Shown: one piece after another, positions 1 to 64,000 of the stretch
How the letters are laid out: the number at the start of each line of letters is the position of its first letter
How positions within the stretch are numbered: position 1 is the stretch's first letter
Virus record (IMG/VR): IMGVR_UViG_3300045988_043972
Coordinates: 1-64,000 of that record
DNA: 64,000 nt
Direction: 5' to 3' (one strand)
Source: a virus
Notes under the pieces: model-generated
Seen by the model: the letters and a program-made list of their open reading frames with translations, nothing else
The model's database searches: none
What the model was told of the DNA's origin: nothing
Translations under genes and position numbers: made by a program

Positions 1-123
1 ATCTGTATCAGTAATTACACGTACATTTTCCGCATATCTATACTGATTGTCTGGTATCATAGTTACATCTGTATCTAGATTCATACCACCAACGAAAGTA
101 TTTGTCTATAATGTATTAGTCAT
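1..123 (-). CDS. First 41 codons of a late/virion protein that runs off the window start
   Basis: ATG 123-121 overlaps the upstream stop (TAATG). Sequence MTNTL-TAG-TNTFVGGMNLDTDVTMIPDNQYRYAENV, with one in-frame TAG. Confidence 0.45.
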
Positions 124-1031
124 TATCTATTCCAATTATAAAGTATTTGTTCATCTCCTGTACTCTCAAAGAATGTATCATGATCTCTCATCTCAGTATA
201 AGGTTTGTGCCATACATTCTTAATAGTTTCTAATTCATCTACAGTAGGCATCATAGCTTCTGCATATGCCTATCTACGGTAGAAGTTCCATGAGTTTCTC
301 ATATCATAGTATATATTCTAATTCAGCTGTCCTTTTAAATATTTAGGATAAGACATCTTCATTGCTACATACCAGAATATAGCTTCAAAATATGATGGTA
401 TATCTGGTATCATGGGCATACTATCTTCATCAGTAGGTATAGCGTGATAAGATACTTTAACCCAACCACATGGTACATTAACTGTAATGTAACCCGGTTT
501 AGTAGAGTACTGTAGGCTAGTATTGAATGTAGCAGGATTACCTACTATAAGTCTACCATTGTTACTAGGTACAGTATACTGATTTACTAAAGCACTAAGT
601 GTTTGTTTAATGTTCTAATCACTGTTGAGTATCTCTAATGCATCCTTATCATTATCTAAGTTAAAGATATTCTTTACTAGTGGAAGTAAAGCATTATCTT
701 GTATCAACATCTTAGGATCACATTCTCCACACTTCTTATATATACCAAAAGAGTTAGTCACCTTTCTCATTGGTAACCAACCACAACTATTCTCAAATGA
801 GAATGCAACTTGATTTAATCTATACAGATCACACGGTAGTTTAGCTTGATAGTCACATATCTTCAGATTAGCTACTTTGTGTTCTAACTATTGAACAGCT
901 CCAATCTTTTCCATGGCTTCAGATATCCACTCTCGTATGTCCGTTATTTTAATATCGTCTTCTTTTAAATCCAAATCAGCTATAATCTTAGCAATAACTG
1001 CTTTGGATGATACCATATTATTATTTATCAT
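123..1031 (-). CDS. Hypothetical late/virion protein, 302 aa, TAG-recoded
   Basis: Frame is open from ATG 1031 to TAA 125-123 only if 4 in-frame TAG are sense; no in-frame TAA/TGA. N-terminus MINNNMVSSKAVIAKIIADLDLKEDD. Confidence 0.6.
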
Positions 1032-1695
1032 AATTATTATCTTTGTGATATTTCCATTTAAATCCGTACGCTGATTTGTATTTTCCCTAACAACATCTTT
1101 TTATAGATACTCTTTTGTTAATATTGCCCATATGTTTTGCAGCGTCTGCTATAGAATCATATGTGCACATATAAGTATTATCTAATGAGTACATATCTAT
1201 CTTTTTTCTCTGTGATGCAACAAGGGCACTGGTTTTCATCCATTCTGATTTTTTCTATAGACTTGACTCGCTCCACTGTCTGTTTTTATTACTATTAGCA
1301 ATTATCTACTTATGAGCCTCTGATATAGCGTGTCCACTATTGTGTATTCCAGTGGTTTTTCCTGCAACCTTACATATATTGTAGTCACCCAGTTCATCTA
1401 TATATTTCTATTCGATAAATAGCAAAGTATCCTTCACGTCTTCGCAAGTTTCTAATATCAAAAAACCGAAATGTTTCTATCCATATTTATTGAAAGCGCG
1501 CTATAATATAGTATTAGAATGTTTATTATTACATAGTTCATTGAAATGCTAACGGTATCTTCTTCTTATAGAGCTGCTAGATCCAATATATTTTTTATTG
1601 TTCAATAGATTAACTATAGCGTATACCCCAGATACGTCATCAAATTGGTACTATCCGTCCTACTTGAATTCAAATATATTATCGAATTTCAACAT
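1021..1695 (-). CDS. GIY-YIG family homing endonuclease with C-terminal NUMOD-like DNA-binding region (224 aa, 9 in-frame TAG)
   Basis: GVYAIVNLLNNKKYIGSSSSIRRRYRQH..NKYG block matches the GIY-YIG signature; C-terminus ..SAYGFKWKY. The 675-nt frame is open only with TAG as sense. Both ends overlap the neighbouring genes. Confidence 0.8.
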
Positions 1696-2122
1696 AATCG
1701 TGTTCTCTATTCTTAATTATCTATGCTAGCCTTCTCTTATTAGCTCTTGAAGCTACGAACTAATACTTTGTCTTATTAGTAAGTAGACAATCCTTCTTAC
1801 TCCACAGGAATCTAAACTTGTAGTAATTACTGTGTTCGTTAATAAAGTAAATAGGTTTACCTTGTATCTTACTTTCGTGATAATCTATTCTTAAGCTCTT
1901 GTTATCAAAGTTCTTAGGCTATCTCTTAACTATACTTAGATTACCTAGTCTACATGGAAGTTTAAACTCTCTGCTGTTATCCATAACTTCCTCTACTATA
2001 TACTTAAAGTAATCTTCAACTATATGTCTGTATGTTTTGTAATCAACATCATATACAGTTTCCCTTTCGATATAAGATAAGTAGAACTCATAGAAGTCGC
2101 TTATTGTATAAGATTTCTTCAT
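1679..2122 (-). CDS. Small basic protein, possible DNA-binding (147 aa, 3 TAG)
   Basis: Track ORF 1919..2122 continues in frame through 3 TAG to TAA 1681-1679. Lys/Arg-rich C-terminal half (..FVASRANKRRLAQIIKNREH). Function is only a guess. Confidence 0.5.
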
Positions 2123-2142
2123 TGCTATCTAACATTAATGTT

Positions 2143-2781
2143 CTACATATCATCTCTAGAGTTATTAGTTTCGTCTGATGGCATCTGATGCATGATATTC
2201 AATTCTTTAGTAAATATCATATCTTTGATTACAGGTATCATATGCGCAGGTGCAGGATATGGACTATCAGGATCAAAACATTCATTGATATCAGCAGGGT
2301 TCTCAGCTATTACTCCTATCTCTACCCATTCAAGCTGGTGATCATTACCCGGATCTTCTACATACAATCTATTGTTTTTGATGTATGCTATATAGTCTCC
2401 GCAAGTATATTTTCTATACTTTTGATATTTCATCTTTGTTTCATTACCTAGCTGAATTAGATTACCAAACATGTCTTTTACATATACTAGACCTGTTCTA
2501 AAATGAAAGTCTATCAGTTTAGGTAGTTCTATGTCACTTCTATATTCTATATGACCTGCTGTACTATCTATTCTATCAATGTGTACACATGGAATAGTTT
2601 GAACATACATAGGATTTATATCTCTACCCTTATCTATGTCCTGCTTGATGAGTACAGCTCTATAGTTGTGAATCCATTGCTCAATCTATATTCTACTTAT
2701 ATGTTCTGATTCAGCAACAGAACTATTGCGCAATTCAAGTAGAATATCATCAATAATAGTATTCAGTGTGTTTAATTTCAT
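2143..2781 (-). CDS. Hypothetical late protein, 212 aa (1 TAG)
   Basis: Track ORF 2143..2610 extends in frame across one TAG to ATG 2781 (MKLNTLNTIIDDILLELRNS..). Confidence 0.6.
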
Positions 2782-2894
2782 AATGCATTATTTATTAAAT
2801 ATCTTTATAACGTATTTAGATGCGTTCTAAGCCATTTTATAGGTGTAGTAGTACAATTGGTCAAGTAATATAATAGCGTTTGTCTAGAAGTCTT

Positions 2895-2924
2895 AAAATA
2901 AAAAAAGGCTAGTATTAACTAGCC
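2895..2924 (-). terminator. Rho-independent terminator
   Basis: On the minus strand GGCTAGT-TAAT-ACTAGCC is followed by TTTTTTTATTTT. The stop of the upstream gene lies in the loop. Confidence 0.6.
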
Positions 2925-3481
2925 TCATTCATTGCATTCTGTATATTCTATGGTAACATCTGTTTCATCTAAGGTGGAACCATATTACTTGCTTGCTTTA
3001 TTAATCCTTTTAATTCTGCAACTTGTTCTTGTAATTCTTTTATTCTAGGATCTTCTTGTTTCAAATTTTCCTCCTAATAATCCAACTACTTGAGTATTGC
3101 ATCGCACTTATTCATTTCTTCTTCATACTTAGCTAAAGCCTCCTTCTTTGCTTTGTATTCGTTATAATTATTCTTTACCATTGTTATTATCTGCTGTTTA
3201 TCTGTTGCAATAGTTAAACCTACAGTTCCATCCGTTATGATAGACTTATTTTCTTCTACAGATAATTTCTTCTATTCACCATCACACCCTATTGTTATAT
3301 CAACTAGTTTTTTTCTATTCTAATTTGGTAGAGGAAACTATTGAGGAGGAAGGGGTTCATCATAAACCTTGGATACATTCATTACAGTACCTTTATAATA
3401 AGTAGTACTTTTCTTGAACGTTCCGGTTATCTCTAATACATGTATAGGATCTCCTATATTTAATTGTGCAAATGTTATCAT
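2915..3481 (-). CDS. Coiled-coil late protein, 188 aa (7 TAG)
   Basis: Hand triplet scan from ATG 3481 to TAA 2917-2915 found 7 in-frame TAG and no TAA/TGA. The C-terminal half is K/E/Q-rich and heptad-like. Confidence 0.6.
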
Positions 3482-3498
3482 AATAAGTATTTATTAAA

Positions 3499-3520
3499 GG
3501 GCTCCTAAGAGCCCTTTTTT
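3499..3520. terminator. GC hairpin between late genes, possibly a bidirectional terminator
   Basis: GGGCTC-CTAA-GAGCCC with T6 on the plus side and TTTAATAAAT on the minus side. It lies directly after the stop of 3530..3964. Confidence 0.4.
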
Positions 3521-3529
3521 GATTAAAGA

Positions 3530-3964
3530 TTACGCAGTAGCAGTAGTAGGCGGTATAATATGGTTTACAGTTTGAAATATACCATTTGATTTATTATAGT
3601 AAATCAGATATCTATTGCCAGTGGATATTTCTTCTGTAGCCATTTGATCGCCTGAACCATTTATAAGAGCTCTAGCCCCTGTAGAAGTAGTAGTCGTAGG
3701 ACTTACTTGATTAGCTGTTCTAGTAGTATCTATACTTACTAAAGAAGCTGCAGTTACTGTTGCAGCAGGGGTATTTACTATATTAAGTAAAAACATTCCT
3801 TCACAAGGAAGTTGTCTCCAGATTCTAGGACAGATACCATAAGTAACAGTATTGTTGGTAGTATCAGTGGTAACATATATCGTTCTCAACGAAGGTATAC
3901 CAAAGTTATCTATAGTTCTTACTCTACTTCTGTTAAATGTATAAGGATTAAAATTAAAAAACAT
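3530..3964 (-). CDS. Thr/Asn-rich hypothetical protein, 144 aa
   Basis: ATG 3964 is preceded by AAGGAGG. The longer track ORF start (3997) overlaps the upstream gene. Confidence 0.6.
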   Translation of the reverse strand: MFFNFNPYTFNRSRVRTIDNFGIPSLRTIYVTTDTTNNTVTYGICPRIWRQLPCEGMFLLNIVNTPAATVTAASLVSIDTTRTANQVSPTTTTSTGARALINGSGDQMATEEISTGNRYLIYYNKSNGIFQTVNHIIPPTTATA

Positions 3965-3978
3965 ATTTACCTCCTTTC

Positions 3979-4842
3979 TTAGCATCCACAGCCACATCCA
4001 TCAGAGTAACCATTGTAACCATAGCCTGTAAAGCCACCATTACATCCATACGGGTTACAAGTCAGATATGCAGGAACCGGAGTAGGTCTTAACTGATTAA
4101 CAATGTTAGCGGTTTGAGCTTGCTGAGAAGCAGCTAAAGCCAACTGATTGTTTTCTTGACGCAATGAGTCAATCTTGTTCTGCATTTCACGCATTTCAAG
4201 TTGACAGAATCTGTCATTAATTATTTGAGTCTAAGCGTCTATTTTAGCACCCAAGATGTTGAACTGAGTATTAGCGTTGCTTGTCAGAGTATTAGTCTGA
4301 TTTACAATAGCTAATTGGCTCTCATAACCCTGAGTAGTTATAGCGTTACGTACATCACAGCAGCAAGAAGCCAATTGTGATGCAAGGCTAGCATTACCAC
4401 TCTGGATAGCATTGATTACTTGTGCGCCTGTCAATTTAGTATCACAAGCTATCTGGCTAACACTAGTATTAATAGTGTTCAGTGCATTCTGTACTGCATT
4501 AATATCACAATTCAAAGTATTGGACAAAGTAGCGATAGCTTCTTTGTTACCATTGATTGCTTGCATTAACAAGTTAGTATTAGCATCTGTGTTCAACTGA
4601 GAAGCAAGCTGTGAAGCTTCACCACTTCTGTTACCGAAGCCGTTGCCTCCCCAGCCACCCCAGCAGAAGAAGATCAGGATAATCCAGATCCACCACCATC
4701 CGCCGTTACCGCCGAATCCGCCATTGTTATTCATCATAGCCATCAAAGCAGCAGGGTCCATACCTTTATTTGCATTCTGCATTAAAGCAGCCAGACCAGC
4801 GTCAAAACCGCGGTCTTGAAGGATAATTTTATCTTCTAACAT
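3979..4842 (-). CDS. Membrane-anchored coiled-coil protein with Trp/Gly-rich TM segment and Cys/Gly-rich C-terminus (287 aa, 1 TAG)
   Basis: Track ORFs 4231..4842 and 3979..4194 are in frame and joined by TAG 4233-4231. Contains GGWWWIWIILIFFCWGGWGG and the C-terminus CNPYGCNGGFTGYGYNGYSDGCGCGC. Confidence 0.65.
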
Positions 4843-4874
4843 AATTGATTTTATTTAGGATTGATTTAATTTGA

Positions 4875-5480
4875 TTAATATCTAATATAACGTACAGAAC
4901 GACCGCGTTTGAGTTCATCTTCGTAAGGAAACATCTTTTCCTTCTCATAGTCTCTCTCATCGTATTCTCTGTCATATTCTCTACGTCTACCATATGAAGA
5001 TCTCCCCATTCTTCCACCTCTACGGTAAGTTCCATAGGGTTCGTCATCGTCATCATCTTCATCTTCATATTTGCTGTAGTTTCTATCGAAGTATTCTTCT
5101 TCTGCATCTCTCAGCTTATCGCACATTACATAAATATAATAGTACCACATTTTACCTTCATCAATGTCTTTGTCACATATCCAGGCTTTAGCTAACTCTA
5201 CGAAATACTTAGAGTTATTAGAACCTGTCATGTTAACAATTACTTTGTAGTAATCTGAGTAAACCATATTCAATGCAACATACCAATCATACTTATTGAA
5301 CTTGCTATCAAAGCGAATTCCGTATTGATTTGCAAGAGCAGAAGTTTCTTCTACAGACCAATGTTGGCCTCTAGATCCGTCTTCGTTTTCCATCTTACTT
5401 ACAGCTTTACGTGCATGTTCTTCATCAAAGTGAGGACCATGTTTAGCTTCATAAGCTTTTGTACGGATTATTCTATGCAT
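4875..5480 (-). CDS. Hypothetical protein with acidic then Arg/Tyr-rich tail, 201 aa
   Basis: Intact track ORF with no TAG. Tail reads EDEDDDDDEPYGTYRRGGRMGRSSYGRRREYDREYDERDYEKE. Confidence 0.7.
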   Translation of the reverse strand: MHRIIRTKAYEAKHGPHFDEEHARKAVSKMENEDGSRGQHWSVEETSALANQYGIRFDSKFNKYDWYVALNMVYSDYYKVIVNMTGSNNSKYFVELAKAWICDKDIDEGKMWYYYIYVMCDKLRDAEEEYFDRNYSKYEDEDDDDDEPYGTYRRGGRMGRSSYGRRREYDREYDERDYEKEKMFPYEDELKRGRSVRYIRY

Positions 5481-5510
5481 ATTATTATTGATTAATATTA
5501 TAGATTGATT

Positions 5511-6149
5511 TTATTTACTAATCTCTATTATTCTAGTATCTGTTACTTTGATAAGTTTGTTAGAGTTGTTAATCGTATATTTTCTGTGAATATCTTTTTT
5601 AAAATCAAAGTGGAAGAATCTGGCTAGCCACGTCTTATACTTATTACGATATTCTTTCTTTTCTTCTACAAACAGCGTTTGCTAGTTTTTTAAATCTAAT
5701 GTGGCTGTTAAGATTGAGTCTTTTCTACTTACTATGATAGTTGTTAAATCATTTAACTTTAATTCCTAAGTAAAGTCAACCTCTTTGGTTTTAATTACTG
5801 TTTTGACGGAATCTTTAACTTCGGTATTGATTACCTGTGCCTATACCAGATTCTTGTCTTTGATTTTTAATTTCTTTTTAGTATCGTTCAACTATTGTAC
5901 TATACTATCTCTACTAGTATTAAGATCAGATATAGTTAGTTGTAACGTTCGATTTTCTTTTCTACTTGAATCTAATAACGATTCATAATATTCACTATTA
6001 TTGGATAGTCTAGCTATTTCCTTGTCCTTCTTTTGTAGCTGCTTGTACATAAAAAAAGCACTTACCGACAGTATACATATGAAACCTATGGTAAGTGCTC
6101 TGAAATGTGTTGCAAGCCAGTTAACTACTGATATTATTGCTGTTATCAT
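5511..6149 (-). CDS. N-terminal TM plus coiled-coil protein, possible spanin-like lysis component (212 aa, 4 TAG)
   Basis: Track ORF 5892..6149 continues through TAG codons to TAA 5513-5511. A hydrophobic N-terminus is followed by a K/E/L-rich region. Confidence 0.5.
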
Positions 6150-6651
6150 TGTTATTTGGTTTAAAATCTTTTATATCTAAATCTACTCCTAGATACTTTT
6201 CACCTTTAGCTTTGATAACTTTGCCTAGTACTTTTTCTAATACTTTACATATTTTGCAATCCGGATGTAAGTCCTTCATTGATTCTAGCCAGGATATGAA
6301 TTCAGTTCCACATATCATACCAGATACAAACTCTACGGCATGTAAGTTCAATGAGGTAACTATATGAGTATCTATAACGTATGCTCCTACTATCAACAAT
6401 GTAGCTTCAAATACTTTATTAATAGTTTTCCATAACTTATAAGACTCGATATGTTTGTGTCCGTATTTCCTTGATACTTTGTAACCTAATATGACATCTA
6501 TCAGTATAAAACTAGTTGCCGCAATTATAGCTACCTAAACTGGTGCTAAGAAAGATGTTATTCCAGCAAAGCAACTGCTGGCGAATCTCCCTGCGCTACT
6601 GAATATACTTTTGAACAAAGTCATTATTGAATCTCCTATATCGTGAATCAT
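6121..6651 (-). CDS. Holin-like multi-TM protein (176 aa, 1 TAG)
   Basis: Track ORF 6121..6399 extends upstream across one TAG to ATG 6651 (alternative 6624). Several hydrophobic segments. Resemblance to phage holin families is from memory only. Confidence 0.5.
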
Positions 6652-6671
6652 AGCAAGTATTTTGAGAAAGT

Positions 6672-6701
6672 AAAAAACCCTGAGAGATTGCTCTGACAGG
6701 G
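6672..6701 (-). terminator. Rho-independent terminator after the RT gene
   Basis: Minus strand has CCCTGTCAGAG..CTCTCAGGG followed by TTTTTT. Confidence 0.6.
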
Positions 6702-6746
6702 ATGATATTTTATCTGAGATATACCTTAAAAACGTATGTTATTGCG

Positions 6747-7772
6747 TTAGGTTTTCTTCTTCTTACTTTTTGATATGTATCGCAATAGCTCTTTATGTTT
6801 AGTCATTTTACTAAATAAATTACGACCATTACAGTACTTAATCCAACCTATATAACTACATATTTTCTATTGATAAGTACTCTTGTCTAGGTTATCTTTT
6901 TTGTTCAATTTACTTACTCTTTTACAGAAATTCTTCTTAATATGTTTTCTTAATAGAGTGTGAGTATGAAATATCTTATACCCTACAAAATCTATTCCTC
7001 TATCGTCAACTTTAAATATTTGCCAGTTGTCTTTAAAGTTAATATTAAGTCTTTCTTCTAAGTACTACTTCATATCCTTAAATAACTATCTTAAATAGTC
7101 TTTGTCTCCATGAAGTATTACAATATCATCTGCGTATCTGAAATAGTATTTTATATGTTTTTCTTCTTTGATCCAGTGATCTAGATATGTTAAATATAGA
7201 TTAGCAAAGAATTGTGATAAGTAATTACCAATTGGTACTCCCTATGCAGAATCTATTATTTCATCTAATATAATTAATAATTTCTTATCTTTTACTTTTC
7301 TTCTTATTAGCTATTTTAATATATCATGATCTATTGAAGGATAAAATTTTCTGACATCTAACTTAAGACAGTATTTTGTATTGGCTTCATCTTTCAGTGC
7401 GAACTTAACATCTTTCAGAGCTTTATGTATACCACGATTTTTTATACAACTATAAGTTCCTTTAATGAAGGATGATACCCAAATAGGTTCCATAATATTC
7501 ATAATAGCATGATGTACTATTCTATCTGGATAGTATGGAAGCTTGAATATTTCTCTTTCTTTAGGTTCATATATCTTGAATATATAATATTCAGAAGTCT
7601 TATATTCACCATCTATTAATTTCTTCTATAGATCTAAAAGTAATTTTTCTCTATTCTTATCAAAATTAATTATTTCAGGTCTATGTTGTTTTTGTCTTCT
7701 AGCTCTTTTATCCGCTAGATATAAATTGTCTAAAGTTACTATTTTGTCAAATAAATTATTATATCTTTTCAT
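6747..7772 (-). CDS. DGR-type reverse transcriptase (341 aa, 6 in-frame TAG)
   Basis: Translation gives ..YEPKEREIFKLPYYPDRIVHHA.., SCIKNRGIHKA, LDVRKFYPSIDH, GVPIGNYLSQFFANLYL, YFRYADDIVIL, GIDFVGY. It lies immediately downstream of the TR. Confidence 0.9.
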
Positions 7773-7890
7773 CTGTAATCCATTACCGAGTTTTCACGAA
7801 AAAAGTTACTAACACAGTTAATTAGTATGTTATCTTTTACCAAGGGGTAAGGTCTCCCTCTACAGTCTCTTAATTTCTTTATTTGTTTAA

Positions 7891-8014
7891 TTACGGATTC
7901 AGTGTACTGACATTAGCATTAGCATTGCTGAGCTCATTGTTAGAATTAACATTGAGTAAGCCTGAATTAGCACTATTACTCGCATTACTGCTTAATGATG
8001 AGGAACAACCTATC
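7891..8014 (-). repeat. DGR template repeat (TR)
   Basis: Coding-sense TR is Asn-codon rich (AGC AGT AAT GCG AGT AAT AGT GCT AAT TCA GGC TTA CTC AAT GTT AAT TCT AAC AAT GAG ..). It aligns to VR1 and VR2 with differences only at its adenines. Confidence 0.85.
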
Positions 8015-8030
8015 TATATTTTTAATTAAA

Positions 8031-8159
8031 TTACGGTATATAGATTAACCGAGTACCGACATCAGCATAAGCAGCGCCGAGCCCACGGTGAGAATAAACA
8101 CTGAGCAAGCCCGAACCAGCACCACCACCCGCACTACCGCCTATTAATGTTAGCCTATC
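8031..8159 (-). repeat. DGR variable repeat VR1 (3' end of target gene 1)
   Basis: 8053-8143 aligns gap-free to 7904-7994. By hand I count 23 mismatches in 91 nt, all where the plus-strand TR has T (A in coding sense). Confidence 0.85.
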
Positions 8160-9272
8160 AGTTGTACTATTATTAGTCCAATTGTAGTCACACCAATAAG
8201 TTGTATTACTACCACCAAATGCTTCATCTATTGGAGGAAGTATGTCAAATGCTGCATTGTATACCAATTTCTTCTTATAACCTTCAGTAATAGCAGTACT
8301 ACATTGATAGTCATAATCAGATATATCAGTAGATCCAAATGTACTTAAGTCGGTATTTATATAAACGTCATTTTTATTAGTTTGTGCATTAAAATGCATA
8401 AGTGTGTCTATACAATTTTTCCATACATGACCAAATGGATTTTCAATACCTCTATAAGTAGGAACATTATAAGACTTCTGAGTTGCAACACCTTCTGCAT
8501 CAGTACTATTAACAGTAACAGAAGTTATACCAGTAGAGTTTCCATGTTCGTCTGTACTTCCACAAGGTATAAAACTCCATGTATCAACTCCATTTACTTT
8601 AATATTACCTGTAGTAACTCCATCTCCTAAGCCTCCTTGATGATATCCTTCTGCAGTTAATTCGGCATTGAAAGCTTTCTAACTGTTGGTACATGCATAT
8701 TCAACTAAGTAAAGCACAGTAAGTATTCTATGAGCTCTGTAAGTATACATGTTCCAATTCGTAGTACTGGAGTTATTAGCCCTAGCTCTAGATTGCATAG
8801 TAGTTCTATTAATGTTTACTACTGGAGTGATAGATCCATTGTTAATAGATTTTAACACATTGTCTACATTAGATGCTTCATATGCAGAAATATAGAACTT
8901 CTCCACATGTTCAGCTTCTGGAATATGAGGATTTGCTGGATATAAGTTCAAATATACAGTAGTATCATCTCTCATACATTTATACCAGAACTCTGGTATT
9001 TCTACCATAGTATTTAATGTCATGTCTCTATCAGTACCATCTTCATACTTGGTTCTATCTGTAGCATTAAGATATTTAACTGTTCCATCAGAAGTAATCG
9101 TGCAAGACTTCATCTTAGAATGTATAGGAAGTTCTTTATGCCAAGGCATATACCCGGTTCTAGTCAATAATGTACTCTACGGTTCTATAGGAAAGCTAAC
9201 TCCATAATAGTTAGTAAATACATTAACATCGCCAAGATATGCAGCTACAATATTTTTATCTCCTAATTTCAT
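8031..9272 (-). CDS. DGR target 1: tail-associated variable protein (413 aa, 2 TAG)
   Basis: Track ORFs 8679..9167 and 8031..8399 are in frame with ATG 9272. The C-terminus ..YNWTNNSTTDRLTLIGGSAGGGAGSGLLSVYSHRGLGAAYADVGTRLIYIP is encoded by VR1. Confidence 0.85.
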
Positions 9273-9273
9273 A

Positions 9274-9804
9274 TTATTCGTGAATTAAATATAGTGTTTT
9301 AGAATCTTTAACAGACAAAGTGTCATATTCTGTCTAAGTCATAGATACTACAGTAGATACTTCATCAGATGTTACACAGTGACTCAAGTCTACTGTTTCA
9401 GATAACTTATCCCATTCAGCAGGACTAGCTACAATACATACATAGTTAGCACCAGTATCTGTTAGATTATATACGTCTCCAACTACAGCTGTAGCAGGTA
9501 GTGCTTCGAAATTAGCTACAGAACCTTTCACTCTATATACAGATGCTACTTTAGCATCTACTTGTTCCTTAGTATATGCATCCTGAATACCATAACCAGA
9601 CAAAGTAGTAGCTTTATTTGCTTTATTAGCTAGTTCTTTGTTAATAGATTCAATTAGATCATTATCAGTAATAGTACTCCATTCAGATCCAGTCCATGCT
9701 TTAATACATCTACCATATGGATCAGTTTGTAAGTCTATCCAATACTGTACTTCTTTGTGATTGGGGGTTGACTTACTAGGTACGAAATTTATAGTTTCTC
9801 TCAT
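9274..9804 (-). CDS. Tail-fibre-like protein, 176 aa (1 TAG)
   Basis: Track ORF 9334..9804, then TAG, then 19 codons to TAA 9276-9274, ending just before the next ATG. Confidence 0.55.
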
Positions 9805-10076
9805 AGTTGTTCTTCTTTATTAGTCCATTTATCACTGCTTAACAATTTCTGTAATTCTTCTCCTTCATAGGTAGGATACGGATATACTACTTCCGGAGTT
9901 TCATCTTCTTCTGTTAAAGGTAATGTCATTGCTGATGGAAATAGTAATTCATAGTTAGCAACTTTCATGATTACTTCAGTTCCATCTACACTATAACGAA
10001 ATACTAAATGCATTTCGTCTAGCGTATCTTGTGTTATATCAATCAGCACTTCGGCTGGTACAACAATATATTTCAT
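9801..10076 (-). CDS. Hypothetical protein, 91 aa
   Basis: Intact track ORF. Both ends overlap the neighbouring genes by 4 nt. Confidence 0.6.
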   Translation of the reverse strand: MKYIVVPAEVLIDITQDTLDEMHLVFRYSVDGTEVIMKVANYELLFPSAMTLPLTEEDETPEVVYPYPTYEGEELQKLLSSDKWTNKEEQL

Positions 10077-13000
10077 TCTTGTATAAATATTGGGTTAGTT
10101 AAATCAATTATTTCATCCTTTTCCATCAGGTTCTTTAGGAAGTTAATCTGTAATAACGGTATGGTTTTAGGATATAGAACTAATTTGTATAATACTATCG
10201 ACTTGTAGTTACTGCTCCAGTGTCCAATATCCAACCCGTTTTCGTCAGTATTAGAACCTACTGTTAAAGCACTACCGTTATAAGATGTTTTAGTTCCATA
10301 TATAATTGTATTTTCATTTAGTGGCAATAATGTAGGATTACCATAAGAATACTGTTGACTCCCATTTGATGCTATATAGTCAACAATAAAAGCACCACCT
10401 CCGACTTTATTACCTTTATACATTGTAGCACTATTAACATTATTATTTAAGTTCTCACGCTTAATTACATAGGTATAATCCGTCAACGCTGGAATATTAG
10501 TATTTACTGAATAATCCTCTACTCCATCATATACTAGACCATTTTCATATTCAGGAAGAACTTTAATAGTAATATCACTTAAAAAATTGGTAACTCCTTC
10601 TTCAATTGGACTTATTGAAAAACCTACCACAGCATTATTAATCAAAGCCTCTGTCGGAAGGAATGATTTGGGTAGTTCATGAGTACCATTCTCAAGATAT
10701 AGATTTGTTTCCTTAGTCGCATCGCTTGTTGCTAAATACTTATATATAAATTTAGACCTACCTTCTAACCCTTTAATTTCAATCTTAAAAGGAGGTATTT
10801 CTTTTATATTTTGAAGATTACCATTATATTTAACATAAGAATACAATAAAGCTAAACCTGCATTTAGAACATTAGTAATATGAATAGTATTACTAGTAAT
10901 ACTAGTAACATATCCGTTAGATTCATTCGCCCAAGTTTTATTAGCACCAAATACAACAGGATAACCATTATATCCACTCATACCTTCGTAAGTATGATTA
11001 TAATTAGTTAAATCATAATCACCTATGGCTACACCTCTTTGTTGAATAGTTGCCTTATCTGCATCGAAATTGGTTTTACCATAAGTGTCCCAATAATAAG
11101 GAGGAAGCTCTACTTTAGGTTCAATACCTATGTACTTGTTCAGGTTGAGTATCTCTTCGTCAGTTGAGATGTTGTCGAAGAGCATGAAGTCATAGAGAGC
11201 TAAACTACCATAGTTAGTATTCATATACGACTTGCCAATAATAGGATTGATATTACCTGTTGCGTAAGAAGTATCTAATATTTCTACAATATTATGAGTA
11301 ACGTTTCTTAATTGACTAGCAATAATATATTCATTTCTAATACCATCAATATATGTAGTACCAGCAGCATTTCTTCCTCTATAAGCAGAAACTCTAATAG
11401 GATCACTTGGGTTATTATAATCAGAACAATATATTGCAAAACCTCCACTACCTCTTTGGTCATATATAATACTATTAATGGTATTCCAATTCACCTTCAT
11501 CAACATCTGTTTACCTCCATTAGACAAAGTAGGAATAGTAACAAAGTCGTCTACGCCATCAAATTGATATGAACCATCTTCATTAACTCCACTTCCTTCC
11601 GCATAAGCAGAATTGTTTATCTTACCATGATTACCGTGACCTGATATATCAGGAATATAACCCAATATCTTATAGCTAGAATTTGGAATACGTAGTAGTC
11701 TAGGAGATAGAATACATTTAGGTTCATTATCATCAATTGACCAAATAGGGCTATTTGTCCAAGCAAATATCATCTCTTTAGCAACAGTAATATATTGATT
11801 ATTATCATATACATATACACCGTTGCACTCTAATTGACCCTTTAAAGTATAAGCTCCTTCTAATAGGTTTACAGATGAATTATACCTGATAGTATCTCCT
11901 ACTTTTAGCTTATCTCCCCAAGTATAAGTATAAGTTCTATCTAGGTTTTCTAACTTAACGAAACTTGGATACGGTTGCACAATATCCTCGTATCTAATGT
12001 ACTCGTCAACAGTGATGTTTATCTTTTGAGGAGACTTAGTAATTGGAAGAGTTACGTAATAAAATCCATTACTATTAATCTTAAGATTGGTATATTCAGT
12101 ACCGTTTACAACTATCTTAGTTACTTCATCTGCGTCTTTTGGTTTTACATAGATACCGATAGTACTATCCTTTTTTAAATAAATACCTGTTTTATCATCA
12201 TTAATAGCAGGTCTATATAATGATTTATCTCCTTGCCATATTTCTATTATATTCCATTTAACATTACTCTTCACTATCGGTCTAAACTCCACCATATCCG
12301 GATACAGCGTACCCAGCTTATGCTTCTTCAACTGACGCTCTATCAAGAACTCGGACATACTATAAGGGAAGGACATGAGAGAGTAGATAGCACCGTTAAA
12401 GAATCTTTGGTCATTGTCTCTAAATGTTCCTAGCCAAAGAGTATCACTATCAACTCCTTCGCCTACTGTTAAATCAACATCTCCACATTTATATTTACTT
12501 TGATATAACAAAGCTCTTGTAAAATCATCTCTATTAAATGAAGTAACTCCTCCAAAAGAATAAACCTGTTTACCCGGTTCAACTTCTGTATTAGCTGTCA
12601 TTAAAATAAAAGCTCCTTGATTAGCTACATGAGATTTAGATACAACACCAGCTACCCATCTTTCAGATGAAGCATAACTTATTCTCTCATAGTCTATAAT
12701 GAAAGTATAATCCTTGTAAATCGGCATTCCTGTCACCTTACCGAAGTCATTTACTCCGTCAAGGCATAGACCACCTGCGTGGGAAGGAATTTGGGTGATG
12801 GTTATATCACAAGAAGCATTATAAACGTTCTCTCCACCAAAACGTATATCTATACTTGTAGTATCATCGGGTGGAGTCATAGTGTATATACCATCTTCCT
12901 TTATTGAATGAAAATCAACAGTGTTTGCTCTATTTACTCTAATTTCTACTGACAAGCCATAACTCTTATACAGTTCTGTCACTCCTTTAAAGTCAGCCGA

Positions 13001-14194
13001 ATAAGTACCATTGATAGAATCATAATAAACAATACGAGCGTATTTATTCCCTTGTGTAACATTAACTTTCCAGTTAGGATAATTATACTTACCTATACCA
13101 CTATCTCCGTCCCAAGCAATATTGTTCAACTGAATATCCCTACCGTTGCCGGAATAGTCTATCAGCTTGTCGCCAAACTTTGCGTGGTTCTCGTTGGTGA
13201 TGCCCTGCTTCTCGATATTACACAGTATATCAGGTTTAAGAGTTCTATCCAAGTTGAAGTAAGCGATTACTTGGTTGATTTGGTCGGTAGTCAGTACCTT
13301 GTTGGCGATGATTGTCCAGTACCAAGCGACAGAGCTAAAATCACCAGTATTATTACCGTCATTATACGAATATCCTTGAACGCTAAAATTGCCATTGATT
13401 ATGGAGTCTCTATTGTCGCCATTAGACGTATAATCATTCTTATCACCTAATATATTATTTACAACTGACAAACCCTTTAAGTCAGAAGAAGTATATCCAT
13501 ATATTCCAGTCTTGTCGTAGTTATTCACGATATTACGGAAATAGCCATTGGCACTACCTCTTATATAATTGGTAAAAGATACATTATTAGCTGAATCTTT
13601 AACTTGATGAACCATACTCACCACCGTAATCTCATTACTTTCTCCCAGCATCTCCTGTACGGTCTTGGTGGAAGTAATCAGGTCGTCGATTCCATCGGTG
13701 ACGAAGGCACCATAGTAAGGACTACCTTTATCTGCGTAGCCACTTCCTTCGGTGTAAGCTGCGTTACTAATCACAAACGGATTGTCAGGGTCCACCAAGT
13801 TCTTGACTATAGCTCTATCAGAATCATTATTAGTCTTATTGCCAACTATAACTACAGCTTTAAGAGAGGCTAATACTTCTGGATCTATATAAGGAAGATC
13901 TGATTCCATATTACCAATCTTCCACTCTCCTAAGACACATGAACCTACTTTAGTGAATAGACTAATACGTATCCACGTATTCTTAAATTCACTTAGGTCT
14001 ATAGAATCTGTATTAGTATAGGTTCTTTTTAAAGTAGTATCTCCATATGCTATTACCTTTACTTCAATTGTACCTATATAGTTAGCTGGTTCCGCAGTAG
14101 ACTCATTGTCTGGTTGCAGATACCTAGTTAGCCTTGGAAATACATAGTATGCCTAAGGATTAATGAATATAGGATTATATAAAATTGTTTTCAT
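10073..14194 (-). CDS. 1373-aa tail/receptor-binding-type protein with four LamG/ConA-like modules
   Basis: Track ORF 10073..13909 (1278 aa, no TAG) extends 95 codons upstream in frame (one TAG) to ATG 14194, which is preceded by GAGGAGG. Four modules begin DG[IV][DNE]D[LFY] (FVTDGIDDL, LCLDGVNDF, YQFDGVDDF, LVYDGVEDY). Confidence 0.75.
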
Positions 14195-14211
14195 CTGTAT
14201 CCTCCTCTGTA

Positions 14212-14673
14212 TTACTTAATAGTAATAGTAATCTCTTCTCCATTCTCTACTGCTCCTTGCATCTTATCATATAATGCTTTAAACGTCACAGTACTTTCTG
14301 TTACTTTACCAACTACATTATTTTTTCCTACTAATAAGCACCCATCTGTATCCTCCTCTGTATTACCGATGTGAATTAGTATACCATCGAAACCAGGTGT
14401 ATCTAATAGTCTAGGTAATTTACCATTACAGAATTTGTATTGTTTATATTTACTAAACTTGGGAGATACAATATCTAAAGTAACTTTATATGTACCAGTA
14501 GGTATAGCAGTCTTACCATATACTTTGGCTTTCTATATATCCTCTATCGACATATCTTGTGTAAGTCCCCTATCCGTATCTTCAAGAACATTGCAGAACT
14601 TAACGCCATCTATATACATATTACTTATAGTATATGTACTTCTTTTTGCTATTCTTTCTGATATTATATGCAT
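14212..14673 (-). CDS. DUF5675-like protein, possibly cell-wall-active (153 aa, 1 TAG)
   Basis: ..GKTAIPTGTYKVTLDIVSPKF..LPRLLDTPGFDGILIHIGNTEEDTDGCLLVGKN.. resembles the DUF5675 signature as I remember it. Frame runs from ATG 14673 to TAA 14214-14212. Confidence 0.5.
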
Positions 14674-14927
14674 AATTTCAATAATAATATTATACCTACT
14701 TGAATTGCTTGACCTATAGTACCACCAATTATAGTAGCTATCCAATCTAACCAATCCCATTTACCACCATACATTTTATCTTTAAACTCCATACCTGATG
14801 CTAGACCAGCTACGAATAGTATGGTGAACAGAGCACCTGGTACTATTGCGTACTTCAGGTGCTTCATTCTATTACTCTCTTTTAACCATTTAATTTGCAT
14901 ATCTTGTAGTTCTAGGTTGAGCGTCAT
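14664..14927 (-). CDS. Small membrane protein (start uncertain)
   Basis: Track ORF with hydrophobic segments AIVPGALFTILFVAGLASG and IATIIGGTIGQAIQVGIILLL. Internal ATGs at about 14900 and 14866 are alternative starts. Confidence 0.5.
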   Translation of the reverse strand: MTLNLELQDMQIKWLKESNRMKHLKYAIVPGALFTILFVAGLASGMEFKDKMYGGKWDWLDWIATIIGGTIGQAIQVGIILLLKLCI

Positions 14928-15075
14928 AAACTATGCTGCCAAGTAAGTCAGCAGCCAAGTTCATGCCAAATTGTTTATCGTCATTATCTATTTCGTTTAC
15001 CTTGACTAATACATACTACAACATAGTATATATGCCTTCCAATAACTCTCTGTCAGTTAATAACTTCACATCCAT
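14890..15075 (-). CDS. Small protein, 61 aa (1 TAG)
   Basis: ATG 15075 lies 1 nt after the TAA of the giant gene. Frame is open to TAA 14892-14890 with one TAG. Confidence 0.35.
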
Positions 15076-15076
15076 A

Positions 15077-18000
15077 TTAATCCCTCATATTAGTTGCCCA
15101 TTGTTCTGGTATACTGCTACTATTAGTGATAAGACTCTTACTCATGTAAGCAAATACATTTTGTTTATTCGTATTAGTAAGATTATTTAACCATGTCCAG
15201 AATTCTGGCACAGAACCTGTTGTGGAAGTATCTCCATAGAATAAACCTGTTACATTCGTAAGATTCTTGTGTTTAGATTGAGTAAACAGATTTGATCCTA
15301 TCTTCTTAGGTCCTTGTCCCATCCATCCTCCAGTAGAACTGGTACTAGCTAATGCGTATGATATATTCTGTAATATGTAGTTATACTAGAATGTAGTATC
15401 ACTTAACTGTTGAACATCATCAGCAGAACCTTGGAATGTAGCATCGTAGAATAAATAAGATATATCTGTAAGAGCCAAGTTCTTACTAAGTAAAGTAGAA
15501 GGTATAACTACTTTTGTAGGTATATATATTCCACGGAATAGTCCTGAAACGCTTTTTAATGCAGTATTGTTAGATAACATATCAGAAGGAAACATCTGTC
15601 CATTATTACTATCATCATTCCAAGTATACGGATTAATGCAATAACAATACGCAAACACATTAGTTAAACTGGATATGTTAGTAAGAGTTTTGAATATTCT
15701 ATTTGGTATTCTACCATATATACCATAATTATATCTTTGTACTCCATGATCAGTTTTTCTACCACTACTTGTAAGAGCATTTGATATGTTAGTATTAGTA
15801 TTGTTGACGCAATATTTAAATAGATCTGACGGAACTATGTAATTCATACTATCTAATCTATTCTATCCAGCAGGACTAAGAGGATATCGCATATCGTCTT
15901 CATTGAAGAATTCTGATGGTATATTAGGATCAATATCTGTTATAACACCAGATTGTATGTTCTGATACAAAGTGCTATTCTATATCAAATCCCCTAGACC
16001 ATATACTCCATCATAGTAATCAATATTCCATATTTTCTTGTAAGGACTATAGTTTGGATTCTTTATTACTCTATGTATATCCTTATTGGGATTATCAATA
16101 TATTCTGGAGTAGAACCAGGATTATTAGGATCATACACTGGATTAGGTATTTGATCTCTCGGGTCATACGCAGTATTTACTATGAATTCTGAAACATTGT
16201 AATTCTCATTAGTTATTATCAAATCTCCTGCGTCTTCAACAGTATTTAATTCTACTTGTTTTCTGATGTATCCTTCCGCATTAGGGCTAGAGAAATTTGC
16301 TAATACATACCGCATATCAGTTATACTACTTCTAACAGCTTTTATTGATTCACTGTAATCAATAGTTTGTGGAAGTACTGCACCAGGATCATGTTCTCCT
16401 TCTTCAGTTATACCAAAGTTTTCAGTTATTCCTAGTCTAAGTGCATCTGCATGACTCCAACCAGTAGAAGATCTTACTACATCTCTTTCCATATAAAACA
16501 AACCATATGGAACTCCTCCTTCTTTTGTATAACTGTTTGAATCTTCATAGAATGCATACGCAACATTTGTAAGTTTACAATTAGTAAATCCCTTACCTGT
16601 TAACTTATACTTTACTGATTGATTTCTAAAACAACCTGTTATCTGTACTAGATTTGAACAGTCCTAGAAAATGGTTCCTGGTAGTTCATATACTACACCA
16701 CTGGAATTAGGAATAGTTATGTTAGCAAAGAAACATGGGCACGCAATTAGATTGACAACTCCTTTAAACACATCATAAGGATATGTTTCATCAGACTCTC
16801 TAACAAATACTCTATTTATACCAGCACCATGAAAACATGTAGCAGCCTAATCCGGAATCTGATTAGTATCTTCTGTATTACCTATGTATTGTAAAGTAAG
16901 TTTAATCTATCTAAACATGCTATTGTGTATAGGGAAATACACCTTGTCTCCATCATTAGAAGTTATATAGAAACATCCTAATAATTTAGTTATTTGCCTA
17001 GAGAATAAATTACTACTATCAAATGCTGAATTACCACCAAATAGATTAATCAATGAACCTTTAGCTTTGATATTTCTGAAACTCCAACTAACTACTCTTA
17101 GTTTGTTATTATAAGCAAACAACGGACTATATGTTACACTATCGTCGGTACTTTCTGTGTCGAAATTAAACCAACAACCATTAAACATATTAGATATAGT
17201 GTCTAGATTGGGAAGATCCCTTAATAATTTAGATGCTCTAGCATATGCTCTTCGTCCCTCTGCTACTTCTGTTGAAGTTAAAGTTTCATCACAGTTATCT
17301 ACAAATACTACATTACTACCACCGTAATTGAACATACTAGACAGATGCGCTAATTGTAAATATTGATTATTGCCTATCTATGCAAAGAATAAATCATCTA
17401 TATAGAAATTGCCAGCAGTAGTTTCGAACATACTATTGCAAGATACTAACTTCTTCAAAGGACTTAATAAACCATTGTATTCAATGATTGTATCTCCAGT
17501 GTGAGTAGGACTATACATAGGACCTGTCAGTCTAGTAGCATAGAAGGCATGCTAAGCATTAGTAACATTACCACAATATTTAAAGGTGTCTCTACTTAGA
17601 GGATTACTAAAATCTGTAATTACATTTGAACAAGAATGAAATATAGAAACAATGTTTTCGACATCATCACACATATTCAATATATAATACACATCATATA
17701 TGTTTACTTTAGTTCCTACAAAGCAGCTACTTAAATTAGTAGTACCTATGGATATATTAGTCTCTAATCCTTGATTGTTATCCCACTATTCCTAGCCTTC
17801 TGTAGTATCTGTATCTGGACCGTACCATTGCCCTCTAGTTGGTTTAATAGTAACGTCTTCTAGTACATCGTGTATAAAGAAGTTAGGGCAAGTATTGAAT
17901 ACACTTCCTGATGTTAGTTTTATGTGTCCGAATACTCTGGTTAAACTAGAACAGTTATTAAAAGTAGAACTATTAACTGCAAAAGGATTTGTTTTACTAT

Positions 18001-21000
18001 TCTTGAATTTTACATACTTAGAACTATTATAGTACATATACAGATTAGTAAAGGTAAATGGACTAAGATCTAGTATTCTTTCACCTGTAGATGTAGTAGC
18101 TACAGGATCATTTCCAAATTGGAATGCATTAATGTTACTTGAAGCAATATTTAATACCTTCAATTTATTGAATCCTGGTGCAAATTCAATTACATCAGTA
18201 GTATTTGTATTATCTAGATTCAGTTCTTCAAGATTAGGAGCTCCTACTAAACTAATACTTAAGTTAGCATTATTGCAATTAGATAGTGTTACAGATTTAA
18301 GTGCATTGGCATTTGATACATTAAATGTGGCTAACTTATTACAGTTAGGTGCATAAATTCTTTCAAGCTTAGCACAACCAATAATATTGATACTAGTTAA
18401 GTCACTCAAATTACGTAAGTCTAATTCCGTTATCTAGTTACAATTACTTACTTCTACGGATTGTAGTTTATTACACCCTGTAAAATCAATTTTACTAATA
18501 AAAGGTTGGTCAGCTAGAGTTACCCTTTCTATAGCAGAATTTGTTAAAGTAAGAGTAGATAATGCGGCATTAGGCAGTGCCAGTGAAGTTACACATCCAT
18601 TTGATATATCTATTGTCTTTAGTTTGTTATAGTTCTATATGTCTACTGGAAATGAGTTAACACCACTGTTTCCTGACCAAAAACTAGTGTTAGACAAATT
18701 AATATGTCTAATATCTGAAACACTCTTGCCATCCTATCTCTTAACGAATATAGTAGCAAAGTCAATAGGATTAGATGATAGTGTACTAGTATTCTATATA
18801 TCTATTTCAGACATACTAGGTAATGACATAGAAGTCATGAAACCCTAGAAACGTATTACATCTAGTCCCTTCATATTACTAATCTCTGACATGTTGTTAA
18901 CAGTGATCTGAGTATTAAATGATGAAAGAGATGGCAAGTAGATATCTGTATCTACATTCTCTTCAACATAATACCTAGTCTCACTACCAGCAGCATTACC
19001 AATGTTCACAGTAAGTATAGCAGGACTGTTCATCTTAACGGTTAGCTTAGAGTTGTTAGTCTAAGCACCACCACACTTGAATGAACCTTTTTCATTATAT
19101 GGATAGATGACATTATTGTTAGCAAACAAGAATACACCATCCATAAACGTTAGACGCTTCTTCAACCAATCTCTAACAAAGTCATTACGAGTACCGTGCA
19201 AGAACTCTACGTTCGCGTATGAAGCTGGACTATCATCATCTTTCTGATACTTAGTCAGATACTTAACACGATAGTCATAGTTGTATAGAAGCTCACCACA
19301 GTCTTTAGTTTGAGAACTGAAGTAATTCTCTACGAACATAGAAGAACTCGTTAGAAGCGAGCTATTCGTTCTCCAGAGATCCCATAGACCATTGTAATCA
19401 CTACCAGAATATACACCAGTACTTATGAATCTACTATCTCTAAGTACATCCCATAATCTACTAGAGTATTCATCATACCCGTTGTTAGGATCATTCTGTT
19501 TAATGATTAACGAGTTAACACCTGTAGTAGTATCTGCATTACTAAATCCATCAATGTATGCTGTCTTAGCTACATTCTCCTCACCAGTATTACTTAGACC
19601 ATTGGCTGTATCCATATCGTAGAAACAAGGATACCATTTGTTCATGTTAGGGTCTGTAGTAGATCCACCTACATTCCATGAACGTAATACCATGTTCTTA
19701 CCTAATGAGTCTACTAGACCGAACACTACGCATATCATAAAGTATGAATACGCATTACGTATACTCAATCTTAAAGTAAGATCATCAGCTAATGCTGACC
19801 ATGATTGCTGTGCAGGGTATGTAGCTCCAGTCTTTTCATAACCTTTGTTGATAGTATTCCACCTATACTTATCTATCTCTTCACCAGTCATACCAGCTAG
19901 AGTAGTAAATAGTAACTGTAGTCTCTACCATATATTGTTATCGGTTACAGCTGTAGCATCCTAAGTAGCACCATTAAACTTGAACTCTCCTACGTGTTGG
20001 ATAACAGTTAAGTCATCCTGCATGAACAATGCAGTGGGTTGTATACCTTCGGCTGTCTCGATGATATTCGCGTTATCACCAAACTCATATGAGTATATCT
20101 ACTGTTGATTGATACTACCAAAATTCTCATTTACTTTATATGCTTCATACTTAGTTATGAATGCTGGAAGTGGTTGATCAACGTACTCACCTGTTACATT
20201 CTTAATCTTAGTAGTAAAGTTCTTTAAGAACTTCATACCCATATTATAGTATGCTGCACGACCTAAATTGAATGAGTAGATACCCAACATCTCTTGAGTA
20301 CTAGTACCATCAAACTGGATAAGTAATATTACAGGAAAACCTTCTAGTGTATGCTTGATAGTTACATCAGTATGAGTCTAACTTGGAGTGATAGAGTCTA
20401 CAGGACGTCTAGCTTCAAGTTCCTACATAGGTGGTGTCTTATCAAACAACACATCTGCATTATCATTAATCCACTTACCTATAGAAGCATTGTTAGCATG
20501 AGCACTGTCTACTACGTCAGCTTTCAAAGTAAACTGATTCTCTGGCATCCATGTAGACTTAGGTTGGAATAACTCTGGTCCAATAGTTTTACCTTCATCG
20601 TCAGTAATTACTTTGTTAAATGCTATCTCTAAGTTCTTACTTCTATAACCAGTAGATGATGTACCCTGTATCTGTATAGACATTTCTGTAGTAGATACAG
20701 CTGAACCACTTGATGAATCTGGATCGAAATAACTGAATGTACAACCATTGTACATAGTAGTATTAGGACCAATAGCTTCATATACTGCTTTAGTAAAACC
20801 AGAGTTAGAACAGTTTATATATACTACAGGCAACGGTGGTTTCCTATTAACATCACCAATCAAACTATTAAAGTTTAACTTCGCGTATGTACCAGTTGAA
20901 TCATCCCATAGAGTTGATGAACTACTATTCTCTGTAATACTAAAGAAGTTCTTCAGTTTAAGGTTGTTATACTCTACGAAGTCTACTGAACCTGTGCTAG

Positions 21001-23020
21001 TTAACGTAGATCTAACTCTTGCATTAAGAGCATTAATAACTATCTGTTTATCGTTCAATGGACTTCTAAACAGATTCATTTCATAGAACTCTACATCACT
21101 GAAGTTAGAAGGTCTATCATTCTTATAAGTACATGCTAAGTATATCTTACTTGAAGTATTCCATGTAAAGTTATCCTTGATCTCTCTAGCTACATTCAAT
21201 ACACCATTAACAAAGATCTTTACTTCTTTATTACTTTGGTCTACTACGAAGTCTAGAGTATTAACAGTATTCTGTTGTATCTTACAGGATATACTTTCCT
21301 TAATAGCACCATCAGTATACTTCCACACAACATCTTCTAGACTTACTATAATACCTTCTTGGAACTCTCCATCAGATGAATAGTCACCGATATAGAATAT
21401 AGTTCTATCATTGTAAGGATGTAGGTCTGATTTAAATGTAGTAGATAATGTAAACCCTAATCTGGACCAGTTATCATTAGTAGAAGTAGCTGCTGCGAAT
21501 GGCTATAGATCAACTACAGCATATGCTTCACCAGACAGTCTCAACTTACTCTAACCATTCTCATTAAGGAAACCAGACAGTATACCATTAGTATCGTATA
21601 CATTTAAGTTAGTAGTAACAGATTGTTCTTCTTGCTAACCAGGCATGATGAAATTAGGTACTACGCTGGGCCAAACCTTAGCAGCAGTCTCCTATGGGAA
21701 TGTAGCTTGTTTAATGTTCCACTGAGCATACATTGTACTGTTAGGATTCTGCGTAGGTATAAGACTCTAGTCAGCAGCAATAACATTACATCTAAGAACA
21801 GTATCAGTAATAGGACTACCCTTTTCAGACCAACATCTTAAAGTAATAATATAGTCTCCTAGATAGTTTTCCTCTTGTGGTATAGACCAACTGAATACTT
21901 GAGCTTTACCTCTTAACACATAGTTGTTAGAGTTAAAGTTAGTTTCATCTGCATCAAACGTACCTATATCTGTAGTAAGTGTTCCTCTCTATATTCTTAA
22001 TGCATAGTATATAATAGATACACCAGCTAAGTAAGGAGTAAAGGAGAATGATATATTACCAGACTGTGCGAATTCAGTAGGTTCAATTCCTGCTTCTATA
22101 TCAGCTTGAGTAGTAATACCATCTATCAATACTACTAGAGTTTCACCATCCTCTACTACTACTTTATTAGTAACAGTATCAGATTGAATTATCTATGTAT
22201 CTACAGAAGTAGTAGCTTGTGCAGATATAGTATATGAACTACCGGCAGTAGGAGTAGCACCATTGAATAAGTCAAAGAAGTTTACATCCAATAGTTTAGG
22301 TTCTACTGAAGTAAACTTTCCTACAGAATAACTCTTAGATATACCATTAGTAGTATTAGTAACGATTAGAGATGTTTCAGATCCTAATACCTTATTAGTT
22401 ATCCTATAAGTGATATTATAAGGAAGACCAATAGTAGCAGTTACTGAAGTAACTGAAGATGTCAAACTAATAGATGATTCTACTACAGTAAGCAGATAAG
22501 GACTTACTGATAGACCTTCAGCATTCTCAGCAGTAACAATAACACTGTGGCTAGCTGAGTCAGAGAACTATGCAATATTAGGTATCTCTAATGTTCCTTG
22601 TACAGATGAATAACCTACCTAGTTAGATATGATAGTATTACCATCAAGTGATACTGATATGTTGTACTTCTCATTAGGTTTCGTAGATGAAATCAAATAG
22701 TTAAGTACAATCCTAGTTTCAGTAGAGTATAAGTAATGTACTCCTTCACTAGTAGTAATATTACCATTAGTGAGTCGGATGGAAGCAGTGGAACCTCCAC
22801 CGCCTCCTCCTCCACCTATAGTACCATTGATTACTACCCAGCTTAGATTTCTCTTCGTTTCTTCAACCTTATCATCCATATCAACTAATACCTAGTTGAC
22901 AGATTTATAAGTCTCTCCTTCACTTAGAAAGTGAGGATCGGTAACCATAATACCAGAAGCGTTTCCAGAAGAGATTATGTCCCAAGTACCGGTAGATTCG
23001 TTATACTTTTTTAAATTCAT
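15077..23020 (-). CDS. Giant 2647-aa multidomain tail-associated protein (TAG-recoded)
   Basis: Hand triplet scan of all gaps found 31 in-frame TAG and no TAA/TGA between ATG 23020 and TAA 15079-15077. This joins 11 track ORFs. Contains a LamG-like block (about 20.9-21.3 kb), a CotH-like block (19.06-19.89 kb) and Leu/Asn-rich repeats (17.8-18.8 kb). Confidence 0.85.
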
Positions 23021-26000
23021 TTTGTTATAACTATTATATCATTACCATTGTTAATTTCTCCATTACCACCTATAGCTGTAGGAGGATTGCTACTACTAGG
23101 TATATTCACATTGTACTTACCTGCTTCTGTAAATAAATAGTTAATCTTCTTAGTAGTACATTGAATATTATTAGCAGATATCTTATAGATAGTATAGAAA
23201 GGATATCTCTGTCCAGCATTTACTTTAGCTGTAATATCTGTCTGACTAGTTTGTGTAATAGTAGCTGGGAAGAAGTAATGATCCCATGGAGTATATGGTG
23301 ATGGTAACTCTTTATTAGATGTGTGTTTATAACCTGTAGCCTGATTAGTAATGTATACAGGAGCATCAATCTTATCTACTAACTCGAATGTACATAGATG
23401 TTTCTGTGTCTTATACGCATCATTACCAATCCAAGTCGATGGGAATAACTGTCCTGACAATTGACTATCAGAAGTATCTTCAGCTAATGTAGTAGTACCA
23501 AATGATTCCTGTAACATCTCTTCTGTTACTTGGATAATAGGTTTCATAGTACTATTAGGATTCTCCTTCAATGGGAATGTAGCTGCATAAGTATGTTTAT
23601 GACCACCGATAGCTAATCTAATATCATTGTTCTGACAGAACTTACTAAACCAATACTTATCTTCAGCTAGAGTATTATAGTTCAAGTGACTACCAGATCT
23701 CTCAATCTTAGGATTCTCTACATTATCCCAGTAGAAATTACTGATTACATTCTGAGTGATTATAGTAAATGGCAACTCATGAGTGAACGCTATCTTCCAA
23801 TTCTTATCAGAATTCTTATTAATATCATTCTGACACCATGTTTTCATCTTAGAGTATACTAGACCATTAGTACTCAAGCCATATACATTCTTCTCAGTAC
23901 CATCTGTAATCTCAGAGTTAATAGCCATGAAGTGAGTATTACCATAGTTGAATGAGTAAAGAGAATCTATGAATACTTCTTTATCTTCTATAGTAAAGAT
24001 AGGTGGATTCTCTTCATCTATTTCAAAAGTATAGAAGAATGACAAGTTCTTAGGATTAATCTTAGAACTATCACCACCATTACCTAACTGATAGATATTA
24101 GCAGGACACAAGTCATTGTTACCAATAACAGGCATTTCTTCGAAATCTCTCATAGCTTGTCTACCGGTATAGTAATCAATCCATTCATTAACGCGATTAC
24201 CATTCTGTGTCATATCACCAGTATTTACTGTGAACTCCATATCAGCTACATTGTCTTTGATGTATTCAGCAGATGATTTCCATATCTGATATTCATCCCA
24301 TCTAAATCCCTATTGGTCTGATACTTGAACAAAGGTGAATTCATCTGATCCTTCACGTACAGTAAAATGTAATACTTCACTTTCGTAATTCTCATCTCTA
24401 ACTACCTTGTAATCGTATACTCCAGCACTTAGATTTTTGATTATTACTTTATGAGTAGTGAATGCTGTACCATCGGTAAACTCAGATCTAATTCTATTAT
24501 AATACTTTCTAATACCAGATTCATTTTTGAATGATTCTACTTTGTTCCATTCTGATTCTCCTTGCTTCTTATACCATAAGAATTCGTCATGATACTCAGT
24601 AGATATCCAGTTAAAGCATCTAGTAGCATTAGGAGCAGTTGCTTGAATACCAAAAGTACATGTAATATAGTTCGGTTTAGTAGTATCTAGTTTGGTTTTA
24701 TTATAGAATATATTTTTATGCTCATAAGTAGCCTTAGGAGTATAAGATTCTATCATAGGAATAATATCTTTAGTCAAATCTACGAAATACCAATCATTGG
24801 CATTATTTCTCTTATCCAACGATTTAGTAGCTTGACTTACTGGGTCCATACTATAATACTTAGTAAATAATCTGTTGGAATTGAGATAAGCATATGGATT
24901 ATTTTCTTTAGCATCAATAGTATCTGCATCACCGGCATTTTCTTTATTTAATCCCACTAAATCTATATATCCTTTACTTACTTTATAACTTCCTCCAACA
25001 TTACTGTATGGAGATGCTACACTAGAAGGAGTATTACCCCAAGTAAGATAAAACTTTGCTTTAGTATTATCAAACTTAATTAACTATCCGTCTTTAGCAT
25101 ACCATTCCATATCATAACTGTTTACTTTGATACGAGTAGTATTTGCGTCCATTACAGAACACTATGCTCCTCTAATGAGGAACGTTTCTCCTTTCTTAAT
25201 TAGCCCTTCAAGAGGGAGAACCTCCCAATTAGTTCCACCACTAGAATACTGTAATGATAAACCATTAAGATTGATATCAGCATCAGTCAAATTGGATAGT
25301 TCTACAAAGTTATGAGAACAATAATTATATGAGTGTTCGTCTGTGGTTAATCCACCACAATACAAACTATTAATGTACAATTTCTGTAAATACAGAGATG
25401 TTACGTACACCCAACCTGTAGAAGGATCTGTTTGTCCTCCAGTTGGTTCTGCTTGAGGTGTATCGAGTTCTTTCATGTAAACAATAAGTTTACCATCATT
25501 ACTTACCTTAACACGATAAGTTTGTCCACTTGGAGCTACAAATCCAATATAGTCCAGTTTATCTAAATCATCTTTAGTCATGCCTTCATCTCCTGGGTCT
25601 GGGTCTTCACCTCCACCACCTCCGGATTTATTAATCCATACAAGGTTACCTTCACTTTTAATATAAAGTCTTTGGGTATCGGTACACCACAATAATTCAT
25701 TATTTAAAAATTTATCTTGATTAGCTAGCAGATCTGTGTATTTACCTGCCTTAATGCATAGGTGTTTAAGATTAGGTATCATTGTTTCAGCATATGTTGG
25801 GTACTCTGGATCTCTAGCTGTATTAGTTCCTATATATTTTAGGTTCTATTCTTCTGTATACTCTACAGGCTATTCTGGGTCTACACTAGTAATTACATCG
25901 GCTGTATTATTAGTAAAATCTCCTGAACTCAACTGATTGTTAAATGCATATTCATACTTTTTAATTTGCTATTGAATAGCATTAACAGCTTGTATTAAGC

Positions 26001-26397
26001 TCTGTAAATCTTCATTTACATATTCAGGAATTGATTTCTCGGAGTCATCTGCCCATATGTCATTAGTATCTAAAGGCGGAGTATCTGATATAACAATGTT
26101 AGTACCTCCATCACCACTCCCGCCTTGCACTACTGACCAACCTCTACTATTATTTCTATTTTCCCAGCTGATTAATTGGTAATAAGCCTATGAACTCTGT
26201 ACAAACCACCTCTAACCTATAGCATCATTATTAGTGTTATCTTTACTTTCGCTAAGTATAGAATCAGAAATAGTATACAGATCACTAGTAGTAAAAACCT
26301 ATTTATGCCCAGAAACCTATGTCGCATTAACTGCCCCATAGGCTTTAGGGTTATTACTACCAATCTTCGACGGGAATGTGATTATACTCTCTGTCAT
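23017..26397 (-). CDS. 1126-aa tail protein with a metallophosphoesterase-like domain (10 TAG)
   Basis: Joins track ORFs 23017..24240, 24310..24957 and 25162..25782 up to ATG 26397. Ordered motifs VSDQ, GDMTQNG, GNND, GGHKH. ATGA overlaps at both ends. Confidence 0.8.
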
Positions 26398-27416
26398 TTA
26401 AAGTTTAGTTTAGCATTAGTAAATGCTCCTGGATTAGCAGAAGTATATACTCTCATTGTTAATTTAAGTCCTGTATCAGTTGTGAATGATTCTTCACTAT
26501 AGTTAAATGCTTGTGTAACATTATAAGCATCATTCTAAGTAATAGTAGTCAGCTTAGGAAAATTACTAGGATATTTGTACACAAAATATTCACTGCCACT
26601 GGTGGTTATGTTAGATATAGTTATGTTGTTAGAAGAAACTAATTGTTTATTCATATCACCTTCTACTCCATAATAAGCAGGATATAGGAATGTAATTTTA
26701 CTATTCACTGTTTCTTCGTCATCTCCAGTAGCTGGTACTAACTGTCCATCTACTACTTCATAACCAGTCTTAGGAGCTTTAAGTGTTACATAGTAATTAG
26801 CATTAGATAATGTTTCCATCTCTACTGTAGGAGATTGTATTCCATCTTCTGTTAATTCACTAAATACATTACTTTCCATAGTTTCAGGATCTTTATAATT
26901 TTTCTTTGATTGCCACATATAGTTACCACTCCATTTATAGGTATCCCCTATTTCAGTATTAATGTTTAGTGAGTTACTAGTATTACCAGTTCTTTTATTA
27001 GTCCACTATACTGTCATGATTGGTTTAACTAGAGGAGTGTTTGTTTCCATTTCTCCTCCACCTCCGCCTGTAACTTCACTCCATTTAGCATTCTGTCTAG
27101 CATACTACTTACCATCAATCGGAGCTTCTTCTATACCTCCTCCTAATTGGAATAGGTTGTATATTACTCTACCGTGTAAACATTCAGGTTCTGTATAAGG
27201 AGTGAACAAATTACATATAGTAGTAAATCCTAGTGGAATGTCGGTCCCTATCTGTCTTTCGCAATGACAGATCATAGCTTTCAACATCTACCGATCTTGA
27301 ACGAAATCTACTTTACTAAGTAAAGATGTTAGTTCATTTACACAGATAGATGCTAAAACATCTCTGTAATTTATTTTAACAGAATATCTCAATTGCTTAT
27401 CTATCGCATTTTTCAT
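26394..27416 (-). CDS. Hypothetical tail-module protein, 340 aa (4 TAG)
   Basis: Frame runs from ATG 27416 (TAATG overlap) to TGA 26396-26394. Joins track ORFs 27105..27287 and 26535..26918. Confidence 0.65.
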
Positions 27417-30136
27417 TAGAGTTGTAACATTTTATAAGTAACACTTCCCACGGTCCAATTATCTACAATAGAAACCACCCTATTTTGATTTGGACTTATC
27501 AACACTAACTCATTTACATAACCAGCATTAGATATTCCATCGAAATCAACAGCAGTATCATTCGGTACTCTTATCTTTGTTAATGTAACAGAACTATATT
27601 TAGAGGGCAATATAACTCCATAATATAAATCTCCAAGATAACAAAAAGCTTTGAAACAACCGGAAAAGTAATTTGTTATCAAAAGAGGGGTATCTGATAT
27701 ATTTGTAACAGTATATGCCGACCATTGCTTTTCAGCACTAGCAATATCGTATATCCAACCACTACCAACACTTATATGTTGATGTGTACCTTTCCCCATT
27801 ATGTCATCTACACTTCTATTTACACTTATATTACCTCCACCTAGTGTTACATAAAAATAACTAGAATTATCTACTAATTTGGTTTGTTCCTTGTATGCAC
27901 CTTTTATATATGCATTCCTAGCAACCACTTTACCTGTAAGTCCATTTACATAGAAGTTAGGCTAAAAACTTCCTGAATCAGGGCTATCTGGATTGAAGTC
28001 CTCATAATTATTAGAACTATCTCCATCACTATTAACACCTTCTTGACTAAACATGTAATTTCCATTAAACACAAACTTACCTAATGTACCGTTATCTGCA
28101 ATCAATAACTTAGCGTATACAGCTTCAAACTTTTCCATTGGTATCCATGTAGCATGTTCGCCGTATTGTTCATAGTCATCTGCAGGAGTTTTACCATCAT
28201 TCTATGAACCAGTCCAACTAGTGGTTACGTTCATAACATAATATGTTTCTCCATATAATACGTATGGTGCTTTAGTATCAGTAGCTGTATAAGTTACTGT
28301 AGCGTCATATATACCAGCAGGATATACAATTCTACCATCTCTACCGTCTTTTCCATTGGTACCATTAGTACCATCTGCTCCTCTAAATAGACTCCAAGTA
28401 TAGACCATTGCATCTGTACTTTCAGATGCTGTATCTTTATTTACTGCTATACCGATATACTTAGTATTCTAATTAGGTATATCATATATAGTACTAGATG
28501 AAGAAGAAGGCATAGTGTCTGCGTACTTAATCCAAGTGTATAATGTTTTACCGTCTTCTCCAGCAGGACCAGCTACTCCATCTTTACCTGTTATCTTTGA
28601 CCATGTATAATCACTAGGATTATTACTTTCAGATGCTGTTTCTTTGTTGTAAGCTAAGCCTATATAACTTTTACCATCAGGACTATTGCTTATACCTGTA
28701 CCATTTGCATCTTCTGCATATCTGATCCAAGTATATAATGTTTTACCATCCTATCCTGCTGGACCTGGTACTCCTTGTGGTCCATCATTACCTGTATCCC
28801 CTTTATCTCCTTTATTCTTCTGCCATTTATATACTAAAGGATCCTACGAATCTGCTACAGTATGATCAGCATAAGTACCTATGAATGGTTTCATAACAGT
28901 ATATCCACTAGTAGTGAATCCGTATACCTATGCTACGTTGCCCATACTATCTGTTACAACATTGTCTGCAAATGCTATATGTACATATGCGGAATCACCA
29001 GCTGGACCTTTGATACCACCTATATTATTCCATCTTAATCCATCCCATACATATAAATTTCCATTTACTACGTAGGCATCTCCAGGTTGAGCTGATTCTG
29101 GCAATTGATCTTCTGATGCTACTTCTCCTTTTATATTAACAGATGTACCATCATTCCCATCCTTACCTGGTTCTCCCTTCTCTCCCCATTTTGCCCATAA
29201 AGCAGGATTACTGAATTCACTCCAAATTCCTTCTTTGTACTTTCTAACACATACCCATTCGTACATGTTATCTTCATTAACCCCTGTAGGGTCATCTGTC
29301 CAACCATCTGGAACAAATTCATCTTCTTGACTTACTTCAGTAGGTCTGTCAGGTGAAACGTTAGTAATAGTTCTTTTATAAATATATTCTACTCCATCAC
29401 CATCTTTACCATTAGCTCCCCATTTAGCCCATACTGTAGGTCCATTCCAATCTGACCATACGTCTTCTGTCTTTATTCTATTACACATCCATTCGTATGG
29501 AGTACCTTCGGTAATACCGGTAGGGTTATTATTCCATCCTTCTGGTACATTACCATCTACATTTACGCTACTGGGTTTATCAGCACTAGTCGGTGTTCTA
29601 TTAGATGTTTTATATATGAACTCTATGGATTTACCATCTTGTCCATCTTTACCATTTTCTCCAGTTAATCTTATCGGAGTAGACCATTCTCCCTAAATAG
29701 AACCATCGGTTTGAAATACTGCCCAAGACATCCAAATAGTACCTACCATGTCTTGATCTGTTGTATACCAACCTGTTGGAGGAGTAAAAATATTAGTATC
29801 TAAGTTCCAACTACCACCCACTGGTTTGCTAGGTTCGCTTTCGCTAGACTTAAAGACAAATGCAGTAAGGTTAGATGGAACACTTGTACCAGGTTTACCG
29901 TCTTCTCCCTTATCTCCTTTTTCACCTTTGAATTCTCGCCACTTTCCTGTGAGTTCGTCAGCAACATTACCAACATTAAATTTATAGTGTTTATCAGTGG
30001 ATATGCAATAAGATATATGTCCTTCGTCGATATCCTCATCACGAACATTTCTCATGTCCTCTAATGTAGTAAATTGGTCTCTAGTAAAGTTAGGCAATTT
30101 ACTTCTATGTTCAAAGTTGTCTATAATTTGTATCAT
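27416..30136 (-). CDS. 906-aa collagen-like tail fibre (7 TAG)
   Basis: Gly-X-Y runs include GEKGDKGEDGKPG, GENGKDGQDGK, GANGKDGDG, GEKGEPGKDGNDG and GADGTNGTNGKDGRDG. Three P-x-GW..YEW modules and two DGKTLYTWI[RK]YA modules. All gaps scanned contain only TAG. Confidence 0.8.
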
Positions 30137-30142
30137 ATATCT

Positions 30143-31300
30143 TTAATTAAATGTTATTTTGTAATTTGTTACTGTAGATGGTGTCTTAAGAACATAGACG
30201 TAATACATCTCATCATTGATTGCTATTTCAGTATAAACATAAGAACCATTCAAATTTTGATTACTCATATCTCTAATATCAGTTAGCATACCAAATGCTT
30301 TCGGATATGCATAACAGTTCTTCTAAGCGTTCTGTGTAAATGTAGGGGTAGCGTAGGTCTTAGTATTCTTTATAATATCACCACTACTAAGTTCCTTCAC
30401 TAGTTCTTCTGTAGGTACAAAATTACTAGGAACTACTCCAAAATATGATGGATTAACAAATCTTGCTGTAACTGTACCAGTATACTCGATCCCATCTTTA
30501 GTGGCTTTGATCACATAATCAGTATCTACACCTACATCTAGGTATGTCTTACTAGTCTATGAAGGAGCTACAGACTCTCCATTAATAGTTAATGTATCAG
30601 GTGTAGCAGTCGTAGTACCTTGTACAAATGACCATCTAACAGTAACTGAAGAAGTAGTGCCTTTCTTATATACTCCACCTCCACTAACTGTAAATTTATA
30701 TGGGAACATAGCTTCTTCCAATCTCTTTACTCTTTCTTCTAAATCACTAAGATCTCCTCCACTTCCTGTACCTGATTCCTACCAAGTACCATCAAATGTA
30801 GCATCTCCTTTATTACTTATAGTACCATATGCCATAGTATCTGTACCTACTATAGTACCTGCATTTAAAGTACCTCCTTTAAAGTATAGTGCACATCCTT
30901 CTGGCATAGTAATAGTATCATCACCTAAATAGAAATCATACTCTATTACATATAATGTATTAGCCTAATTGAAGTCTTCCTATGTGATTATATTGTCTTT
31001 TCTCTTGCGTAGTATAATATAACCCATACCACTATTTTGTGTAGGGTTATACTCTTTATTTGCAAATTTAATACGTAGATTCTCATCTACCATTAAATCC
31101 TCATTATCAGCTGTAATTATGCTTAATGGTTGCCAATAGGTCTTATTGTCAATACTAATGTTAGCTGGTACATCTTTAATGGATATGAAAGATCTATATG
31201 CAGAGTCATATACTAAGCATAGTCTATCATATGTTCTAGCACTATCGTGTAGACCATCTGTTGTTAAGGTTACTTTACCAAGTAATTTTGTGTATTCCAT
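30143..31300 (-). CDS. 385-aa tail protein with N-terminal beta-helix-like module (5 TAG)
   Basis: Frame runs from ATG 31300 to TAA 30145-30143. ..NTLYVIEYDFYLGDDTITMPEGCALYFKGGTLNAGTIVG.. resembles pectate-lyase-type tailspike N-termini (from memory). Confidence 0.65.
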
Positions 31301-31559
31301 TGTAAAACAGTTTAGTATCAGGTTTATTGAAATCCGTAACCTCTTTATCATAGAACGTAATCTATTGATCAGCTGGGTCCACTTCTACTTCAGGATATTT
31401 AACATAGTCAGATATTATTACTAAATTACCTTTGTAATCTACAGTTACATAGAAGAATTGATTAAGAGGTTGGATGCAGTTTTTATTACAGGGAACACAT
31501 CCCGTTAAAGCACACTTTACATTCCTAGCATCCATTATTATCACATTTTTTATTAACAT
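31275..31559 (-). CDS. Small Cys-containing protein, 94 aa (1 TAG)
   Basis: Track ORF 31362..31559, then TAG, then 28 codons to TAA 31277-31275. It overlaps both neighbours in other frames, so it is uncertain. Confidence 0.35.
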
Positions 31560-32112
31560 TAACGCCCATTAAGCGCACCAAATCTAAATAATATTGCATA
31601 GCTTCTTTATTATGAGAAGTAGCAATAGCCTATTCTAAAAGCTGTCTTTTAAAGACTAATATCATTACCTTCTGCATTTGCTTATCATCTAAGCAAGTGT
31701 TACAATAACCATGTAACATCTTTATCTCTGCTTCATATAACGTATTAGGATCGTAGATTATGCCATCTATGTAATCGTTAACATAATTCTCTGTAGTGCA
31801 GTATAATTTGATATACTTCATGTTAGAATCAAAACTACTAATTATATCAGAAGTAATAGATACTTCATAAGCATATACAGTAGTAATTAGTTCTGGTTCA
31901 CCTTCTCTAACAATTGGAGTTACAGATATGGCACTATTCGTAGAATCAAATACATAATCCTGCAGCTTAGGATCATCGCTATACAGGTTCTTAATATTAC
32001 TGCATTCATTTATGTATACTATTACTTGTGAACTATTGGTAATGGATACATCTGCTATAATATTAAACTTCAGTATGTTATCCTTTATATTTGCATCAAC
32101 TATTTTATTCAT
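31486..32112 (-). CDS. Hypothetical protein, 208 aa (2 TAG)
   Basis: Track ORF 31630..32154 read from ATG 32112 (downstream of the terminator stem) through 2 TAG to TAA 31488-31486. C-terminus is Cys-rich. Confidence 0.55.
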
Positions 32113-32122
32113 ATTATAAAAA

Positions 32123-32166
32123 TAAAAAAAGTGGAGTGGGAAGGAATAATCCAACCCGCCCCACTT
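32123..32166 (-). terminator. Rho-independent terminator after the 326-aa gene
   Basis: Minus strand has AGTGGGGCGGG..CCCACTCCACT (about 10 bp) followed by TTTTTTTATTTTT. Confidence 0.65.
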
Positions 32167-32187
32167 AGTTATTACAGTAATTTATTA

Positions 32188-33168
32188 TTAGGCTGCTTTA
32201 CCTGCGATAAATGCTTCGATACCTTTAGCAACGATAGAACTAGCAAAACCACTTGAATGCTTAACATACAGTTCAGTAGTAAGCGGAGTAGTTTTGATAT
32301 ATTGATTATCATTACTCAAATACAGGTTATCGTTTTCGATAGTAATATAGTCGTAAGTTGCACCTTCTTCTACCATTCTAGCCTGTTCTACTTCAGGATA
32401 AGCTCCAGTAAATACATGACCTTGGTATCCCATGAAACGTACTTCAGCGTCACGTACTTGTTTCCAGTAACCTTTACCAGGATTACCAGGAGTCTTAACG
32501 ATAGTAGCACCAGGGATTGCAGTAGGCTGATTAGCCAGCAATGCACCAGGAACAGTAGTATACAAGGTAGCTTCCATGCTAACTACAGAGTATTCACTCA
32601 ATGAGTAAACTCCTTCATTATCGTCTTTTTCCATAGCTGTCAAAGTAATAACAGCAGCAGAAGCCTGAGCTTGGATTCTACGATTTTTGTGTTTGTTAAT
32701 CTTCTTAACAATAGCAGCTGCCAAAGCTTCAGCATCATCAGAATCAGCATATACTTCATAAGTATGAGTAAACTGACCTGGAGCTTCATAGATATCTTTG
32801 TAAACCATTCTCAGAACATATCTATGACCAGCAACGATAGTAGCGTCAGTCAAAGTAATAACAATTTTGTCCTGAACAGGTGCTACATATTCACCAATAA
32901 CTGCACTCGGTTTAGAAGCTTTTTGGATTTCATTACCGAATTTAATATTAGCTTTCTGAGCAACTGTACCATCTGGCATAGTTACATTAATCTTATTTTG
33001 AGCAACTCCTACGTAAAGAGAAGTAGCATTAACTGCATCAGCAGCAGTCTTAATGATAGCTCTATTCTGGTCGAACAAAGCAACGTCGCCTGCACTCAAA
33101 GCATCAGCAGTTGTATATGATGCCGGCAGATTTTTACCAATTAGGATATAATCCACATGTTGAAGCAT
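32188..33168 (-). CDS. Probable abundant virion protein, 326 aa (auxiliary capsid/decoration candidate)
   Basis: Intact ORF with no TAG and visibly higher G+C. It has a long upstream leader and a strong terminator. The function call rests on context only. Confidence 0.8.
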   Translation of the reverse strand: MLQHVDYILIGKNLPASYTTADALSAGDVALFDQNRAIIKTAADAVNATSLYVGVAQNKINVTMPDGTVAQKANIKFGNEIQKASKPSAVIGEYVAPVQDKIVITLTDATIVAGHRYVLRMVYKDIYEAPGQFTHTYEVYADSDDAEALAAAIVKKINKHKNRRIQAQASAAVITLTAMEKDDNEGVYSLSEYSVVSMEATLYTTVPGALLANQPTAIPGATIVKTPGNPGKGYWKQVRDAEVRFMGYQGHVFTGAYPEVEQARMVEEGATYDYITIENDNLYLSNDNQYIKTTPLTTELYVKHSSGFASSIVAKGIEAFIAGKAA

Positions 33169-33291
33169 AATTATATATTTTATTTAGTTTAACAATGTGC
33201 GCTCATGTAAACTTTTTTGTTCATGTACTACTTTCCTTATTTCAGATTTCCACGCCCATGAACGCGTTTATTATTCGTCAGATTTATCTGA

Positions 33292-33933
33292 CTATTTAGT
33301 TGAAGCCGCTTCTGACAGATATAGTCTAACTGCCGCATCAACAATTTCTTGGTGAGTTACTTCTGGTAACTCTGTATATTCTTTCACTAGATCCTTACCT
33401 AAATCTTTTGCATTTCTTAAGTAAGTAAGTATATACTTAGTAATACCGTAATTTCCATCAGTAATCAAGACTATCTTGTTCTCCGTATATAGGCGAACAG
33501 GTCTGGCTTGATTGTGGTGGAGGTGGTATTCTGACAAACTATTTTCTAGAATTCTGTCTACTGTTTCTATGGTAGCTTCTAATACGTCCCTGGTTCTAAC
33601 TACTAACAATGGGCAAGCATTAGAATAAATATCAATAAATGTTTCTTCACCTAGTGCAAACAAATAGTTATTTGGATAGCTAGTTGACCATCTATTATCC
33701 TCTACCATAAAGTCAGATTTAGTATAGATAGTCTTATCTACCAATGTACGTAATTTATCAGTTATCTCTTGATTCTGCTGAAATACTCTATACAACTATT
33801 TCACATACTCATCTTTAGCACGATTTATATATGAAAAGATAGTATCTGAATTAAGTTTAGTAGTAGTATTATACCCAGGTATTAAAGTCTACAACTATCT
33901 TTCAAACTGTATTTGAAAATCTCTCTCACGCAT
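33292..33933 (-). CDS. Connector/head-completion-like protein, 213 aa (3 TAG)
   Basis: Frame runs from ATG 33933 to the stop at 33292. Looks paralogous to 33957..34634 (C-termini ..EIVDAAVRLYLSEAAS versus ..EVINRAVVLALENIES). Confidence 0.55.
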
Positions 33934-33956
33934 AATTATTCAGATAATTGGTTTAA

Positions 33957-34634
33957 CTATAACTTTCCAGCAGTTCTTTGTGATTCTATATTCTCTAATG
34001 CCAGTACTACAGCTCTGTTTATTACTTCAGTCATTACATCATTAGGTAAATCTAGCTCTTCGTCTGGCTTAGTATAATCAAAAGGAGTAGGCTTCTTTAT
34101 ATAAGTAATATCAACAGCATATTTATTATCTGTAGGTCTATATAACTCATCTTCCATCAATATAGGATCAACATATATTAACAGTTGATTATCCTCTATT
34201 GCAGATACTGGGTATTCTACCCATGGAGTATTATTATATGTCTACTTAAATAATCCAGCTGTATTATGATCTACTAGTAAACAGTTAGTAGGATAATCAC
34301 CATACTTCAGCATTACACTCCATATAGTAAGTCTTTCTCCGTCCTTGTGCACATTATCTAATACGAATTCGTTGAATTCTCTTCTATTAGCAGTTACATT
34401 CTTATCTGTACGTACTAATGCATCTAGTTCTGATATTCTCTATTGAGAACCTTCAAATCCTACTTTAAGTACATTGTTACCACTAATCTTATTACTTATG
34501 ATCTCATCCTATCCTTGGTTAAGAAATAAGTCTATTTCCTATGGTAAAAATGCGGGAGCACCACCGAAGGCAACCCCCTAAGCATTCTTATCAAGGATAA
34601 CTTTAAACTAAATATGTGCAGTACGATTATTCAT
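33957..34634 (-). CDS. Connector/head-completion-like protein, 225 aa (6 TAG)
   Basis: Hand scan from ATG 34634 (TAATG overlap) to the stop at 33957 found 6 in-frame TAG and no TAA/TGA. Confidence 0.55.
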
Positions 34635-35386
34635 TATTTAGACTTAATTTCATTAAGAATTGCCATCTTAATATCATTATTCTTTTTATCTTTCAAATAA
34701 GCAACTACATCATCAAGACCATTACCAATCAAGTCTGTTCCAAAATAATAGTTAGCTCTATTCTTTCTAATAATGTTTTTAGAGATAGCTTCTTCGATTA
34801 CGAAGTGAATTTCTTTATTAGGGTTTTCAACCCATTTCATCATAAAGTTCTTAGGTGAGTTTTCGATCTGTTCAGTCATCTTAGCTTCAATAAGCTCATT
34901 AGACATAGTATCAGATTTAATACCATACAGTCTCAAACACTTACGCATATCTTCAATAGACATCTTATCCATCTCTCTATATGCATCACGTTTAACTTTA
35001 TTGATCTTGTTAGCTTCTTCAGCTTCACTATCCTTATTAATCATTACATAGTCACTAGATGGTTTAATGTTATTAAGACCATTAGCTACTCTTTTATGAC
35101 TTTTAAGGAACAAATATTGCAGTTCATCGTAAGGATTTTCTGTGTGCAAGATCAAATCTTTTTTACCAATCTGACATGCAAATGTTTTCCAATAATTACT
35201 ATTTGGAGAGAGTTCTCCTTCCTGATAACCAATTTCTTTTTCTAGACGTCTTGCTTGTTCTTCAGTAAGACCTGTATAACGATTACCTGATCTTGTCCAA
35301 TAAGATCCAACATAATCAAAACATGTGGGCCATTTAGTAATCCCGGTCCAAGGATTTGTTTTAATGATTCTAACGATTACTTCCAT
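34634..35386 (-). CDS. Conserved-looking hypothetical head-module protein, 250 aa
   Basis: Intact track ORF with no TAG. Confidence 0.7.
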   Translation of the reverse strand: MEVIVRIIKTNPWTGITKWPTCFDYVGSYWTRSGNRYTGLTEEQARRLEKEIGYQEGELSPNSNYWKTFACQIGKKDLILHTENPYDELQYLFLKSHKRVANGLNNIKPSSDYVMINKDSEAEEANKINKVKRDAYREMDKMSIEDMRKCLRLYGIKSDTMSNELIEAKMTEQIENSPKNFMMKWVENPNKEIHFVIEEAISKNIIRKNRANYYFGTDLIGNGLDDVVAYLKDKKNNDIKMAILNEIKSK

Positions 35387-35416
35387 AATATCAAATATTA
35401 GATTATCTAGTTAGGT

Positions 35417-35432
35417 GGGGCCCGAAGGCCCC
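35417..35432. terminator. GC hairpin after the capsid gene
   Basis: GGGGCC-CGAA-GGCCCC. The T-tract (TTTATTTT) is on the plus side and only an A-tract precedes it on the minus strand, so it may be a stabiliser or bidirectional terminator. Confidence 0.4.
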
Positions 35433-35457
35433 TTTATTTTGGATTCCAGAGTGTAAA

Positions 35458-36927
35458 TTACTCTGCTTCCATGATAAGTTCACCACAAGCTCTTGGGTCT
35501 CTCAACATGATACCCATTTCGCCCAGGAAGTAAACGGTATAACCGTCCTTACCATTAGATCTCAGAGTATTGATTGATTTACCATAACCTGACGGAAGAA
35601 CAGCACCACCAGTAGTCCAAGTAACGAATTCACGATCTTTACGAACTACTTTTACGATGTTAGCTTCACCATCACGTCTACCAAGATCAAGGAATGTCAT
35701 ACGATATGATTCCAACGGTTTCTTAGTAACCGGATGCAGTTTACGGTTGTACATCAGATCATCATACAATGGGAAGTATTTCAATGTGAGTTCAATGCCA
35801 TTAGTCATCTTGAATGTTTTGAACTGACCACCAAAAGTAAGGTTATCACCAGAACCTGTTACAAATACTGTATCAATCAAGTTCATGTTAACAACTTTTT
35901 CTTTAAGGATTCTGTCGAATTCTCTCATACCCATTTCACCAGTCAAGGCAACAAACTTACGTTCGTTAGTACCAAGTACATTGTAAGACAGGTCGAACAA
36001 GAAATCTTCCAACAGTTCTGCAGTCAATTCAGTGTAATAACGTCTGTTAGATGGAGCAATCTGTTCCAGCAAACCAGCACCGATAAATACCGGACGACCG
36101 TTAGTACCTTTCAAGTTACAAGAACCATCTTTGTTTACATTATTTTTCATGTAAACCAACATTCTTTCACATCTCTTATACCATTCTCTCATGGCTTTCC
36201 ATTCCTGATAATCTGCCCACAGATAAGATTTCTTACCTGTTTTCGGATCCTGCAATGCAATTGCCATTACAGTAGAATAAGCTGAACCAGTAATATCATA
36301 GTTAATACGAATTGTCGTCAGATAATTACGCATTTTAAAATGAGTACTATAGTTCAGGATATCACCTTCTTCACTGTATTCTTCTACAGCAGAAGCAAGA
36401 CGAGATACTTGACAACCCGGAGTCAACAGATCTGCAGGGATATAAGATGACGGCTGACCATCAGCTACGAAACAAGTGTACACCCAAAGATTACCATCTT
36501 GGTAAGGAGCACCTGCTACACGTACTTGGTATTCTTTATCATCAAATTCCAAGATTGCAGTAGGACCGAACCAGTTATCTTCAAGCCACAATTGGATAGG
36601 AGTATTTCCCAGACCTGGTGTAGAATCTGAAGTAATAGCTGCACCATTCCATCTTGCATCTCTAATAGTTACTGCTCTGTCAGCATCAATCATTACGTTC
36701 CATTCCCAGCTCGGTTGGTCAATAGTCATTACGTTACCAAGACCACCTGTCAACATATCCAGGGAAGTGTTGTAACCGCTATCCTTAGTTCCAAATACAT
36801 AAGACAATACGGTAGCAACCTGATACGGGTTCTATTGCGAAGCTGCACTGATTTTGGCAGTGTCAATCAAGTCTGAAAACCATTTACCTTTGTATAAAAC
36901 TAAGTTATTTAGAATATTATTATCCAT
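35458..36927 (-). CDS. Major capsid protein candidate, 489 aa (1 TAG near the N-terminus)
   Basis: Track ORF 35458..36807 extends in frame to ATG 36927. Size and position (portal, then acidic scaffold-like gene, then this gene) fit an MCP. No motif-level proof. Confidence 0.65.
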
Positions 36928-36962
36928 AAAATACTAGTAATTTTAATTTATTTAGTTTATTA

Positions 36963-38129
36963 TTAATTTGTACGCAACTGTTGCGCAAAAGACTTCCACA
37001 TATCTGTAGTGCTAGTGTTGTCCGTTTTCTTTGTTCTCCTACTTACACCAGTCTTATTCAGACTACTCTTAAACTTATTGATAGCAGTATTAGAACCTTC
37101 ATTCTTAGCTGCTTTCAGTAAAGTATCACCTTTCATAGTGAAGTAAGCGGATTCAAGCAAATTCTTTACGCTCTTAGACCAGTCTTTCTAATACTGTGTC
37201 TTACCCTCGGCGTCAGGCTTAAAGATATATTCTAACAAGGCTTTCTTGTCTTTTTCTGGTATCTTAATACCGCGAATATCATCCATGCCTTTTATTTCGT
37301 TGACAACGCTATTAAAGTATTCCTGTTGACGCTTTGCAGCAGCCTTAGCTTGGTTTTCTTGGTCTTTCAATAGCTGTTGTTTCTTTTGCTCTTTAATCTC
37401 TTTGAGGGCTTCTAAAGCATCTTCAGCCTCATCTTCAAGCAAACCAGCATCTTCATATTTGGACAATTTCTTTTCAATCTGTTTAGCATTAAATCCTTTC
37501 TCTTTCAAGAATTCTTTTACTACAAGTTTCTGGTTTACTTCATCGTCCTCAATACTAATCTCTTCAAGATCTAATTCTCCGTCAATCTCAAAGTAATCTC
37601 TCAGATTGCCACCATTCTTAACAAAGTTGTCCAATGCTTCTACTTCCTCACTGGCATACTGAGGTACTGAGTTCTCTTCGATTACTGATTGAAAATAGTC
37701 AACAAGCTCTTCAGGAGTAGAAGGAACTTCATCTTCTTCATCTAGTTCCCAGCCCATTTTCTCTGCCATTACTCCGAAGAATGCGCTCACTGCATTAGTG
37801 TCATCATCAGTTTCTTCAGTTTCTGTACTTCCCTCGTCTTCTCCAGTTGAATTATCATCTTTTTCAACTTCTTTATCCTTCCCGGTCTTCTTTTTAGCAG
37901 GCGTGTCCTCCTTTTCATCCTCTTTAGTCGAATTATCATCTTCTTTGTCTTTTTTAGGATTACGTAATGCTTCAAGTTCCTCGTCAGTCAATTCTTCTCC
38001 AGCAGCATCTATATCCGGATTAATAACTTCTTCTTCCTGTTCAGTCTGCTGTGTTTCTTTTTTTGGTACATTAGCTCCTGGCAGGAAGTCTTCAAATACT
38101 TCAAAACCGTTTAATGTAATTTCTTCCAT
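36963..38129 (-). CDS. Acidic coiled-coil scaffold-like protein, 388 aa (1 TAG)
   Basis: Track ORFs 37188..38129 and 36963..37160 are joined in frame by TAG 37190-37188. Long D/E/K-rich stretches. Lies directly upstream of the MCP candidate. Confidence 0.6.
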
Positions 38130-38147
38130 AATTATATATAATTAGAT

Positions 38148-38387
38148 TTATTTTTTCTTTCTTCCTTTATGTTTCCACTTCTTAGCATTCTAAGCAAAGA
38201 TAGCTCTCTTACGAGTCAATGGGTTTTTGCTATGTGTAAGTTCTTCAGTACTTTTGCCAGTACGTTTCTTTAAGGCATTAAACTTACCTCTATTCTCTTT
38301 CTTGATATGTATGCCACCATCCTTATACTTAGGAATTGGATATTCTGGCATTATCAGCGCCATATCTATTTGATATGAATTATCCAT
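38148..38387 (-). CDS. Small basic protein, 79 aa if TAG is read through
   Basis: Track ORF 38190..38387 ends at TAG. 13 further in-frame codons (NAKKWKHKGRKKK) reach TAA 38150-38148. Confidence 0.5.
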
Positions 38388-39649
38388 TATACTATAGTGT
38401 TATTATCGTTATTATTTACTATAGGTATCATCTGAAAGTCCTTGTTGAATAACTTAGGACTTCTATAAAGATTGAAGATTGCTTTGATATTATTGAAGCT
38501 TTCTCTAGGAGCATCAATTATTTCCTTCTTCAAATTCTTATAACTACCTGTATAGTTTCCTCTATTTAGTTTACCTTTCTGATTCAAGTAATTCCTAAAC
38601 TAATTCATGTAGCTCTTGATTTCAGTACCCTGTAATATGTTATTGTACATATCCCTGGTCATATTAGGATACATAGTCTTAGCCTGATTGAATGGGATGA
38701 ATTTGCTCTTGTCTCCAAGTTTTCTTAAGAACTCATTATTCATGCCAGCTGCACCGTCTACCAAGTGACCCATTTCATGAAGCACTACACTATTAGGAAT
38801 ATCTTCTGGTGTTTTGATCATGTCTCTATTGAAATACATAGTATTTCCTTCTGAAGGAGTAACTTGTGCTCCAATAGTAGGTCTTTCCATCTTCTTGTAT
38901 TTCGGTTCTGGAAGTTGGAAGTATTCATCAATATCAACATATTTCTCTAACATACTATCATACACCTTCAGATAATCTGTACCATACTGATGATCCACAG
39001 CCTTTGCTCTTTCTCTAGCATACGGTTCCTGCATTAAATCGTATGTTCTATTACGTTGATCATTTATCTCTTCAACTAGACTTAATGGCATGTCTGAATA
39101 ACTTTTCTGCTCATGTAGAGCCTTATCTATAACATTCTATTTATAGTTAGGGTCCACTTTAGGAATATAAGTACTCTTAGGTTTACTGATTTTCTTAGAA
39201 GATCTAACAGCAACTCCTCCAAAACTAGGCACAAAAGGGACTAGACCCAAAGCTGCTAATCCTGCATTTCCCCAGTCTTTGTTCCTTAAAGCTTTATAAG
39301 TATCATATACAGATATAGCGTCTCCCACAGGTGTTACGTTCGCAGCGTCTTCTATATCTCCTACTGGCCTTAATCCTCTAATGAATGGTTTCCCAGTGAA
39401 TCTATCAATCTCATCACTACTATTGTTATAATAATCAGCCAACTGATCTTCAGTATACTTACGCCCATATCTATCTTTATATAATTTACCTTTATATGGT
39501 TGAGGCTCTTCAGGAATTATAGGTTTGTTGTTAGGTGGTATCTCTCCTCCTTCAGCATACTTTTTAAAGTCAAGATAAGTCTTACCGGGATTCTACTCCC
39601 GGTACTACTTCAACTATTGCATCCTATTTCTAAATGCTTGTCTGTCCAT
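38387..39649 (-). CDS. 420-aa virion-module protein with HExxH zinc-metallopeptidase motif (5 TAG)
   Basis: Track ORFs 39137..39442, 38600..39091 and 38387..38587 share one frame from ATG 39649. Motif VVLHEMGHLVDG. Confidence 0.65.
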
Positions 39650-39697
39650 AACCTTATTTCTTTACAGGTTTCTTTCCGCCTTTCTTGCATCCCATAA

Positions 39698-40051
39698 TTA
39701 ATCCTCCTTATAACTTTTAATTTTACAGTACTTCAACCAAGAATAATGTTTCCTAGTCTCAGGGTAAGTGTAGTTATCATCATTATTGTGAGCTTCCTCT
39801 TCAAAGCTAACATCGTGATATACTACATCTTGCTTGTCAAAGAATCTAAGTAGTCTAATAATACAGTACTCTATTCCATACCATAAGTAAAATGGTAACC
39901 ATAGCATCTCTTGCATCTACTTCAAATGAATCTTCTCGTGATTATATTCTTTAGCATTTATTTTAGATGCATCTCTAGTAAATATTAAGCCAAATAGATT
40001 TATATATTTATAACCCTTAAAAGGTATCCATTTATTCTGTATTACTCTCAT
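39698..40051 (-). CDS. Small HExxH-motif protein, 117 aa (1 TAG)
   Basis: Frame from ATG 40051 crosses one TAG into track ORF 39698..39916. Motif NHEKIHLKQ. Confidence 0.55.
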
Positions 40052-40052
40052 A

Positions 40053-42557
40053 TTATTTCTCTCCCGCTACTTTATTCTTTAATGCTGTTCTAGCTTTAAT
40101 TCTTTCTCTTTCAAGAGCCGCATCATCTTTTTGTTTTTGGATATCTTTTTGAGCTTGCAATTTCTGTTTTTCAAGTTCAATCTTCTTATCCTCTATCTCC
40201 TTCTTCAATTGTTGTTCACGCATTTTAGCATTGAACTCAAACTGTTTAGAAGCTTCTTCTGATGCTTGCTTTCTCTCTTCAAGTGCTTGTGCTGCTATTT
40301 CCATAGTATCTGGAATACCATTATCATTCTGATCTTGATCTTCCAAACCTCTATAAGCATTAAGTTGAGCTACTGTAATCTTAGTTGCATTATTCTGATC
40401 AATCTCATATTTCTTAAGATCCATTTCTGCTTCTTTGATCATTAACTCTTCTTCCTTAACCTCATTCTGCATTTGTAACATCTACTGTTCACGTTCAGCT
40501 TGTGCTTGTTCCATAGCTTGCTGTTGTTCCATACGTTTCTGTTCAATTTCCTCTAATCTATTTTTGATCATAGTAACATTGTCCAGAGTAATGATTTCAG
40601 CAATATCTAATAGACTAGCACCATTCTGCATAGCAGGTTGCATAAGGTTCTTAAGTGCTTCTATCTATTGTTGATTCTTAGTAGTATCTTCTACAAATAT
40701 ATCGAAATCTTCATAGAACATATCATCATTAAGAGTTATAAATGCTCTAGTAGCATCATCAAATACATATTGTAAACTCGTTTTACTATCCTTCCAAGCA
40801 TACTTAGCTGTATTTAATAGCATGATCAAACACTCTCTCTTTACTTGGTTATGAACCCAAAACCATGGCTCTGTAATATGAGCTGATTGTACTACAGATC
40901 TTTCTACATTACCTACTAATTCATTAGATGAAATAGAACCTTCACGTTGTTTAGATACACCAGTTATCTCTGACAACATGGCTTCTATCTTATCCATCAA
41001 TGCTATATACTGATCAATAGTATTAGCCATAGTAAGATCTAATGCTGTGATCTGATTGAACTATGACGGTTTACCTCCTTCTCTACCAGGTATATCCCAA
41101 CCTTCTTCATATGGGTTGATAAAGTTAACCCCAAGTGCAGATAAGTAATGCATCCACTTAGCTACGTCTATATTCATAGACTTAGGAATCTAAGTAATAT
41201 CCATATTTACTACTTTACCCTTATCTCTTGACATAGCAAGTTCTAGACGATACCAAAGTACAATATACATGTACTGTAATGGTTTCATCATGCTTACTAA
41301 TGATCTAGGTCTACTATTAGTATTATTGTATATTACTCCAGTATACGGTAATCTCTATGCATTAGGATTATCGGCAGATACATGTTGGTACTCAATAGGA
41401 CCCATACCAAAGTAAAGATCATCTCCTGCTCTATATCCTTCCCATGTCTCAATGATCCATTTCCATTCTACACTTATTTCAGTACCTGTCTCATTGTATG
41501 ATTCATCTACAATATATTCTACCGGTTCTCCTGTTTCAGGGTCTGCAATAGTAACAAATGCTATCTTTCTAAATGACTACCAACAACAATGCCATACACT
41601 AATTGCATTAGTACTATCAAACGGGTTAGATGTAAACCCATTAATACTATGAGTCTTTATATGTGGGTAGTCTAACGATGTCTTTCTTACTTCAGGATTG
41701 AACCCTCCTTTAGACGTATCATCCATCATGTCTAGGAGCTGATTTAGCTGCTTCTCAGACAGTTTATCATAATACCTGTCATATATATCAGTAGCAGATA
41801 ATTTCATCTCATATACGCACCATTGAGCGTCATGGATATACTCTAAGTCTGAAGTATCTGTATCGTAATCAAAGTAAATAGGATTAATGCGCTCTAGGCA
41901 GGGATTACCATTCTGTATACCTACGTAATAGATCTCCTCCCCGCCTATTAGTGCATCCTTCCAGCCTTTATAGAACTCATGTGTAATATTAAGTTTATTC
42001 TTTAAATAATTCAAACTATGGTATGCAGTTATCTCTGCTATATCCTTATAGTCTTTACTCATGTATTTCTGTATCTATTCAGGAGGCATAATCTCACCAG
42101 ACTGCAATGCTTGCTGATATCTAGCTTGTTCTTCTGGACCTAGCTTACTCATGATAGTAGCTTGTATGTACTGAATAAGGAGTTCTTTAGCCTTATCCTA
42201 CATCTCACTAGTAGCTATCTCACTAGTACGTACTACTTTGAAGTTAAACGGTCTTTTTGTTTCTTCTCCTAATAGTAGGTCAATCTTAGGCTTAACTATA
42301 TTATAGTCCTATGCCATTGCAGGAAATCCATCCTATTGCTTAAATGGATTAGTAACATACTTTAGATCTTTCTCATTGTATATACTATTATAAAGATCAT
42401 AGTATGTCTACATTTCCTCTTTGCGAGTTCTGTTATTGCCATTTCTAGAACCTCCCATACTTCTACCTATAATATAGTCTACACAAGATTCTTTCCAGTC
42501 TTGTGTCTTCTTAGAAGATGGTAATTTCTATATTGGAAACTGATTGATATTTCTCAT
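40053..42557 (-). CDS. Portal protein candidate, 834 aa (12 TAG)
   Basis: Hand scan from ATG 42557 to TAA 40055-40053 found 12 in-frame TAG and no TAA/TGA. Joins track ORFs 41577..42062, 40665..41030 and 40053..40481. Immediately downstream of terL; Q/E/K-rich coiled-coil C-terminus. Confidence 0.7.
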
Positions 42558-42559
42558 AA

Positions 42560-44524
42560 TTAAAACATATATGCTTTTAGATTATCAATGGATTCATCGT
42601 CATGAAACCATTCTTGAGTAAAGATAGGACCTTCAAATAGTATCCTATTCTTATTCTCTTTTTTCTTCTCTTTAACCTTTACATTATAGAGCTGTTCTCT
42701 ATAAATCATTACTTGCATCAACGCCATGACCCTATCGAAGTTTCCAGTGTCATTATAGCTTATAAGTTCTTCTAATAGCGGCTCTGATAGTATGTTATGT
42801 AGGTTCTTCTTACCAGGTGCTTGTTCTTCGTTTAGCCAATCTTTGATTAAGCCTTCACCCCATTGCTTAATCTGTTTATTCATATGACAACCCTTCTTTC
42901 TCTATACTTTAGTATTACCTACTATATCAGATATAATATCAGGTTGATCAGCCAATAGATAATCACAATGCTTAGCAGTAAAGTAAGGAAATAAGCCTTT
43001 ACGCTCATTTTCATACATTATCCTACCATTATAGTATACTGCTAGCTTACGTAGGTTTTCATAGTATTCTTCAGCTGTTGATGGACGTCCAGTATATTCA
43101 GCAACAATTATATCATAATAGTTCTCAAAGTCCTAGAATCGCTTATATACGAATGTAGATCCTAATGAGTTAGTACCAGACTAATCATGGTCATACGGGT
43201 CAACTCCTAATATGTATAGTCCTATAGGAGCATCTTTCATTGGGTGTTCCCATATTACTATTGAACCTGTAGGATCATCGTCTTTTTTCAAAGGATAATG
43301 CGTAATATCACCGTGTTTCTTAATAACCCATTTAAGTGACCCATCTGTTTCCCATACTAGATCACCTACTTGTTTCATATTACTAAGGCTCTTATTGATA
43401 CGTATTTTGGCTAATTGCTCTTGTAATTCCTTTTTAGGGAATATGTTACCACCAAACTCCAAACACGCTTCCTAGGGCGTTATACAGTGTTCTGCAACGT
43501 ATCTATCTACTGCTACAGAGTTAGTAGCATTTTCTATTACTTTTCTACGCTCAGCTAATATATACTCTACAGACTTTCTACGTAACGTATTTCCATCATT
43601 GTCCATGTATATTCTGTTACCAGCATCATCACGGAAGTCCATGTTAGTATACTGAGGTATAAAGAATCCACACTTTTTATCTGATGGAGTTTCATCCCAT
43701 ATGTTATCAAATCCTATACAGTTATAACCATCTGGATTATAGAACATATCTTTAAGAGTCTCAAAATGGCTATCTTCGTCACCACCTGTACCGAATGCAA
43801 TCATAGTACCGAATGCCATGCCATCTTGCTCTACAGACGGTCTAGCAATCTGCCATGCAGCACCTAGTTCTGAGAATGAACCAGCTTCTTCAAAGATAAT
43901 TAATTTACCAGCTTTACCACGAACTACGTCAGGATTATCTTTTAGAGTAACACCAATTATTTCTGACTTGAAACCTAATTCTATCTCATTACCATACTCA
44001 TCTTTAGTAAAGAATCCAGCACGTTTACGCATCTAAGTATTAACAGATCTTTTCTTACCCCAAGCTGTATTCTTATCTATAAAGTCCATATAGTCCCATG
44101 CTTTAGTAAGAATACCGTCTTCTGTTAAATACTGTTTATTACTAGCATATATGTATGTTTTACTACCAGCAAATAAGTAATAGTTACGACAAGCCATGGC
44201 TGCATTCTTATAAGAATAACCTTTACGTCTACTCTTCAATGCACATAAATGTTTGCCTTCTCCTTCAGCATCTTCTACCGCTTGAAAGAAGTAATAGTCG
44301 TAATCGTAGAAATCTGGAAACTATAGATCACGTGTCTTTTTTATCTTAGTAGATCCATCTGGATTGTTTATAGTAGTATAGATAATTCTTTGAATGGGAC
44401 AGAAGTTTAAATAAAAATAGTTATACCCACTGATGAAATCTCCATCATCAGCTGTATAACCATATTTACATCTGTCCATCTATTCGTCCCAGTATTTAAA
44501 GTACTCTGATGTACCTTCTGGGTA
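42560..44524 (-). CDS. terL: Terminase large subunit, main (3') exon
   Basis: One frame joins track ORFs 44033..44239, 43472..44032, 43181..43462 and 42560..42883 through TAG only. Motifs ..ALKSRRKGYS.., ..KLIIFEEAGSF.., ..ILGVDPYDHD... The upstream boundary is approximate. Confidence 0.8.
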
Positions 44525-45309
44525 CTAACAATAAGAGCCGACTTCGAGAAATCTCAGAGCCGGCTGTCTAAACTTATTGCTGTTTTTTATCTATTTATTG
44601 AAGTCTACCATCTTGTGAATTACTTAATCTGTATCTTTTAGGATATCTTTTATATAGAGTATCTTCTTTATATATAATATAATGTATAGTTCCTTTACTG
44701 GATATATTATATTTATTCATTAATTGAGTATATGTAAAACCAGATTCTCTATCTTTTCTTATATTTTCTACTATATCTGCAGAGTATTTTCTACGTATTT
44801 GACCACAATTAATAGATATCAGTTCTTTTGGAATATCGTGTTTATTGTCTTTAATAGTTCCTATTCCTATATTATCGTAAGAATTATCATATCTATCTCC
44901 ATTCAAGTGTCTTACTACTATTCCATCTTCATAAATTTTATCACCAAACTTTTGATATGCTTGTAACCTGTGAATCATACAATGTACCTTCTTATTTTCT
45001 CTTCTAGGTCCTATTCTTATATCGAAATTGTAGTAATCTCTCTTACGATCTTTTATCCTACCTTTTACTTGTACTCCATTTCTGTTTAAAAGAATTCCAT
45101 CTTTTGTGACAGTGTAACCCTTAATAAGGGCTAATTCTTCTGGTTTTATCATACTTCTTTAATTTTTAATTGGTCGGCGTAGTAGGAGTCAAACCCACCC
45201 GGTCGGCTTCAGAGGCCACACGGTTTTAGAGACCGTCCATGCAATCGTACATCATACGCCGAAATGTGCCGGGGAATACTTATTGTCCATCCCCGTTGGA
45301 CGTCTTGTA
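44525..45309 (-). mobile_element. Probable group I-type intron carrying an HNH homing-endonuclease ORF (boundaries approximate)
   Basis: G+C-rich structured segments flank the HNH ORF. Examples: CGGCGTA..TACGCCG long-range pair and ACGGT-CTCTAAA-ACCGT upstream; CAATAAG..CTTATTG enclosing a 12-bp hairpin downstream. The insert ends in G just before TACCCAGAAGG. Confidence 0.5.
44595..45152 (-). CDS. HNH homing endonuclease, 185 aa
   Basis: ..VHCMIHRLQAYQKFG..VVRHLNGDRYDNSYDNIGIGTIKDNKHD.. is an HNH_3-like pattern, followed by a C-terminal helix-turn-helix-like region. No TAG. Confidence 0.8.
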   Translation of the reverse strand: MIKPEELALIKGYTVTKDGILLNRNGVQVKGRIKDRKRDYYNFDIRIGPRRENKKVHCMIHRLQAYQKFGDKIYEDGIVVRHLNGDRYDNSYDNIGIGTIKDNKHDIPKELISINCGQIRRKYSADIVENIRKDRESGFTYTQLMNKYNISSKGTIHYIIYKEDTLYKRYPKRYRLSNSQDGRLQ

Positions 45310-45447
45310 TCAGAACCAAGATTTAATTCTTTGCCACAATGAAGGCTTTTTCGCCTTCATTATAGCTTCATGAGCTTCATAGATATCAGCCCAGAATTTC
45401 TCTGCACCTTGTGTTGCATCAATCGAAATAATCATCTGCTTTTTCAT
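45310..45447 (-). CDS. terL: Candidate terL 5' exon (45-codon ORF ending at TGA inside the structured insert)
   Basis: Sequence MKKQMIISIDATQGAEKFWADIYEAHEAIMKAKKPSLWQRIKSWF. It could instead be an independent small gene. Confidence 0.4.
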   Translation of the reverse strand: MKKQMIISIDATQGAEKFWADIYEAHEAIMKAKKPSLWQRIKSWF

Positions 45448-45507
45448 ATTAGTTTAGTTTTATAACACCTATAACGTGTTGTTTATTTTATGTTGTTTTT
45501 TACTGTA

Positions 45508-46041
45508 TTATCCTGCCAACTCATAAGGATTAACCTTGGCGTCGCCTTTTACTTTACCCATTGCTAATTCTTCAGCTTGAACCATAGATTTTAAAGCCTC
45601 TATACTCTTAATAGTATTGGCAGTAGATCCCATTCCAGCTAGCAAATCTTTAATCTTTTTCTCGTCCAAACAATCATCTAGTGAATCTTCATACCACTTT
45701 GTAACAGAGTCTAGTTTGTTCATTTGAGCGTCTAGCATCTTAAGTATCCTAGTATTTTGCCAGTCTATGTATTCTTGTTCAGCTATCTTTTCATCTTCAG
45801 TAAGCTGATAATTTACATCGTTGAATACTTGCTCTTTTAACCTTATTTCCCTAGTAGAAGCATCCATGCTCTTCTTATATGGGCTACTCCACTTGTGCAT
45901 AAGTACTATATAAGTAATAACAAGCTCTTGATGAATCTTATCTTCTGAAGTATCTTGTTCGTATAACTTTTTAAATGCTGGTACAAAGTATAAGTCAGGA
46001 TGAATTACTACTTTACCGCCTACTATATCAACAAGATTCAT
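45508..46041 (-). CDS. Hypothetical protein upstream of terL, 177 aa (small-terminase position)
   Basis: Intact track ORF. The small-terminase idea rests on position only. Confidence 0.6.
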   Translation of the reverse strand: MNLVDIVGGKVVIHPDLYFVPAFKKLYEQDTSEDKIHQELVITYIVLMHKWSSPYKKSMDASTREIRLKEQVFNDVNYQLTEDEKIAEQEYIDWQNTRILKMLDAQMNKLDSVTKWYEDSLDDCLDEKKIKDLLAGMGSTANTIKSIEALKSMVQAEELAMGKVKGDAKVNPYELAG

Positions 46042-46354
46042 TCTTTTCTTCTTTATATTCTTTGTGATACTTCATTTTCTCTAAAGCTTTATTCAGATCA
46101 TAAGCAGCAACTTTGTCTGTAATGACTATTACTTCAGTCATTTCCTTATTCTCTTTCTTAGAGAAATAATATATTGGAATGACGATATCTCCAGCATTAA
46201 CATCAATCAACTAAGTTTCCGTGATTACTTGTCCACTCTTTTGTGGAGAGTACATTTCATTACAATATACATATGTTGGGCTACAATATCCTATGCTGTT
46301 AGTATCAGTATCGTATACTACGATACGACCTCTTTTAATTAAAATCTTTTCCAT
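46028..46354 (-). CDS. Hypothetical protein, 108 aa (1 TAG); first recoded gene in the transcription direction
   Basis: ATG 46354 overlaps the upstream TGA. The frame crosses TAG into track ORF 46028..46210. Confidence 0.55.
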
Positions 46355-46725
46355 CACTTTTCTCCAATTGATCCACAATCACAACAAACTTTCTCACCAG
46401 ACACTGCTTCTCTTGCTTTTTTATCAGCCTCTAATTTCTCAGTCATTCTACGATAATAGTCCTTCAATTCTGGATTATTTATTACTATATATTCTTTATC
46501 TTCAAAACTATCAGTAATACTGTACATCTTAAATAGCACATCATGCTTTTTTACTTCAATAGTCTTCTTATTGCCATCTTTATCAGTTATTTCTAAGATG
46601 CCATCTTCTGGTATAAGATAACGATAATCAATGTCACTACAGTAACCTATTGGTTCAAATTCTTCTTTCTCGAAATCTACTCTATAGATATCTCTATCAT
46701 TTACTCTTGCACAAAACTTTACCAT
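46354..46725 (-). CDS. Hypothetical protein, 123 aa
   Basis: Intact track ORF. Confidence 0.6.
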   Translation of the reverse strand: MVKFCARVNDRDIYRVDFEKEEFEPIGYCSDIDYRYLIPEDGILEITDKDGNKKTIEVKKHDVLFKMYSITDSFEDKEYIVINNPELKDYYRRMTEKLEADKKAREAVSGEKVCCDCGSIGEK

Positions 46726-46758
46726 AATTAATCAATTCTATAACCTGTTAATCTTTCT

Positions 46759-47169
46759 TTACGCAATCTCGCTACTATCGCCATTGCACTCCTCAGAGAC
46801 ACATTCGGATTCGTGTAGTTCTTCAGTGTCTGATACTTCTGTATTATCTGTTGATAATTCTGTAGTTCCTGTTCCAGACTCTCTTTCGTTATATTTGGTT
46901 TCATACTTTTCAGCTAAACGTTTACATATGATATCAACTTCTGTAGATCTATCTTTAGGATCCTTACCAGCTTTTCCTTCTTCTACCATTAGTGTAGTAA
47001 GTTCGTCAATCATATCATTGGTAAAATCTTCATAAGTAATAATACCTTCAGTAATTACTGTATCAAGGATTTTATACATTTTTTTCATGTCTTTGGAAGC
47101 CATTTCAATATTCTTATTGAAATTCTCCATTTCAAGCTTCCACATCATCAGACTCTCTTCGTGTGTCAT
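46759..47169 (-). CDS. Acidic hypothetical protein, 136 aa
   Basis: Intact track ORF with an acidic, Cys-containing C-terminus. Confidence 0.6.
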   Translation of the reverse strand: MTHEESLMMWKLEMENFNKNIEMASKDMKKMYKILDTVITEGIITYEDFTNDMIDELTTLMVEEGKAGKDPKDRSTEVDIICKRLAEKYETKYNERESGTGTTELSTDNTEVSDTEELHESECVSEECNGDSSEIA

Positions 47170-47593
47170 ATTCTCTTTTTATATTTACTAATGTTTTACT
47201 TATGCACCCCGCTGCCCAACCTACTAAGTATGCGTATTGTTCATTGTGATTTACAAACGACTGTGTATACATCCCTAGTTCATCAAATATATAGTCAGCT
47301 ACATGGACTGCTTCATGAGCCTCACTACCTTTTTCTAAACTGGCATCCATTATTATTACTAAGGCTCCGTATTCACCAGTTGCTTTATGTGTTACAGGAC
47401 AAGTAAGCCATCCATCTTTAGTAGTGTTATATTCTTCAACTAGTTCACTATAAGCAGATGTACATTCTTGTTTAGTATCATCTAACTTATTGAATGTAAA
47501 GATCTTATTTAGTCCAATAACGTCTCCAGTTACCCATAATTTACGAGGGTATACTATTGGATCGTATCTATCTACTTTTGGCATCTTCTTCAT
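47132..47593 (-). CDS. Hypothetical protein with HExxH motif, 153 aa
   Basis: Intact track ORF. Motif SEAHEAVHVADY. Confidence 0.6.
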   Translation of the reverse strand: MKKMPKVDRYDPIVYPRKLWVTGDVIGLNKIFTFNKLDDTKQECTSAYSELVEEYNTTKDGWLTCPVTHKATGEYGALVIIMDASLEKGSEAHEAVHVADYIFDELGMYTQSFVNHNEQYAYLVGWAAGCISKTLVNIKREYDTRRESDDVEA

Positions 47594-47739
47594 ATCTCTT
47601 CTTTACTTTAAATTTACCCAAGTAAGCCATCATAACCGGTTTAGGATCAAATTCTGTTATGGCTTTGTTAGCAAATTTAAATGGGCTGTTGCATATTACT
47701 TCTATTACTTGATACGGTATATTGTATTTATTACTAAGT

Positions 47740-48126
47740 TTAGTATATATACTCGTCTAATTTCTCATTCCATTGTACCTTCTTATAGTACTTACACTTA
47801 TCAATACTGCTTGTTGTAAGCAGCGTATTAGGTCGTACTAGGTTAATTATAGTAACTACTTCATCCCATTGTTTTGAGGAACCTAATCCAAAAGTAATAG
47901 TCGTAAGTTTGTTACTTTCTAATTTATTGTACTTCCTGATGGGTTCATATACCATTACGTTTTCAAGCTTATCTGAAGTAAGAAGTTCTGTCTTCTGCCC
48001 TACTATAGTAAAACGGTTAAAAGGCAGTTCTTTCCTTCTCAACTTGTTCCATAGCTTGTGTAGTATATTATACTCTTTCCAAAGTATAATAGAACCTGCA
48101 TCAAGCATTAGTGATCTCATCTTCAT
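47740..48126 (-). CDS. Hypothetical protein, 128 aa
   Basis: Intact track ORF with a TAA stop. Confidence 0.6.
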   Translation of the reverse strand: MKMRSLMLDAGSIILWKEYNILHKLWNKLRRKELPFNRFTIVGQKTELLTSDKLENVMVYEPIRKYNKLESNKLTTITFGLGSSKQWDEVVTIINLVRPNTLLTTSSIDKCKYYKKVQWNEKLDEYIY

Positions 48127-48238
48127 CTTTCTTTAATTTTAGTATTATTGTGATTTGTACTCTATCGCCTATTATCTCTGGAATTAGAGCCTTATTCACA
48201 AATACTTCATCTTCGGCTTTTCCCCTCTGTAATATCCC

Positions 48239-48493
48239 CTAAGCTTTAAACTTAGCAATGTATCTACTTAGATTATCAGGAGTAATACCTAAAGTACGTT
48301 TAATATACTTTCTATTTTCTGTAGATATAACATTCTTGTGAATATTAGGGAGTTTTGGAGTGTTAACATCTAACTCTACGAAAGTTGTTAACAACTCCAA
48401 TTCTCTGTCTGTTAGATTAAGTATGCCATTCAGGCTTTTCAGAAATTCCTTTAATAAATCGGTCTTAGGTACAGCCTTAACCAATTTATTCAT
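48239..48493 (-). CDS. Small HTH-like protein, 84 aa (TAG stop; 46-codon in-frame extension to 48101 if read through)
   Basis: ..LTDRELELLTTFVELD..RTLGITPDNLSRYIAKFKA. The stop is TAG 48241-48239 and the next in-frame stop is TGA 48103-48101. Confidence 0.55.
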   Translation of the reverse strand: MNKLVKAVPKTDLLKEFLKSLNGILNLTDRELELLTTFVELDVNTPKLPNIHKNVISTENRKYIKRTLGITPDNLSRYIAKFKA

Positions 48494-48866
48494 TTGTCAA
48501 TTCTTCTCTAACTTTATTTAATACTTTAGTAAGATTATAGTATACTGTTTCAGCTTCTACTTTAACACAAGGTTGTATATTACCTTCGTTATACTTGTCC
48601 ATTACTTCTTTGTAGTCTTTCTCATACTGGTCAAGTAAGTTGTCAATAAACTCAACGGTGCTGTTGATCTTATCTTCTTTCTGATCAGAATCCTCTTTCA
48701 GCAAACCTTCGTTACACATGTCTTTAACAGTATTACCGTCAATCATTGCAGATCTGAAACTATCACCTTCTTTTACATCCATAGTAAAAGCTTTAAGCTC
48801 ACCATCCCAAGTGAGTGTATCATTTGCTTTGAAAAAGCCGAAATCTTTTCTAAATGTGTATTTCAT
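48486..48866 (-). CDS. Hypothetical protein, 126 aa
   Basis: Intact track ORF. Confidence 0.6.
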   Translation of the reverse strand: MKYTFRKDFGFFKANDTLTWDGELKAFTMDVKEGDSFRSAMIDGNTVKDMCNEGLLKEDSDQKEDKINSTVEFIDNLLDQYEKDYKEVMDKYNEGNIQPCVKVEAETVYYNLTKVLNKVREELTNE

Positions 48867-48991
48867 AATTATTTCCTATTTTTATCATTAAGTCCCCATA
48901 TGGCTAACCATATTATGGAAAAGCAGAGACCTATTACTATTAATTTTTCCATATGCCTATAAAACGTTAGTTGTGAATAATTGTTAATAGC

Positions 48992-49012
48992 TTTTAACAT
49001 TTGTTAACAATT
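48992..49012. promoter_or_regulatory. TTAACA-N4-TTAACA intergenic motif copy
   Basis: ttttaacatttgttaacaatt, with 18 of 21 positions identical to 49922-49942. Lies between two minus-strand genes. Confidence 0.4.
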
Positions 49013-49022
49013 AATTAATATA

Positions 49023-49051
49023 TAAAAAGAAAGCCCGACCTAAGTCGAGCT
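49023..49051 (-). terminator. Rho-independent terminator
   Basis: Minus strand has AGCTCGAC-TTAG-GTCGGGCT followed by TTCTTTTT. Confidence 0.55.
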
Positions 49052-49120
49052 CTCAGTGCCTTTCAGCGGGTTAAAATTTATGTTGAACCTTTTTGATTAT
49101 GAAAAATTTAATTAGATATA

Positions 49121-49471
49121 TTACTTAACGGCAACAATGTCGTAAGGTTTCACTAATTGTGTATCTTTTAGTAGATCAAAATACATTGCAAACTTCTTAT
49201 TATAAGCAACTGTATCACCAACCTTAAATTTGACATCTGTTAAGTGTGAAGGAATCTGTAACACAATACCTGTAGCCCAATCAGATTCTACTTCCTTGGT
49301 TTCAGTCTTAGTATCATACTCATTGAAACCATCTTCATCTACTTTACCATTAGGTACTTGTTCTGTAAACTCCTTAGTAACCATAATTGCAGGCAGTGGT
49401 TTAACCAACACATCCTTCAATACTTCCCACTTAATGCCATTAACTACTGTTTCTAGTACTTTATCTTCCAT
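49121..49471 (-). CDS. Hypothetical protein, 116 aa (GroES/Cpn10-like pattern, weak)
   Basis: Intact track ORF. ..VLVKPLP..KVGDTVAYNK..YDIVAVK loosely resembles co-chaperonin layout. Confidence 0.55.
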   Translation of the reverse strand: MEDKVLETVVNGIKWEVLKDVLVKPLPAIMVTKEFTEQVPNGKVDEDGFNEYDTKTETKEVESDWATGIVLQIPSHLTDVKFKVGDTVAYNKKFAMYFDLLKDTQLVKPYDIVAVK

Positions 49472-49503
49472 ATTCTTTTTACTTAGTTTCTAACTATAAC
49501 GTA

Positions 49504-49788
49504 TTATTTCTTATTTGGTTCTGCTTCTACTATGATATTTCCTCCATTTGAAGTACAATATGTTACAGCTCTCTGTGGGCATTGTTTACCCATAAAGCAA
49601 CAACCATCACAAGTACCTAGAGGAGAACTCTCTATATGGTATCTGTTACCTTGAATTTCTACTACTTCTCTATTCTTGATTATCTCTGCTAATTCTGGAT
49701 CGTATAGTGTCATACCTAATTGTGTATTAATGTTATATAAGTAATTTCTAGCTTCTTCTACTTGTTTTCTAGTTACTTTTGTATTCAT
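49504..49788 (-). CDS. Cys-rich hypothetical protein, 94 aa; first gene of the minus-strand arm
   Basis: Intact track ORF. Contains CDGCCFMGKQCPQRAVTYC. Confidence 0.6.
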   Translation of the reverse strand: MNTKVTRKQVEEARNYLYNINTQLGMTLYDPELAEIIKNREVVEIQGNRYHIESSPLGTCDGCCFMGKQCPQRAVTYCTSNGGNIIVEAEPNKK

Positions 49789-49921
49789 ATGTGTTTATTA
49801 AAGTAAAGGTACAATAGTAGTTAAAACTAATACTCTTACTTTAGATTACAATAACTAGTAAGTACTACTATCCCCTCTTACTCCCCTTATAACGTCTCTT
49901 ATATGTGTTTGGTTCCCATTC

Positions 49922-49942
49922 CTTTAACATTTATTAACAATG
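49922..49942. promoter_or_regulatory. TTAACA-N4-TTAACA motif copy in the divergent region
   Basis: ctttaacatttattaacaatg. A further related copy tttaacattatttaacaaaa lies at 49967-49986. Confidence 0.4.
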
Positions 49943-50442
49943 TTTAAAGCTATTTAACTACAGAAATTTAACATTATTTAACAAAAAATATTATAAAAAA
50001 TTTTGGGGGATAAAAATTTAGGGAGGGGTTGTGCGTGTGAGGAGTAGTACACCAAGTCATCCCCTCCTACCAAAAACTGGGGGAAGTCCCCGTATTGTTT
50101 TATCAAATCAAAATTACGATTATGGCATTACTATGTATGTATCCTTGGTTAGCATATGCTTTCTTTGGAGCTTATTTTGTATTCTTAATTTGCTACTTAT
50201 GGAGTATGTTGAAGACGAATTCACAGACGCATTAATTGATGCTATCTGTGGTGAGGACTTATCCTCACCATCTATCTAACAGGGGCATTTCAGCCTCTGT
50301 TAGCATCTATTGGGGATAGGTAAGTTCTACTTATGTTAGTAGGTAATAAATGAAGTTTTAGGATAGATTAACATCGAGTCCTATTACCCTTATCTATCCT
50401 CATTTGATTAGATTGAACGGTAAAAAGCTGTTGCGTACTCTT

Positions 50443-50470
50443 ACATTTATTAACATTTAATTCAATTAAC
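50443..50470 (+). promoter_or_regulatory. Related TTAACA motif directly upstream of the first plus-strand gene
   Basis: acatttattaacatttaattcaattaac ends 1 nt before ATG 50472. Confidence 0.35.
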
Positions 50471-50471
50471 T

Positions 50472-50681
50472 ATGAAACAGAGTGAAAAACTGTTGAAGTT
50501 GAAAGATGCTGGTACTATACTGATTAACCTAGGCATTCTTGTAATGTGCATTACTCCTGTTATTATGGTAGCAAGAGAAGTATATGACTTTCATGCTTGG
50601 TTGACAGTATGGAGGTGGGGAGTAGGTATAGCTTTCAGTGGGCTAGTCATCCGCATAGCAAGATTCTTGTATTTGTGGTAA
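50472..50681 (+). CDS. Small two-TM membrane protein, 69 aa
   Basis: Intact track ORF followed by a terminator. Confidence 0.6.
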   Translation: MKQSEKLLKLKDAGTILINLGILVMCITPVIMVAREVYDFHAWLTVWRWGVGIAFSGLVIRIARFLYLW

Positions 50682-50690
50682 ATTAGTCTT

Positions 50691-50718
50691 GGGCAGTCCT
50701 TAGCGGCTGCCCTTTTTA
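50691..50718 (+). terminator. Rho-independent terminator
   Basis: GGGCAG..CTGCCC followed by TTTTTATT. Confidence 0.6.
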
Positions 50719-50825
50719 TTGTATTTTATAGCTTGAGATAGAATATATAGTGTAGTTTGTATAAGCTAGCTTAAAGCTGCGCACAGGGGCAAGTCAAGCA
50801 CACCTACCAAGAATTGGGGACGCAT

Positions 50826-50929
50826 GAAGAGGAAGGAATAATGGAGAATTGAGAGCGTAGTTATTGGGGTTCGGTCATGTTCCTAGCGGTGTACTATACA
50901 TATCATCACTCTTTTCCTTCCTTTTCTTC
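50826..50929 (+). promoter_or_regulatory. Structured 5' leader of gene 50999..51715
   Basis: GAAGAGGAAGGAA (50826-50838) pairs with TTCCTTCCT-ttt-CTTC (50914-50929), 9+4 bp enclosing about 75 nt. Confidence 0.4.
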
Positions 50930-50998
50930 GCCCTTTATTTAGTCATTCAGACCAATATATAGCTTTTCGATTATTCACCAATTAAAAATACATGTATT

Positions 50999-51715
50999 AT
51001 GGCACGTTACAAATTAATGAATGTTCAAATTAAGAAAGTTGGACAAAAACCTGACGGTACAATTGACGCAACTATTAATCCAGACGGAAAACGTCGTTTT
51101 ATGACTGCATCATTAATACCAACAGCAGGTGTATGGGCAGCAGCAGCTGGCTCATTACCACCAGTGTTTGATGAAGCAATCATCAGAATGTATGAACCAT
51201 TGTTATCTCAACAGAACGGAGGAACTGCACAAGCAGACCAACCATTACCTGATGAGTTAGCATATCTCAATGGAGCATGGGCTGAATGGATTGCACCTGC
51301 ACCTTTTTACAAGAAATATCTTGTAGGAGTTGCAGCACGTAAACCAACAGCATTAGCACCACAAGGTAGACCAGCTTATCCAGCAGGTCACAGAGTTATG
51401 AATGCAGACGGTTCTGCACCAGTTATTTACACATCTATTCGTGTATTTACCATATTTGGTAGAGACGAAGACTTAGGTAATGAAATAGTTTACCGTCCAG
51501 GTTTTAGTGTAAATGAATTAGGTGTAGCTCAGTTCAGTAATTACTGTGAGTATGTACAACCACAAACTGCGCCAGTAATTGCACCACAGGATGATGTAAT
51601 GGGAGACGCAACAGTTCAGCAACCAGCACAAGCTACTGTACAACCACAAACTGTAGCTCAGCAGCAACCAGCATTCGTACAACAACCTCAGCAACCACAA
51701 GGAGCTATGGTTTAA
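50999..51715 (+). CDS. Hypothetical early protein with Gln/Pro-rich C-terminus, 238 aa
   Basis: Intact ORF, visibly G+C-richer. ..QQPAQATVQPQTVAQQQPAFVQQPQQPQ. Followed by a strong terminator. Confidence 0.75.
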   Translation: MARYKLMNVQIKKVGQKPDGTIDATINPDGKRRFMTASLIPTAGVWAAAAGSLPPVFDEAIIRMYEPLLSQQNGGTAQADQPLPDELAYLNGAWAEWIAPAPFYKKYLVGVAARKPTALAPQGRPAYPAGHRVMNADGSAPVIYTSIRVFTIFGRDEDLGNEIVYRPGFSVNELGVAQFSNYCEYVQPQTAPVIAPQDDVMGDATVQQPAQATVQPQTVAQQQPAFVQQPQQPQGAMV

Positions 51716-51724
51716 TAAAAGATT

Positions 51725-51752
51725 GTCACTCTTCGGAGTGACTTTCTTTTTT
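51725..51752 (+). terminator. Rho-independent terminator
   Basis: GTCACTC-TTCG-GAGTGAC followed by TTTCTTTTTT. Confidence 0.7.
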
Positions 51753-51796
51753 ATTGTCAATAACAACACATAATTAAAATAGAAACTTTCATTAAT

Positions 51797-51880
51797 ATGG
51801 AATGGTCACAGATACAATTTGCAGGAGGAATAATCATAATATGTATAATTATATACTATTATTTAAAAGAAAAGGAATAA
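51797..51880 (+). CDS. Possible 27-aa hydrophobic micro-protein
   Basis: MEWSQIQFAGGIIIICIIIYYYLKEKE. Below the track's size cut-off. Confidence 0.3.
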   Translation: MEWSQIQFAGGIIIICIIIYYYLKEKE

Positions 51881-52557
51881 CAACTAATATAATTTGATAA
51901 TAAGTTTTAGGTGTAAAATGCAAGAGATTTTCTGAAAAATTAAACTAACAATTACACGGTCTGTGAAGATAGTGTAATTTCACATGTATTATTACTTTAA
52001 TGCAACCAATGAGGGCCGTGACAAGTCGGTGGACAATGCAGAGTCAAAGTAATTAATTATTATTTATCCTTAATTTATATGCACAATAAATTATTGATAT
52101 TTAATAGTTAAATAATCCACGTGGTAGAGACATAGTTAGGTTCGCTATGTGTGCAACTCTTAGTAGTAACTAATCCAAGCAAGTAAGGAGAATAACCTCA
52201 ACCAAGAGAAAGTGTGAAATGGTGCTTGACAGTCTGATACTAACTGAACAATAAGTATCATTTAAAGTAAGAGAATAGCATAGTTATTGCTGCGCATAAC
52301 TGCAAATTATGAGAGCGAATATAATGCGCTTACTTTATTCTTGATTAAATTATAATAATATAATACCTCTCACGTAACCTCCGACTACTACATGTAAAAT
52401 CCGTGCTAATAAGGTATTGTAGTAGTCTTCTCTATCAATAAATACAACCTCATCGTGGTGATAGAGTCTAGTAACATGTTAAAAACAAAACCTTCCTAGT
52501 TTGCATGTGAAGCTAATGTATTTAAATTATTTAACAGTATTAACAAATTAAATATTA
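51881..52557 (+). ncRNA. ORF-free structured block A (candidate large ncRNA; strand inferred from context)
   Basis: No track ORF on either strand. Helices: GACTACTACA/TGTAGTAGTC (52383-92/52418-27), CTCTATCA/TGATAGAG (52430-37/52459-66), AAAGTAAG/CTTACTTT (52264-71/52329-36). Confidence 0.4.
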
Positions 52558-52659
52558 ATGACAACATTTTTCAATTTACTTCTATTTATAGGAGCAATTG
52601 CTGTTGTTTTCCTAGTAATACATGAAGGAATTGAATTATGGAAGGAAATCAACAAATAG
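52558..52659 (+). CDS. Possible 33-aa hydrophobic micro-protein (TAG stop)
   Basis: MTTFFNLLLFIGAIAVVFLVIHEGIELWKEINK. Confidence 0.3.
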   Translation: MTTFFNLLLFIGAIAVVFLVIHEGIELWKEINK

Positions 52660-52951
52660 TATGATAAGAAGGAGTAGTAATATTCTTAATTCAACAAGCA
52701 AGTTATTAGTAGTAATGGTAACTATAGTAGTTATTATTTATATACTAAAGAACTGGGAGCCTAAAGATCCATATGGTTTTGTGGATTTGCAAATGAGGTT
52801 TAAACATTATGTAGTATCTGATAAATATCAAGAAGATGAAGATACATATGTAATACGTTTAGTAAATCCTGTTACTGGAAATGAATACAAAGCATATATT
52901 GCAGATTATTTATATATGAATGTATACTTTGTAGGTGATACTATTAAATAA
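52622..52951 (+). CDS. Single-TM protein (109 aa; ATG 52661 is an alternative start)
   Basis: Track ORF with TM segment LLVVMVTIVVIIYIL. Confidence 0.55.
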   Translation: MKELNYGRKSTNSMIRRSSNILNSTSKLLVVMVTIVVIIYILKNWEPKDPYGFVDLQMRFKHYVVSDKYQEDEDTYVIRLVNPVTGNEYKAYIADYLYMNVYFVGDTIK

Positions 52952-52958
52952 TTATTAA

Positions 52959-52977
52959 TTTTAAAAACATTATCAAA
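52959..52977 (+). promoter_or_regulatory. Conserved leader motif copy 1 (TTTAAAAACATTATCAAA-ATG)
   Basis: ttttaaaaacattatcaaa abuts ATG 52978. The core AAACATTATCAAAA is also at 55968-55981 and 59651-59664. Confidence 0.45.
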
Positions 52978-53163
52978 ATGGGAAAAAAAAGATCTGCTAC
53001 AGTCCATACAGTGGACGGAGAAGAGTTAACATTCACATCGGTATCATTAGATTACTGCTGTGGAAATAGTAACGGAAGTTTAGTATCAATATGCGGTGAG
53101 AAGTTCGATATCATCGAGACTCCGTCCGTAGTATCTGAACTACTAGATGAACTGGAGGATTGA
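52978..53163 (+). CDS. Hypothetical protein, 61 aa
   Basis: Track ORF. Starts MGKK directly after the leader motif. Confidence 0.6.
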   Translation: MGKKRSATVHTVDGEELTFTSVSLDYCCGNSNGSLVSICGEKFDIIETPSVVSELLDELED

Positions 53164-53618
53164 GTATGGAAGATAATCAATATCCTGTAGTAAAAAAATC
53201 GTCTAATGGATGCTTTTGGACGATATTAGTAGTCATTGCATTAGCAATCGCTACTGGAGTAATAGTGTTTCTGTGTCATGAGCCTATTGCTAAGATTGTT
53301 ACGTCGGAAGACGAATCAGTTTGCATTGATACTGCAAAAGCAGTTGAACATGTACCAACGGTACAAGAAATTCTCAAATTTAGAGAAGACGTAAAAGAGG
53401 GAATGCGCATTGATAGTATATTTTTAGCAATGCCTGAAGCTGTTTTGATTGATATACTTATGACTCATGGTACATCATTGTCGAACAGCGACATTGTTTA
53501 TATATATGAATCAAACAAAGAGCATTTTAAAGATGTATTAAAAGGCGCAGTTATTCAACGCGATATAATTACCCCAATGGATTCTGTGAAGAATCCTCGT
53601 GATTCTCTAAGGCGTTAG
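53160..53618 (+). CDS. Single-TM protein, 152 aa (stops at TAG)
   Basis: Track ORF. The stop is TAG 53616-53618. Confidence 0.65.
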   Translation: MSMEDNQYPVVKKSSNGCFWTILVVIALAIATGVIVFLCHEPIAKIVTSEDESVCIDTAKAVEHVPTVQEILKFREDVKEGMRIDSIFLAMPEAVLIDILMTHGTSLSNSDIVYIYESNKEHFKDVLKGAVIQRDIITPMDSVKNPRDSLRR

Positions 53619-54101
53619 AGAGTAATAATTAACAACAATTTATTACAGTTTTTTGAAGCATTTTGCATAATAGAAATGGTTTAAAAATTTCGACTTAATA
53701 ACTAGTCAGTTCGTGAGAATAGACTAGTCTTCAGAAGATGACAAGCCTGTGGGGCGTAAATAGATATGTCTTGTCAAAAGAATTAGGCCTACATAATTCA
53801 ATTGAGCCCAAGGTGTAGGAACATATCTATGATCGTGCGGACGTTAAAATCAGGTGAGTTCTAAGATTTAGTTTGACAGCTATTTCTGTATGTACTCTGG
53901 AGTAATCCTAAAACATATGAGGGTTTAAATTAACATAGTAATATGTGTGAAGGTGATTTCTTTAATAACAGATGTACAATAGAGCGCTATTGTTTTATAG
54001 TATTAGTCGCGAACCCGTAGCACTGCGGTAAATTATTCTGTATATAGTGCTGTATACAGACGTCATCAATTTTACTAACAATTAAAACTTAAGCTTATGT
54101 A
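53619..54101 (+). ncRNA. ORF-free structured block B (candidate ncRNA)
   Basis: No track ORF. Helices: ACTAGTC/GACTAGT (53701-07/53722-28); ATAGATATGT/ACATATCTAT (53760-69/53821-30) enclosing CCTACA/TGTAGG; ACAATAG-agcg-CTATTGT near 53976-93. Confidence 0.4.
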
Positions 54102-54359
54102 ATGAAAACAAAAAAATCGGAATCCAAAAGGCAAATTACCAGTATAATATTGCATACTGGACATTTGTATGCTAACATTTTAGCATTAAATAAAATACTA
54201 GGTATACCTTTTAGTGAAGCTAGAAGATTAGCTAGAAGTAAACCAAGTGAAGAAATTCATCTATGTCCATACTTAGATCTTAATTCAAATATGTCTACTG
54301 ATGATATTAAGAATGAATTAGATGAGTATGAAATAGAAATAAAAATAATTAATCAATAA
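54102..54359 (+). CDS. Hypothetical protein, 85 aa
   Basis: Track ORF. Confidence 0.6.
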   Translation: MKTKKSESKRQITSIILHTGHLYANILALNKILGIPFSEARRLARSKPSEEIHLCPYLDLNSNMSTDDIKNELDEYEIEIKIINQ

Positions 54360-54361
54360 TT

Positions 54362-54832
54362 ATGAAAGCAATTGTAATTTTATTTGAAGGCGATTATGTA
54401 AGTAATGCTCGTAAAGATGTAACTATCCGTGACATTGCTAATGCTGTAACTCAACACATAAAAATAGAGTCAGACAGTTTAAAAATTGTTGATTTCGAAG
54501 ATGTTGATGTAGCTAAGATATTAGTATCAAAAGCAGAAACAATAACATCTAAGGAGCCAAATCTTGAAGAACTTACAACAATATTCTGTGATAATATTAT
54601 CACAAAAGTAGGTAATCCGGTAAACTTTAGCAATGAAAGTTTATTCAAGGTAGAGTTTGTAAAAAGATTCCTTAATGATGAGGATATCCGCAAACAAAAT
54701 ACAGATATGATTAAATATCTAATATCTGCTGGAAGACTACAGCCTAGTTGCAAAAAAGTTCTTGAGGCTAAACATCTTTCAAATATTCCATATTATTTGA
54801 AAGAAATCAACGGTATGTTAAAACTCTTTTAA
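54362..54832 (+). CDS. Hypothetical protein, 156 aa
   Basis: Track ORF starting 2 nt after the previous stop. Confidence 0.65.
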   Translation: MKAIVILFEGDYVSNARKDVTIRDIANAVTQHIKIESDSLKIVDFEDVDVAKILVSKAETITSKEPNLEELTTIFCDNIITKVGNPVNFSNESLFKVEFVKRFLNDEDIRKQNTDMIKYLISAGRLQPSCKKVLEAKHLSNIPYYLKEINGMLKLF

Positions 54833-54834
54833 TT

Positions 54835-54933
54835 ATGGGAAAGAATAAGGAGAAAGAAGTAAAAACTAAGACGGAATATAAAAAACGTCCTAAGCATAAG
54901 AAAATGGAACCTTATAATCGTAAAAAGGCATGA
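54835..54933 (+). CDS. Possible 32-aa Lys-rich micro-protein
   Basis: MGKNKEKEVKTKTEYKKRPKHKKMEPYNRKKA. Its TGA overlaps the next ATG (ATGA). Confidence 0.35.
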   Translation: MGKNKEKEVKTKTEYKKRPKHKKMEPYNRKKA

Positions 54934-55337
54934 TTGAATTAAGTAAAGAAAAACCGTATGAAGATGCATGCAAATTGCTAGGTCTTCGTCCTGTAGCTAA
55001 TTATAAAAGCTACAAATTAACAGATGAAACTAGGAACTTCATCAAGTTAGAAACTATTGCAAAAGCTTTGAATGAAGGCTGGAAACCTAAAGTAACAGAT
55101 CCAAAAGAAGTAAGATATTACATATGGGGCTGGAACTATACAGATAACCAAAAACCTTCGGGCTTGCTCTTTGTTGGTTCTGGCGATGGGCTCGGCCTTG
55201 CTGATGCTGATGTCGGTACTTCCTTGGAATTCAAAGACAGAGATACAGCAAAAGAATTTGCAAGAATATGTAAACCCATGATTGTCAAACATTTATTTGG
55301 TCGAGATGATCATGAAAACTTCAAATTCAATTTCTAA
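54930..55337 (+). CDS. DGR target 2: small cytoplasmic-looking variable protein, 135 aa
   Basis: Track ORF. ..RYYIWGWNYTDNQKPSGLLFVGSGDGLGLADADVGTSLEF.. parallels the VR1-encoded end of 8031..9272. No signal peptide or TM segment is visible. Confidence 0.8.
   Translation: MIELSKEKPYEDACKLLGLRPVANYKSYKLTDETRNFIKLETIAKALNEGWKPKVTDPKEVRYYIWGWNYTDNQKPSGLLFVGSGDGLGLADADVGTSLEFKDRDTAKEFARICKPMIVKHLFGRDDHENFKFNF
55157..55219 (+). repeat. DGR variable repeat VR2 (remote, opposite strand to TR)
   Basis: Gap-free alignment to the reverse complement of 7904-7966. By hand I count 17 mismatches in 63 nt, all at TR adenines; every non-A position is identical. Confidence 0.85.
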
Positions 55338-55464
55338 CGAATGCCCTACACGAGATAATATTATCAACTGTAGTGAATGTGATCTTGAGTGTAAACTCAG
55401 AATGGCAACGAATAACAAGCAAGAGGTTCCGCCAGAGCCTCTGCCCGCTGTTATATATTACTAA
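55306..55464 (+). CDS. Small Cys-containing protein (about 52 aa from ATG 55306)
   Basis: Track ORF 55282..55464. It overlaps the end of the VR2 gene. Confidence 0.4.
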   Translation: MIMKTSNSISNECPTRDNIINCSECDLECKLRMATNNKQEVPPEPLPAVIYY

Positions 55465-55501
55465 TTAAATTGTTAGTATGGTGGATTCCAATCAACCCGA
55501 A

Positions 55502-55647
55502 AGAACTGTAAATATACCAAAACCCTAATACATATTATTATGTAATGGCTATTCAACGGCAATCTGTAAATCTACAGATAAAGGGAGAGAAGGATAGGGG
55601 TTATCTGTAGAATAAGAGATAGGAATATACAGAACAGTTCTTTTTTT
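55502..55647 (+). ncRNA. Small structured RNA or terminator-capped element
   Basis: AGAACTGT/ACAGTTCT (55502-09/55634-41) closes the element and is followed by T7. An inner 11-bp hairpin TCTACAGATAA/TTATCTGTAGA (55571-81/55601-11) has a purine-rich loop. Confidence 0.4.
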
Positions 55648-55673
55648 AATTCTAAAACCAAATTATCAAAAAT

Positions 55674-55950
55674 ATGGGACAAAAAAAGAATTCAAGCTAA
55701 TCTTTACAAAAGATATGGAAAAGAAGAAGCAGAAAAAAGAATTATTGCTCATCGAAAAAAAGCAGTAAAGAATTTTGCTAAAGAAATTCTTTATCTTCAG
55801 ATTATCGCTGAAAATAAAACAAAAAACCAAACTGCTTATGACAATCGTAAGCTTGTTAAGGCAGGAGAACGTGAATCATGTAAACAACGCAAGAGACGTC
55901 TTCGTAAAGAATATCTTGCGAAAAAAAGTGAGACACTTAGAGTTAATTAA
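55674..55950 (+). CDS. Basic helical protein ORF interrupted at an A7 run (about 91 aa if one A is skipped)
   Basis: ATG GGA CAA AAA AAG AAT TCA AGC TAA stops after 8 codons. The +1-shifted frame is open to TAA 55948-55950 but has no ATG of its own. The leader resembles the conserved motif. Confidence 0.45.
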
Positions 55951-55963
55951 TAATAGTATCAAT

Positions 55964-55983
55964 CTTTAAACATTATCAAAAAA
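55964..55983 (+). promoter_or_regulatory. Conserved leader motif copy 2
   Basis: ctttaaacattatcaaaaaa abuts ATG 55984. Confidence 0.45.
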
Positions 55984-56448
55984 ATGGCAAAAGAAGAAGT
56001 AAAAGTAGCTGATATTACAAAAGTATCAGCAGAGAACATTGAAGAAGTAATCAACAATGGCTCAACTGTAACAGAAGATGTTGCAAAAGCTGCTGCTGAA
56101 AAGATTGCAAAACAGCGTAAAGAGGAGCTCACGGAACGTCATATTGACGTAACTTTGAAGAGTGAGTATACTCGTCTTGCAACTTATTTGAGTATGAAAA
56201 AGACCGACAAGGAAAAAGAGGTCAAACTCAATTACTTGAAGAAGTTCTCTGAAAAAGATGACAAACTGCGTAACGGCGGCATCACTATTGAAGACTACCT
56301 GAAGGATTGTAAAGAGCTCTACAAAGAGGCTAACAATCTTCTTCGTGAAGTTGACAAATGGTATCAGGAACAGCAAAACAAATTGCTTAACCAGTACCCG
56401 AAAGCCCGTTATGATTGGAGATGGGATGGACAATTGTTGTCCCTTTAA
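55984..56448 (+). CDS. Hypothetical K/E-rich protein, 154 aa
   Basis: Track ORF. Confidence 0.65.
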   Translation: MAKEEVKVADITKVSAENIEEVINNGSTVTEDVAKAAAEKIAKQRKEELTERHIDVTLKSEYTRLATYLSMKKTDKEKEVKLNYLKKFSEKDDKLRNGGITIEDYLKDCKELYKEANNLLREVDKWYQEQQNKLLNQYPKARYDWRWDGQLLSL

Positions 56449-56820
56449 TTCTCCGCGCATAGTCCAGGTATAGTGTTTTAGCAGTAGAAAATACTGACTA
56501 TATAACCTAACTAGAGAAAGTAGCTAATAGGTGGTGATGACATTTTATGTGCTAAGTACCAGAAGATGCAGCTCATGCGTGAATTAACACGCATACAACA
56601 AGTGTAAGGCGTAGAAATACGACCGATGCCAGAGTAGGACAATATGACAACGTGCCACTGATCATGTGCCTAAGATCGTGAGGATGTATTAATAAATTGC
56701 GCAATATATAAATACAGATTCTATACTCAATGAGTATATTATGCAATAGCATTCTTATGATATCAAATCGGCATATTGGAATAGTGCGATGCTAGACATC
56801 ATGCCGTATAGAGGCTGAAA
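56449..56820 (+). ncRNA. ORF-free structured block C, 5' part
   Basis: No credible ORF, and it contains short inverted repeats. Shares the 11-mer CCAGAGTAGGA with block D (near 63124). Confidence 0.35.
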
Positions 56821-57199
56821 GGTATTCTATACTTCCAAGACAAGTTATCAAGGCATTAGAAAATAATTTAAAAAAGACCAAAGACTATGTAGGTTTGGTC
56901 GCCTACATAGTCACAATTGACTGTTAGGTCTATTTAAGCCCGAGCAAGACGAGCTTTCGCAGGCTCCACCTCCACTAATAAAGAAATATTAAAAAGGGGG
57001 TGTATATGTATTGATTGGCGGAAACTAAGTAGAATAGGTCAATAAGCAGATAACTGGCAATACAAGTTATGTAACAGACTATACACGTTTAGTAGCGTAA
57101 GATAGTCTAACGGCTAAGCTAATGTCGTAGAAAGCTGGAGGTATATCAGGCTAGATCAGACGTAAGGGCTGTTGGAGGGTTCGATTCCCTCTAATACCA
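56821..57199 (+). ncRNA. About 380-nt RNA whose ends form a tRNA-like acceptor/T-arm domain (tmRNA-like topology, not a canonical tRNA or tmRNA)
   Basis: T-arm GAGGG-TTCGATT-CCCTC (57175-91). TAATACC (57192-98) pairs with GGTATTC (56821-27), 6 of 7. TATACTTCCA (56828-37) pairs with TGGAGGTATA (57136-45), 10 bp including one G-U. Confidence 0.5.
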
Positions 57200-57235
57200 C
57201 AATTAAATTAAGTTTAATCAATAAATTAATTTGAA

Positions 57236-57514
57236 ATGGGATTAATGAACTTCATTAGGCAGAACTTACCAGAATCATGGGAGAAAGCTGCAACAGAACT
57301 GAAAATGAAGACAGAGTTAATAACTCGTCTACATGCAAATGTTCCCAGAATTTATAAGAATAAATATCATTATAAAGAGGGAATGAACTACATTCGTGGT
57401 GTATTTAGAGCATCTTGTGATATCATCTACTTAGTAGAAGCAACTGATATCGACAAGGAAAAATGGGAGTTATTGAATAACAAAATTAAAGAATACGAAT
57501 ATCAATGCGCGTAG
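57236..57514 (+). CDS. Hypothetical protein, 92 aa (stops at TAG)
   Basis: Track ORF. The stop is TAG 57512-57514. Confidence 0.6.
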   Translation: MGLMNFIRQNLPESWEKAATELKMKTELITRLHANVPRIYKNKYHYKEGMNYIRGVFRASCDIIYLVEATDIDKEKWELLNNKIKEYEYQCA

Positions 57515-57693
57515 TACCTTGGTGGGTTTGGTTTGACTCCAGACAAGAAGAAAGAGAGTTCAAGAAAATGTTGAACGAAAGCAAATCAGATATTGAAGCA
57601 ATAGGTAAAGTAATGGATAAATATCCACAACTAACCATGGATCAAGTATCTGGTATAGTAGATAACTTTAAAAAAGAAATCAATAAACCATGA
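57505..57693 (+). CDS. Hypothetical protein, 62 aa
   Basis: Track ORF overlapping both neighbours. Confidence 0.55.
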   Translation: MRVVPWWVWFDSRQEEREFKKMLNESKSDIEAIGKVMDKYPQLTMDQVSGIVDNFKKEINKP

Positions 57694-58160
57694 GACTAAA
57701 TGAACCAGGCGTATATCAAGTGGTTGGAAGTGATATCGAACTTCTAGCAATTGTTGTTGGTGAAACTCCTCATTTGAGGATAGTTTCTGCGATTATTATG
57801 AATGATGCTTTTCAAAAAGCAAAATTCAGAGAAGTAAAGGAAGAATCTCTTGAGATTCAAAGTATATATGCACATCCAGAGATGTATGTGTTTTATCCTT
57901 ATGAATCCTCAGATGTATGTCAACTACCTATAGAACTACGTTCTATGCGTGGTGCGAAGATGCCAAGCATTGATGATGCTATGTATCACACCTTTAAAGA
58001 AAGGTATAAAGTAGATACTTCTATTCCAGGTAGAGGTGCTATGAGTACTAAAGTATATATCATGAGTATGACAGGTTGGTCAGCTGCACAAGCACAACTT
58101 GTAATATGCAAGATAGCTAGAGAAATCAAAAAGGAAAATGGTATTATACAGTCTTACTAA
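57690..58160 (+). CDS. Hypothetical protein, 156 aa
   Basis: Track ORF. Confidence 0.65.
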   Translation: MRLNEPGVYQVVGSDIELLAIVVGETPHLRIVSAIIMNDAFQKAKFREVKEESLEIQSIYAHPEMYVFYPYESSDVCQLPIELRSMRGAKMPSIDDAMYHTFKERYKVDTSIPGRGAMSTKVYIMSMTGWSAAQAQLVICKIAREIKKENGIIQSY

Positions 58161-58494
58161 CAGAGTATATACTCCGTGGGGTAAACAATATCAATCATTT
58201 CATTGGAGAGCATCATGGTGGGTCTATACAAATTTAGAGAAAACTCATGAATCTGTTAGACACATAATATATTGGTTTGATACTAATATACTTCAAAGAA
58301 TTGGTAAAGATACTAAGTTTACTCTGGATGTCCGTATTAGAATAGTATGCGGAATGGTTAATAAACTCTCTTCAAATAGAATATCTATAGCTATGAAAAG
58401 AGAATTTATGGAATGTATTTGGGATGCTTATCAAAAGTTCTCAAAAGATTATATGGAGTATCACTGTAGATATGAACTAGGATTACCATTTTAA
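58138..58494 (+). CDS. Hypothetical protein, 118 aa
   Basis: Track ORF followed by the 10-bp hairpin GTTATAGGGC/GCCCTATAAC (58496-58523). Confidence 0.6.
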   Translation: MVLYSLTNRVYTPWGKQYQSFHWRASWWVYTNLEKTHESVRHIIYWFDTNILQRIGKDTKFTLDVRIRIVCGMVNKLSSNRISIAMKREFMECIWDAYQKFSKDYMEYHCRYELGLPF

Positions 58495-58648
58495 GGTTAT
58501 AGGGCTTTGATCGGCCCTATAACTACTAACGAGAGAGGTCAAGCAAAAAAGGATGAATAACAGTAGTCCACGTGCCAGATTAACTTTAGAGTTACTTCAA
58601 TAAAACAGTAATATATATGCACATACTCTAGCGATTACCTCTCACAAA

Positions 58649-59224
58649 ATGCCCGTAATTATGACAGATTTAGAAAAGCAACAGATTTTCGAACTGATCA
58701 AACAGGCAAAAGAAGGCAAACAATCTGCCTTCACAAAGCTTTATAATCGTTTTAGTAAGATTATTTATAATACAATTTATTATATTGTAAATAATAAAGA
58801 TGTAGCAGATGATTTATTATCTGTTACTTTTACTAAAGCTTTTAGTAAGCTAGATAGCTATGTAAACAATATCTCATTTGAGATGTGGTTGAAAACTATT
58901 GCAATAAATACTAGTATTGATTATATTCGACATACTAAAAAGGAAAAAGCGAACTATTGGATTGACGACGATGCCAACTCTCTACAGTTGAGTAACCAGG
59001 CCAGTTACTCACCTGAAGAAGATTTTATCTTCGCAGAGAAAAGTGATGCTCTAGATAATGCCTTGTCGCGGCTTCGTTGGAAGTATAAGAATATAATTGA
59101 ACTACGCTCTATACAAAATCTGTCTTACAAACAGATATCAGAGCAACTTGGACTCACAGAGTCTCAAGTAAAATCACGCCTTAACAAGGCAAGAGAAAAA
59201 TTAAAAGAATTATTAACAGATTAA
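58649..59224 (+). CDS. ECF-type sigma-70 family RNA polymerase sigma factor, 191 aa
   Basis: Region-2-like ..DLLSVTFTKAFSKLDSY..SFEMWLKTIAINTSIDYIRH. Region-4-like ..LRWKYKNIIELRSIQNLSYKQISEQLGLTESQVKSRLNKAREKLKELL. Confidence 0.85.
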   Translation: MPVIMTDLEKQQIFELIKQAKEGKQSAFTKLYNRFSKIIYNTIYYIVNNKDVADDLLSVTFTKAFSKLDSYVNNISFEMWLKTIAINTSIDYIRHTKKEKANYWIDDDANSLQLSNQASYSPEEDFIFAEKSDALDNALSRLRWKYKNIIELRSIQNLSYKQISEQLGLTESQVKSRLNKAREKLKELLTD

Positions 59225-59234
59225 TTTACTAATT

Positions 59235-59603
59235 ATGTCAGCAACATGGATTACTTTATTACTTCTAGCAGGAGTAATATTTGCGCGTGCAATGCGTTCC
59301 ACTAAGATGTGGTGGATATTTTTATTCACTATCATGGCTGGTTTATTAGTAGGTATGTTGAGTAAAGAGGCTGTAAAACATCTCGTAAAGAATGAAACTA
59401 CAGCTTCTATTACTCAGCTAATTAATACCGTAGACAATACGGATTTGAATTGCACACTACCAGTAGTTTTAGTGACAGAGACTACTAGCCAGTCTGGAGT
59501 AGTGAGTTACATTTCAAGTCCTTCAGTAGTATTGTCAGACGCATTAGTTAGTAATCATACTACTAAGGGCAGAGATTCACCAGCTTATGAGGATGATAGT
59601 TGA
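59235..59603 (+). CDS. Two-TM membrane protein, 122 aa (anti-sigma position)
   Basis: Track ORF starting 8 nt after the sigma gene. The anti-sigma role is inferred from position only. Confidence 0.6.
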   Translation: MSATWITLLLLAGVIFARAMRSTKMWWIFLFTIMAGLLVGMLSKEAVKHLVKNETTASITQLINTVDNTDLNCTLPVVLVTETTSQSGVVSYISSPSVVLSDALVSNHTTKGRDSPAYEDDS

Positions 59604-59643
59604 ACCTCAATAAACAATCTATCAGAATTCATTTATTTATTAA

Positions 59644-59664
59644 CAATTTAAAAACATTATCAAA
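59644..59664 (+). promoter_or_regulatory. Conserved leader motif copy 3
   Basis: caatttaaaaacattatcaaa abuts ATG 59665. Confidence 0.45.
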
Positions 59665-61143
59665 ATGGGAAATAAAAATAAAGCAGCTAAAGGAGCTGCA
59701 AGTACTGCAGCAAAACCTGCAGAAACAGCTAAAGCAGAAAACACTGCTAAAGTAACTAAAACAGAGAAGGAGAATGCTAATGCTCAGCAAGTAAAAGAGG
59801 AGAAAGTACAAACTCAGGCTAAAACAGAGAAACAGTCCACCCAAAAAGAGACTGCTAAGCCTAAGAAAGATAAGACTCCTACAGTTATTGCTGAAGAAGT
59901 ATCTCCAGAGGAAGCAGTAAAAACACTTGCTAAATCTATCGGCGCTCCTTCCGGTTCCTATGTAAGTTCCACAGATGCTAAAGCTATGCTTTCATTTGTT
60001 GGTCATCAACGTTTCACTAATAATGAAGAGTTGAAGAAGAACTTCCCGGAACAATACAACGCTATTAATCAAGCGATTAATGCAGTATGGTTCCTTGGAA
60101 TGCTTGGAGTACAACAGGAATTGGCTGGAATGCAAGCTGATGGTAAGCTTCAGTTAATTGTAGCACCAGAGCAAGTTATGCCGTTACAAGAAATGGCAGA
60201 AATGTTTGGTGTTAAATTAGCATCTCCAAAAGCTCTTCCTGGAGCAACTGACGGACAATTAGCAATTCCGTTCAGTGCTCAAGAAACAATAGTTCCTGAA
60301 GAACTAAAGGATTCAAAGTTGACAAAACTTGAAGTCCCGGAAACTGATATTGAAAAAGTAGGGTCAGATCATGAAAAGATCTGCAATGCTTTGGAATATC
60401 TGTTACGTAAGGATCGTAACATTGTAATTAGTTTAATTGACACCATAGAATGGTATCGTAAACTTTGTATCAATAACGCTACTTCTACTGATGAAAAGTT
60501 GAAGCTTGACAATCGTCAAATTGACGAATGGATCAATGAGATTTTCCATCTTGTACCTGTAGCAGGTCTAATGAAAGGAATTGGACGTGCAGTATATCTG
60601 TATACTAAGAAGGAGGGTTCGCCGGTAAGTGCTCATTGCATAGTTCACGGTGCTGTGCCTTCAGTTACAGAGGATGAAATAGTACGTATTGTTCGTACAT
60701 TCATTCAGGAAAATTTCCGATACAATCTTGAAGACAAGATTGATGTTAATGGTAATGTTATCAAAACCGAAAAGATTGAAAATCCGGTAGATGACAAAGC
60801 CATTCAAGCAACAATGGGAGTAATTGGTGTAGATTATGTTGATAAATTGATGCATGACTATACTTGTTCTGTTCCTGAAAATGCAACAGACGAACAGTTA
60901 GTAGAAATCAAAATGGCTCGAGACGGAGCTAGAAAGATTATTTCTCTAATTCGTGCAAATTACTATCCCGGAAAGATTCCTCCTACAAACGAACAGCTTC
61001 GATTTGCAATTGGTAAAATTATCAACGCTTATCGTTCGCCAATGGATCGAATTGCCGAATTTGAAGGCCCACTTCCTGTACTTGTAGGTGAATATCCAGA
61101 AACCAAGAAAGAAGAGGCTACAGCTGAAGAAAAAAAAAGCTAA
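59665..61143 (+). CDS. 492-aa protein with Lys/Ala/Glu-rich low-complexity N-terminus
   Basis: Track ORF. The first ~70 residues, e.g. AAKGAASTAAKPAETAKAENTAKVTKTEKE.., are histone-H1-like in composition. Confidence 0.7.
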   Translation: MGNKNKAAKGAASTAAKPAETAKAENTAKVTKTEKENANAQQVKEEKVQTQAKTEKQSTQKETAKPKKDKTPTVIAEEVSPEEAVKTLAKSIGAPSGSYVSSTDAKAMLSFVGHQRFTNNEELKKNFPEQYNAINQAINAVWFLGMLGVQQELAGMQADGKLQLIVAPEQVMPLQEMAEMFGVKLASPKALPGATDGQLAIPFSAQETIVPEELKDSKLTKLEVPETDIEKVGSDHEKICNALEYLLRKDRNIVISLIDTIEWYRKLCINNATSTDEKLKLDNRQIDEWINEIFHLVPVAGLMKGIGRAVYLYTKKEGSPVSAHCIVHGAVPSVTEDEIVRIVRTFIQENFRYNLEDKIDVNGNVIKTEKIENPVDDKAIQATMGVIGVDYVDKLMHDYTCSVPENATDEQLVEIKMARDGARKIISLIRANYYPGKIPPTNEQLRFAIGKIINAYRSPMDRIAEFEGPLPVLVGEYPETKKEEATAEEKKS

Positions 61144-61210
61144 GCCGGTTCCATAATTGGTGGAGTATTGTATATAAGTTTAAGAGACTGTTCACTAATT
61201 CGTAATCAAT

Positions 61211-61612
61211 ATGAATAGTAGAATCTTATCAGCTGTAGTTTTGTTTACGGCTAGCGTATTTGTTGGCTGGAACTTAATCAGTACAGTTGAACCCGTGCAG
61301 GCACAACCGCCTGTAGTACCTTCATATTTAGAGTTGATGTCTATGATGCACTCTAATAAGGAAGCAAAGTCTGTGAGTAAGGTAGATACTATAGAAGTAT
61401 CTTATGATGTTAATACTCAGGAAGTATCCGTAAAAGGAACAGCAGACGCCATTGTGAATGTAACAACCACTGGTGAATTAAAACCAGTAGTTAAGTGGAG
61501 AACTAAAGTAAAAGAAGTAAATACAGGATTTCCAAAGGTACGTAGTATAGCTAACCTACCAGAGGATGTAAAACCACTTTCTCCTTTTACTAAAGAATCT
61601 CAAAATGAGTAA
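61211..61612 (+). CDS. Secreted or membrane-anchored protein, 133 aa
   Basis: Track ORF with an N-terminal hydrophobic segment ILSAVVLFTASVFVGWNLI. Confidence 0.6.
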   Translation: MNSRILSAVVLFTASVFVGWNLISTVEPVQAQPPVVPSYLELMSMMHSNKEAKSVSKVDTIEVSYDVNTQEVSVKGTADAIVNVTTTGELKPVVKWRTKVKEVNTGFPKVRSIANLPEDVKPLSPFTKESQNE

Positions 61613-62030
61613 GAAGAATCTTATTATGCTTAATAGTATGATACGACTATCACGTATCATACGAAATAGCAAAGATGCTAGGCGTAATTTAGATTTGATA
61701 GTAGACCAAACTGGTTACTTTATAGTAGCTGGAGAGAGTTCTAATATGATACAAGTACAAGCAAAAGCTAGTATAAGTAACATCTTATTCGTAGAACAGT
61801 ACTTACGCTCGTCTGTAAGTAGTATATGTGTGCACTTGGATGGTTTTGATCCAGGATGTATGGATCCAATTGATTATATCAGTAGTAGTGATATAAAAAA
61901 TGGCATAGTTGATCTATGCAGGGGTAAGAAGGTGGTTGCAAACATCAACTTATCTTCTGGAGACATATTTCTTGTAAAACCAGAGTCAGAAATTGTAGGA
62001 GAAGATAAATCCTCAGCGGAAAAAAGTTAA
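61605..62030 (+). CDS. Hypothetical protein, 141 aa
   Basis: Track ORF overlapping the previous gene by 8 nt. Confidence 0.6.
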   Translation: MSKKNLIMLNSMIRLSRIIRNSKDARRNLDLIVDQTGYFIVAGESSNMIQVQAKASISNILFVEQYLRSSVSSICVHLDGFDPGCMDPIDYISSSDIKNGIVDLCRGKKVVANINLSSGDIFLVKPESEIVGEDKSSAEKS

Positions 62031-64000
62031 TGATAATAGCCGCTATATAAATACTATAATTATATCATAGTTCGAGAGGAGTAAAACTATAGCGTAAATC
62101 ACTCCGGTAGAAGGCATTGCGGTATTTAAAATAAAATAACACGCGCTACGTCAGGGAGTTTGTGTCCATTTACACATAGCCCGAAAAAGACAGAATCCGA
62201 GAATATGTAAGCTGCAATCACAGTGAGATACACAAAAGGTAGGATAATAACTTATACTGGTGAAAAAGGTATAAGAAAGCAGGAGAGGGTGAATAACCTG
62301 CGCAATTAGCATGAGAACCGTTTGGTGATGTTAAAAGTGAAGAACCCGTAATATAGGAGCTACAAGAAGATACCCTAGTTACAAAGTAATTCAAATGGAA
62401 CGAAATCCATATATTCGTATGCATTAATCAAAATGTGATTCAAAAAGGAATATAAACACGATGCTGAAACAAGAGCAAAGGGCTCTTGGATAATCCCTTG
62501 GAAAAGGATTATCGAATAATATTATGGCTGACTAACGCAACAAGCGGGCTCCAACCTCGCTTTATACAAAAGCGCAACTATGCGTCCTGACTGGAAAAAT
62601 AGGCTAACTCTAGTGTTTTTATGATAATTGGTTCATAATATAAAGGGAGTAATTACTGATACTAATGTAAGGATAACCGTGTTATGGTACATACTTATAC
62701 AAAGTAAAGATATGAAGGCTGGACATGCAATGATCCTAAGTAGCTATGTTAAATTATAGTGAAAATAGACTGATTACCAGGGAGCAGGAGCCAATCCTGT
62801 GCGCTACCGTAACTAGCGTGCCGCAAAAGAATTTACGTATAAGGGATGAGGTATATGAGATTGATACCGTCTTTCAAGTCTAAGGTGACTCACGTGCTTA
62901 TTCGTTCGTGTGAGTATAATTGAATGAGGAATGAATAGACCAAGAGTGTCTAAGCGGTTTGAGGGCGCAATAACCCTGATTCTAGTTGTCACGTACCTTT
63001 AGCAAGTACGATTATGACATAAAATAATACTAAGGAGAAGCTTTGGAACTCCTTCTAAAAAACAGCAGAGCTTATACCTTTCAAGATATGTAAAAGGTGC
63101 ATTTACTAGATTATCACACTCATTCCAGAGTAGGAGATATTAGTAGTGGTTAAAATAATAAATTAATAAGTAAGAGCCAAGCTGCTCCAGCTTAGAACCC
63201 TGGAACCAGAGAGGTAGGACTGTAACAGATGATGTTACTTTACTGCATCTGAAAGTTAATGCCGAATAGAACCGGCCTAGTTAAATCTGTTCTAAGAGAA
63301 TAAATTAATATTATTAATCAGACTGCATAGTGTAGGAAGGCTATGAGTCACATAGAAGTTGGGGAAGTCCAATGATAGTACAGAAGTAGCAAATTGTCAT
63401 TTGTAAGACAAACCGTATGGAGTATAAGTCACCCCCAGACTGCCAACCGTCATCGCTGACATTAGAAACTCCTAAAGTATATATTGCAAGTATATATGTA
63501 AAGAGAACGCTGATTCGTTAATAACCTGCCTCCTATCACCCTGTCTCGGTAGATTAAAGGGAGTAGTATATTTTGACTCAATAGTAATAACAATTGAGCA
63601 GCAAGGAAACGATGAGAGGTGGAAATCCTCGTGTTCGAGCAGTAATAAACAACAAATCCTATGCATGGTACAAGTGGGTCATGCTATTAATCCGGTGGAG
63701 CGCTGTAACAGTGAACGTTTTTAACACGGATGATATAGTCAATGAGCTTGTGAGTTGGTAACGTTAGATAAACGACCGTAATTCTATGAATTTCGATAAT
63801 CCGGAAATACCAGGTAGACTACCGTGTGAGTCGATGATCTGTGTTTCTTATATTGCATCTAATCGCGATATAAGATAACGGTGAGAGGTGCGTTAAGCAT
63901 CGAAAGAGTTGAATCTTAACCGTCGAAACGGGACGCTAAAACTATTATAATTATCAGAATTTAACAGAGAATTTATCAGAAGATATTTTCAAGTAAATTA
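62031..64000 (+). ncRNA. ORF-free structured block D, at least 1.97 kb and running to the window end (candidate giant ncRNA or ncRNA cluster)
   Basis: TAA, TAG and TGA are frequent in all plus frames. Only two short antisense track ORFs. Visibly higher G+C. Many hairpins, e.g. GATAATCC/GGATTATC (62489-96/62506-13), CGCTATA/TATAGCG (62041-47/62089-95), CTCAAT/ATTGAG (63576-81/63592-97). Confidence 0.45.

Follow-up and report, generated by a model that had tools for sequence, protein, structure and literature searches.

The window, a 64,000-nucleotide stretch of viral DNA (IMGVR_UViG_3300045988_043972:1-64000), contained a leftward, minus-strand arm carrying late, structural, and lysis genes together with a tRNA gene of anticodon CUA, a rightward arm of early genes, and a divergent switch region between the two (Table 1). 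By its sequence, the window is from a crAss-like phage of the genus Buchavirus (Crassvirales, Suoliviridae, Loutivirinae), common in the human gut. The RefSeq CrAssphage genome cr113_1 matched the window at 40-46.5 kb with 96% identity over 92% of that stretch, and cr60_1 and cr109_1 matched it at 1-24 kb with 90-91% identity over 75-78% of that stretch; the records of all three type genomes carry the same classification down to the genus Buchavirus, and their gene order was common to them and the window. The best explanation is that the window covers roughly two thirds of a Buchavirus genome, from a phage of human-gut Bacteroidales; it probably belongs to a further species or strain of the genus.

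Table 1. Features of the window, with coordinates counted from its first nucleotide
Feature	Coordinates	Strand	Details
Late/structural/lysis gene block	123..44611	-	31 models, 143 in-frame TAG; homologues full length in RefSeq relatives
GIY-YIG homing endonuclease gene	1021..1695	-	9 TAG, i.e., 9/12 of its Gln codons; Pfam GIY-YIG
Reverse transcriptase gene of diversity-generating retroelement (DGR)	6747..7772	-	6 TAG; Pfam RVT_1
Internalin-like/receptor-binding protein gene, 2647 codons	15077..23020	-	31 TAG; equal-length CDS in cr113_1, cr60_1, and cr109_1
"Phosphatase" structural gene, 1126 codons	23017..26397	-	10 TAG; ATGA overlap with next gene
Collagen-repeat fibre/minor structural protein gene, 906 codons	27416..30136	-	7 TAG
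Major head (capsid) protein gene	35458..36927	-	1 TAG, codon 32
Portal protein gene	40053..42557	-	12 TAG
Terminase large subunit gene	42560..44611	-	9 TAG
Suppressor tRNA gene, anticodon CUA	45171..45261	-	ARAGORN; identical gene is "tRNA-Gln" in cr113_1
Small gene upstream of tRNA	46028..46354	-	1 TAG, codon 48; TAG also in cr60_1
Small gene upstream of tRNA	47541..47768	-	TAG at codons 4 and 67, the former opposite Gln in cr4_1
Transcriptional-regulator gene upstream of tRNA	48101..48493	-	TAG at codon 85
Divergent switch region between leftward TAG-sense arm and rightward standard-code arm	49500..51000		GC skew sign change
Early gene probably ending at TAG	53166..53618	+	cr4_1 and cr125_1 homologues end within a few codons
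Early gene ending at TAG (by alignment)	57236..57514	+	cr4_1 homologue stops (TAA or TGA) at identical alignment position

The 143 in-frame TAG triplets of the 31 late gene models fell within 14,203 codons that contained no TAA or TGA in frame, and the models themselves ended at TAA (27 models) or TGA (4 models), as the original prediction had claimed both for the interruptions and for the gene ends. In the other two frames of the same genes, 892 TAG, 1490 TAA, and 942 TGA triplets were counted; because TAG constituted only 27% of these stop triplets, the chance that all 143 interruptions would be TAG was P ~1e-82. Coverage of positions 1-46354 by greedy, non-overlapping minus-strand ORFs rose from 62% under the standard code to 94% with TAG as a sense codon, and the large gain was limited to TAG (TGA as sense, 62%; TAA as sense, 66%). 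Re-prediction with TAG as sense therefore restored the genes, and the six TAG counts given originally (31, 12, 10, 9, 7, and 6) were reproduced exactly in the resulting ORFs. The accompanying statement that every large gene is broken was too strong: four genes were free of TAG (3530-3997, 4875-5480, 32188-33168, and 34634-35386), and the gene at 10073-14194 (1373 codons) and the major capsid gene had one TAG each, at codon 14 in the former. The overlaps described as frequent at gene junctions were present, with "often" amounting to five junctions (three ATGA and two TAATG) plus one TGATG.

Recoding extended past position 46354, where the original prediction had placed its end. Sense TAGs were found in three minus-strand genes upstream of the tRNA gene and reaching 48.5 kb (46028-46354, 47541-47768, and 48101-48493), of which the last two lie beyond that boundary. 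The TAG at codon 85 of 48101-48493 aligned with Gln in cr4_1 and with Lys in cr1_1, cr10_1, and cr125_1, and the homologues ran 45 codons further. Judged from these alignments, recoding takes in the entire leftward arm, to ~48.5 kb. TAG was sparse in the small genes at 46-48.5 kb and dense at 0.1-44.6 kb, a region of packaging, head, tail, lysis, homing-endonuclease, and DGR genes. The three sense-TAG genes upstream of the tRNA imply that a picture of the tRNA first and the recoded genes downstream is incomplete.

No in-frame TAG was found in the 17 rightward early genes, two of which appeared to end at TAG. In 57236-57514, TAG is clearly a true stop as judged by alignment, since the cr4_1 homologue ends with another stop codon at the same position. 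In 53166-53618, TAG is probably a stop as well; the 21-codon extension past it had no homologue. For this gene's homologue, RefSeq cr113_1 annotates a 519-nt read-through form, which is an example of wrong extension by a single code. To annotate the window correctly, leftward genes have to be translated with TAG as Gln and rightward genes with the standard code; one code applied throughout either splits ~30 genes or wrongly lengthens early genes.

The original prediction had held that Gln could not be proven from the sequence alone. Alignment of the window with four Buchavirus genomes gave 483 positions opposite its TAGs, at which the relatives had TAG (305), CAA (72), CAG (37), or GAA (11), with the remainder scattered; CAA and CAG together made up 109 of the 178 non-TAG codons. 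The maximum-likelihood residue at TAG was Gln by >400 nats against the Buchavirus relatives, by ~80 nats against other recoded Suoliviridae, and by 39 nats against cr1_1, cr10_1, and ProJPt-Bp1, three standard-code relatives with TAG in no aligned column. In the reciprocal comparison, the TAGs of relatives faced mostly TAG or Gln of the window, and among genomes with the same tRNA body, TAG exchanged chiefly with CAA and CAG. With TAG counted as Gln, TAG made up 27% of all Gln codons in the late/structural/lysis block, and the Gln content of the late genes was 3.8%, the same as in the early genes. The Q residues in database proteins (e.g., P0001) reflect a gene-caller assumption of code 15 and are not independent evidence. 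Homologues ran through the TAG positions with Gln aligned there, and in the late genes neither proteins truly ending at TAG nor TAA/TGA interruptions were found. With margins of 39 nats or more in every set, sequence comparison thus supports what had been called unprovable, and the alignments show Gln to be the evolutionary meaning of TAG in the leftward arm.

The CUA-anticodon tRNA that the original prediction had proposed to look for was found inside the window. The gene pointed the same way as the recoded genes, with an HNH endonuclease gene and the terminase gene lying just downstream of it, and encoded a 91-nt tRNA with a 7-bp acceptor stem, discriminator A, and an encoded CCA. The canonical 7/5 acceptor/T layout was combined with a strong C1:G72 pair, a short D arm (4-bp D stem and 6-nt loop ACGAUU, lacking GG), a variable region of ~21 nt, and a T loop, UUUGACU, without C56. 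The Rfam tRNA model RF00005 gave no match to it at the gathering score; its best Rfam match was tRNA-Sec (RF01852), at 37.6 bits against a threshold of 47. A tRNA-Sec was rejected on this score, on the anticodon (CUA, not UCA), and on the seven covarying acceptor pairs followed by A-CCA rather than an 8-bp stem. In a canonical bacterial tRNA-Gln, positions 1 and 72 pair weakly or not at all (U1:A72 in E. coli), and the window's tRNA departed from this type in its C1:G72 pair, its variable region, its D loop, and the lack of an RF00005 match. Because of this non-canonical build and the score below the Rfam threshold, charging with Gln was not predictable from the structure of the tRNA.

The same structure is what favors a residue other than Gln at TAG. 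The variable region of ~21 nt, the discriminator A, and the best match to tRNA-Sec would suit Tyr, Ser, or Leu, the amino acids that long-variable-arm tRNAs of bacteria usually carry, and a Tyr tRNA with a CUA anticodon can stay a Tyr acceptor, as E. coli supF does. The aligned residues make such a reading very unlikely: in the Buchavirus columns at the window's TAGs, Tyr occurred in 0 of 178 and Ser and Leu in 2% each, and in the three relatives without aligned TAG, Tyr (5/100), Ser (5/100), and Leu (2/100) compared with 26/100 for Gln. In none of the three comparison sets did Tyr or Leu rank among the six best-scoring residues; Ser did so against the standard-code relatives only, 53 nats behind Gln, and the exchange of TAG mainly with CAA/CAG among genomes sharing the tRNA body likewise points away from these residues. 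Pyrrolysine, equally improbable, was suggested by the label that ARAGORN gives to any CUA anticodon; in a tRNA-Pyl the variable loop is very short and pyl genes are required, and this candidate was rejected on the long variable region and on aligned residues that point to Gln. No pyl biosynthesis or synthetase genes were annotated in the complete relative.

Five sequence variants of the tRNA were present in 18 IMG/VR contigs. Their cloverleaf was 100% paired, with eight pairs changed on both sides (all seven acceptor pairs and one anticodon-stem pair), and the tRNA body was invariant; U1:A72 occurred in one of the five variants only (L015). Pairing of the acceptor and anticodon stems kept by compensatory changes implies selection for a working tRNA. 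Furthermore, among 11 Suoliviridae loci, a CUA tRNA was found in all recoded loci examined and in none of the three standard-code loci. This perfect tracking of recoding, together with the invariant body and the maintained pairing, argues strongly against the idea that the tRNA is inactive or has another role and that TAG is read instead by a host suppressor, a near-cognate host tRNA-Gln, or an undetected phage factor that weakens release factor 1. Such a route is improbable here, even though the structure of the tRNA is odd, genes upstream of it contain TAG, and published surveys found CUA tRNAs in only ~40% of TAG-recoded phages and discussed other routes; the 31 TAGs in one gene would need efficient decoding, beyond near-cognate readthrough. 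Finally, pseudogenisation or sequencing or assembly error, which would leave the genes without full-length expression and has in its favor only their broken look under the standard code, is refuted by interruption by TAG alone (143 to 0) and by TAG conservation at 305 of 483 aligned positions in independent relatives, and is opposed by the hits in essential genes (terminase, portal, and capsid) and by near-identical full-length proteins on hundreds of contigs.

Very probably, then, the phage reads TAG as Gln in its leftward arm by means of its own CUA tRNA and keeps its early rightward genes in the standard code. The tRNA, once produced, would compete with host release factor 1 at UAG. Charging with Gln would be by a host enzyme, presumably GlnRS, which accepts CUA-anticodon suppressors. 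Full-length late proteins would be possible only after the tRNA had accumulated, and the recoding would thereby hold back late and lysis genes like a timing lock, in line with a published model.

Only the unusual tRNA adds to what has been published. Tentatively, the decoder may belong to a class of amber suppressor tRNA not described before, one that inserts glutamine and combines the canonical 7/5 layout with a variable arm of type-II-like length, a reduced D arm, and a T loop without C56; this class would have displaced two other CUA types in one slot within a single genus as a swappable cassette. Two other CUA tRNA types do occupy this slot in sister species. The acceptor stem of such a class might be free to vary between lineages (C1:G72 or U1:A72). 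If so, the anticodon and body, and not the acceptor-stem elements of known GlnRS substrates, would determine Gln identity, and tRNAs that miss covariance-model thresholds could explain part of the TAG-recoded phages without a detectable suppressor. That evolution treats a conserved, covarying, non-canonical CUA tRNA as a decoder for Gln is relevant to the recruitment of host synthetases for a code change and to why many recoded phages seem to be without a suppressor. The window is also a further well-behaved case of two genetic codes in one phage genome, on which the proposed timing lock for late genes and lysis is based.

The late-gene TAG-to-Gln recoding itself is already described and is annotated in close relatives. 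The RefSeq records of cr113_1, cr60_1, and cr109_1 already carry the TAG-read-through long genes and a "tRNA-Gln" at the homologous position. Nothing essential separates the window from cr113_1, cr60_1, cr109_1, and cr56_1 (RefSeq, code 15): differences in gene content were confined to mobile endonucleases, the DGR, and fibre segments, the same genes were read through TAG, and the slot upstream of the terminase gene likewise had a CUA tRNA. The delta-group crAss-like phages have TAG reassigned to Gln mostly in late genes (PMC7886860), and this report and the Buchavirus annotation support the original attribution to crAss-like late-gene recoding; the early genes were compatible with the standard code in the window and the delta-group relatives alike. 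Peptides with Gln at TAG have been detected by metaproteomics for two other crAss-like phages (PMC9523058). A published model (bioRxiv 10.1101/2021.08.26.457843) sees stop-codon recoding in gut phages as a timer for late genes and lysis; there, as in the window, one contiguous recoded structural/lysis unit is accompanied by a suppressor tRNA, with replication/early genes in the standard code and no phage release factor or synthetase. Neither of the latter was annotated in the complete relative; a search for release-factor genes had been among the checks originally proposed. The window differs from that model in the sense TAGs of three small genes upstream of the tRNA and in the non-canonical tRNA.

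The canonical Gln-type amber suppressor tRNAs of other Suoliviridae (cr60_1, cr4_1, cr125_1, cr130_1, and cr273_1) are 74-76 nt long with a short variable loop, and their U1 is unpaired or weakly paired with position 72, in contrast to C1:G72 in the window. The anticodon CUA, discriminator A, 7-bp acceptor stem, 5-bp T stem, genomic neighbourhood, and inferred Gln meaning are common to both. The Rfam tRNA model was passed by the two types tested, that of cr60_1 (53.8 bits) and the 80-nt cr109_1 type (50.7 bits). Non-canonical allo-tRNAs and tRNA-Sec-like tRNAs of bacteria and phages (Nucleic Acids Res 2017, PMC5389517) are described with a long variable arm and an unusual D arm, as in the window's tRNA, and some have nonsense-suppressor anticodons; the allo-tRNAs have 8/4 or 9/3 acceptor/T-stem layouts and include Ser or His species among others, whereas the window's tRNA has a 7/5 layout and is associated with TAG as Gln.

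The interruption of late genes by TAG alone was confirmed. ORFs built with TAG as sense and with TAA and TGA as stops formed a tightly packed minus-strand series, and the 31 late gene models (14,203 codons) contained 143 in-frame TAGs and no in-frame TAA or TGA, with 27 models ending at TAA and 4 at TGA. In the other two frames of these genes, which served as an off-frame control, TAG made up only 27% of the stop triplets, and the probability of 143 of 143 interruptions being TAG by chance was ~1e-82. Re-prediction with TAG as sense, suggested in the original prediction, raised the share of the minus strand at 1-46354 covered by nonoverlapping ORFs from 62% under the standard code to 94%; with TGA or TAA reassigned instead, it was 62% and 66%, respectively, neither of which was a specific improvement for the late arm. 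The interpretation as TAG reassignment is supported. The original prediction had reported exclusively TAG interruptions, gene ends at TAA or TGA, ATGA and TAATG junctions, and TAG counts for six genes; all of this held, with both junctions found and each of the six counts reproduced exactly. Its statement that every large gene was broken applied to most of them but not to four genes without TAG, and the large tail fiber-like gene had a single TAG.

Features of the window and of related loci
Feature	Position	Strand	Remarks
GIY-YIG gene	1021-1695	-	9 in-frame TAGs; Pfam confirmed
Complete DGR	6747-9272	-
Reverse transcriptase (RT)	6747-7772	-	6 in-frame (sense) TAGs; Pfam confirmed
RT-17 RNA	7766-7854	-	Rfam motif, between TR and RT
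Template repeat (TR)	7902-7991	-	Local alignment
Variable repeat (VR)	8051-8140	-	Inside gene 8031-9272; local alignment
Tail fiber-like gene	10073-14194	-	1,373 codons; TAG at codon 14
Internalin-like gene (7.9 kb)	15077-23020	-	31 in-frame TAGs
Gene 23017-26397	23017-26397	-	10 in-frame TAGs
Collagen-like fiber	27416-30136	-	7 in-frame TAGs
Portal	40053-42557	-	12 in-frame TAGs
HNH gene	44595-45152	-	No TAG
CUA tRNA, 91-nt type	45171-45261	-	Same slot as the next two types
CUA tRNA, 75-nt type	Locus L003, 2177-2251
CUA tRNA, 80-nt type	Loci L004, 1109-1188, and L005, 38121-38200
Small gene upstream of tRNA	46028-46354	-	TAG at codon 48; aligned TAG in cr60_1
Small gene upstream of tRNA	47541-47768	-	TAG at codons 4 and 67; codon 4 opposite Gln in cr4_1
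Small gene upstream of tRNA	48101-48493	-	TAG at codon 85; Gln in cr4_1; Lys in cr1_1, cr10_1, and cr125_1
RAGATH-7	52051-52260	+	Rfam
Hatchet ribozyme	53727-53855	+	Rfam
RAGATH-9	55488-55644	+	Rfam
RAGATH-20	56576-56677	+	Rfam

The identity of the inserted amino acid was addressed by mapping each window TAG to the aligned codon in related DNA. Database proteins, including TerL entries 99% identical to that of the window, were set aside because the Q at their TAG positions is an assumption of code 15 gene callers. In four Buchavirus genomes, the codons opposite window TAGs were TAG (305), CAA (72), CAG (37), and GAA (11), with the remainder scattered. Gln was the most common non-TAG residue in the other recoded Suoliviridae (cr4_1, cr125_1, cr130_1, and cr273_1) and the most common residue (26 of 100) in relatives whose aligned columns contained no TAG (cr1_1, cr10_1, and Azobacteroides phage ProJPt-Bp1), and Tyr, Ser, and Leu were nearly absent from these columns. 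When likelihoods were compared for all 20 residues, with each residue's substitution profile taken from the same alignments, Gln ranked first in the Buchavirus set (by >400 nats), in the other recoded Suoliviridae (about 80), and in the no-TAG relatives (39). With TAG counted, the Gln content of the late genes was 3.8%, equal to that of the early genes. Of 10 TAG positions, 2 had Gln opposite and none had Tyr, Ser, or Leu when the GIY-YIG and RT proteins were aligned with the solved structures of I-TevI and a diversity-generating retroelement (DGR) reverse transcriptase, a weak but consistent check. Ser, Leu, Tyr, and Pyl, as suggested by the tRNA shape or the ARAGORN label, were ruled out by the aligned-residue likelihoods. 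These comparisons identify Gln as the evolutionary meaning of TAG, and the earlier view that Gln cannot be proven from the sequence alone was therefore too cautious.

Recoding had been placed to the left of 46.35 kb, a boundary that did not stand, as sense TAGs continued in minus-strand genes up to 48493. Homologues of the gene at 48101-48493 ran full length beyond its TAG position, and those in cr4_1 and cr125_1 had in-frame TAGs of their own elsewhere, several of them opposite window Gln. The TAG share of Gln codons was 11% in this upstream block, compared with 27% in the late block, and the sign of the GC skew switched in the divergent region near 49.5 to 51 kb. Given the sense TAGs in three genes upstream of the tRNA, the recoded domain is the whole leftward arm up to this divergent region. 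Among the 17 rightward genes, none had an in-frame TAG and 2 ended at TAG. For one of these (57236-57514), a TAA or TGA ended the cr4_1 homologue precisely at the aligned position; for the other (53166-53618), homologues stopped no more than a few codons away, and nothing matched the 21 codons that read-through would add. Taken with the sense TAGs of the leftward arm, these ends indicate that TAG has a dual predicted meaning within one genome, stop in early genes and Gln leftward. The cr113_1 homologue of 53166-53618 is annotated in RefSeq as a 519-nt read-through form (locus L031, 3179-3697; window 53166-53684), which is probably an over-extension resulting from genome-wide application of TAG as Gln; the cr4_1 and cr125_1 homologues end near the TAG. 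Separately, four structured RNAs scored above the Rfam gathering thresholds in the early rightward arm, and one of them, the self-cleaving Hatchet ribozyme, started ~110 nt past the TAG stop of 53166-53618.

The tail fiber-like gene had its single TAG versus 31 CAA/CAG codons. Of particular note in this gene was 11486-12371; identity to Bacteroides phage crAss002 reached 93% in one part of the gene, and that to Bacteroides phage DAC16 was ~81% in a different part. This looks like a recent exchange of receptor-binding segments with other Bacteroides phages, which would explain the near absence of TAG. The free-standing GIY-YIG and HNH homing endonuclease genes varied in presence among relatives. 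TAG made up 9 of the 12 Gln codons of the former, implying that this mobile gene has adapted to the late code of the phage; the HNH gene adjoins the tRNA. The late arm also contained a complete DGR, whose repeats were detected by local alignment and not by the default repeat finder. All 23 differences between the 90-nt TR and VR fell at template adenines (17 A to G, 3 A to T, and 3 A to C). The best solved relative of the RT was the DGR-type RT 8ub7 (E value, 5e-51), and the target was a tail protein, for which relatives annotate similarity to the major tropism determinant.

The sole tRNA called by ARAGORN in the window had the CUA anticodon that the original prediction had proposed to look for, and it lay upstream of the HNH and terminase genes. 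It had a 7-bp acceptor stem, discriminator A, and an encoded CCA. Its D arm combined a 4-bp stem with a 6-nt loop in which GG was missing; the anticodon arm was normal, with CUCUAAA as its loop, the variable region measured about 21 nt, and the T loop read UUUGACU. The 91-nt tRNA reached no Rfam gathering score; the best match, tRNA-Sec (37.6 bits; threshold, 47), was rejected on the basis of this subthreshold score, the wrong anticodon, and the 7-bp acceptor stem. The body was found in 18 IMG/VR contigs as five variants, always with the anticodon CTA. Across these variants, all 7 acceptor pairs and 1 anticodon-stem pair had changed on both sides and 100% of the cells were still paired, a value matched by 0 of 500 shuffles and by no slid register; this covariation marks the tRNA as a selected, structured RNA. 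No bacterial source of the body, whatever the anticodon, turned up in a pattern-based scan of 185,579 species genomes. TAG exchanged mainly with CAA and CAG among genomes carrying the body, so the tRNA appears to behave as a Gln decoder. In the proposed mechanism, a host enzyme would charge it, and the timing of its accumulation and its competition with RF1 would be further predicted steps. The annotation of the complete relative cr113_1, consulted for the release factor genes also raised in the original prediction, lists neither release factor nor synthetase genes. A CUA tRNA was present in every recoded Suoliviridae locus fetched and absent from three standard-code loci.

Behind an upstream flank shared with the window, the tRNA slot of sister species held other CUA tRNAs, an 80-nt one in cr109_1 and cr56_1 and a canonical 75-nt one in cr60_1; these passed the Rfam tRNA model with 50.7 and 53.8 bits, respectively. 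Other Suoliviridae suppressors have an unpaired or weak U1:N72, whereas the window tRNA has C1:G72. One IMG/VR variant (L015) combined the 91-nt body with the 5' acceptor strand TCCCCCG, also present in the cr273_1 suppressor. This variant and the occurrence of three CUA tRNA genes in one slot within a single genus suggest cassette-like replacement and chimeric tRNAs. Directly upstream of its CUA tRNA, cr60_1 had a third tRNA-like match (L003, 2066-2168; 103 nt; Rfam tRNA, 35.2 bits) with neither record annotation nor ARAGORN call. In addition, tmRNA-like genes were both called by ARAGORN and annotated in the early regions of cr125_1 (locus L007, 37994-38443) and the standard-code phage cr10_1 (locus L010, 2969-3354); ARAGORN found no tmRNA in the window. 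According to the literature, many TAG-recoded phages have no detectable suppressor, and noncanonical tRNAs have been suspected; the 91-nt tRNA is a concrete example of a tRNA missed by covariance-model thresholds. This noncanonical, cassette-like suppressor is the sole element worth experiment.

The phage itself is common in the gut and has been catalogued before. The window was 96% identical to RefSeq CrAssphage cr113_1 over 40 to 46.5 kb and about 90% identical to cr60_1 and cr109_1 over 1 to 24 kb, all three belonging to Crassvirales, Suoliviridae, Loutivirinae, Buchavirus, and hundreds of public contigs, each about 100 kb long, encoded a TerL 99% identical to its own. The RefSeq relatives share its gene order and already annotate TAG read-through genes (such as the 7.9-kb internalin-like gene, portal, and terminase) and, separating the small upstream genes from the terminase, a "tRNA-Gln." In delta-group crAss-like phages, TAG-to-Gln recoding has been described mostly in late genes, together with suppressor tRNAs (Yutin et al. 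2021; PMC7886860), and peptides with Gln at TAG have been detected for two crAss-like phages (Peters et al.; PMC9523058). The late-gene TAG-to-Gln recoding found here is thus already known, since the window matches this published picture in every tested respect.

Follow-up and report, generated by a model that had tools for sequence, protein, structure and literature searches.

The diversity-generating retroelement (DGR) of Bordetella phage BPP-1 is arranged in the order mtd-VR, avd, template repeat (TR), spacer, and brt, with AAC codons in the TR and a spacer that corresponds to the Rfam motif RT-10 (PMC5737381). Among crAss-like phages, a DGR lacking avd is already known as a kind. For crAssphage LMMB and the genus I alpha crAss-like phages, which are Intestiviridae, the retrieved text of Morozova et al. 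(2020; PMC7290462) describes the order TG-VR-TR-RT without avd, placed in the structural gene cluster and with a tail protein as the target. DGRs have been reported in epsilon and zeta crAss-like phages too, and the paper on the zeta group noted a similarity of the reverse transcriptase (RT) to Suoliviridae proteins; apart from this remark, our literature search retrieved no paper that explicitly describes a DGR for Suoliviridae or Buchavirus. The use of one TR for two functionally different targets has been described for the tentaclin DGRs, likewise from gut phages (Baykov et al., 2023; PMC10743442). Finally, the uncultured phage cr60_1 (Buchavirus hominis, Suoliviridae, Crassvirales; NC_055891.1) is already recorded as having an RT and an Mtd-like tail protein; its gp38, gp39, and gp86 comprise the RT and the tail protein in the same order as here and an orthologue of the second target described below. 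In that record the RT is named 'Intron reverse transcriptase', and no TR, VR, or RNA features are listed.

The cassette analysed here is approximately 92% identical to cr60_1 at the nucleotide level, and the window (the whole stretch of 64,000 nucleotides that was analysed) evidently derives from a Buchavirus-like, crAss-like gut phage of the Suoliviridae. On the minus strand, target gene 1 is followed by a 36-nt spacer, the TR, a 129-nt spacer, the RT gene, and, after a further 46 nt, a hairpin with a U6 tract. Several features link the locus to the BPP-1 system: full-length homology of the RT to 8ub7_A (E 3e-51), adenine-specific changes from TR to variable repeat (VR), a tail protein that carries the VR at its C-terminus, and a structured RNA in the spacer that separates TR and RT. 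In contrast to BPP-1, the locus has no avd, and the TR comes directly after the target gene; the spacer RNA is RT-17/18, the TR codons are AAT, and neither a GC-rich IMH nor a strong hairpin is present. Moreover, the RT gene needs TAG suppression and a second, remote target exists. Both of these features also set the locus apart from the LMMB-type DGRs, since the retrieved text of Morozova et al. says nothing of a second target or of recoded stop codons in them. Compared with the tentaclin DGRs, the second target here is a protein of 135 aa that has no detectable lectin or Ig similarity and is encoded 47 kb from the RT. We are highly confident that the locus is a functional avd-less DGR of a TAG-to-Gln recoded crAss-like phage and serves two VRs, where activity in this particular genome is extrapolated from its relatives. 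The cassette alone adds little, as tail-protein DGRs are common in gut phages. More interesting are the recoded RT gene, the RT-17 motif in the spacer, the distant second target from an uncharacterised family, and a rule for adenines in ApG context. All of these had escaped a sequence-only reading of the locus, which had proposed a DGR-type RT, adenine-only TR/VR differences, a target in the tail module, the absence of avd, and a terminator-like hairpin, and which held in every part that was tested.

The TR (7902..7994, minus strand) comprises 93 nt with 32 adenines and 10 AAY codons in the frame of VR1. It aligns without gaps, at an offset of 149, to VR1 (8051..8143, minus strand), so that positions 8143..8051 correspond to 7994..7902. 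The two repeats differ at 24 of 93 positions, and all 24 differences fall on TR adenines (hypergeometric P 9.7e-16 for 32 A in 93 nt), with 18 A>G, 3 A>T, and 3 A>C changes. At approximately 74% identity the pair was not reported by a generic direct-repeat finder; a custom diagonal scan recovered it. A previous hand count of 23 adenine-only differences in 91 positions (8053-8143) is essentially the same result, and computation revealed no mismatch away from adenines that would speak against it. The limits proposed there for the TR (7891..8014), which was described as rich in AAT/AAC codons, each lie 10-20 nt too far out, since mismatches at bases other than adenine start just outside 7902..7994. 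VR1 encodes residues 377-408 of the 413-aa target protein 1, which agrees with the earlier reading that the repeat closes the 3' part of a gene in the tail module.

Target gene 1 (8031..9272, minus strand) contains two in-frame TAG codons, and its product matches phrog_5302 'tail protein' (1e-72). The cr60_1 orthologue is annotated as 'tail protein; similar to sulfatase, major tropism determinant', an annotation that makes a C-type lectin fold a candidate for target 1. Neither target 1 nor a distant orthologue matched PDB or Pfam entries in profile and single-sequence searches. In BLASTP comparisons, the likeness between the products of target genes 1 and 2 was limited to the VR-encoded stretch. 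The interval from the target stop (8031) to the RT start (7772) is too short to accommodate another gene, and the sequence-only reading had likewise seen no avd-like ORF there. A Pfam scan of 47 small ORFs of the window, with TAG translated as Q, revealed crAss tail ring proteins, a holin, GIY-YIG and HNH nucleases, and a sigma factor, and no Avd-type family at E<0.006. The RT of BPP-1 requires Avd, a contrast that counts against an RT working alone at this locus, where no accessory protein was found. Such proteins are not universal, and according to the retrieved text of Morozova et al. (PMC7290462) about one quarter of DGRs, crAss-like ones included, do without one.

Under the standard bacterial code (table 11), the genes for the RT (six in-frame TAG) and target 1 are both broken, and the longest RT fragments comprise 48 and 63 aa. 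One may thus suspect that the cassette is a dead remnant, in which these six and two TAG stops as well as the TR/VR differences are the fossil of past activity. Further points in favour of decay are an A-poor, 'burnt out'-looking TR locus in 3 of 80 relatives, and the phages cr109_1 and cr113_1, which appear to be without an RT in that the RT part of the query was uncovered and their matches include no listed RT feature. We nevertheless regard a dead remnant as very unlikely. In-frame TAG is not a peculiarity of the cassette, but occurs throughout a late minus-strand block (123..45152) of 45 kb, which becomes a continuous run of long ORFs once TAG is read through; up to 31 such codons occur per ORF, the maximum being found in a single gene of 2647 aa, whereas the same ORFs are never broken by TAA or TGA. 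Within the window in-frame TAG is confined to this block, and a plus-strand block at 50.4-62 kb contains almost none. A suppressor tRNA with the anticodon CUA is encoded on the minus strand at 45171..45261 (ARAGORN; fold). Furthermore, in an alignment of 80 RT relatives the TAG columns coincide mainly with Gln, and in four of them nothing but Q, TAG, and an occasional H occurs. One of these four is the Q of the catalytic SQ motif, which is TAG in 42 of these relatives and Q in the other 38. The positions of TAG vary from relative to relative, while a full-length RT ORF is retained in the 75 recoded ones. TAG is evidently read as Gln (code 15) in the late genes, a pattern consistent with the TAG-to-Gln recoding published for late genes of crAss-like phages of approximately 105 kb (Borges et al., bioRxiv 10.1101/2021.08.26.457843). 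Translation of the RT and target 1, whose ORFs stay open solely with TAG read-through, requires the CUA suppressor tRNA. The long variable arm of this tRNA is atypical for tRNA-Gln.

Decay is also difficult to reconcile with identical TRs that are accompanied by different VRs in different genomes. The RT query retrieved 357 relatives from IMG/VR, 80 of which were fetched. Approximately 70 of these 80 share this arrangement, their TR and VR differing at 19-28 adenines and at 0-1 other positions. Among close relatives the TR is nearly invariant and the VRs differ; in one case a single TR is common to 11 loci that contain 10 distinct VRs. Between near-identical genomes, VR1 differs only at the codons that are AAY in the TR and NNT in the VR. 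Correspondingly, both targets appear in protein databases as long lists of near-singleton 90% clusters, and the proteins are invariant outside 10 (target 1) or 7 (target 2) residues. This pattern argues for ongoing diversification at the lineage level, across the relatives.

Diversity of this kind might in principle arise without reverse transcription, through recombination or ordinary positive selection acting on the tip of the tail fibre, and the tail-tip genes of crAss-like phages are indeed known hot spots of diversity (PMC10136315). However, only those codons vary for which the TR of the respective genome has AAY, and non-adenine positions of the TR are copied exactly. Together with the second variable repeat, which resides in an unrelated gene and tracks the same TR, these observations render an explanation based on recombination or selection extremely unlikely. 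VR2 (55157..55219, plus strand) was located by scanning with the non-adenine positions of the TR. It matches TR positions 7966..7904, the 3' two-thirds of the repeat, and differs from it at 16 of 63 positions, all 16 being TR adenines (P 1.3e-11). VR2 lies 47 kb from the cassette on the opposite strand and is internal to its gene. In the 21 genomes for which both loci were fetched, VR2 tracks the TR of its own genome, with 302 adenine mismatches versus 45 others. The same TR thus appears to serve VR1 and VR2.

The RT (6747..7772, minus strand) is a protein of 341 aa when its TAG codons are read as Gln. It contains LDVRKFYPSIDH, PIGNYLSQFFANLYL, and RYADD, and the stretch PIGNYLSQ represents the IGxxxSQ signature; the SQ motif is a hallmark of DGR RTs. 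The motifs named in the sequence-only reading (LDVRKFYPSIDH, PIGNYLSQ..ANLYL, and YADD) were all correct. RVT_1 is the sole Pfam family found (5e-17), and the protein matches phrog_1423 (4e-121). The best solved structure is 8ub7_A, a reverse transcriptase of 328 aa that we take to be the Bordetella phage bRT. Its residues R74, I181, and S186-Q187 are conserved in the RT alignment, and R74 and I181 are presumably the positions linked to adenine mutagenesis in bRT. Group II RTs (2e-20) and retron-type RTs (2e-19) are much more distant than 8ub7_A (3e-51) among the solved structures; these structure-match scores, as distinct from a tree, support a grouping of the RT with the Bordetella phage DGR RT and not with the group II or retron-type enzymes. 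In NCBIfam the top models are a group II RT/maturase (TIGR04416; 2e-32), Drt3a, and a retron RT (NF038233), because that library returned no DGR model. The notion that the RT is that of a group II intron, a retron, or a defence system, and that TR and VR are alike simply because the tail gene was duplicated at its 3' end, can draw on these models and on the RefSeq note on the cr60_1 orthologue, but is virtually certain to be wrong, given scores far under the cut-offs (112.6 of 300, 68 of 200, and 55.7 of 235 bits, respectively), a best solved relative that leads by 30 orders of magnitude and has the SQ motif, mismatches exclusively at adenines (24/24 and 16/16), and an RNA beside the RT that is an RT-17 motif and not intron domains or msr/msd. 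Consistently, Rfam revealed RT-17/18 upstream of the RT and nothing downstream, so that no intron RNA domains flank the gene, and no retron RNA (msr/msd) family was found at E up to 1.

In the functional DGR that we favour, cDNA derived from the TR would replace the homologous VR, presumably by way of priming and homing steps. Both VR1, at the C-terminus of the tail protein beside the cassette, and VR2, in the gene of a small protein 47 kb away, would be served, and the codons randomized would be the ten AAY codons in VR1 and seven in VR2. Since its gene contains six TAG codons, the RT would be made only once the CUA suppressor tRNA is active. This need for suppression suggests that the element most likely becomes active at a late stage of infection, when genomes have been replicated. 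The recoded stop codons in the RT gene would then couple mutagenic homing to the late phase, in which the altered code is used, and thus link code switching to hypermutation.

The spacer between TR and RT contains a structured RNA (7766..7854, minus strand) that scores 40.8 bits (E 1e-5) with RF03020 (RT-17), above the gathering score of 40.4, and 39.2 bits with RF03021 (RT-18). Like these Rfam motifs, it is positioned directly upstream of an RT gene. Across 21 distinct relatives, 82.5% of cells pair, as opposed to at most 44% when the partners are slid, and compensatory changes occur at 10 pairs. The best-supported helix consists of the stem at columns 71-78/97-104 and an inner hairpin. Another helix of the RT-18 model, 58-61/106-109, is unsupported in this lineage, with 53.6% paired. 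Weinberg et al. (2017; PMC5737381) tied RT-10 to the TR-RT spacer of BPP-1 and treated a role of other RT motifs in DGRs as speculation; only RT-10 was assigned to a DGR. In contrast, RT-17 lies here exactly between a verified TR and its RT, which makes this locus a clear instance of RT-17 in a DGR.

Downstream of the RT stop codon, 46 nt further on, folding predicted a terminator-like hairpin (6672..6701, minus strand) with the stem CCCUG..CAGGG, an inner AGA/UCU stem, and the U6 tract; the 81-nt segment folds at -12.2 kcal/mol (z -1.75). A rule-based scan found no terminator there, because it requires a loop of 3-8 nt. The terminator that the sequence-only reading placed after the RT is thus present in the form of this hairpin, but at 6701..6672 it lies outside the interval 6747-9272 to which it had been ascribed. 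Signals that might direct the transfer of information are less distinct. All VR1 and VR2 sequences end with the same 10 nt, GTCGGTACT, where the TR reads GTCAGTACA; the two differ at two TR adenines and may be an IMH/IMH*-like pair. Past these constant nucleotides TR, VR1, and VR2 diverge, and the transfer of information probably ends at this 3' boundary. Just 3' of VR1, an AT-rich 8-bp inverted repeat (ATCTATAT/ATATAGAT, 8012..8045) with an 18-nt loop spans the stop codon of target gene 1. It is missing beside the TR because of a 7-nt indel, which is apparent in a gapped alignment of the 3' flanks. This repeat could be a target-recognition hairpin, but support is weak and the signals remain candidates, since the fold after VR1 is no more stable than shuffled sequences (z +0.24) and VR2 has only an imperfect palindrome.

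The 65 distinct VRs of the relatives were also tallied according to the sequence context of each adenine. A TR adenine that precedes G is replaced by G in 376 of 397 VR cases (approximately 95%), and before C it mostly becomes G or remains A. The AAT codons behave differently from the ApG sites: at position 1 the VRs contain T in 159, C in 97, G in 165, and A in 107 cases, and at position 2 A in 239, G in 90, T in 74, and C in 125 cases. Selection for glycine at the protein level was considered as a cause of the ApG-to-G changes and rejected, because G is also found in 65 of 69 cases at the third positions of the four-fold degenerate codons TCA, GCA, ACA, and GGA, where the change is synonymous. 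In a study of the BPP-1 RT (PMC12875486), the 3' neighbour dominated the error profile, and transient slippage with re-use of the previously copied base was proposed. This model would predict the conversion of ApG to GpG. Alternatively, the repair of single G·T mismatches in the heteroduplex could restore a parental G. Among the TRs of the relatives, the ApG sites toggle between A and G. The rule also holds in the distant elements L075, L079, and L123. The 65 natural VRs show how the mutagenesis of adenines depends on context in vivo and thereby complement the laboratory map available for the BPP-1 RT.

Target gene 2 (54930..55337, plus strand) encodes a protein of 135 aa from an uncharacterised family, and VR2 corresponds to its residues 76-97. 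The gene is surrounded by small hypothetical genes in the TAG-free plus-strand block, which is probably an early block; its cr60_1 orthologue, gp86, is annotated as 'hypothetical protein'. By sequence, target 2 has no match in Pfam or PDB, and no signal peptide was seen by eye. A full HMMER search (50% representatives) delineated a family of 252 small proteins with the conserved motifs EDAC..LG, ALNEGW.P.W, KYYPWF, and VGSRLCFK..ELA.YAG.QF. With a deep alignment of these 50% representatives, AF2 yielded a model with a pLDDT of 85.7 and a pTM of 0.80, in which the VR is predicted to form a beta-hairpin; a shallow alignment of relatives with at least 93% identity gave a pLDDT of 51. Foldseek retrieved no PDB fold match for the model (best E 3.3), and against BFVD it matched uncharacterised gut-phage proteins only.

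The family is a recurrent DGR target, because two unrelated gut-phage contigs, L075 and L123, each encode two tandem members immediately ahead of a TR and a homologous RT gene, and each of these members contains adenine-only VRs. According to Roux et al., remote targets were beyond the reach of their survey. It is possible, although rather unlikely as a whole, that target 2 represents an intracellular-looking, new class of DGR variable proteins, that ApG-to-G conversion is near-deterministic in this RT clade, and that the RT is gated by the code switch. If so, target 2 might be a diversified binder of host factors, for example defence proteins, instead of a receptor-binding tail protein, and its family would extend the DGR targets of lytic phages beyond receptor-binding proteins. 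The TR adenines would then fall into a 'randomised' (AAY) and a 'silent' (ApG) class. In L123, the tandem members of the family are located among genes for DNA polymerase III alpha, DnaB, and a methylase.

Adenines of the DGR template repeat (TR) that precede G had nearly always become G in the variable repeats (VRs) of the target genes. Across the TR of this phage (7902..7994, minus strand) and the VRs of L002-L081, L075, and L123, which are loci of related reverse transcriptases (RTs), ApG adenines were replaced by G in ~95% of VRs (376/397). The same replacement was found in 65 of 69 VR cases at four-fold degenerate sites where the TR adenine stands before G. Unlike these adenines, those of AAT and AAC codons in the TR were randomised in the VRs, and among the TRs of relatives the ApG sites toggle between A and G. 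Taken together, these sequence patterns suggest that misincorporation by the RT would be strongly influenced by the 3' neighbour of the template adenine.

Three of the related loci (L004, L006, and L027) have a TR locus, ~220 nt before the start of the RT, that contains few adenines and is very rich in G. Each still carries the 3' flank specific to the TR, ACACTGAATCCGTAA, and non-adenine changes (T to G) occur in these TR loci too. Either the A-poor TRs are 'burnt-out' templates, which were overwritten by mutagenised cDNA, or they are an artefact of assembly or sequencing.

The family of the second target, an uncharacterised 135-aa protein (54930..55337, plus strand), also occurs in the unrelated phage contigs L075 and L123. 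In both, two tandem genes of this family (L075:1533-2458 and L123:6001-6882, the latter surrounded by replication genes) are immediately followed by a TR and a homologous RT, and each gene has its own adenine-only VR. In the close relatives NC_055892.1 (cr109_1) and NC_055896.1 (cr113_1), matches lay in the flanks as well as in the region of target 2, and the RT part of the query remained uncovered. The BFVD entry of the cr113_1 protein matching target 2 comprises only 85 aa. The comparison suggests that in some lineages the DGR was lost and the target decayed.

Immediately upstream of the first target, a 413-aa tail protein, a 176-aa ORF (9274..9804, minus strand) contains a C-terminal 'phage tail tip domain' (Phage_tail_C in Pfam, E 5e-11), which fits a tail-tip location of this target. 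The 48-aa ORF opposite the TR (7883..8029, plus strand) is most likely spurious. A Pfam scan of the small ORFs in the window yielded one GIY-YIG and one HNH_3 match; the respective ORFs, assigned by reading motifs (1021..1695 and 44595..45152, both minus strand), possibly encode homing endonucleases within the late block. TAG occurs in frame throughout this minus-strand block (123..45152), as many as 31 times in one gene; in the plus-strand block (50400..62100) in-frame TAG is almost absent. The sole tRNA detected in the window (45171..45261, minus strand) has the anticodon CUA. Its long variable arm is class II-like, in contrast to the alignment of TAG with Gln in homologues.

Follow-up and report, generated by a model that had tools for sequence, protein, structure and literature searches.

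The window analysed is 64,000 nt (64 kb) of DNA and is part of the 101-kb genome of a crAss-like phage (Suoliviridae, Buchavirus). This placement follows from 93–94% identity of the window to the crAss-like phages cr113_1, cr109_1 and cr60_1 (Buchavirus). Two non-coding blocks, block A (positions 51881–52557) and block B (positions 53619–54101), alternate with clusters of small orphan genes, as was originally predicted, and are conserved in relatives. Eight interleaved proteins have no informative family match in Pfam and PHROGs. The segment from 51.9 to 57.1 kb on the gene strand contains every ribozyme and RAGATH RNA of the 101-kb genome. Upstream of block A, a hairpin and T-run resembling an intrinsic terminator (positions 51725–51752, plus strand; GTCACTCTTCGGAGTGAC + TTTCTTTTTT) are found 3' of ORF 50999–51715 and are probably the end of the preceding transcription unit. 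Four terminator-like sites are present in the region compared with 0.7 expected, and none of the four is within block A or block B. A hydrophobic micro-ORF of 31 aa (positions 51802–51897, plus strand) precedes block A and is also kept in cr109_1.

Block B has no ORF of at least 30 aa inside it. Block A is overlapped by the 31-aa ORF, in its final 17 nt only, and by two ORFs of the minus strand that are 33 and 35 aa long. The description of both blocks as ORF-free therefore holds, with no ORF longer than 35 aa. It also holds when TAG is read as Gln; the longest ORF is then a minus-strand one of 65 aa that contains four TAGs and was judged not credible, and no plus-strand ORF in either block is longer than 56 aa. 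The ORF immediately 5' of block B (positions 53160–53618) stops at TAG 53616–18, but RefSeq annotations of three relatives read through this codon to the equivalent of position 53684. Block B may thus start 66 nt later if the TAG is read through. The segment 53619–53700 (plus strand) represents either a 3' UTR or a 22-codon read-through extension of this ORF; its DNA is identical in the three relatives, so that the comparison does not discriminate between the two.

Every helix named in the original prediction is present on the plus strand. Block A has a 10-bp helix, GACTACTACA (52383–52392) with TGTAGTAGTC (52418–52427), and two 8-bp helices, AATTACAC (51950–57) with GTGTAATT (51972–79) and AAAGTAAG (52264–71) with CTTACTTT (52329–36). 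Block B has a 10-bp helix, ATAGATATGT (53760–69) with ACATATCTAT (53821–30), which encloses a nested 6-bp stem, CCTACA (53788) with TGTAGG (53814), and a 7-bp helix, ACTAGTC (53701–07) with GACTAGT (53722–28). These long perfect helices are real, but most of them are parts of self-cleaving ribozymes or hairpins before cut sites, which have already been catalogued. Block A contains 13 perfect inverted repeats of at least 7 bp compared with 4.1 ± 2.1 in 300 dinucleotide shuffles (0/300 reach this number), and 7 of at least 8 bp compared with 1.2. Block B contains 6 of at least 7 bp compared with 2.3 (5/300 shuffles). The minimum free energy (MFE) z-score is -3.0 for block A (0/20 shuffles as stable) but only -2.24 for block B (2/100 shuffles). 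Folding energy by itself is thus weak for block B. The decisive support for structure is the covariance-model matches and conservation in relatives.

In block A a GUGA-capped hairpin comes first, then a twister ribozyme and RAGATH-7, then a variable stem domain, and after it a 10-bp hairpin and a ribozyme of the hepatitis delta virus (HDV) type. The first hairpin, at 51950–51979 (plus strand), is AAUUACAC-GG-UCU-GUGA-AGA-UA-GUGUAAUU, in which a GNRA tetraloop caps a 3-bp upper stem, above a G·U wobble and an 8-bp lower stem. It is of the type called P0 in hatchet ribozymes and ends approximately 19 nt 5' of the predicted twister cut. The sequence at 51992–52052 (plus strand) is below the Rfam cut-off (28.2 bits with the twister-P1 model RF03160, gathering score 67.2), but covariation strongly supports its assignment as a type-P1 twister ribozyme without P3 or P5. 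Relatives score 27.9–42.8 bits with the same model. P1 is formed by 51992–98/52046–52 and P2 by UGCA/UGCA, and the two pseudoknots are T1 (AC:GU) and T2 (GAC:GUC). The alignment of 20 distinct relatives has 93.7% of its cells paired and compensatory changes in 12 of 19 pairs; 0/500 shuffles reach this level and slid controls give 31–46%, with the limit, common to the shuffle tests here, that the relatives are phylogenetically related and such tests overstate their independence. T1 and T2 are 100% paired and both have compensatory changes: T1 is AC:GU or GC:GC, 10 to 10, and T2 is GAC:GUC, UAC:GUA or GGC:GUC. The UAA at the cut site and the P4 loop GUNNCAAGNC are invariant in the 20 sequences. 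Cleavage is predicted at U51998|A51999, a position that we take to be the cut site from knowledge of the family.

The reference for this type is RF03160 of clan CL00120 (Roth et al. 2014). The block A copy shares with it the P1-P2-P4 architecture, the UAA cut site, a P4 loop containing CAAG and two pseudoknots in the canonical places; P3 and P5 are optional and are found in some relatives. It differs in its low score (28 bits, where the cut-off is 67), the absence of P3 and the pseudoknot sequences, where the consensus CCC:GGG is replaced by GAC:GUC in a compensatory manner and GC:GC by AC:GU.

A full-length RAGATH-7 RNA (Rfam RF03159, model positions 1–208) is at 52051–52260 on the plus strand. 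It scores 166.2 bits against a gathering score of 111.8 (E = 2.4e-38), and relatives score 159–169 bits. The twister adjoins its 5' end, and such direct adjacency is found in 24/29 RAGATH-7 loci (27 evaluable) across genera; an HDV-like ribozyme or a hatchet is downstream. RAGATH motifs were discovered by their nearness to self-cleaving ribozymes (PMC5737381), and the RAGATH-7 described here, with its 166-bit full-length match, is like those of Weinberg et al. 2017 (PMC5737381) in this respect. What is added is that the flanks are resolved, with a twister fused 5' and, downstream, a ribozyme of the kind that cuts at its own 5' end (HDV-like or hatchet), and that the whole unit is a presence/absence cassette. 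RAGATH-7 is followed by a domain termed X (positions 52264–52336, plus strand), identified from an alignment of 11 relatives and the MFE structure. The closing arms of X, AAAGUAAG and CUUACUUU, are invariant among the 11 relatives, and their pairing is a prediction of the MFE structure. The interior varies in length: it is approximately 57 nt in this phage, and relatives have far longer ones.

The twister-to-HDV unit behaves as a cassette. The entire stretch from the P0 hairpin to the HDV-like ribozyme is missing in cr109_1. In cr113_1 the twister and HDV-like ribozymes are retained, but a different cargo of 237 nt is found between them, and in cr4_1 there are two hatchets 3' of RAGATH-7. Block A ends with an A/U-rich leader with UUAACA repeats (positions 52528–52557, plus strand), which extends to the next gene cluster and its ATG at 52558. 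A similar leader in cr109_1 comes directly where the cassette is absent.

The 10-bp helix of block A closes a hairpin with a 25-nt loop (positions 52383–52427, plus strand) that is kept in relatives and ends 2 nt 5' of the predicted HDV-like cut site. This position is taken by an unrelated hairpin (GAGAAGGGUCUUG.CAAGACUCUUCUC) in cr113_1 and cr52_1. The HDV-like self-cleaving ribozyme is at 52430–52527 (plus strand). It scores 24.2 bits with the Rfam model HDV-F-prausnitzii (RF02682), below the cut-off of 44, since the long P4 region (45 nt compared with 21 nt) costs score. A covariance model built here (R1) gives 109.9 bits at 52430–52527 and has 47 hits, 30 of them distinct. P1 is 52430–36/52460–66, the P2 pseudoknot is 52440–46/52517–23, P3 is ACC/GGU with L3 UCAUCGU, and P4 is long. 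J4/2 is GCUAA (52512–16), with C52513 as the candidate catalytic residue. GCUAA is kept in relatives and is ACUAA in a second lineage; the C is present in nearly all HDV-like hits, and one copy has ACCAA. The alignment of the 30 distinct sequences has 97.4% of cells paired, with compensatory changes in 17 of 24 pairs. P2 was absent from the search model, yet it is 94% paired with four compensatory positions. This covariation supports a nested double pseudoknot of P1, P2, P3 and P4. The cut is predicted at U52429|C52430 (± 1 nt). At the base of P1 the residue at +1 is C52430, paired with G, where a G, commonly in a G·U wobble, is usual; the second lineage starts U-G-C and would permit G·U one nucleotide further in. 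This leaves both the activity and the precise cleavage position uncertain.

The similarities to the RF02682 type are the nested double pseudoknot, the L3/P3 core ACCUCAUCGUGGUGA, which is near the RF02682 consensus, and GCUAA in J4/2; the differences are the sub-threshold score due to the 45-nt P4 region and the C rather than G at the start. Gut phages use theta ribozymes, which are HDV-like, to define the 3' ends of tRNAs (Kienbeck et al. 2024, PMC10879173). The block A ribozyme resembles them in being from a gut phage and in that its predicted 5'-end cut would set the 3' end of an upstream structured RNA. It is not a theta ribozyme, however; it has a P4 and is not minimal, and ARAGORN detects a single tRNA in the window, at 45171–45261 on the opposite strand, and none next to the ribozyme. 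The upstream partner is a plain hairpin that ends the RAGATH-7-bearing RNA. A pairing of CUAG with CUAG between J1/4 and the P4 loop was also considered but is not supported, with zero compensatory changes and three breaks. A possible CCAG/CUGG change was seen by eye at locus L004, which is outside the alignment used for that pairing.

In block B a P0 hairpin precedes a hatchet ribozyme, which has a conserved element on its 3' side; a further hairpin with CGUCAUCA after it and the leader of the next gene come last. The P0 hairpin (positions 53701–53728, plus strand), ACUAGUC-AG-UUC-GUGA-GAA-UA-GACUAGU, contains the 7-bp helix given above and ends 1 nt before the predicted cut. The hatchet (Rfam RF02678) is at 53727–53855 (plus strand), covers model positions 1–133 of 133 and scores 92.5 bits against a gathering score of 51 (E = 3.7e-18). 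P1 is a short 3-bp stem (UCA/UGA), and the 10-bp helix with its nested 6-bp stem forms the long distal stem-loop inside the match. The cut is predicted at C53729|U53730. The alignment shows conserved UC|UUCA, CAA, CUGUGGGGCGU, UCGUGCGGACGUUAAAAUCAGG and the C at -1, and a single A-to-G difference in the core is common to 20 of the 33 natural copies examined. A hatchet is present at the same site in all eight RefSeq relatives fetched, of which six were scanned with Rfam and two, cr53_1 and cr115_1, were identified by sequence motif.

The cleavage chemistry of hatchets has been described, with the C at -1 as the nucleophile-bearing residue (PMC4604424). In its full-length match, its core CUGUGGGGCGU ... 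CGUGCGGACGUUAAAAUCAGG and this C, the block B copy is like the known hatchets (Weinberg et al. 2015; PMC4604424); it also has the 3-bp P1 of construct Ht-2 and a P0 hairpin one nucleotide before the cut. P0 has been described for approximately 90% of hatchets (PMC4604424) and found not critical for catalysis (Li et al. 2015, PMC4604424). It was reported without sequence conservation, whereas in these phages the apex is conserved (G·U wobble, YYY-GNRA-RRR-UA). A further difference from known hatchets is that the same P0 hairpin is also found 5' of twisters, and GUGA-capped hairpins 5' of HDV-like ribozymes. The ribozyme is, moreover, accompanied by a conserved element on its 3' side and, further downstream, by a second copy of its substrate word. 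As of 2015, none of the known hatchets came from a complete genome sequence; the one described here is within that of a crAss-like phage.

The conserved element directly 3' of the hatchet (positions 53856–53905, plus strand) contains UAAGAUUUAGUUUGACAGCUAUUUCUG inside a short outer stem, which is GAGU/ACUC in this phage; other lineages have ACUC/GAGU, ACAC/GUGU or CGUU/AACG. RNAalifold gives a weak consensus on a MAFFT alignment that is out of register, and the structure of this element is suggestive only. Further downstream, a hairpin and a conserved 8-mer, CGUC AUCA, are at 54037–54068 (plus strand; UCUGUAUA-UAGUGCUG-UAUACAGA), and a comparison of lineages shows covariation in the stems. The 8-mer fits the substrate word of the hatchet itself, UC|NUCA. 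The motif is present at +100 to +300 nt in 21/24 distinct hatchets compared with an expectation of 0.02 per 200 nt, and in the phage of loci L020/L026 the hatchet's own site and the downstream site are both CGUCGUCA.

The GUGA-capped hairpin of approximately 30 nt is the sole piece common to blocks A and B, and it has only two copies on the plus strand of the window, one per block. In 23 distinct relatives compensatory changes are found in 9 of 11 pairs, the G·U wobble, a signature of RNA that is specific to one strand, is present in 22/23, and the G, G and A of the GNRA loop are invariant. The 100% pairing in this alignment is partly by construction, as the search demanded stems; a sequence-only control has the full hairpin in 28/48 pattern matches. 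No obvious P0-like hairpins, which might hint at cleavage, are found 5' of RAGATH-9 and RAGATH-20. It had been suggested that the blocks may represent a family of regulatory or anti-defence RNAs, to be checked by aligning them to each other. Apart from this hairpin they do not align, and the Rfam families and the HDV-like model each match the 101-kb genome once, so that a single RNA family spanning A and B is rejected. Other Rfam families at permissive E-values (snoRNA, miRNA and IRES hits in both blocks, E 0.15–6) are noise. What did stand from the original prediction is that the blocks are non-coding, densely structured, specific to the transcribed strand and conserved in relatives. The blocks are real folded RNA built from catalogued parts, i.e., hatchet, twister, HDV-like ribozyme and RAGATH-7.

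The reading favored here, with a probability of roughly 0.72, is that blocks A and B represent RNA-processing islands in one long plus-strand transcript of small early genes. The identity, strand and order of the parts, their conservation in relatives and the covariation of the two sub-threshold ribozymes are observed, whereas the three cuts, the resulting RNA ends and the roles of the hairpins are inferred. The ribozymes would cut during transcription at U51998|A51999, U52429|C52430 and C53729|U53730 and would part mRNA segments from a RAGATH-7-bearing RNA of approximately 430 nt; the 5' segment freed by the twister would carry the 31-aa micro-ORF. Against this reading, separate transcripts may start inside the blocks. 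Every upstream piece would receive a hairpin-capped 3' end with a 2',3'-cyclic phosphate, and every downstream piece a structured 5'-hydroxyl end. A stable hairpin ends 0–3 nt before the predicted HDV-like and hatchet cuts and approximately 19 nt before the twister cut. Among the distinct HDV-like copies, 29/33 have a hairpin of at most -8 kcal/mol that ends within 4 nt of the cut, compared with 11% of random 50-mers from the same loci, and hatchet P0 ends 1–4 nt before the cut in most lineages. That such a hairpin is common to three unrelated ribozyme classes suggests that it serves the RNA product and not catalysis. These hairpins may keep the upstream mRNA from interfering with ribozyme folding and shield the newly formed 3' ends. 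In synthetic ribozyme insulators (RiboJ), a self-cleaving ribozyme and an adjacent hairpin uncouple a cistron from upstream sequence, and in twister-flanked 'Tornado' cassettes two flanking ribozymes free an RNA with 5'-OH and 2',3'-cyclic phosphate ends. By analogy, the phage blocks may work like such insulators and ribozyme-flanked release systems. They differ in that the arrangement is natural and the hairpin is upstream of the cut, not downstream; the processing reading makes no claim of circularization.

Circular RNA would be possible if both blocks were self-excising cassettes cut at both ends, which is judged quite improbable. The twister and HDV-like cuts would free roughly 51999–52429 (~430 nt) from block A. 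In block B the single hatchet would act twice, at its own site and then at CGUC|AUCA (54064|54065), which would free a hatchet-bearing RNA of ~335 nt and leave the next mRNA a leader of ~37 nt. The 5'-OH and 2',3'-cyclic-phosphate ends are substrates of RtcB-type ligases. This reading is retained because the 8-mer fits UC|NUCA, follows a covarying hairpin and accompanies 21/24 hatchets, and because hatchets function as split substrate/enzyme constructs (PMC4604424). It is unlikely, but somewhat less so, that the blocks are primarily trans-acting regulatory or anti-defence RNAs (decoys, sponges or guides), with ribozymes merely trimming the key products, RAGATH-7 RNA and the RNA downstream of the hatchet. 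RAGATH-7 is large, highly conserved and multi-stemmed, its cassette is present, swapped or absent in close relatives in the pattern typical of counter-defence cargo, and the neighboring genes are small orphans without family matches. One RAGATH family, RAGATH-18, is reported to be a source of guide RNAs for IS607 TnpB (PMC11061315). However, neither a target nor a partner protein nor a link to defence was found, the predicted helices are mostly in ribozymes and P0 hairpins and not in a common family, and the blocks share no alignable domain beyond the ~30-nt hairpin. A trans-acting role is compatible with the processing explanation and not opposed to it.

It is very improbable that the blocks act at the DNA level, for example as promoters, an origin or inverted repeats bound by proteins, with the RNA folds incidental. 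The blocks are intergenic and A/T-rich, with TTAACA-type repeats at their 3' ends just 5' of start codons and a conserved word TTTGACAGC after the hatchet, but covariation keeps RNA pairs including G·U wobbles, which are A·C mismatches on the other strand, the twister and HDV-like pseudoknots covary, and the Rfam matches are strand-specific on the gene strand. Sigma-70-like promoter matches are not enriched (14 compared with 16.4 expected). Least probable of all is protein-coding sequence hidden by an alternative code (TAG = Gln), with the blocks ORF-free in appearance only. The tRNA at 45171–45261 is a TAG suppressor (anticodon CUA) and the annotations of relatives pass through TAG 53616–18, but the sole gain is the 22-codon extension of the upstream gene (53619–53684) and the remainder of the blocks is occupied by covariance-model matches. 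The alternative code opens no genes in the blocks and is rejected as a source of them.

Hatchets and RAGATH RNAs were defined from anonymous metagenome scaffolds and have no assigned biological role in the literature examined. A literature search found no paper linking hatchet or RAGATH to crAss-like phages, and a full-text search for 'RAGATH-7' gave no match. Here both are within a complete crAss-like phage genome with resolved neighbors. The role proposed under the processing reading is concrete: a polycistronic early transcript would be divided into pieces whose ends are defined and capped by hairpins. The arrangement would also be the natural equivalent of the ribozyme insulators of synthetic biology. 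Two ribozyme variants that Rfam thresholds miss, the twister and the HDV-like ribozyme, are added. The presence, exchange or absence of the cassette among phages that are > 90% identical provides comparative material on its cost and benefit.

The window is 93-94% identical to the crAss-like phages cr113_1, cr109_1 and cr60_1 (Crassvirales, Suoliviridae, Loutivirinae, Buchavirus). It covers bases 1-64000 of its virus record, which is 101,227 bp long and has terminal repeats. At ~50 kb the GC skew flips and a plus-strand module of small genes starts. The proteins interleaved with blocks A (51881-52557) and B (53619-54101) show no informative family in Pfam or PHROGs. A terminator-like site is found at 51725, just 5' of block A, and none within the two blocks.

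The original prediction described both blocks as ORF-free and dense in hairpins. Only frames of 35 aa or less are present in A and B. Because a CUA-anticodon tRNA, a TAG suppressor labelled tRNA-Pyl, is present in the window (45171-45261, minus strand, by ARAGORN), a reading with TAG as Gln was worth checking. It opens neither block, and hidden coding is rejected. The gene 5' of block B ends in TAG (53616-18), and the RefSeq coding sequences of cr113_1, cr60_1 and cr109_1 extend past that TAG by 22 codons to TAA. Positions 53619-53700 are either a 3' UTR or a TAG read-through tail of this gene; the DNA of 53616-53684 is identical in these three relatives, so their comparison cannot decide read-through.

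All helices named in the prediction are found, in place or a few bases off. Block A has 13 perfect inverted repeats versus 4.1 in dinucleotide shuffles, a threefold excess (0/300 shuffles have as many), and its MFE z-score is -3.0. On the same rough criteria block B stands out less, with 6 inverted repeats versus 2.3 and an MFE z of -2.24, and folding energy alone is insufficient to carry it. Neither equal folding energy in shuffled sequences nor a lack of conservation in relatives was found, and the observation stands. The 10-bp helix of block B and its nested 6-bp stem are within a hatchet ribozyme match, where they make up the long distal stem-loop, and the 7-bp helix ACTAGTC/GACTAGT corresponds to the hatchet P0 hairpin (53701-28), which ends 1 nt 5' of the predicted cut.

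Two Rfam families are above the curated cut-offs inside the blocks, and both copies are plain members of catalogued families: RAGATH-7 in block A (52051-52260; 166.2 bits, cut-off 111.8) and the Hatchet ribozyme in block B (53727-53855; 92.5 bits, cut-off 51), with a predicted cut between C53729 and U53730. RAGATH-7 is flanked by two sub-threshold matches, twister-P1 (51994-52049, 28 bits) and an HDV-like ribozyme of the F. prausnitzii type (52430-52523, 24 bits). Between RAGATH-7 and the latter are a domain whose closing arms are conserved and whose interior varies (52264-52336) and a 10-bp hairpin (52383-52427). Block B has a conserved element 3' of the hatchet (about 53856-53905), for which covariation is suggestive only.

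Relatives of the two weak ribozymes were collected by exact words from RefSeq crAss-like genomes and IMG/VR. The twister (51992-52052; predicted cut between U51998 and A51999) was aligned over core columns in 20 distinct sequences, with variable inserts trimmed. Base pairing is present in 93.7% of cells versus 31-46% in slid controls, and 12 of the 19 pairs show compensatory changes (0/500 shuffles as good). Covariation is seen in both pseudoknots: T1 occurs as AC:GU and as GC:GC in 10 sequences each, and T2 is GAC:GUC, UAC:GUA or GGC:GUC, whereas the family consensus is CCC:GGG. Optional P3 or P5 stems are present in some relatives. On this comparative evidence the element is accepted as a genuine twister, although it is below the Rfam threshold.

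The HDV-like element (52430-52527; predicted cut between U52429 and C52430) was modeled with a search model of our own that leaves out the P2 pseudoknot, and the model gave 47 copies, 30 of them distinct. The alignment has 97.4% of cells paired and compensatory changes in 17 of 24 pairs. P2, which is outside the search model, has four compensatory positions and 94% pairing. Conservation extends to the core ACCUCAUCGUGGUGA and to GCUAA in J4/2. The comparison supports acceptance as a genuine HDV-like ribozyme, with the caveat that the first nucleotide of this copy is C instead of the usual G. By predicted structure, both elements are members of their classes and at the sequence level they are new variants. 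A second phage lineage (L055, L050, L066 and other loci on IMG/VR contigs of 54-200 kb) has a trio of the same elements, i.e., a GUGA hairpin, a hatchet followed further 3' by the CGUCAUCA word, and an HDV-like ribozyme whose L3/P3 region holds an inserted hairpin of ~50 nt.

The GUGA-capped hairpin 5' of the twister (51950-79) and the hatchet P0 are one and the same motif. It consists of a covarying 7-9-bp stem with one mismatch, an almost invariant G.U and three Y:R pairs, closed by a GNRA loop (mostly GUGA). Its 13-nt loop pattern has three matches in the 64-kb window, two of which are within the blocks; across the collected loci (1.39 Mb) the sequence-only pattern matches 48 times, 28 of them with the full hairpin. 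The motif is 5' of hatchets in most lineages and 5' of twisters in the present one. At the HDV-like ribozyme a stable hairpin, often GUGA-capped, ends 4 nt or less from the cut in 29 of 33 distinct copies, versus 11% of 50-mers drawn at random from these loci. The exact place of the 10-bp hairpin is taken by an unrelated one in cr113_1 and cr52_1. According to Li et al. 2015 (PMC4604424), about 90% of hatchets have a P0, the residue at position -1 is C, and P0 is not critical for hatchet catalysis. The presence of a hairpin beside three unrelated catalytic folds, together with the dispensability of P0, implies that the hairpin most likely serves the product. Its most likely role would be to cap the new 3' end and to shield the ribozyme from upstream sequence.

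Transcript self-cutting is what the twister, HDV-like and hatchet classes do by definition, and ribozyme-driven cutting of the transcript is the most likely working of the two blocks. A long plus-strand transcript would start after the terminator at about 51750 and would be cut by its own ribozymes during synthesis. The expected products are a micro-ORF segment with a hairpin and a cyclic phosphate at its end; an RNA of ~430 nt with twister and RAGATH-7 that ends in the 10-bp hairpin; an mRNA of the ORFs at 52558-53618 with the HDV-like fold at its start and P0 at its end; and an mRNA of the ORFs from 54102 onward with the hatchet at its start. Theta ribozymes have been proposed to have a role at phage tRNA 3' ends (PMC10879173), which parallels the processing proposed here.

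Block B is core, in that a hatchet is found 3' of the homologous gene in all 8 RefSeq relatives examined, and block A is a mosaic. The block A unit of the window is found as such in cr60_1 and cr56_1. In cr113_1 the hairpin, twister and HDV-like ribozyme are kept and the cargo between the ribozymes differs (237 nt). The whole cassette, P0 through HDV-like ribozyme, is missing from cr109_1, where the flanks meet just 5' of the next start codon. In cr4_1 (locus L006, 2378-3667 and 8586-8875) twister, RAGATH-7 and two tandem hatchets are followed by an HDV-like element that ends exactly at the start of tRNA-Leu; the 3' strand of P2 is unpaired in this copy. A twister adjoins RAGATH-7 in 24 of 29 loci (27 evaluable). 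This adjacency and the variation in block A argue that the unit is an exchangeable RNA cargo, bracketed by the predicted ribozymes. A group I intron is present beyond the ribozyme array of cr4_1. Slightly upstream of the place of the missing cassette, cr109_1 has an insert of ~97 nt with CCCAAGACAUUGAGGGCACCAGUUUCUU (locus L003, about 3135-3235). This word recurs 5' of RAGATH-7 in locus L033, and the insert may represent another small conserved element.

Block B also has a hairpin at 54037-60 followed by a conserved CGUCAUCA at 54061-68. An 8-mer CGUC(N)U(C/U)A is found 100-300 nt 3' of 21 of 24 distinct hatchets, with a background of 0.02 per 200 nt and a covarying hairpin always directly 5'. 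The 8-mer fits the substrate word of the hatchet itself, UC↓NUCA; one lineage has the same sequence here and at the cut site of its ribozyme. The 8-mer may serve this hatchet as a further substrate, but with low probability. An A/U-rich leader with UAACA words forms the 3' end of each block, immediately 5' of a start codon: 52528-52557, UUAACA-rich, before the ATG at 52558, and 54069-54101 before the ATG at 54102. Distant relatives have UUAUUAACUAACAAUUU as the leader that follows CGUCGUCA.

Metagenomes are known to contain islands of ribozymes and RAGATH motifs (PMC5737381); an incomplete literature search found no paper that assigns hatchets or RAGATH RNAs to crAss-like phages. The new aspects are modest. 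They comprise the order of the parts, now resolved, the polymorphism of the cassette, the hairpin-at-cut rule over three ribozyme classes, the conserved apex of P0, and the substrate-like word downstream of the hatchet.

RAGATH-9 (129.7 bits) and RAGATH-20 (121.5 bits) occupy the next two ORF-free blocks, alongside a sub-threshold permuted tmRNA (34.4 bits); the three matches are at 55488-55644, 56576-56677 and 56916-57100 on the plus strand. No obvious P0-like hairpin is found upstream of RAGATH-9 or RAGATH-20. In the rest of the ~101-kb genome outside the window, there is no ribozyme or RAGATH match beyond a weak one to the HDV-like model (84485-84559, minus strand; 23.9 bits, E = 0.019). 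A short tRNA-like match of only 58 nt is also located there (66972-67029, plus strand; 46.4 bits). Within the window, an RT-17 RNA motif at 7766-7854 (minus strand) barely reaches its gathering score (40.8 versus 40.4).

What the first reader, a model, noticed from the sequence alone, without database searches (positions are those of the whole stretch)
55157..55219. Second, remote DGR variable repeat inside a small early-region gene, about 47 kb from the TR and on the opposite strand
55157-55219 (ttcgggcttgctctttgttggttctggcgatgggctcggccttgctgatgctgatgtcggtac) aligns without gaps to the coding-sense TR, which is the reverse complement of 7904-7966. By hand I count 17 mismatches in 63 nt. Every mismatch sits at a TR adenine, and all non-A positions are identical. 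VR1 and VR2 differ from each other only at those same sites. The host ORF (54930..55337, 135 aa) has no visible signal peptide or TM segment and lies among standard-code plus-strand genes. It shares the W-N-[YW]-T-[DN]-N and GLL..GLG..ADVGT scaffold with the tail-associated target. Phage DGR targets are normally receptor-binding tail proteins. A diversified small intracellular early protein would imply hypervariable binding aimed at a host cytoplasmic factor such as a defence protein. That functional reading is inference.
Basis: partly seen in the sequence, partly recalled or inferred. Interest (0 to 1): 0.92.

Follow-up and report, generated by a model that had tools for sequence, protein, structure and literature searches.

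The report
Second hypermutated gene in a crAss-like phage
A gut crAss-like phage uses one mutagenic reverse-transcriptase cassette to rewrite both its tail protein and, 47 kb away, a loop in a small non-structural protein from a widespread but unnamed family of such hypermutation targets.

Summary
55157-55219 (+) aligns without gaps to the template repeat (reverse complement of 7904-7966). There are 16 mismatches, not 17, and all sit at template adenines (P about 1e-11).

- Among 119 near-identical homologues (98.7% identity elsewhere), the seven codons that are AAY in the template carry 117 different combinations. 830 of 833 residues there are reachable from AAY.
- In two sister Buchavirus species the template has its own non-adenine changes, and both variable repeats of that genome share them.
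- Relatives that lost the RT show a decaying or deleted second repeat.

The 135-aa host protein belongs to PHROG family phrog_11581. It has no Pfam, NCBIfam, PADLOC or PDB match and no signal peptide. In 49 of 79 IMG/VR loci a family member lies 0.2-1.1 kb upstream of its own DGR RT, and 37 of those loci have clean adenine-only template/variable pairs.

A Quimbyvirus-like Bacteroides phage has the same remote arrangement, which was published for Quimbyvirus in 2021. So this is a new member of a known kind, apparently unreported in crAss-like phages. The protein's function is unknown. An intracellular binder used in phage-host conflict is plausible but unproven.

The parts
55157..55219 (+). VR2, the second (remote) DGR variable repeat; codons 76-97 of the 135-aa gene
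   Evidence: 16/16 mismatches to the TR at template A and 43/43 non-A positions identical. One of exactly three pattern matches in the window. Population hypervariability at residues 81, 83, 85, 86, 90, 92 and 94 only.
54930..55337 (+). Target gene 2: 135-aa protein, member of PHROG family phrog_11581, no signal peptide, TAA stop, no in-frame TAG
   Evidence: ORF. phrog_11581 hit 3.6e-12. 969 homologues and 252 clusters at 50% identity. AlphaFold2 with the family alignment gives pLDDT 84.8 and pTM 0.80, with low confidence only in the VR loop. No Pfam, NCBIfam, PADLOC or PDB match.
7904..7993 (-). Template repeat (TR), non-coding, between target gene 1 and the RT gene; its 3' 63 nt (7904-7966) serve VR2, the whole length serves VR1
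   Evidence: Seven AAY codons in the VR2 frame. Identical TR in cr60_1; diverged TRs in cr52_1 and cr56_1 are each matched by their own VRs.
8053..8142 (-). VR1, the cassette-adjacent variable repeat at the 3' end of the tail-protein gene
   Evidence: 14/14 mismatches at template A in the 63-nt core, and A-to-G-only mismatches in the further 5' ~26 nt.
8031..9272 (-). Target gene 1: 413-aa tail protein (two in-frame TAG read as sense)
   Evidence: ORF with TAG as sense. phrog_5302 tail protein 9.5e-73. The cr60_1 orthologue is annotated 'tail protein; similar to sulfatase, major tropism determinant'.
6747..7772 (-). DGR reverse transcriptase gene, 341 aa, six in-frame TAG codons
   Evidence: PF00078 5.4e-17. 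phrog_1423 4e-121. Motifs IGNYLSQ at 181 and YADD at 213. TAG count.
7766..7854 (-). Structured RNA motif RT-17 (Rfam RF03020) between the TR and the RT start codon; probable 3' structured part of the template RNA
   Evidence: Rfam gathering-threshold match, 40.8 bits against a cutoff of 40.4, E 2e-4. The score is marginal.
45171..45261 (-). Suppressor tRNA with anticodon CTA (reads TAG); needed to translate the RT and the tail target, but not the 135-aa target
   Evidence: ARAGORN. Minus-strand late ORFs become long only when TAG is read as sense.

Best explanation
The window comes from a crAss-like phage of genus Buchavirus (Suoliviridae). It carries one diversity-generating retroelement: tail-protein gene with VR1, then the template repeat (TR), then an RT-17 RNA motif, then the reverse transcriptase.

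The TR transcript is copied by the RT with adenine-specific errors. The resulting cDNA replaces two homologous recipient tracts:
- VR1, next to the cassette.
- VR2, 47 kb away on the other strand, inside a 135-aa gene of the standard-code, non-structural arm. VR2 takes only the 3' 63 nt of the TR.

The result is a hypervariable 17-residue stretch (residues 81-97) containing seven fully randomised positions. It lies in a surface loop held between a helical N-terminal part and a C-terminal helix.

The RT and the tail target contain in-frame TAG codons read by a phage suppressor tRNA, so diversification is probably made late in infection and inherited by progeny (inferred).

The 135-aa protein belongs to a large family of small phage proteins without signal peptides (phrog_11581). 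Family members are dedicated DGR targets in many gut phages, usually sitting directly upstream of their own TR and RT in recombination/regulation modules.

Most likely function (inference, about 45%): an intracellular, antibody-like binding protein whose specificity is varied to keep up with a variable host or rival-phage factor.
For: Shown:
- Adenine-only mismatches: 16/16 for VR2 and 14/14 for VR1; P = 1.3e-11; only three copies in the window.
- The RT is of the DGR type: phrog_1423 4e-121, IGNYLSQ and YADD motifs.
- RT-17 RNA lies between TR and RT.
- Population data: 119 homologues of 135 aa are 98.7% identical outside the VR but 14.6% identical at the seven AAY codons. They carry 117 distinct combinations, and 830/833 residues there are reachable from AAY.
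- The last two template adenines (codons 96 and 97) occasionally vary as well, including the unmutated template state Ser96, so the replaced tract reaches the 3' end of the homology.
- Concerted evolution: the cr52_1 and cr56_1 templates differ from this one at 5 and 8 non-A positions, yet their own VR2 has 0 non-A mismatches to their own TR, with 12 and 15 A-site mismatches.
- Loss pattern: cr109_1 lacks RT and TR, and its VR1 and VR2 show 5 and 2 changes at skeleton positions. cr113_1 lacks the cassette and has a 94-nt frameshifting deletion that removes VR2.
- Family: 49 of 79 IMG/VR loci have a DGR RT (50-62% identical to this one) 211-1101 nt downstream of a family member. 37 of them have a TR/VR pair, with 518/525 mismatches at template A.
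- Two such cassettes lie among Ant, RecT, exonuclease, HNH and resolvase genes.
- The VR-equivalent loop of 139 distant family members has 1.9% K/E/Q/M/W against 25.9% elsewhere.
- Bacteroides phage BI-TP1 gp84 is a family member, remote from a tail-adjacent cassette, with 14/14 A-site mismatches.
- No signal peptides in the family.
- The plus-strand block has no in-frame TAG in 2614 codons.
Against: - No read-level data from a single sample were available, so ongoing diversification within one population is inferred from between-assembly variation.
- One VR2 haplotype (P0033) recurs unchanged on 24 contigs from several runs, so turnover is not constant.
- No Avd accessory gene was found next to the cassette, and I did not search the whole window for one.
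- No GC-rich homing element was found, and no statistically supported hairpin 3' of VR2 (z = -1.06). VR1 and VR2 have unrelated 3' flanks, so how the second site is recognised is unexplained.
- The target fold is not recognisably a C-type lectin: Foldseek against PDB gives best E 2.2 and TM below 0.25, and there are no Pfam or PDB sequence hits.
- 'Early' and 'intracellular' rest on gene position, codon usage and lack of a signal peptide, not on expression or localisation data.
- The function has no direct evidence.
Confidence: 0.85

Rival explanations
1. VR2 is a relic: a one-off copy of the tail VR or TR that landed in a small gene and is no longer rewritten.
For: VR2 lies 47 kb from the cassette and lacks a shared 3' flank or a supported hairpin. 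One haplotype is stable across many runs.
Against: There are 117 haplotypes among 119 otherwise 98.7%-identical proteins, confined to AAY codons. VR2 tracks lineage-specific non-A changes of its own TR in cr52_1 and cr56_1. A relic would collect non-A substitutions, as is seen only in the RT-less cr109_1.
Confidence: 0.02
2. VR2 is kept similar to the template indirectly, by homologous recombination or gene conversion with VR1, rather than by direct retrohoming of cDNA.
For: The two VRs share 63 nt of near-identity, which could support recombination. Both cr60_1 VRs carry the same T-to-C change at position 35.
Against: In every genome examined VR1 and VR2 differ at many A sites (11 in this window), so VR2 is not a copy of VR1. 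VR2 uses only the 3' 63 nt, although VR1/TR homology continues for about 26 nt more. Family members next to their own RT have no tail VR nearby to convert from.
Confidence: 0.04
3. The mechanism is as in the main explanation, but the 135-aa protein acts outside the cytoplasm. It would be a virion-associated or released accessory adhesin that helps host recognition, like the tail target.
For: Its variable segment is the same template-encoded sequence as in the tail protein. The family profile aligns weakly to the C-terminal ~70 residues of the tail target, and 6/59 members hit the tail family phrog_5302. Known phage DGR targets are mostly receptor-binding proteins (PMC8144416, PMC12636319).
Against: No signal peptide or TM segment was seen in 144 family members. 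The gene sits in the standard-code non-structural arm, among small ORFs and a sigma factor. In other phages the family sits among recombination and regulation genes or methyltransferases. The protein has no evident virion-attachment domain.
Confidence: 0.2
4. The protein is an intracellular player in phage-phage conflict or in self-regulation, for example superinfection exclusion or a variable sensor or decoy, rather than an inhibitor of host defence.
For: It has the same non-structural context. In temperate phages family members lie beside anti-repressor and repressor-type genes.
Against: Nothing specific: there is no domain, partner or phenotype, and no PADLOC match.
Confidence: 0.2

Closest known systems
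Quimbyvirus ('Quimbyviridae') DGR with a second, distal non-structural target (Benler et al. 2021, PMC8008677)
   Same: One tail-adjacent TR/RT cassette serves a tail protein plus a second target that is far away, on the opposite strand and outside the structural module. A Quimbyvirus-like Bacteroides phage, BI-TP1, matches that description: fragmented RT, Mtd_N tail protein, and methyltransferases and a tRNA ligase around the target. Its remote target gp84 is a phrog_11581 family member with 14/14 adenine-only mismatches.
   Different: Different phage order (Crassvirales, lytic-type, TAG-recoded late genes). The protein is shorter (135 against 194 aa) and the VR shorter (63 against 112 nt). 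The surroundings are small ORFs, ribozyme-associated RNAs and a sigma factor rather than a methyltransferase island. That paper calls the target a C-type lectin protein, and my tests could not confirm this fold for the family. I did not compare with the Quimbyvirus sequence itself.
Bordetella phage BPP-1 DGR (mtd-avd-TR-brt), the experimental prototype
   Same: Adenine-specific TR-to-VR information transfer by an RT with the IGxxxSQ motif. The TR is non-coding and upstream of the RT. The tail target is annotated as Mtd-like.
   Different: BPP-1 has a single VR at the C-terminus of a C-type lectin tail fibre, an Avd gene, a GC-rich homing element and a hairpin. Here there are two VRs. VR2 is internal, with 38 residues after it. 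No adjacent Avd, GC-rich element or supported hairpin was found.
Bacuni phages of Bacteroides uniformis (PMC8143477) and two-target 'tentaclin' phages (PMC10743442)
   Same: Phage DGRs with two targets. In Bacuni one of them is in a distant part of the genome.
   Different: Those targets are DUF1566/Fib_succ_major or C-lectin plus Ig adhesin-like proteins thought to act in adhesion. Here the second target is a small protein with no signal peptide and no recognisable domain.
DGRs described in crAss-like phages (LMMB PMC7290462; Epsilon PMC11054128; Zeta PMC12386605; review PMC10136315)
   Same: An RT cassette beside a tail or tail-fibre gene, often without Avd. Amber-suppressed RT genes are noted in the Zeta group.
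   Different: Those papers describe tail-protein targets only. I found no report of a second, non-structural target in Suoliviridae/Buchavirus.

Membership tests
Diversity-generating retroelement (VR2 as a bona fide variable repeat) | TR/VR pair whose differences are confined to template adenines | tested here: met
   16/16 mismatches at A and 43/43 non-A positions identical; P = 1.3e-11. In cr52_1 and cr56_1, 12 and 15 A-site and 0 non-A mismatches to their own TR.
Diversity-generating retroelement (VR2 as a bona fide variable repeat) | DGR-clade reverse transcriptase with the (I/L)GxxxSQ motif and catalytic YxDD in the same genome | tested here: met
   PF00078; phrog_1423 4e-121; IGNYLSQ at 181 and YADD at 213.
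Diversity-generating retroelement (VR2 as a bona fide variable repeat) | Non-coding TR next to the RT, with a structured RNA between them | tested here: met
   TR 7904-7993 lies between the tail-gene stop and the RT start. Rfam RT-17 at 7766-7854, 40.8 bits against a 40.4 cutoff, so marginal.
Diversity-generating retroelement (VR2 as a bona fide variable repeat) | Evidence of activity: hypervariability in natural populations restricted to template-A codons | tested here: met
   Entropy of about 3 bits at the seven AAY codons only. 117 haplotypes among 119 sequences, and 830/833 residues within the AAY-reachable set. Within-sample read data were not available.
Diversity-generating retroelement (VR2 as a bona fide variable repeat) | Homing signal at the VR 3' end (GC-rich IMH) and a downstream hairpin/cruciform, as in BPP-1 | tested here: inconclusive
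   Homology ends at ...GTCGGTAC. The 3' flanks of VR1 and VR2 are unrelated and AT-rich. The VR2 flank folds no better than shuffles (z -1.06). cr52_1 has a 6-bp stem (z -2.0). VR1 has an 8-bp AT stem.
Diversity-generating retroelement (VR2 as a bona fide variable repeat) | Accessory protein Avd encoded in the cassette | tested here: not met
   No ORF lies between the tail-gene stop (8031) and the TR, or between the TR and the RT. The flanking genes are a holin and a tail-tip protein. The whole window was not scanned with an Avd profile. Avd-less cassettes are reported for most Zeta crAss-like phages (PMC12386605).
Diversity-generating retroelement (VR2 as a bona fide variable repeat) | VR at the extreme 3' end of the target ORF | tested here: not met
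   VR2 spans codons 76-97 of 135. A predicted helix (104-123) and a strand follow it. The same internal position is seen across the family.
C-type lectin fold DGR target proteins (Mtd/TvpA/FGE-like) | Sequence or structural match of the VR-bearing domain to a C-type lectin/FGE-like fold | tested here: inconclusive
   No Pfam hit even at E 10. No PDB sequence hit. Foldseek of a confident model against PDB gives best E 2.2 and TM below 0.25, but the VR loop itself is poorly modelled (pLDDT 56-73). The family profile aligns weakly to the last ~70 residues of the Mtd-like tail target (E 8e-4, probability 24%). Some members carry a 'WGG...GxGL...VGxRL' segment like lectin-type VRs.
PHROG family phrog_11581 (unnamed small phage proteins) | Significant match to the family profile and a shared core (KTxEDAC..LGI, ALNEGW.P.W, KYYPWF, VGSRLxFK..ELA.YAG.QF) | tested here: met
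   phrog_11581 3.6e-12 over residues 8-73. All 59 distant relatives hit it, down to 6e-52. A local profile built from those relatives scores the window ORF 1.9e-31, and it is the only member in the window. Alignment.

The most novel reading that the evidence does not exclude
phrog_11581 proteins are a widespread, so far unnamed class of small intracellular 'antibody-like' binders that gut phages diversify with DGRs. They would be built on a scaffold that is not a classical C-type lectin: a helical core holding a randomised internal loop. They would be used in counter-defence or phage-phage conflict rather than in adsorption. Buchavirus would then be a lytic-type crAss-like phage that couples tail and intracellular hypervariation to one template.
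Probability: 0.3. Interest if true: 0.85.

Novelty: new member of a known kind. Interest (0 to 1): 0.62.

Why it matters
Phage DGRs are usually read as host-range devices that vary tail proteins. Here a common human-gut crAss-like genus also spends the same template on a small protein encoded in its non-structural arm.

That protein's family turns out to be one of the recurrent DGR targets of gut phages. It has no annotation, no solved structure and no known partner.

This points to a concrete, compact candidate (about 130 aa, seven randomised positions) for testing what intracellular hypervariation does for a phage. It also offers a possible natural scaffold for engineered binders.

There is a practical lesson for DGR surveys as well. 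Windows centred on the RT and standard-code gene calling miss such remote targets, because here the RT itself needs TAG read-through.

Tried and rejected
- Single-sequence AlphaFold2 gave an unusable model (pLDDT 41.6). It was replaced by the alignment-based model.
- Foldseek against PDB found nothing. Against BFVD it found only uncharacterised phage proteins.
- Pfam, NCBIfam, PADLOC and PDB sequence searches of the protein and of 63 family members found nothing meaningful.
- A search for a conserved hairpin or GC-rich homing element 3' of VR2 was not significant.
- A further VR copy in the window: none, even with 3 mismatches allowed. A second family paralogue in the window: none.
- The bacterial genome scan failed with the profile. 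With a single protein it gave one uninformative MAG hit.
- An exact-flank DNA search in IMG/VR gave only two further VR2 copies, so nucleotide-level population statistics could not be made. Protein-level statistics were used instead.
- Literature searches for Buchavirus/Suoliviridae DGR targets found no description of this second target.
- The idea that the small gene next to RTs in other phages is an Avd-like accessory protein was considered and rejected, because those genes themselves carry the adenine-mismatched VR.
- PHROG annotation of the window's plus-strand neighbours recognised only a sigma factor.

Full report
**1. The observation**

I read both regions and compared them by script. 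55157-55219 (+) aligns without gaps to the reverse complement of 7904-7966.
- There are 16 mismatches, not the 17 counted by hand.
- All 16 are at template adenines. The other 43 non-A positions are identical, and 4 of the 20 adenines are unchanged.
- The tail-gene repeat VR1 (8053-8115, minus strand) has 14 mismatches, all at A.
- The two VRs differ from each other at 11 positions, all template-A sites.
- The chance that 16 mismatches all fall on the 20 A sites of 63 is 1.3e-11.
- A pattern with N at the A positions finds exactly these three copies in 64 kb, with 0 expected from shuffles, even with three mismatches allowed.

TR/VR1 homology continues for about 26 nt further 5' with A-to-G differences only. 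VR2 homology stops at 55157. So VR2 corresponds to the 3' two-thirds of the template.

**2. What genome this is**

The window is 92-95% identical to 'uncultured phage' cr60_1, cr109_1 and cr113_1, which are Crassvirales, Suoliviridae, Loutivirinae, genus Buchavirus.
- Genes on the minus strand from about 0.1 to 44.6 kb are broken by TAG under the standard code. They become long ORFs when TAG is read as sense.
- A tRNA with anticodon CTA lies at 45171-45261.
- The plus-strand block from 50999 onwards (17 ORFs, 2614 codons) has no in-frame TAG and uses TAG as a stop twice.
- In cr60_1 this block runs on to the DNA polymerase gene.
- GC skew changes sign at about 50 kb.

So the 135-aa gene lies in the standard-code, replication-side arm, about 4 kb from the strand switch. 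That this arm is 'early' is an inference from codon usage and position.

**3. The retroelement**

Read with TAG as sense, 6747-7772 (-) encodes a 341-aa reverse transcriptase.
- It matches PF00078 and the DGR-RT PHROG at 4e-121.
- It has the IGNYLSQ and YADD motifs and six in-frame TAGs.

Upstream lie, in order:
- an Rfam RT-17 RNA motif at 7766-7854 (a marginal score);
- the TR;
- a 413-aa tail protein, 8031-9272, carrying VR1 at its C-terminus. It hits phrog_5302, and its orthologues are annotated as resembling the major tropism determinant.

No Avd-like ORF sits in the cassette. The neighbours are a holin and a tail-tip protein.

**4. Is VR2 active?**

Three lines of evidence say yes.

(a) Population data. 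A search of about 5.8 billion proteins returned 969 homologues, and the best 120 are 93-97% identical 135-aa proteins.
- Column by column, variation is concentrated at residues 81, 83, 85, 86, 90, 92 and 94, at about 3 bits each.
- These are exactly the seven codons that are AAT or AAC in the template.
- Outside the VR the 119 proteins are 98.7% identical. At the seven sites they are 14.6% identical, with 117 distinct combinations.
- 830 of 833 residues there belong to the 15 amino acids reachable from AAY. K/E/Q/M/W make up 28% of the rest of the protein.
- Codons with a single template A (87, 89, 96, 97) vary at low frequency in the expected way, including the unmutated Ser96. So the replaced tract reaches the 3' end of the homology.

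(b) Concerted evolution. In cr52_1 (B. copri) and cr56_1 (B. faecalis) the TR differs from this window's at 5 and 8 non-A positions. Each genome's VR2 matches its own TR at every non-A position, with 12 and 15 A-site differences.

(c) Loss pattern.
- cr109_1 has lost the RT and TR: the holin abuts the tail gene. Its VR1 and VR2 carry changes at skeleton positions.
- cr113_1 lacks the cassette. It has a 94-nt deletion that removes VR2 and frameshifts the gene.

These results exclude a relic. They also make indirect conversion from VR1 unlikely, because VR1 and VR2 of one genome always differ at many A sites.

**5. The target protein**

The 135-aa product has no Pfam, NCBIfam or PADLOC match. 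Its N-terminal half matches PHROG family phrog_11581, of unknown function.
- An exhaustive search of 50%-identity representatives found 252 clusters of mostly 110-200-aa proteins.
- They share a core: KTxEDAC..LGI / ALNEGW.P.W / KYYPWF / variable loop / VGSRLxFK..ELA.YAG.QF..LY.
- N-terminal extensions, where present, are hydrophilic and helical. I saw no signal peptides.
- With this alignment AlphaFold2 gives a confident model (pLDDT 84.8, pTM 0.80). It has three helices and short strands, and the VR is a long, low-confidence loop between residues 70 and 100.
- Foldseek finds no PDB neighbour (best E 2.2). In BFVD it finds only uncharacterised phage proteins.
- Profile searches against PDB sequences are empty.

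A C-type lectin fold is therefore not confirmed. However:
- the family profile aligns weakly to the last ~70 residues of the tail target, even after removing the Buchavirus sequences (E 8e-4);
- six distant members hit the tail-target PHROG;
- some members carry lectin-VR-like 'WGG...GL...VGxRL' segments.

A reduced or rearranged lectin-like module remains possible.

**6. The family is a dedicated DGR target**

Scanning IMG/VR with the family profile gave 501 relatives, of which I examined 79 loci.
- In 49 loci a DGR RT, 50-62% identical to this one, lies 211-1101 nt downstream on the same strand.
- In 37 loci a 65-86-nt TR, ending about 105 nt before the RT, matches the variable segment of the small gene. 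518 of 525 mismatches are at template A.
- Many loci have two or three tandem paralogues.
- In two loci annotated with PHROGs, the cassette lies among anti-repressor, RecT, exonuclease, HNH and resolvase genes, not tail genes.
- Across 139 distant representatives the VR-equivalent loop has 1.9% K/E/Q/M/W against 25.9% elsewhere. This is the composition expected of AAY-derived sequence.

**7. Precedent**

Benler et al. 2021 (PMC8008677) described a second DGR target in Quimbyvirus. It is distal to the structural module, on the opposite strand, and lies amid methyltransferases, a nuclease and a tRNA ligase.

Bacteroides phage BI-TP1 fits that description: a fragmented RT, an Mtd_N tail protein, and the same kind of neighbourhood.
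- Its gp84 is a phrog_11581 member.
- It has a 112-nt VR with 14/14 adenine-only mismatches to the tail-adjacent TR.

Remote or double targets are also known in Bacuni phages and 'tentaclin' phages, but with adhesin-type proteins.

Papers on crAss-like DGRs describe tail targets only. I found none mentioning this second target.

**8. How it most likely works**

Shown: one TR, one RT and two VRs with adenine-only differences, and population-level and cross-species evidence that both VRs are rewritten from the TR.

Inferred:
- cDNA made from the TR/RT-17 transcript replaces VR2 using only the 63-nt homology.
- Because the RT needs TAG suppression, this happens late in infection, and the new alleles are expressed in the next infection.
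- The protein displays the seven randomised residues on one loop and binds a variable intracellular ligand.

How VR2 is recognised is open. There is no shared 3' flank, no GC-rich element and no supported hairpin.

**9. Verdict**

The finding is correct and well supported. It is a new member of a known kind, not a new kind of system.

The added value is twofold. First, a crAss-like genus does this. Second, the target belongs to a large, unannotated family of small non-structural proteins that are recurrent DGR targets in gut phages.

Noticed in passing
window 52051-52260, 53727-53855, 55488-55644, 56576-56677 (all + strand): The intergenic gaps of the plus-strand block hold Rfam-level matches to RAGATH-7, a Hatchet self-cleaving ribozyme, RAGATH-9 (150 nt downstream of the 135-aa gene) and RAGATH-20. 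This suggests the long early transcript is processed by ribozymes or structured RNAs.
   Followed up: no
window 6747-7772 (-) and 45171-45261 (-): The DGR reverse transcriptase has six in-frame TAG codons and the tail target has two, while the second target has none. RT synthesis therefore depends on the phage suppressor tRNA(CTA), which should confine mutagenesis to late infection.
   Followed up: partly
L009 (cr113_1) about 2240-2250; L007/L008 (cr109_1): cr113_1, which lacks the DGR cassette, has a 94-nt deletion that removes VR2 and frameshifts the small gene. The flanking sequences GGTAT and GGTAC are near-identical. cr109_1 has lost RT and TR but keeps both VRs, with non-adenine-site changes.
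   Followed up: yes
L011-L089 (IMG/VR loci), e.g. L013 5232-6061, L015, L045, L078: Many phages carry two or three tandem paralogues of the small target gene upstream of a single TR and RT. 30 of 79 loci have a family member but no RT within 10 kb; these are either remote targets or undiversified copies.
   Followed up: partly
L097-L106 (Logan contigs carrying protein P0033): One VR2 haplotype occurs unchanged on 24 contigs from several sequencing runs (SRR136684xx, SRR91615xx). Many contigs carrying the gene are short and end within a few hundred bases of it, as expected if hypervariable loci break assemblies.
   Followed up: no
window about 56890-57330 (+), equivalent to NC_055891.1 12092-12567: The cr60_1 record annotates a tmRNA and an overlapping tRNA-Leu here. 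In this window ARAGORN and Rfam report neither, and the nearest Rfam match is RAGATH-20 at 56576-56677.
   Followed up: no
window 8000-8043 (-), just 3' of VR1: An 8-bp AT-rich inverted repeat (ATCTATAT ... ATATAGAT, 18-nt loop) starts about 10 nt after VR1 and is conserved in cr60_1, cr52_1, cr56_1 and cr109_1. It could be a terminator or a homing-related structure, but its folding energy is not better than shuffles.
   Followed up: partly
L004 and L001 (cr60_1), position 35 of the 63-nt repeat: Both VR1 and VR2 of cr60_1 carry the same T-to-C change relative to the cr60_1 TR. This may reflect a TR polymorphism in that population or a shared non-adenine RT error.
   Followed up: no
window about 49500-51000: The gene-strand switch coincides with the minimum of cumulative GC skew. 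Both VRs therefore have the same orientation relative to local transcription and, if this is the origin, to fork movement.
   Followed up: no

Follow-up and report, generated by a model that had tools for sequence, protein, structure and literature searches.

The interval at positions 56821-57199 of the window (the whole stretch of DNA analysed, 64,000 nucleotides of the virus record IMGVR_UViG_3300045988_043972) very probably contains a split (two-piece), circularly permuted tmRNA gene from a crAss-like phage of the gut. Taken as a whole, the interval is best explained as a permuted tmRNA gene with a truncated tRNA-like element directly 3' of it, an account that we consider likely. An earlier note had read the interval as a single RNA of about 380 nt, closed by long-range helices and lacking tmRNA identity elements. 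Two-piece tmRNAs and phage tmRNAs are both already known. The RNA is thus of a known kind; the window holds a divergent copy of it that escapes standard tools and carries a structural addition of modest novelty. The features of the region are collected in Table 1.

Table 1. Features of the tmRNA gene, its 3' element and the neighboring RNA modules (window coordinates).
Feature	Position	Strand	Details
RAGATH-7	52051-52260
Hatchet	53727-53855
RAGATH-9	55488-55644
RAGATH-20	56576-56677
Upstream local hairpin GUAUAGA/UCUAUAC	56806-56832 (arms 56806-12/56826-32)	+	outside the tmRNA; covarying
Upstream module, GACCAAA then 11-bp hairpin GACUAUGUAGG/CCUACAUAGUC	56876-56912	+	fold z-score -6.3; arm covariation
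tmRNA acceptor piece	56916-56974	+	RF04321 alignment; 5' boundary ATTGAC common to all homologs; covariation of P2c/d, T arm and acceptor
5' strands of P2 helices	ATTGAC 56916-21, TCTA 56929-32, CCG/CAA 56940-47		in acceptor piece
Inner T arm GAGCU-UUCGCA-GGCUC	56951-66		loop of 6 nt, non-canonical
Acceptor 3' strand CACCUCC	56967-73		discriminator A56974
Intervening sequence CTAATAAAGAAATATTAAAAA	56975-56995	+	21 nt; predicted to be removed in processing
tmRNA coding piece	56996-~57139	+	RF04321 alignment, ARAGORN tag, homolog alignment and covariation
Acceptor 5' strand GGGGGUG	56996-57002		G3 pairs with U70
P2 3' strands, ..GUCAAU	57038-43		in coding piece
Hairpin AUAACU/AGUUAU	57050-55/57066-71		presents resume codon
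Tag ORF, (A)GNTSYVTDYTRLVA*	57056-57100	+	ARAGORN, relaxed threshold in the window, default in ~75 homologs
Post-tag hairpin ACGGC/GUCGU	57110-14/57124-28
Local tRNA-like mini-helix (mini-tRNA), type A cassette	57140-57199	+	60 nt; 11-variant comparison, folding
Mini-tRNA acceptor GGUAU/AUACC	57140-44/57194-98		5 bp
Mini-tRNA connector arm	57147-71
Mini-tRNA T stem UGGAGGG/CCCUCUA	57173-79/57187-93		7 bp
Mini-tRNA T loop UUCGAUU	57180-86		discriminator A57199

Structure and Detection of the Gene

The Rfam model RF04321 (tmRNA_permuted) matches 56916-57100 with 34.4 bits (E=3.6e-5 in the E-value scan). The order of the parts is the permuted one, the T arm and the acceptor 3' strand (56951-73) lying upstream of the acceptor 5' strand (56996-57002) and of the tag ORF (57056-57100). 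The two pieces can be joined by four P2 helices, P2a-d by RNAalifold, standing in for an anticodon arm, and by a 7-bp acceptor stem whose pairs are G1-C, G2-C, G3.U70, G4-C, G5-C, U6-A, and G7-C. Eight pairs of P2c/d show compensatory change. The CCA end is not encoded, A56974 being followed by A-C-U. The intervening sequence varies in homologs from ~16 nt to ~1000 nt, segment lengths across homologs being 137-1089, and in some, such as cr113_1, it contains an endonuclease ORF, for which a Pfam scan of the cr113_1 copy returned no family. At the other end of the gene, the coding piece closes with the tail AAAGCUGGA. Classical tmRNAs have up to four pseudoknots. A search of the window tmRNA for a PK1 equivalent found none, and for a candidate 4-bp pseudoknot (57117-20/57133-36) the comparative support is one U-A pair replaced by C-G in two sequences.

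The earlier note had found neither a G3:U70 pair nor a tag. Both are present once the whole interval is considered, G3:U70 in the inner tRNA-like domain and the tag in an ORF with the ending ..RLVA-TAA. The tag frame consists of 14 codons (GGC AAU ACA AGU UAU GUA ACA GAC UAU ACA CGU UUA GUA GCG, followed by UAA), the resume codon being GGC (Gly) and the predicted C-terminus of the tag peptide ...AGNTSYVTDYTRLVA. Among homologs, this frame is singled out by the distribution of variable sites by codon position (5, 4, and 10 of 14), and by a synonymous excess that is confined to the tag frame (synonymous/non-synonymous, 563/983 in that frame versus 94/1566 and 318/1428 in the other two). The homolog tags called by ARAGORN at default settings read GNTSYV(T/M)DYTRL(V/A)A or GNTSYIMNYSRIAA. 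In the homolog comparison the stop of the tag frame is TGA (72) or TAA (44), never TAG. The Gly resume codon of the window parallels the native Bacteroides tag, GETNYALAA (bioRxiv 10.1101/2025.03.18.644028).

Detection by scanning, the check that the earlier note had proposed, succeeded in part. The RF04321 match was obtained, but at 34.4 bits it is under the gathering score of 47, and ARAGORN at default settings does not call a tmRNA on the window copy, its sole find in the window being a tRNA(CUA) at 45171-45261. With intron options and lowered thresholds included, a tmRNA call appears at -ps90 only. The structure given with that call was rejected, as it joins the outer T arm to a chance 5' partner, GGCATTA at 56852; the tag that it reports is nonetheless correct. 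Another output at -ps90, a tRNA with a long intron ('tRNA-Tyr i(38,641)'), was discarded as a low-threshold artefact. The match to the one-piece tmRNA model (RF00023) is limited to a 17-nt T arm (14.5 bits).

Conservation and Covariation

About 110 homologous loci in crAss-like phages (Crassvirales, Suoliviridae) carry the tmRNA gene. With the conserved 21-mer of the coding piece as query, 113 IMG/VR loci and four MAG contigs were collected. Three of the MAG contigs are ~100 kb long and one is a 2.7-kb fragment, their bins being Bacilli, Clostridium or Sphaerochaeta; the ~100-kb contigs are probably misbinned phage genomes. The region also matches cr113_1, cr60_1, cr52_1 and other crAss-like phages, and at the syntenic site of cr60_1, cr52_1 and cr115_1 RefSeq has the annotation 'transfer-messenger RNA, SsrA'. 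Of the 117 loci, ~75 receive a permuted tmRNA call from ARAGORN at default settings. The RF04321 gathering score is passed by L011 (56.5), L007 (55.8), L031 (52.5), L012 (51.5), L020, L059 and L022, which are homologous loci of the collection.

The conservation of the tmRNA starts exactly at ATTGAC (56916). The sequence 5' of this motif is unrelated among homologs and consists of either ORF ends or other RNA modules. Seven variants of the acceptor stem occur, all perfectly complementary and all keeping G1-C, G2-C, G3.U and G4-C. For covariation, 27 diverse sequences were aligned with the spacer removed and the structure of the tRNA-like domain and coding piece imposed. Pairing cells amount to 97.4% in this alignment, and compensatory pairs number 17, where slid controls give 6-9. 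With a score of 0.249, covariation likewise exceeds the controls (0.03-0.07), and none of 500 shuffles reaches the observed values. Covariation in these aligned sequences thus strongly backs the predicted tRNA-like domain.

Divergence of the Window Copy

The allele of the window differs from the others in its acceptor stem (CACCUCC/GGGGGUG), its 21-nt spacer and its T loop. In most homologs the T loop is UUCGACU; the canonical 7-nt UUCRANY is not found in the window, whose 6-nt loop (UUCGCA) lacks the A58 equivalent. The 5-bp T stem, GAGCU/GGCUC, is intact. The exact tRNA-like-domain allele was found nowhere else in the collections searched, and an exact 23-mer from it gave 0 matches among metagenome contigs. 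A 19-mer gave four matches, of which the one inspected (L118) was set aside as unrelated, apparently protein-coding sequence. Repair of the T loop in silico did not bring about detection of the window copy by ARAGORN; the miss is therefore not due to the T loop alone.

These features raise the possibility that, while the family as a whole is functional, the window copy became a pseudogene by T-loop deletion. The short loop, the scores below threshold in both Rfam and ARAGORN and the singleton allele speak for such a history. However, the acceptor stem, which is unlike that of every other allele on both strands, is still perfectly paired and still has G3.U70, and the P2 helices and the tag ORF are intact. 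In addition, the T loop of a related allele class of 11 loci (the L007 group), GGCAGUA, departs entirely from the canonical form, yet this class is conserved and scores above the Rfam gathering score; members of the tmRNA family thus seem able to do without a canonical T loop. We consider decay of the window copy unlikely, and the divergent copy is likely to be functional.

Long-range Closure versus Local Pairing

The elements from which the earlier note had built its RNA are present in the sequence. They comprise the outer T arm GAGGG-TTCGATT-CCCTC (57175-91) followed by TAATACC-A (57192-99), the segment GGTATTC (56821-27), which makes 6 of 7 pairs with TAATACC, and a 10-bp helix, including one G.U, between TATACTTCCA (56828-37) and TGGAGGTATA (57136-45). 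It is also the case that the sequence upstream of the T arm yields neither a D arm nor an anticodon arm, ARAGORN and the Rfam tRNA model finding nothing there. In the proposed RNA (56821-57199), the acceptor 56821-27/57192-98 was stacked on 56828-37/57136-45, giving a 17-bp stack that closes the molecule. Both helices do appear in the minimum free energy fold of 56821-57199 taken alone (whole-fold z -3.65), and they are also possible in L074 and L021, which share both modules with the window.

Neither helix stands above chance. Nor is either conserved or covarying, an outcome that the earlier note had itself named beforehand as grounds for refutation. In the 475 nt upstream of TAATACC, three 7-mers (at 56821, 56852, and 57007) pair with it at 6 or more of 7 positions, where dinucleotide shuffles average 2.8, and a helix of at least 10 bp between the two flanks forms in 24% of shuffles. 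Most homologs either lack the module that holds 56821-37, including GGTATTCTATACTTCCA, or have it at a distance of 191-937 nt from the tmRNA core. Where it is present, moreover, this module stays constant while the 3' acceptor strand varies (TCTTACT, TTGCT, TAATACC, TAATGCC), and the varied strand always pairs with a local 5' strand. The upstream segment has a local partner of its own: 56821-37 overlaps the loop and the 3' arm (TATAC) of the hairpin at 56806-56832, which occurs as a compensatory variant, GTATAGT/ACTATAC, in L028, L036, L051, L082 and L096. With a complete tmRNA and its own identity elements inside the interval, the comparative data largely refute the single closed RNA as predicted, and we regard it as highly improbable. 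The resemblance to tmRNA noted earlier was well placed to the extent that a genuine tmRNA lies in the interval, but it is a permuted one with its own internal tRNA-like domain and not the product of the proposed closure; nor do the data support the reading as a new tRNA-mimic RNA.

The 3' tRNA-like Element

The covariation of the type A acceptor and T stem identifies GGUAU at 57140-44 as the real 5' partner of TAATACC. Among 11 variants of this type the acceptor is 100% paired, with position 1:72 occurring as G-C, A-U or G.U and 3:70 as U-A or C-G; in the window 3:70 is U:A. The T stem has two covarying pairs where slid controls have none. The comparative support for the connector arm is weak (one compensatory pair, four broken cells). 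A cloverleaf test of 57140-57199 gave only the T arm and the 5-bp acceptor, with neither a D stem nor an anticodon arm, and no Rfam or ARAGORN tRNA match.

In the homologs the invariant tail, ..AAAGCUGGAG, is followed by at least six unrelated tRNA-like cassettes, one of which is present at the tail junction in every complete locus. Each cassette has as its first nucleotides the AG or G of the tail GCUGGAG and ends in a T arm, an acceptor 3' strand and A. Type A, the one in the window, has 59-60 nt with a 5-bp acceptor, a 25-nt connector and a 7-bp T stem, and type G is a mini-helix of 46 nt. A D arm is present in type B (79-80 nt, no real anticodon stem), type C (75 nt, anticodon loop of 6 nt) and type D (78-83 nt, odd loop), and type E has a large internal insert. 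All types retain intact acceptor and T arms, and in all of them the anticodon arm is absent or aberrant. The cassette of L001 reaches the Rfam tRNA gathering score (31.5 bits). A scan of the window for further T-arm handles beside its other ncRNAs found none.

Given the gene structure and pairings described above, we infer maturation and trans-translation from what is established for tmRNAs and tRNAs. RNase P of the host would cut 5' of G56996 (56995/56996), and the 3' end after A56974 would be trimmed and CCA added. AlaRS would then charge the tRNA-like domain via G3:U70, SmpB would deliver the charged tmRNA to stalled ribosomes, and translation would resume at GGC, appending the degradation tag A-GNTSYVTDYTRLVA. 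The 3' mini-tRNA would likewise be recognised by RNase P and cut between 57139 and 57140, setting the 3' end of the coding piece.

That the 3' element is such a cleaved handle for RNase P, that is, for tRNA processing, is the best account we can offer from sequence comparison, at about even odds. It is suggested by what the interchangeable cassettes keep intact, namely the acceptor and T arms alone; together these make up the minimal substrate of RNase P, classically a stack of the two arms with an unpaired 3' tail. The type A stack, of ~12 bp (5+7), shows covariation. The same substrate-like form weighs against a second idea, that the element is retained on the mature coding piece as an exonuclease cap or a second tRNA-like domain, as does the expectation that types B-D, with 7-bp acceptors, D arms and in L001 the tRNA score given above, are processed like tRNAs. 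Retention would accord with the position of the element next to the conserved tail in all loci and with a possible pairing of the tail with the loop of the post-tag hairpin up to the junction. It would also accord with Caulobacter, where keeping the coding RNA of the two-piece tmRNA stable in the face of 3' exonucleases is a recognised problem. On balance, retention seems to us unlikely.

A decaying tRNA gene, left beside the tmRNA as a neutral remnant, would explain the degenerate or deleted anticodon arms (6-nt loops, no stem, large insert) and the swapping of cassettes between close relatives. It does not explain why some cassette occupies the same junction in every complete locus, or why compensatory changes, absent from slid controls, maintain the acceptor and T stems of type A. 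The decay is moreover limited to parts dispensable for RNase P and RNase Z, and we judge a neutral remnant to be quite improbable.

Comparison with Known Systems

Two-piece tmRNAs are found in Alphaproteobacteria, some Betaproteobacteria and Cyanobacteria, and are covered by RF04321, formerly RF01849-51 (PMC11915505). The window gene resembles them in the order of acceptor piece, intervening sequence and coding piece, in a tRNA-like domain rebuilt by pairing of two RNAs and bearing G3:U70, in a tag end of the hydrophobic-Ala-Ala type and in the expected processing by tRNA enzymes. Unlike them, it is phage-encoded (Suoliviridae), would be very compact at ~205 nt when mature and has at most one small pseudoknot. 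Its Gly (GGC) resume codon and non-canonical T loop also set it apart, as do the hypervariable intervening sequence (16 to ~1000 nt, in some cases containing an endonuclease ORF) and the tRNA-like cassette fused at the 3' end. The tmRNAs annotated by RefSeq in cr60_1, cr52_1, cr115_1, cr125_1 and cr114_1 belong to the same family, with the same syntenic position and tag family and a coding piece 80-95% identical to that of the window. They differ from the window copy, which standard tools miss, in not having its acceptor allele, 6-nt T loop and 21-nt spacer. Apart from these RefSeq annotations of relatives, none of the papers searched discusses crAss-like two-piece tmRNAs or their 3' tRNA-like cassettes, and the supplement of the paper on the tmRNA database was found to have no entries for phages or crAss.

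The 3' element also has parallels outside tmRNA. MALAT1 mascRNA, mitochondrial tRNA punctuation and RNase P mini-helix substrates share with it a 12-bp acceptor and T-arm stack ending a longer non-coding RNA, and, as in mascRNA-type signals, the anticodon arm is dispensable. Unlike in mascRNA, the setting is bacterial or phage, the cleavage here is predicted, and there is no sequence homology (Rfam E=6.9, noise). With canonical tRNA (RF00005) the mini-tRNA has in common a T arm with UUCGAUU, an acceptor stem and a discriminator A; it differs in the missing D stem and anticodon arm and in an acceptor of 5 bp.

Genomic Context and TAG Recoding

The tmRNA gene forms the end of an ncRNA-rich stretch (Table 1), an arrangement common to the homologs. 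The module at 56876-56912 is present in about half of the homologs; the loop of its hairpin, UUUGGUCG, is complementary to GACCAAA, and its minus strand scans as an intrinsic terminator. A scan for sigma-70 promoters gave 11 sites versus 8.2 expected, which is not above background, with a consensus unsuited to Bacteroidota or phage polymerases.

Reading TAG as a sense codon increases stop-free coverage from 0.48 to 0.78, with values of 0.9-1.0 across 1-44 kb. TAG reassignment is thus strong in the large genes of the window, and a suppressor tRNA(CUA) is encoded. The tmRNA and its tRNA-like 3' handle might belong to a stop-codon-recoding lifestyle of the phage, an idea that we rate as improbable at present. 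Once suppression is on, host mRNAs ending in TAG would be read through to their 3' ends, where ribosomes would stall. The phage tmRNA, matured via its minimal exchangeable tRNA-like handle, would rescue them, and the phage-specific 15-residue tag would mark the read-through products. As an alternative within the same speculative reading, the 60-nt mini-tRNA, once released, might have a small-RNA function of its own. The recoding suggests that read-through caused by suppression may create a need for additional ribosome rescue.

Implications

What appeared to be an exotic tRNA mimic is an identifiable gene. In the human gut, crAss-like phages rank with the most abundant viruses. Standard tools under-call phage tmRNAs, ARAGORN missing both the window allele and the 11-locus class with a non-canonical T loop. 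The exchangeable cassettes, in which the anticodon arms are degenerate and the acceptor and T arms preserved, can be seen as a natural experiment on the requirements of the processing machinery. That the tmRNA occurs together with TAG recoding points to a possible connection of code switching with ribosome rescue, one that can be tested.

Sequences Surrounding the tmRNA Gene

Two conserved modules lie upstream of the permuted tmRNA gene (see the table). The proximal one, found in about half of the homologs, includes an 11-bp hairpin. Comparison of genomes shows covariation in the hairpin arms, and the loop, UUUGGUCG, is invariant and complementary to the GACCAAA element, making the module capable of forming a pseudoknot or a switch. 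When the minus strand of the same module is scanned, it reads as an intrinsic terminator, and the loop region TAGGTTTG is similar to TAnnTTTG, the -7 promoter motif of Bacteroidota. For the hairpin of the distal module (loci L028, L036, L051, L082, and L096) a compensatory variant is known, and its distance to the tmRNA core varies from 191 to 937 nt. Farther upstream (52051-56677), closely packed Rfam ncRNAs, all on one strand and with small ORFs between them, form a run that ends at the tmRNA gene. The same Rfam ncRNA families flank the tmRNA in the homologous loci.

Features of the window and of the related phage cr113_1 (locus L002)
Feature	Position	Strand	Source or remark
RT-17 RNA match	7766-7854	-	Rfam; 40.8 bits, barely at threshold (gathering score 40.4)
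Suppressor tRNA(CUA)	45171-45261	-	ARAGORN label 'tRNA-Pyl (cta)'
RAGATH-7	52051-52260	+	Rfam
Hatchet ribozyme	53727-53855	+	Rfam
RAGATH-9	55488-55644	+	Rfam
RAGATH-20	56576-56677	+	Rfam
Distal module: hairpin GUAUAGA/UCUAUAC, then ..UAUCAAGGCAUU	56806-56860	+	conserved
Proximal module: GACCAAA and 11-bp hairpin	56876-56912	+	conserved directly upstream of tmRNA
'Endonuclease' CDS at the IVS site	cr113_1 1700-2225	- (opposite strand)	record annotation

Variation within the tmRNA Gene

Among homologs, the intervening sequence (IVS) ranges from about 16 nt to about 1000 nt. In the records of both cr113_1 and cr56_1 an 'endonuclease' CDS is annotated at this site on the opposite strand; the analysis of its sequence covers cr113_1. 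There, the CDS has Cys-rich and ..SLDRID..GY..GN.. motifs and gave no match in a Pfam search; as annotated, it overlaps the acceptor piece and can be translated in full only with readthrough of an in-frame stop.

The region downstream of the tag varies in L006, L008, L112, L116, and L070: in some of these loci, insertions of about 50-75 nt split the conserved tail (AAAGC^UGGAG), and in others a different module of about 130 nt replaces the entire post-tag hairpin region. Despite these changes, all five retain the terminal tRNA-like cassette. In type C cassettes (L012, L020, L036, L049, L077, L090, and others) the acceptor, D and T arms are perfect, and the 'anticodon' loop is 6 nt long (NUNUUA), its variable letters not being alike in close relatives; ARAGORN reports 2-nt anticodons for them.

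Apparent TAG Recoding and Contigs in Bacterial MAGs

In this phage, TAG appears to be a sense codon. With stop-free stretches of at least 150 codons as the measure, coverage of the window is 0.48 under code 11 versus 0.78 with TAG recoded, the latter coverage reaching 0.9-1.0 in the blocks from 1 to 44 kb. What ARAGORN labels 'tRNA-Pyl (cta)' is a suppressor tRNA(CUA). The tag ORF of the tmRNA ends in TGA (72 cases) or TAA (44), and never in TAG.

This tmRNA is also carried by contigs of bacterial MAGs: L122, L123, and L125, of about 99-100 kb, lie in MAGs named Bacilli and Sphaerochaeta, and a fourth match is L124, of 2.7 kb, in a Clostridium MAG. The three long contigs probably represent complete genomes of crAss-like phages that were wrongly binned with bacteria, in which case tmRNA databases may list these phage tmRNAs under bacterial names.
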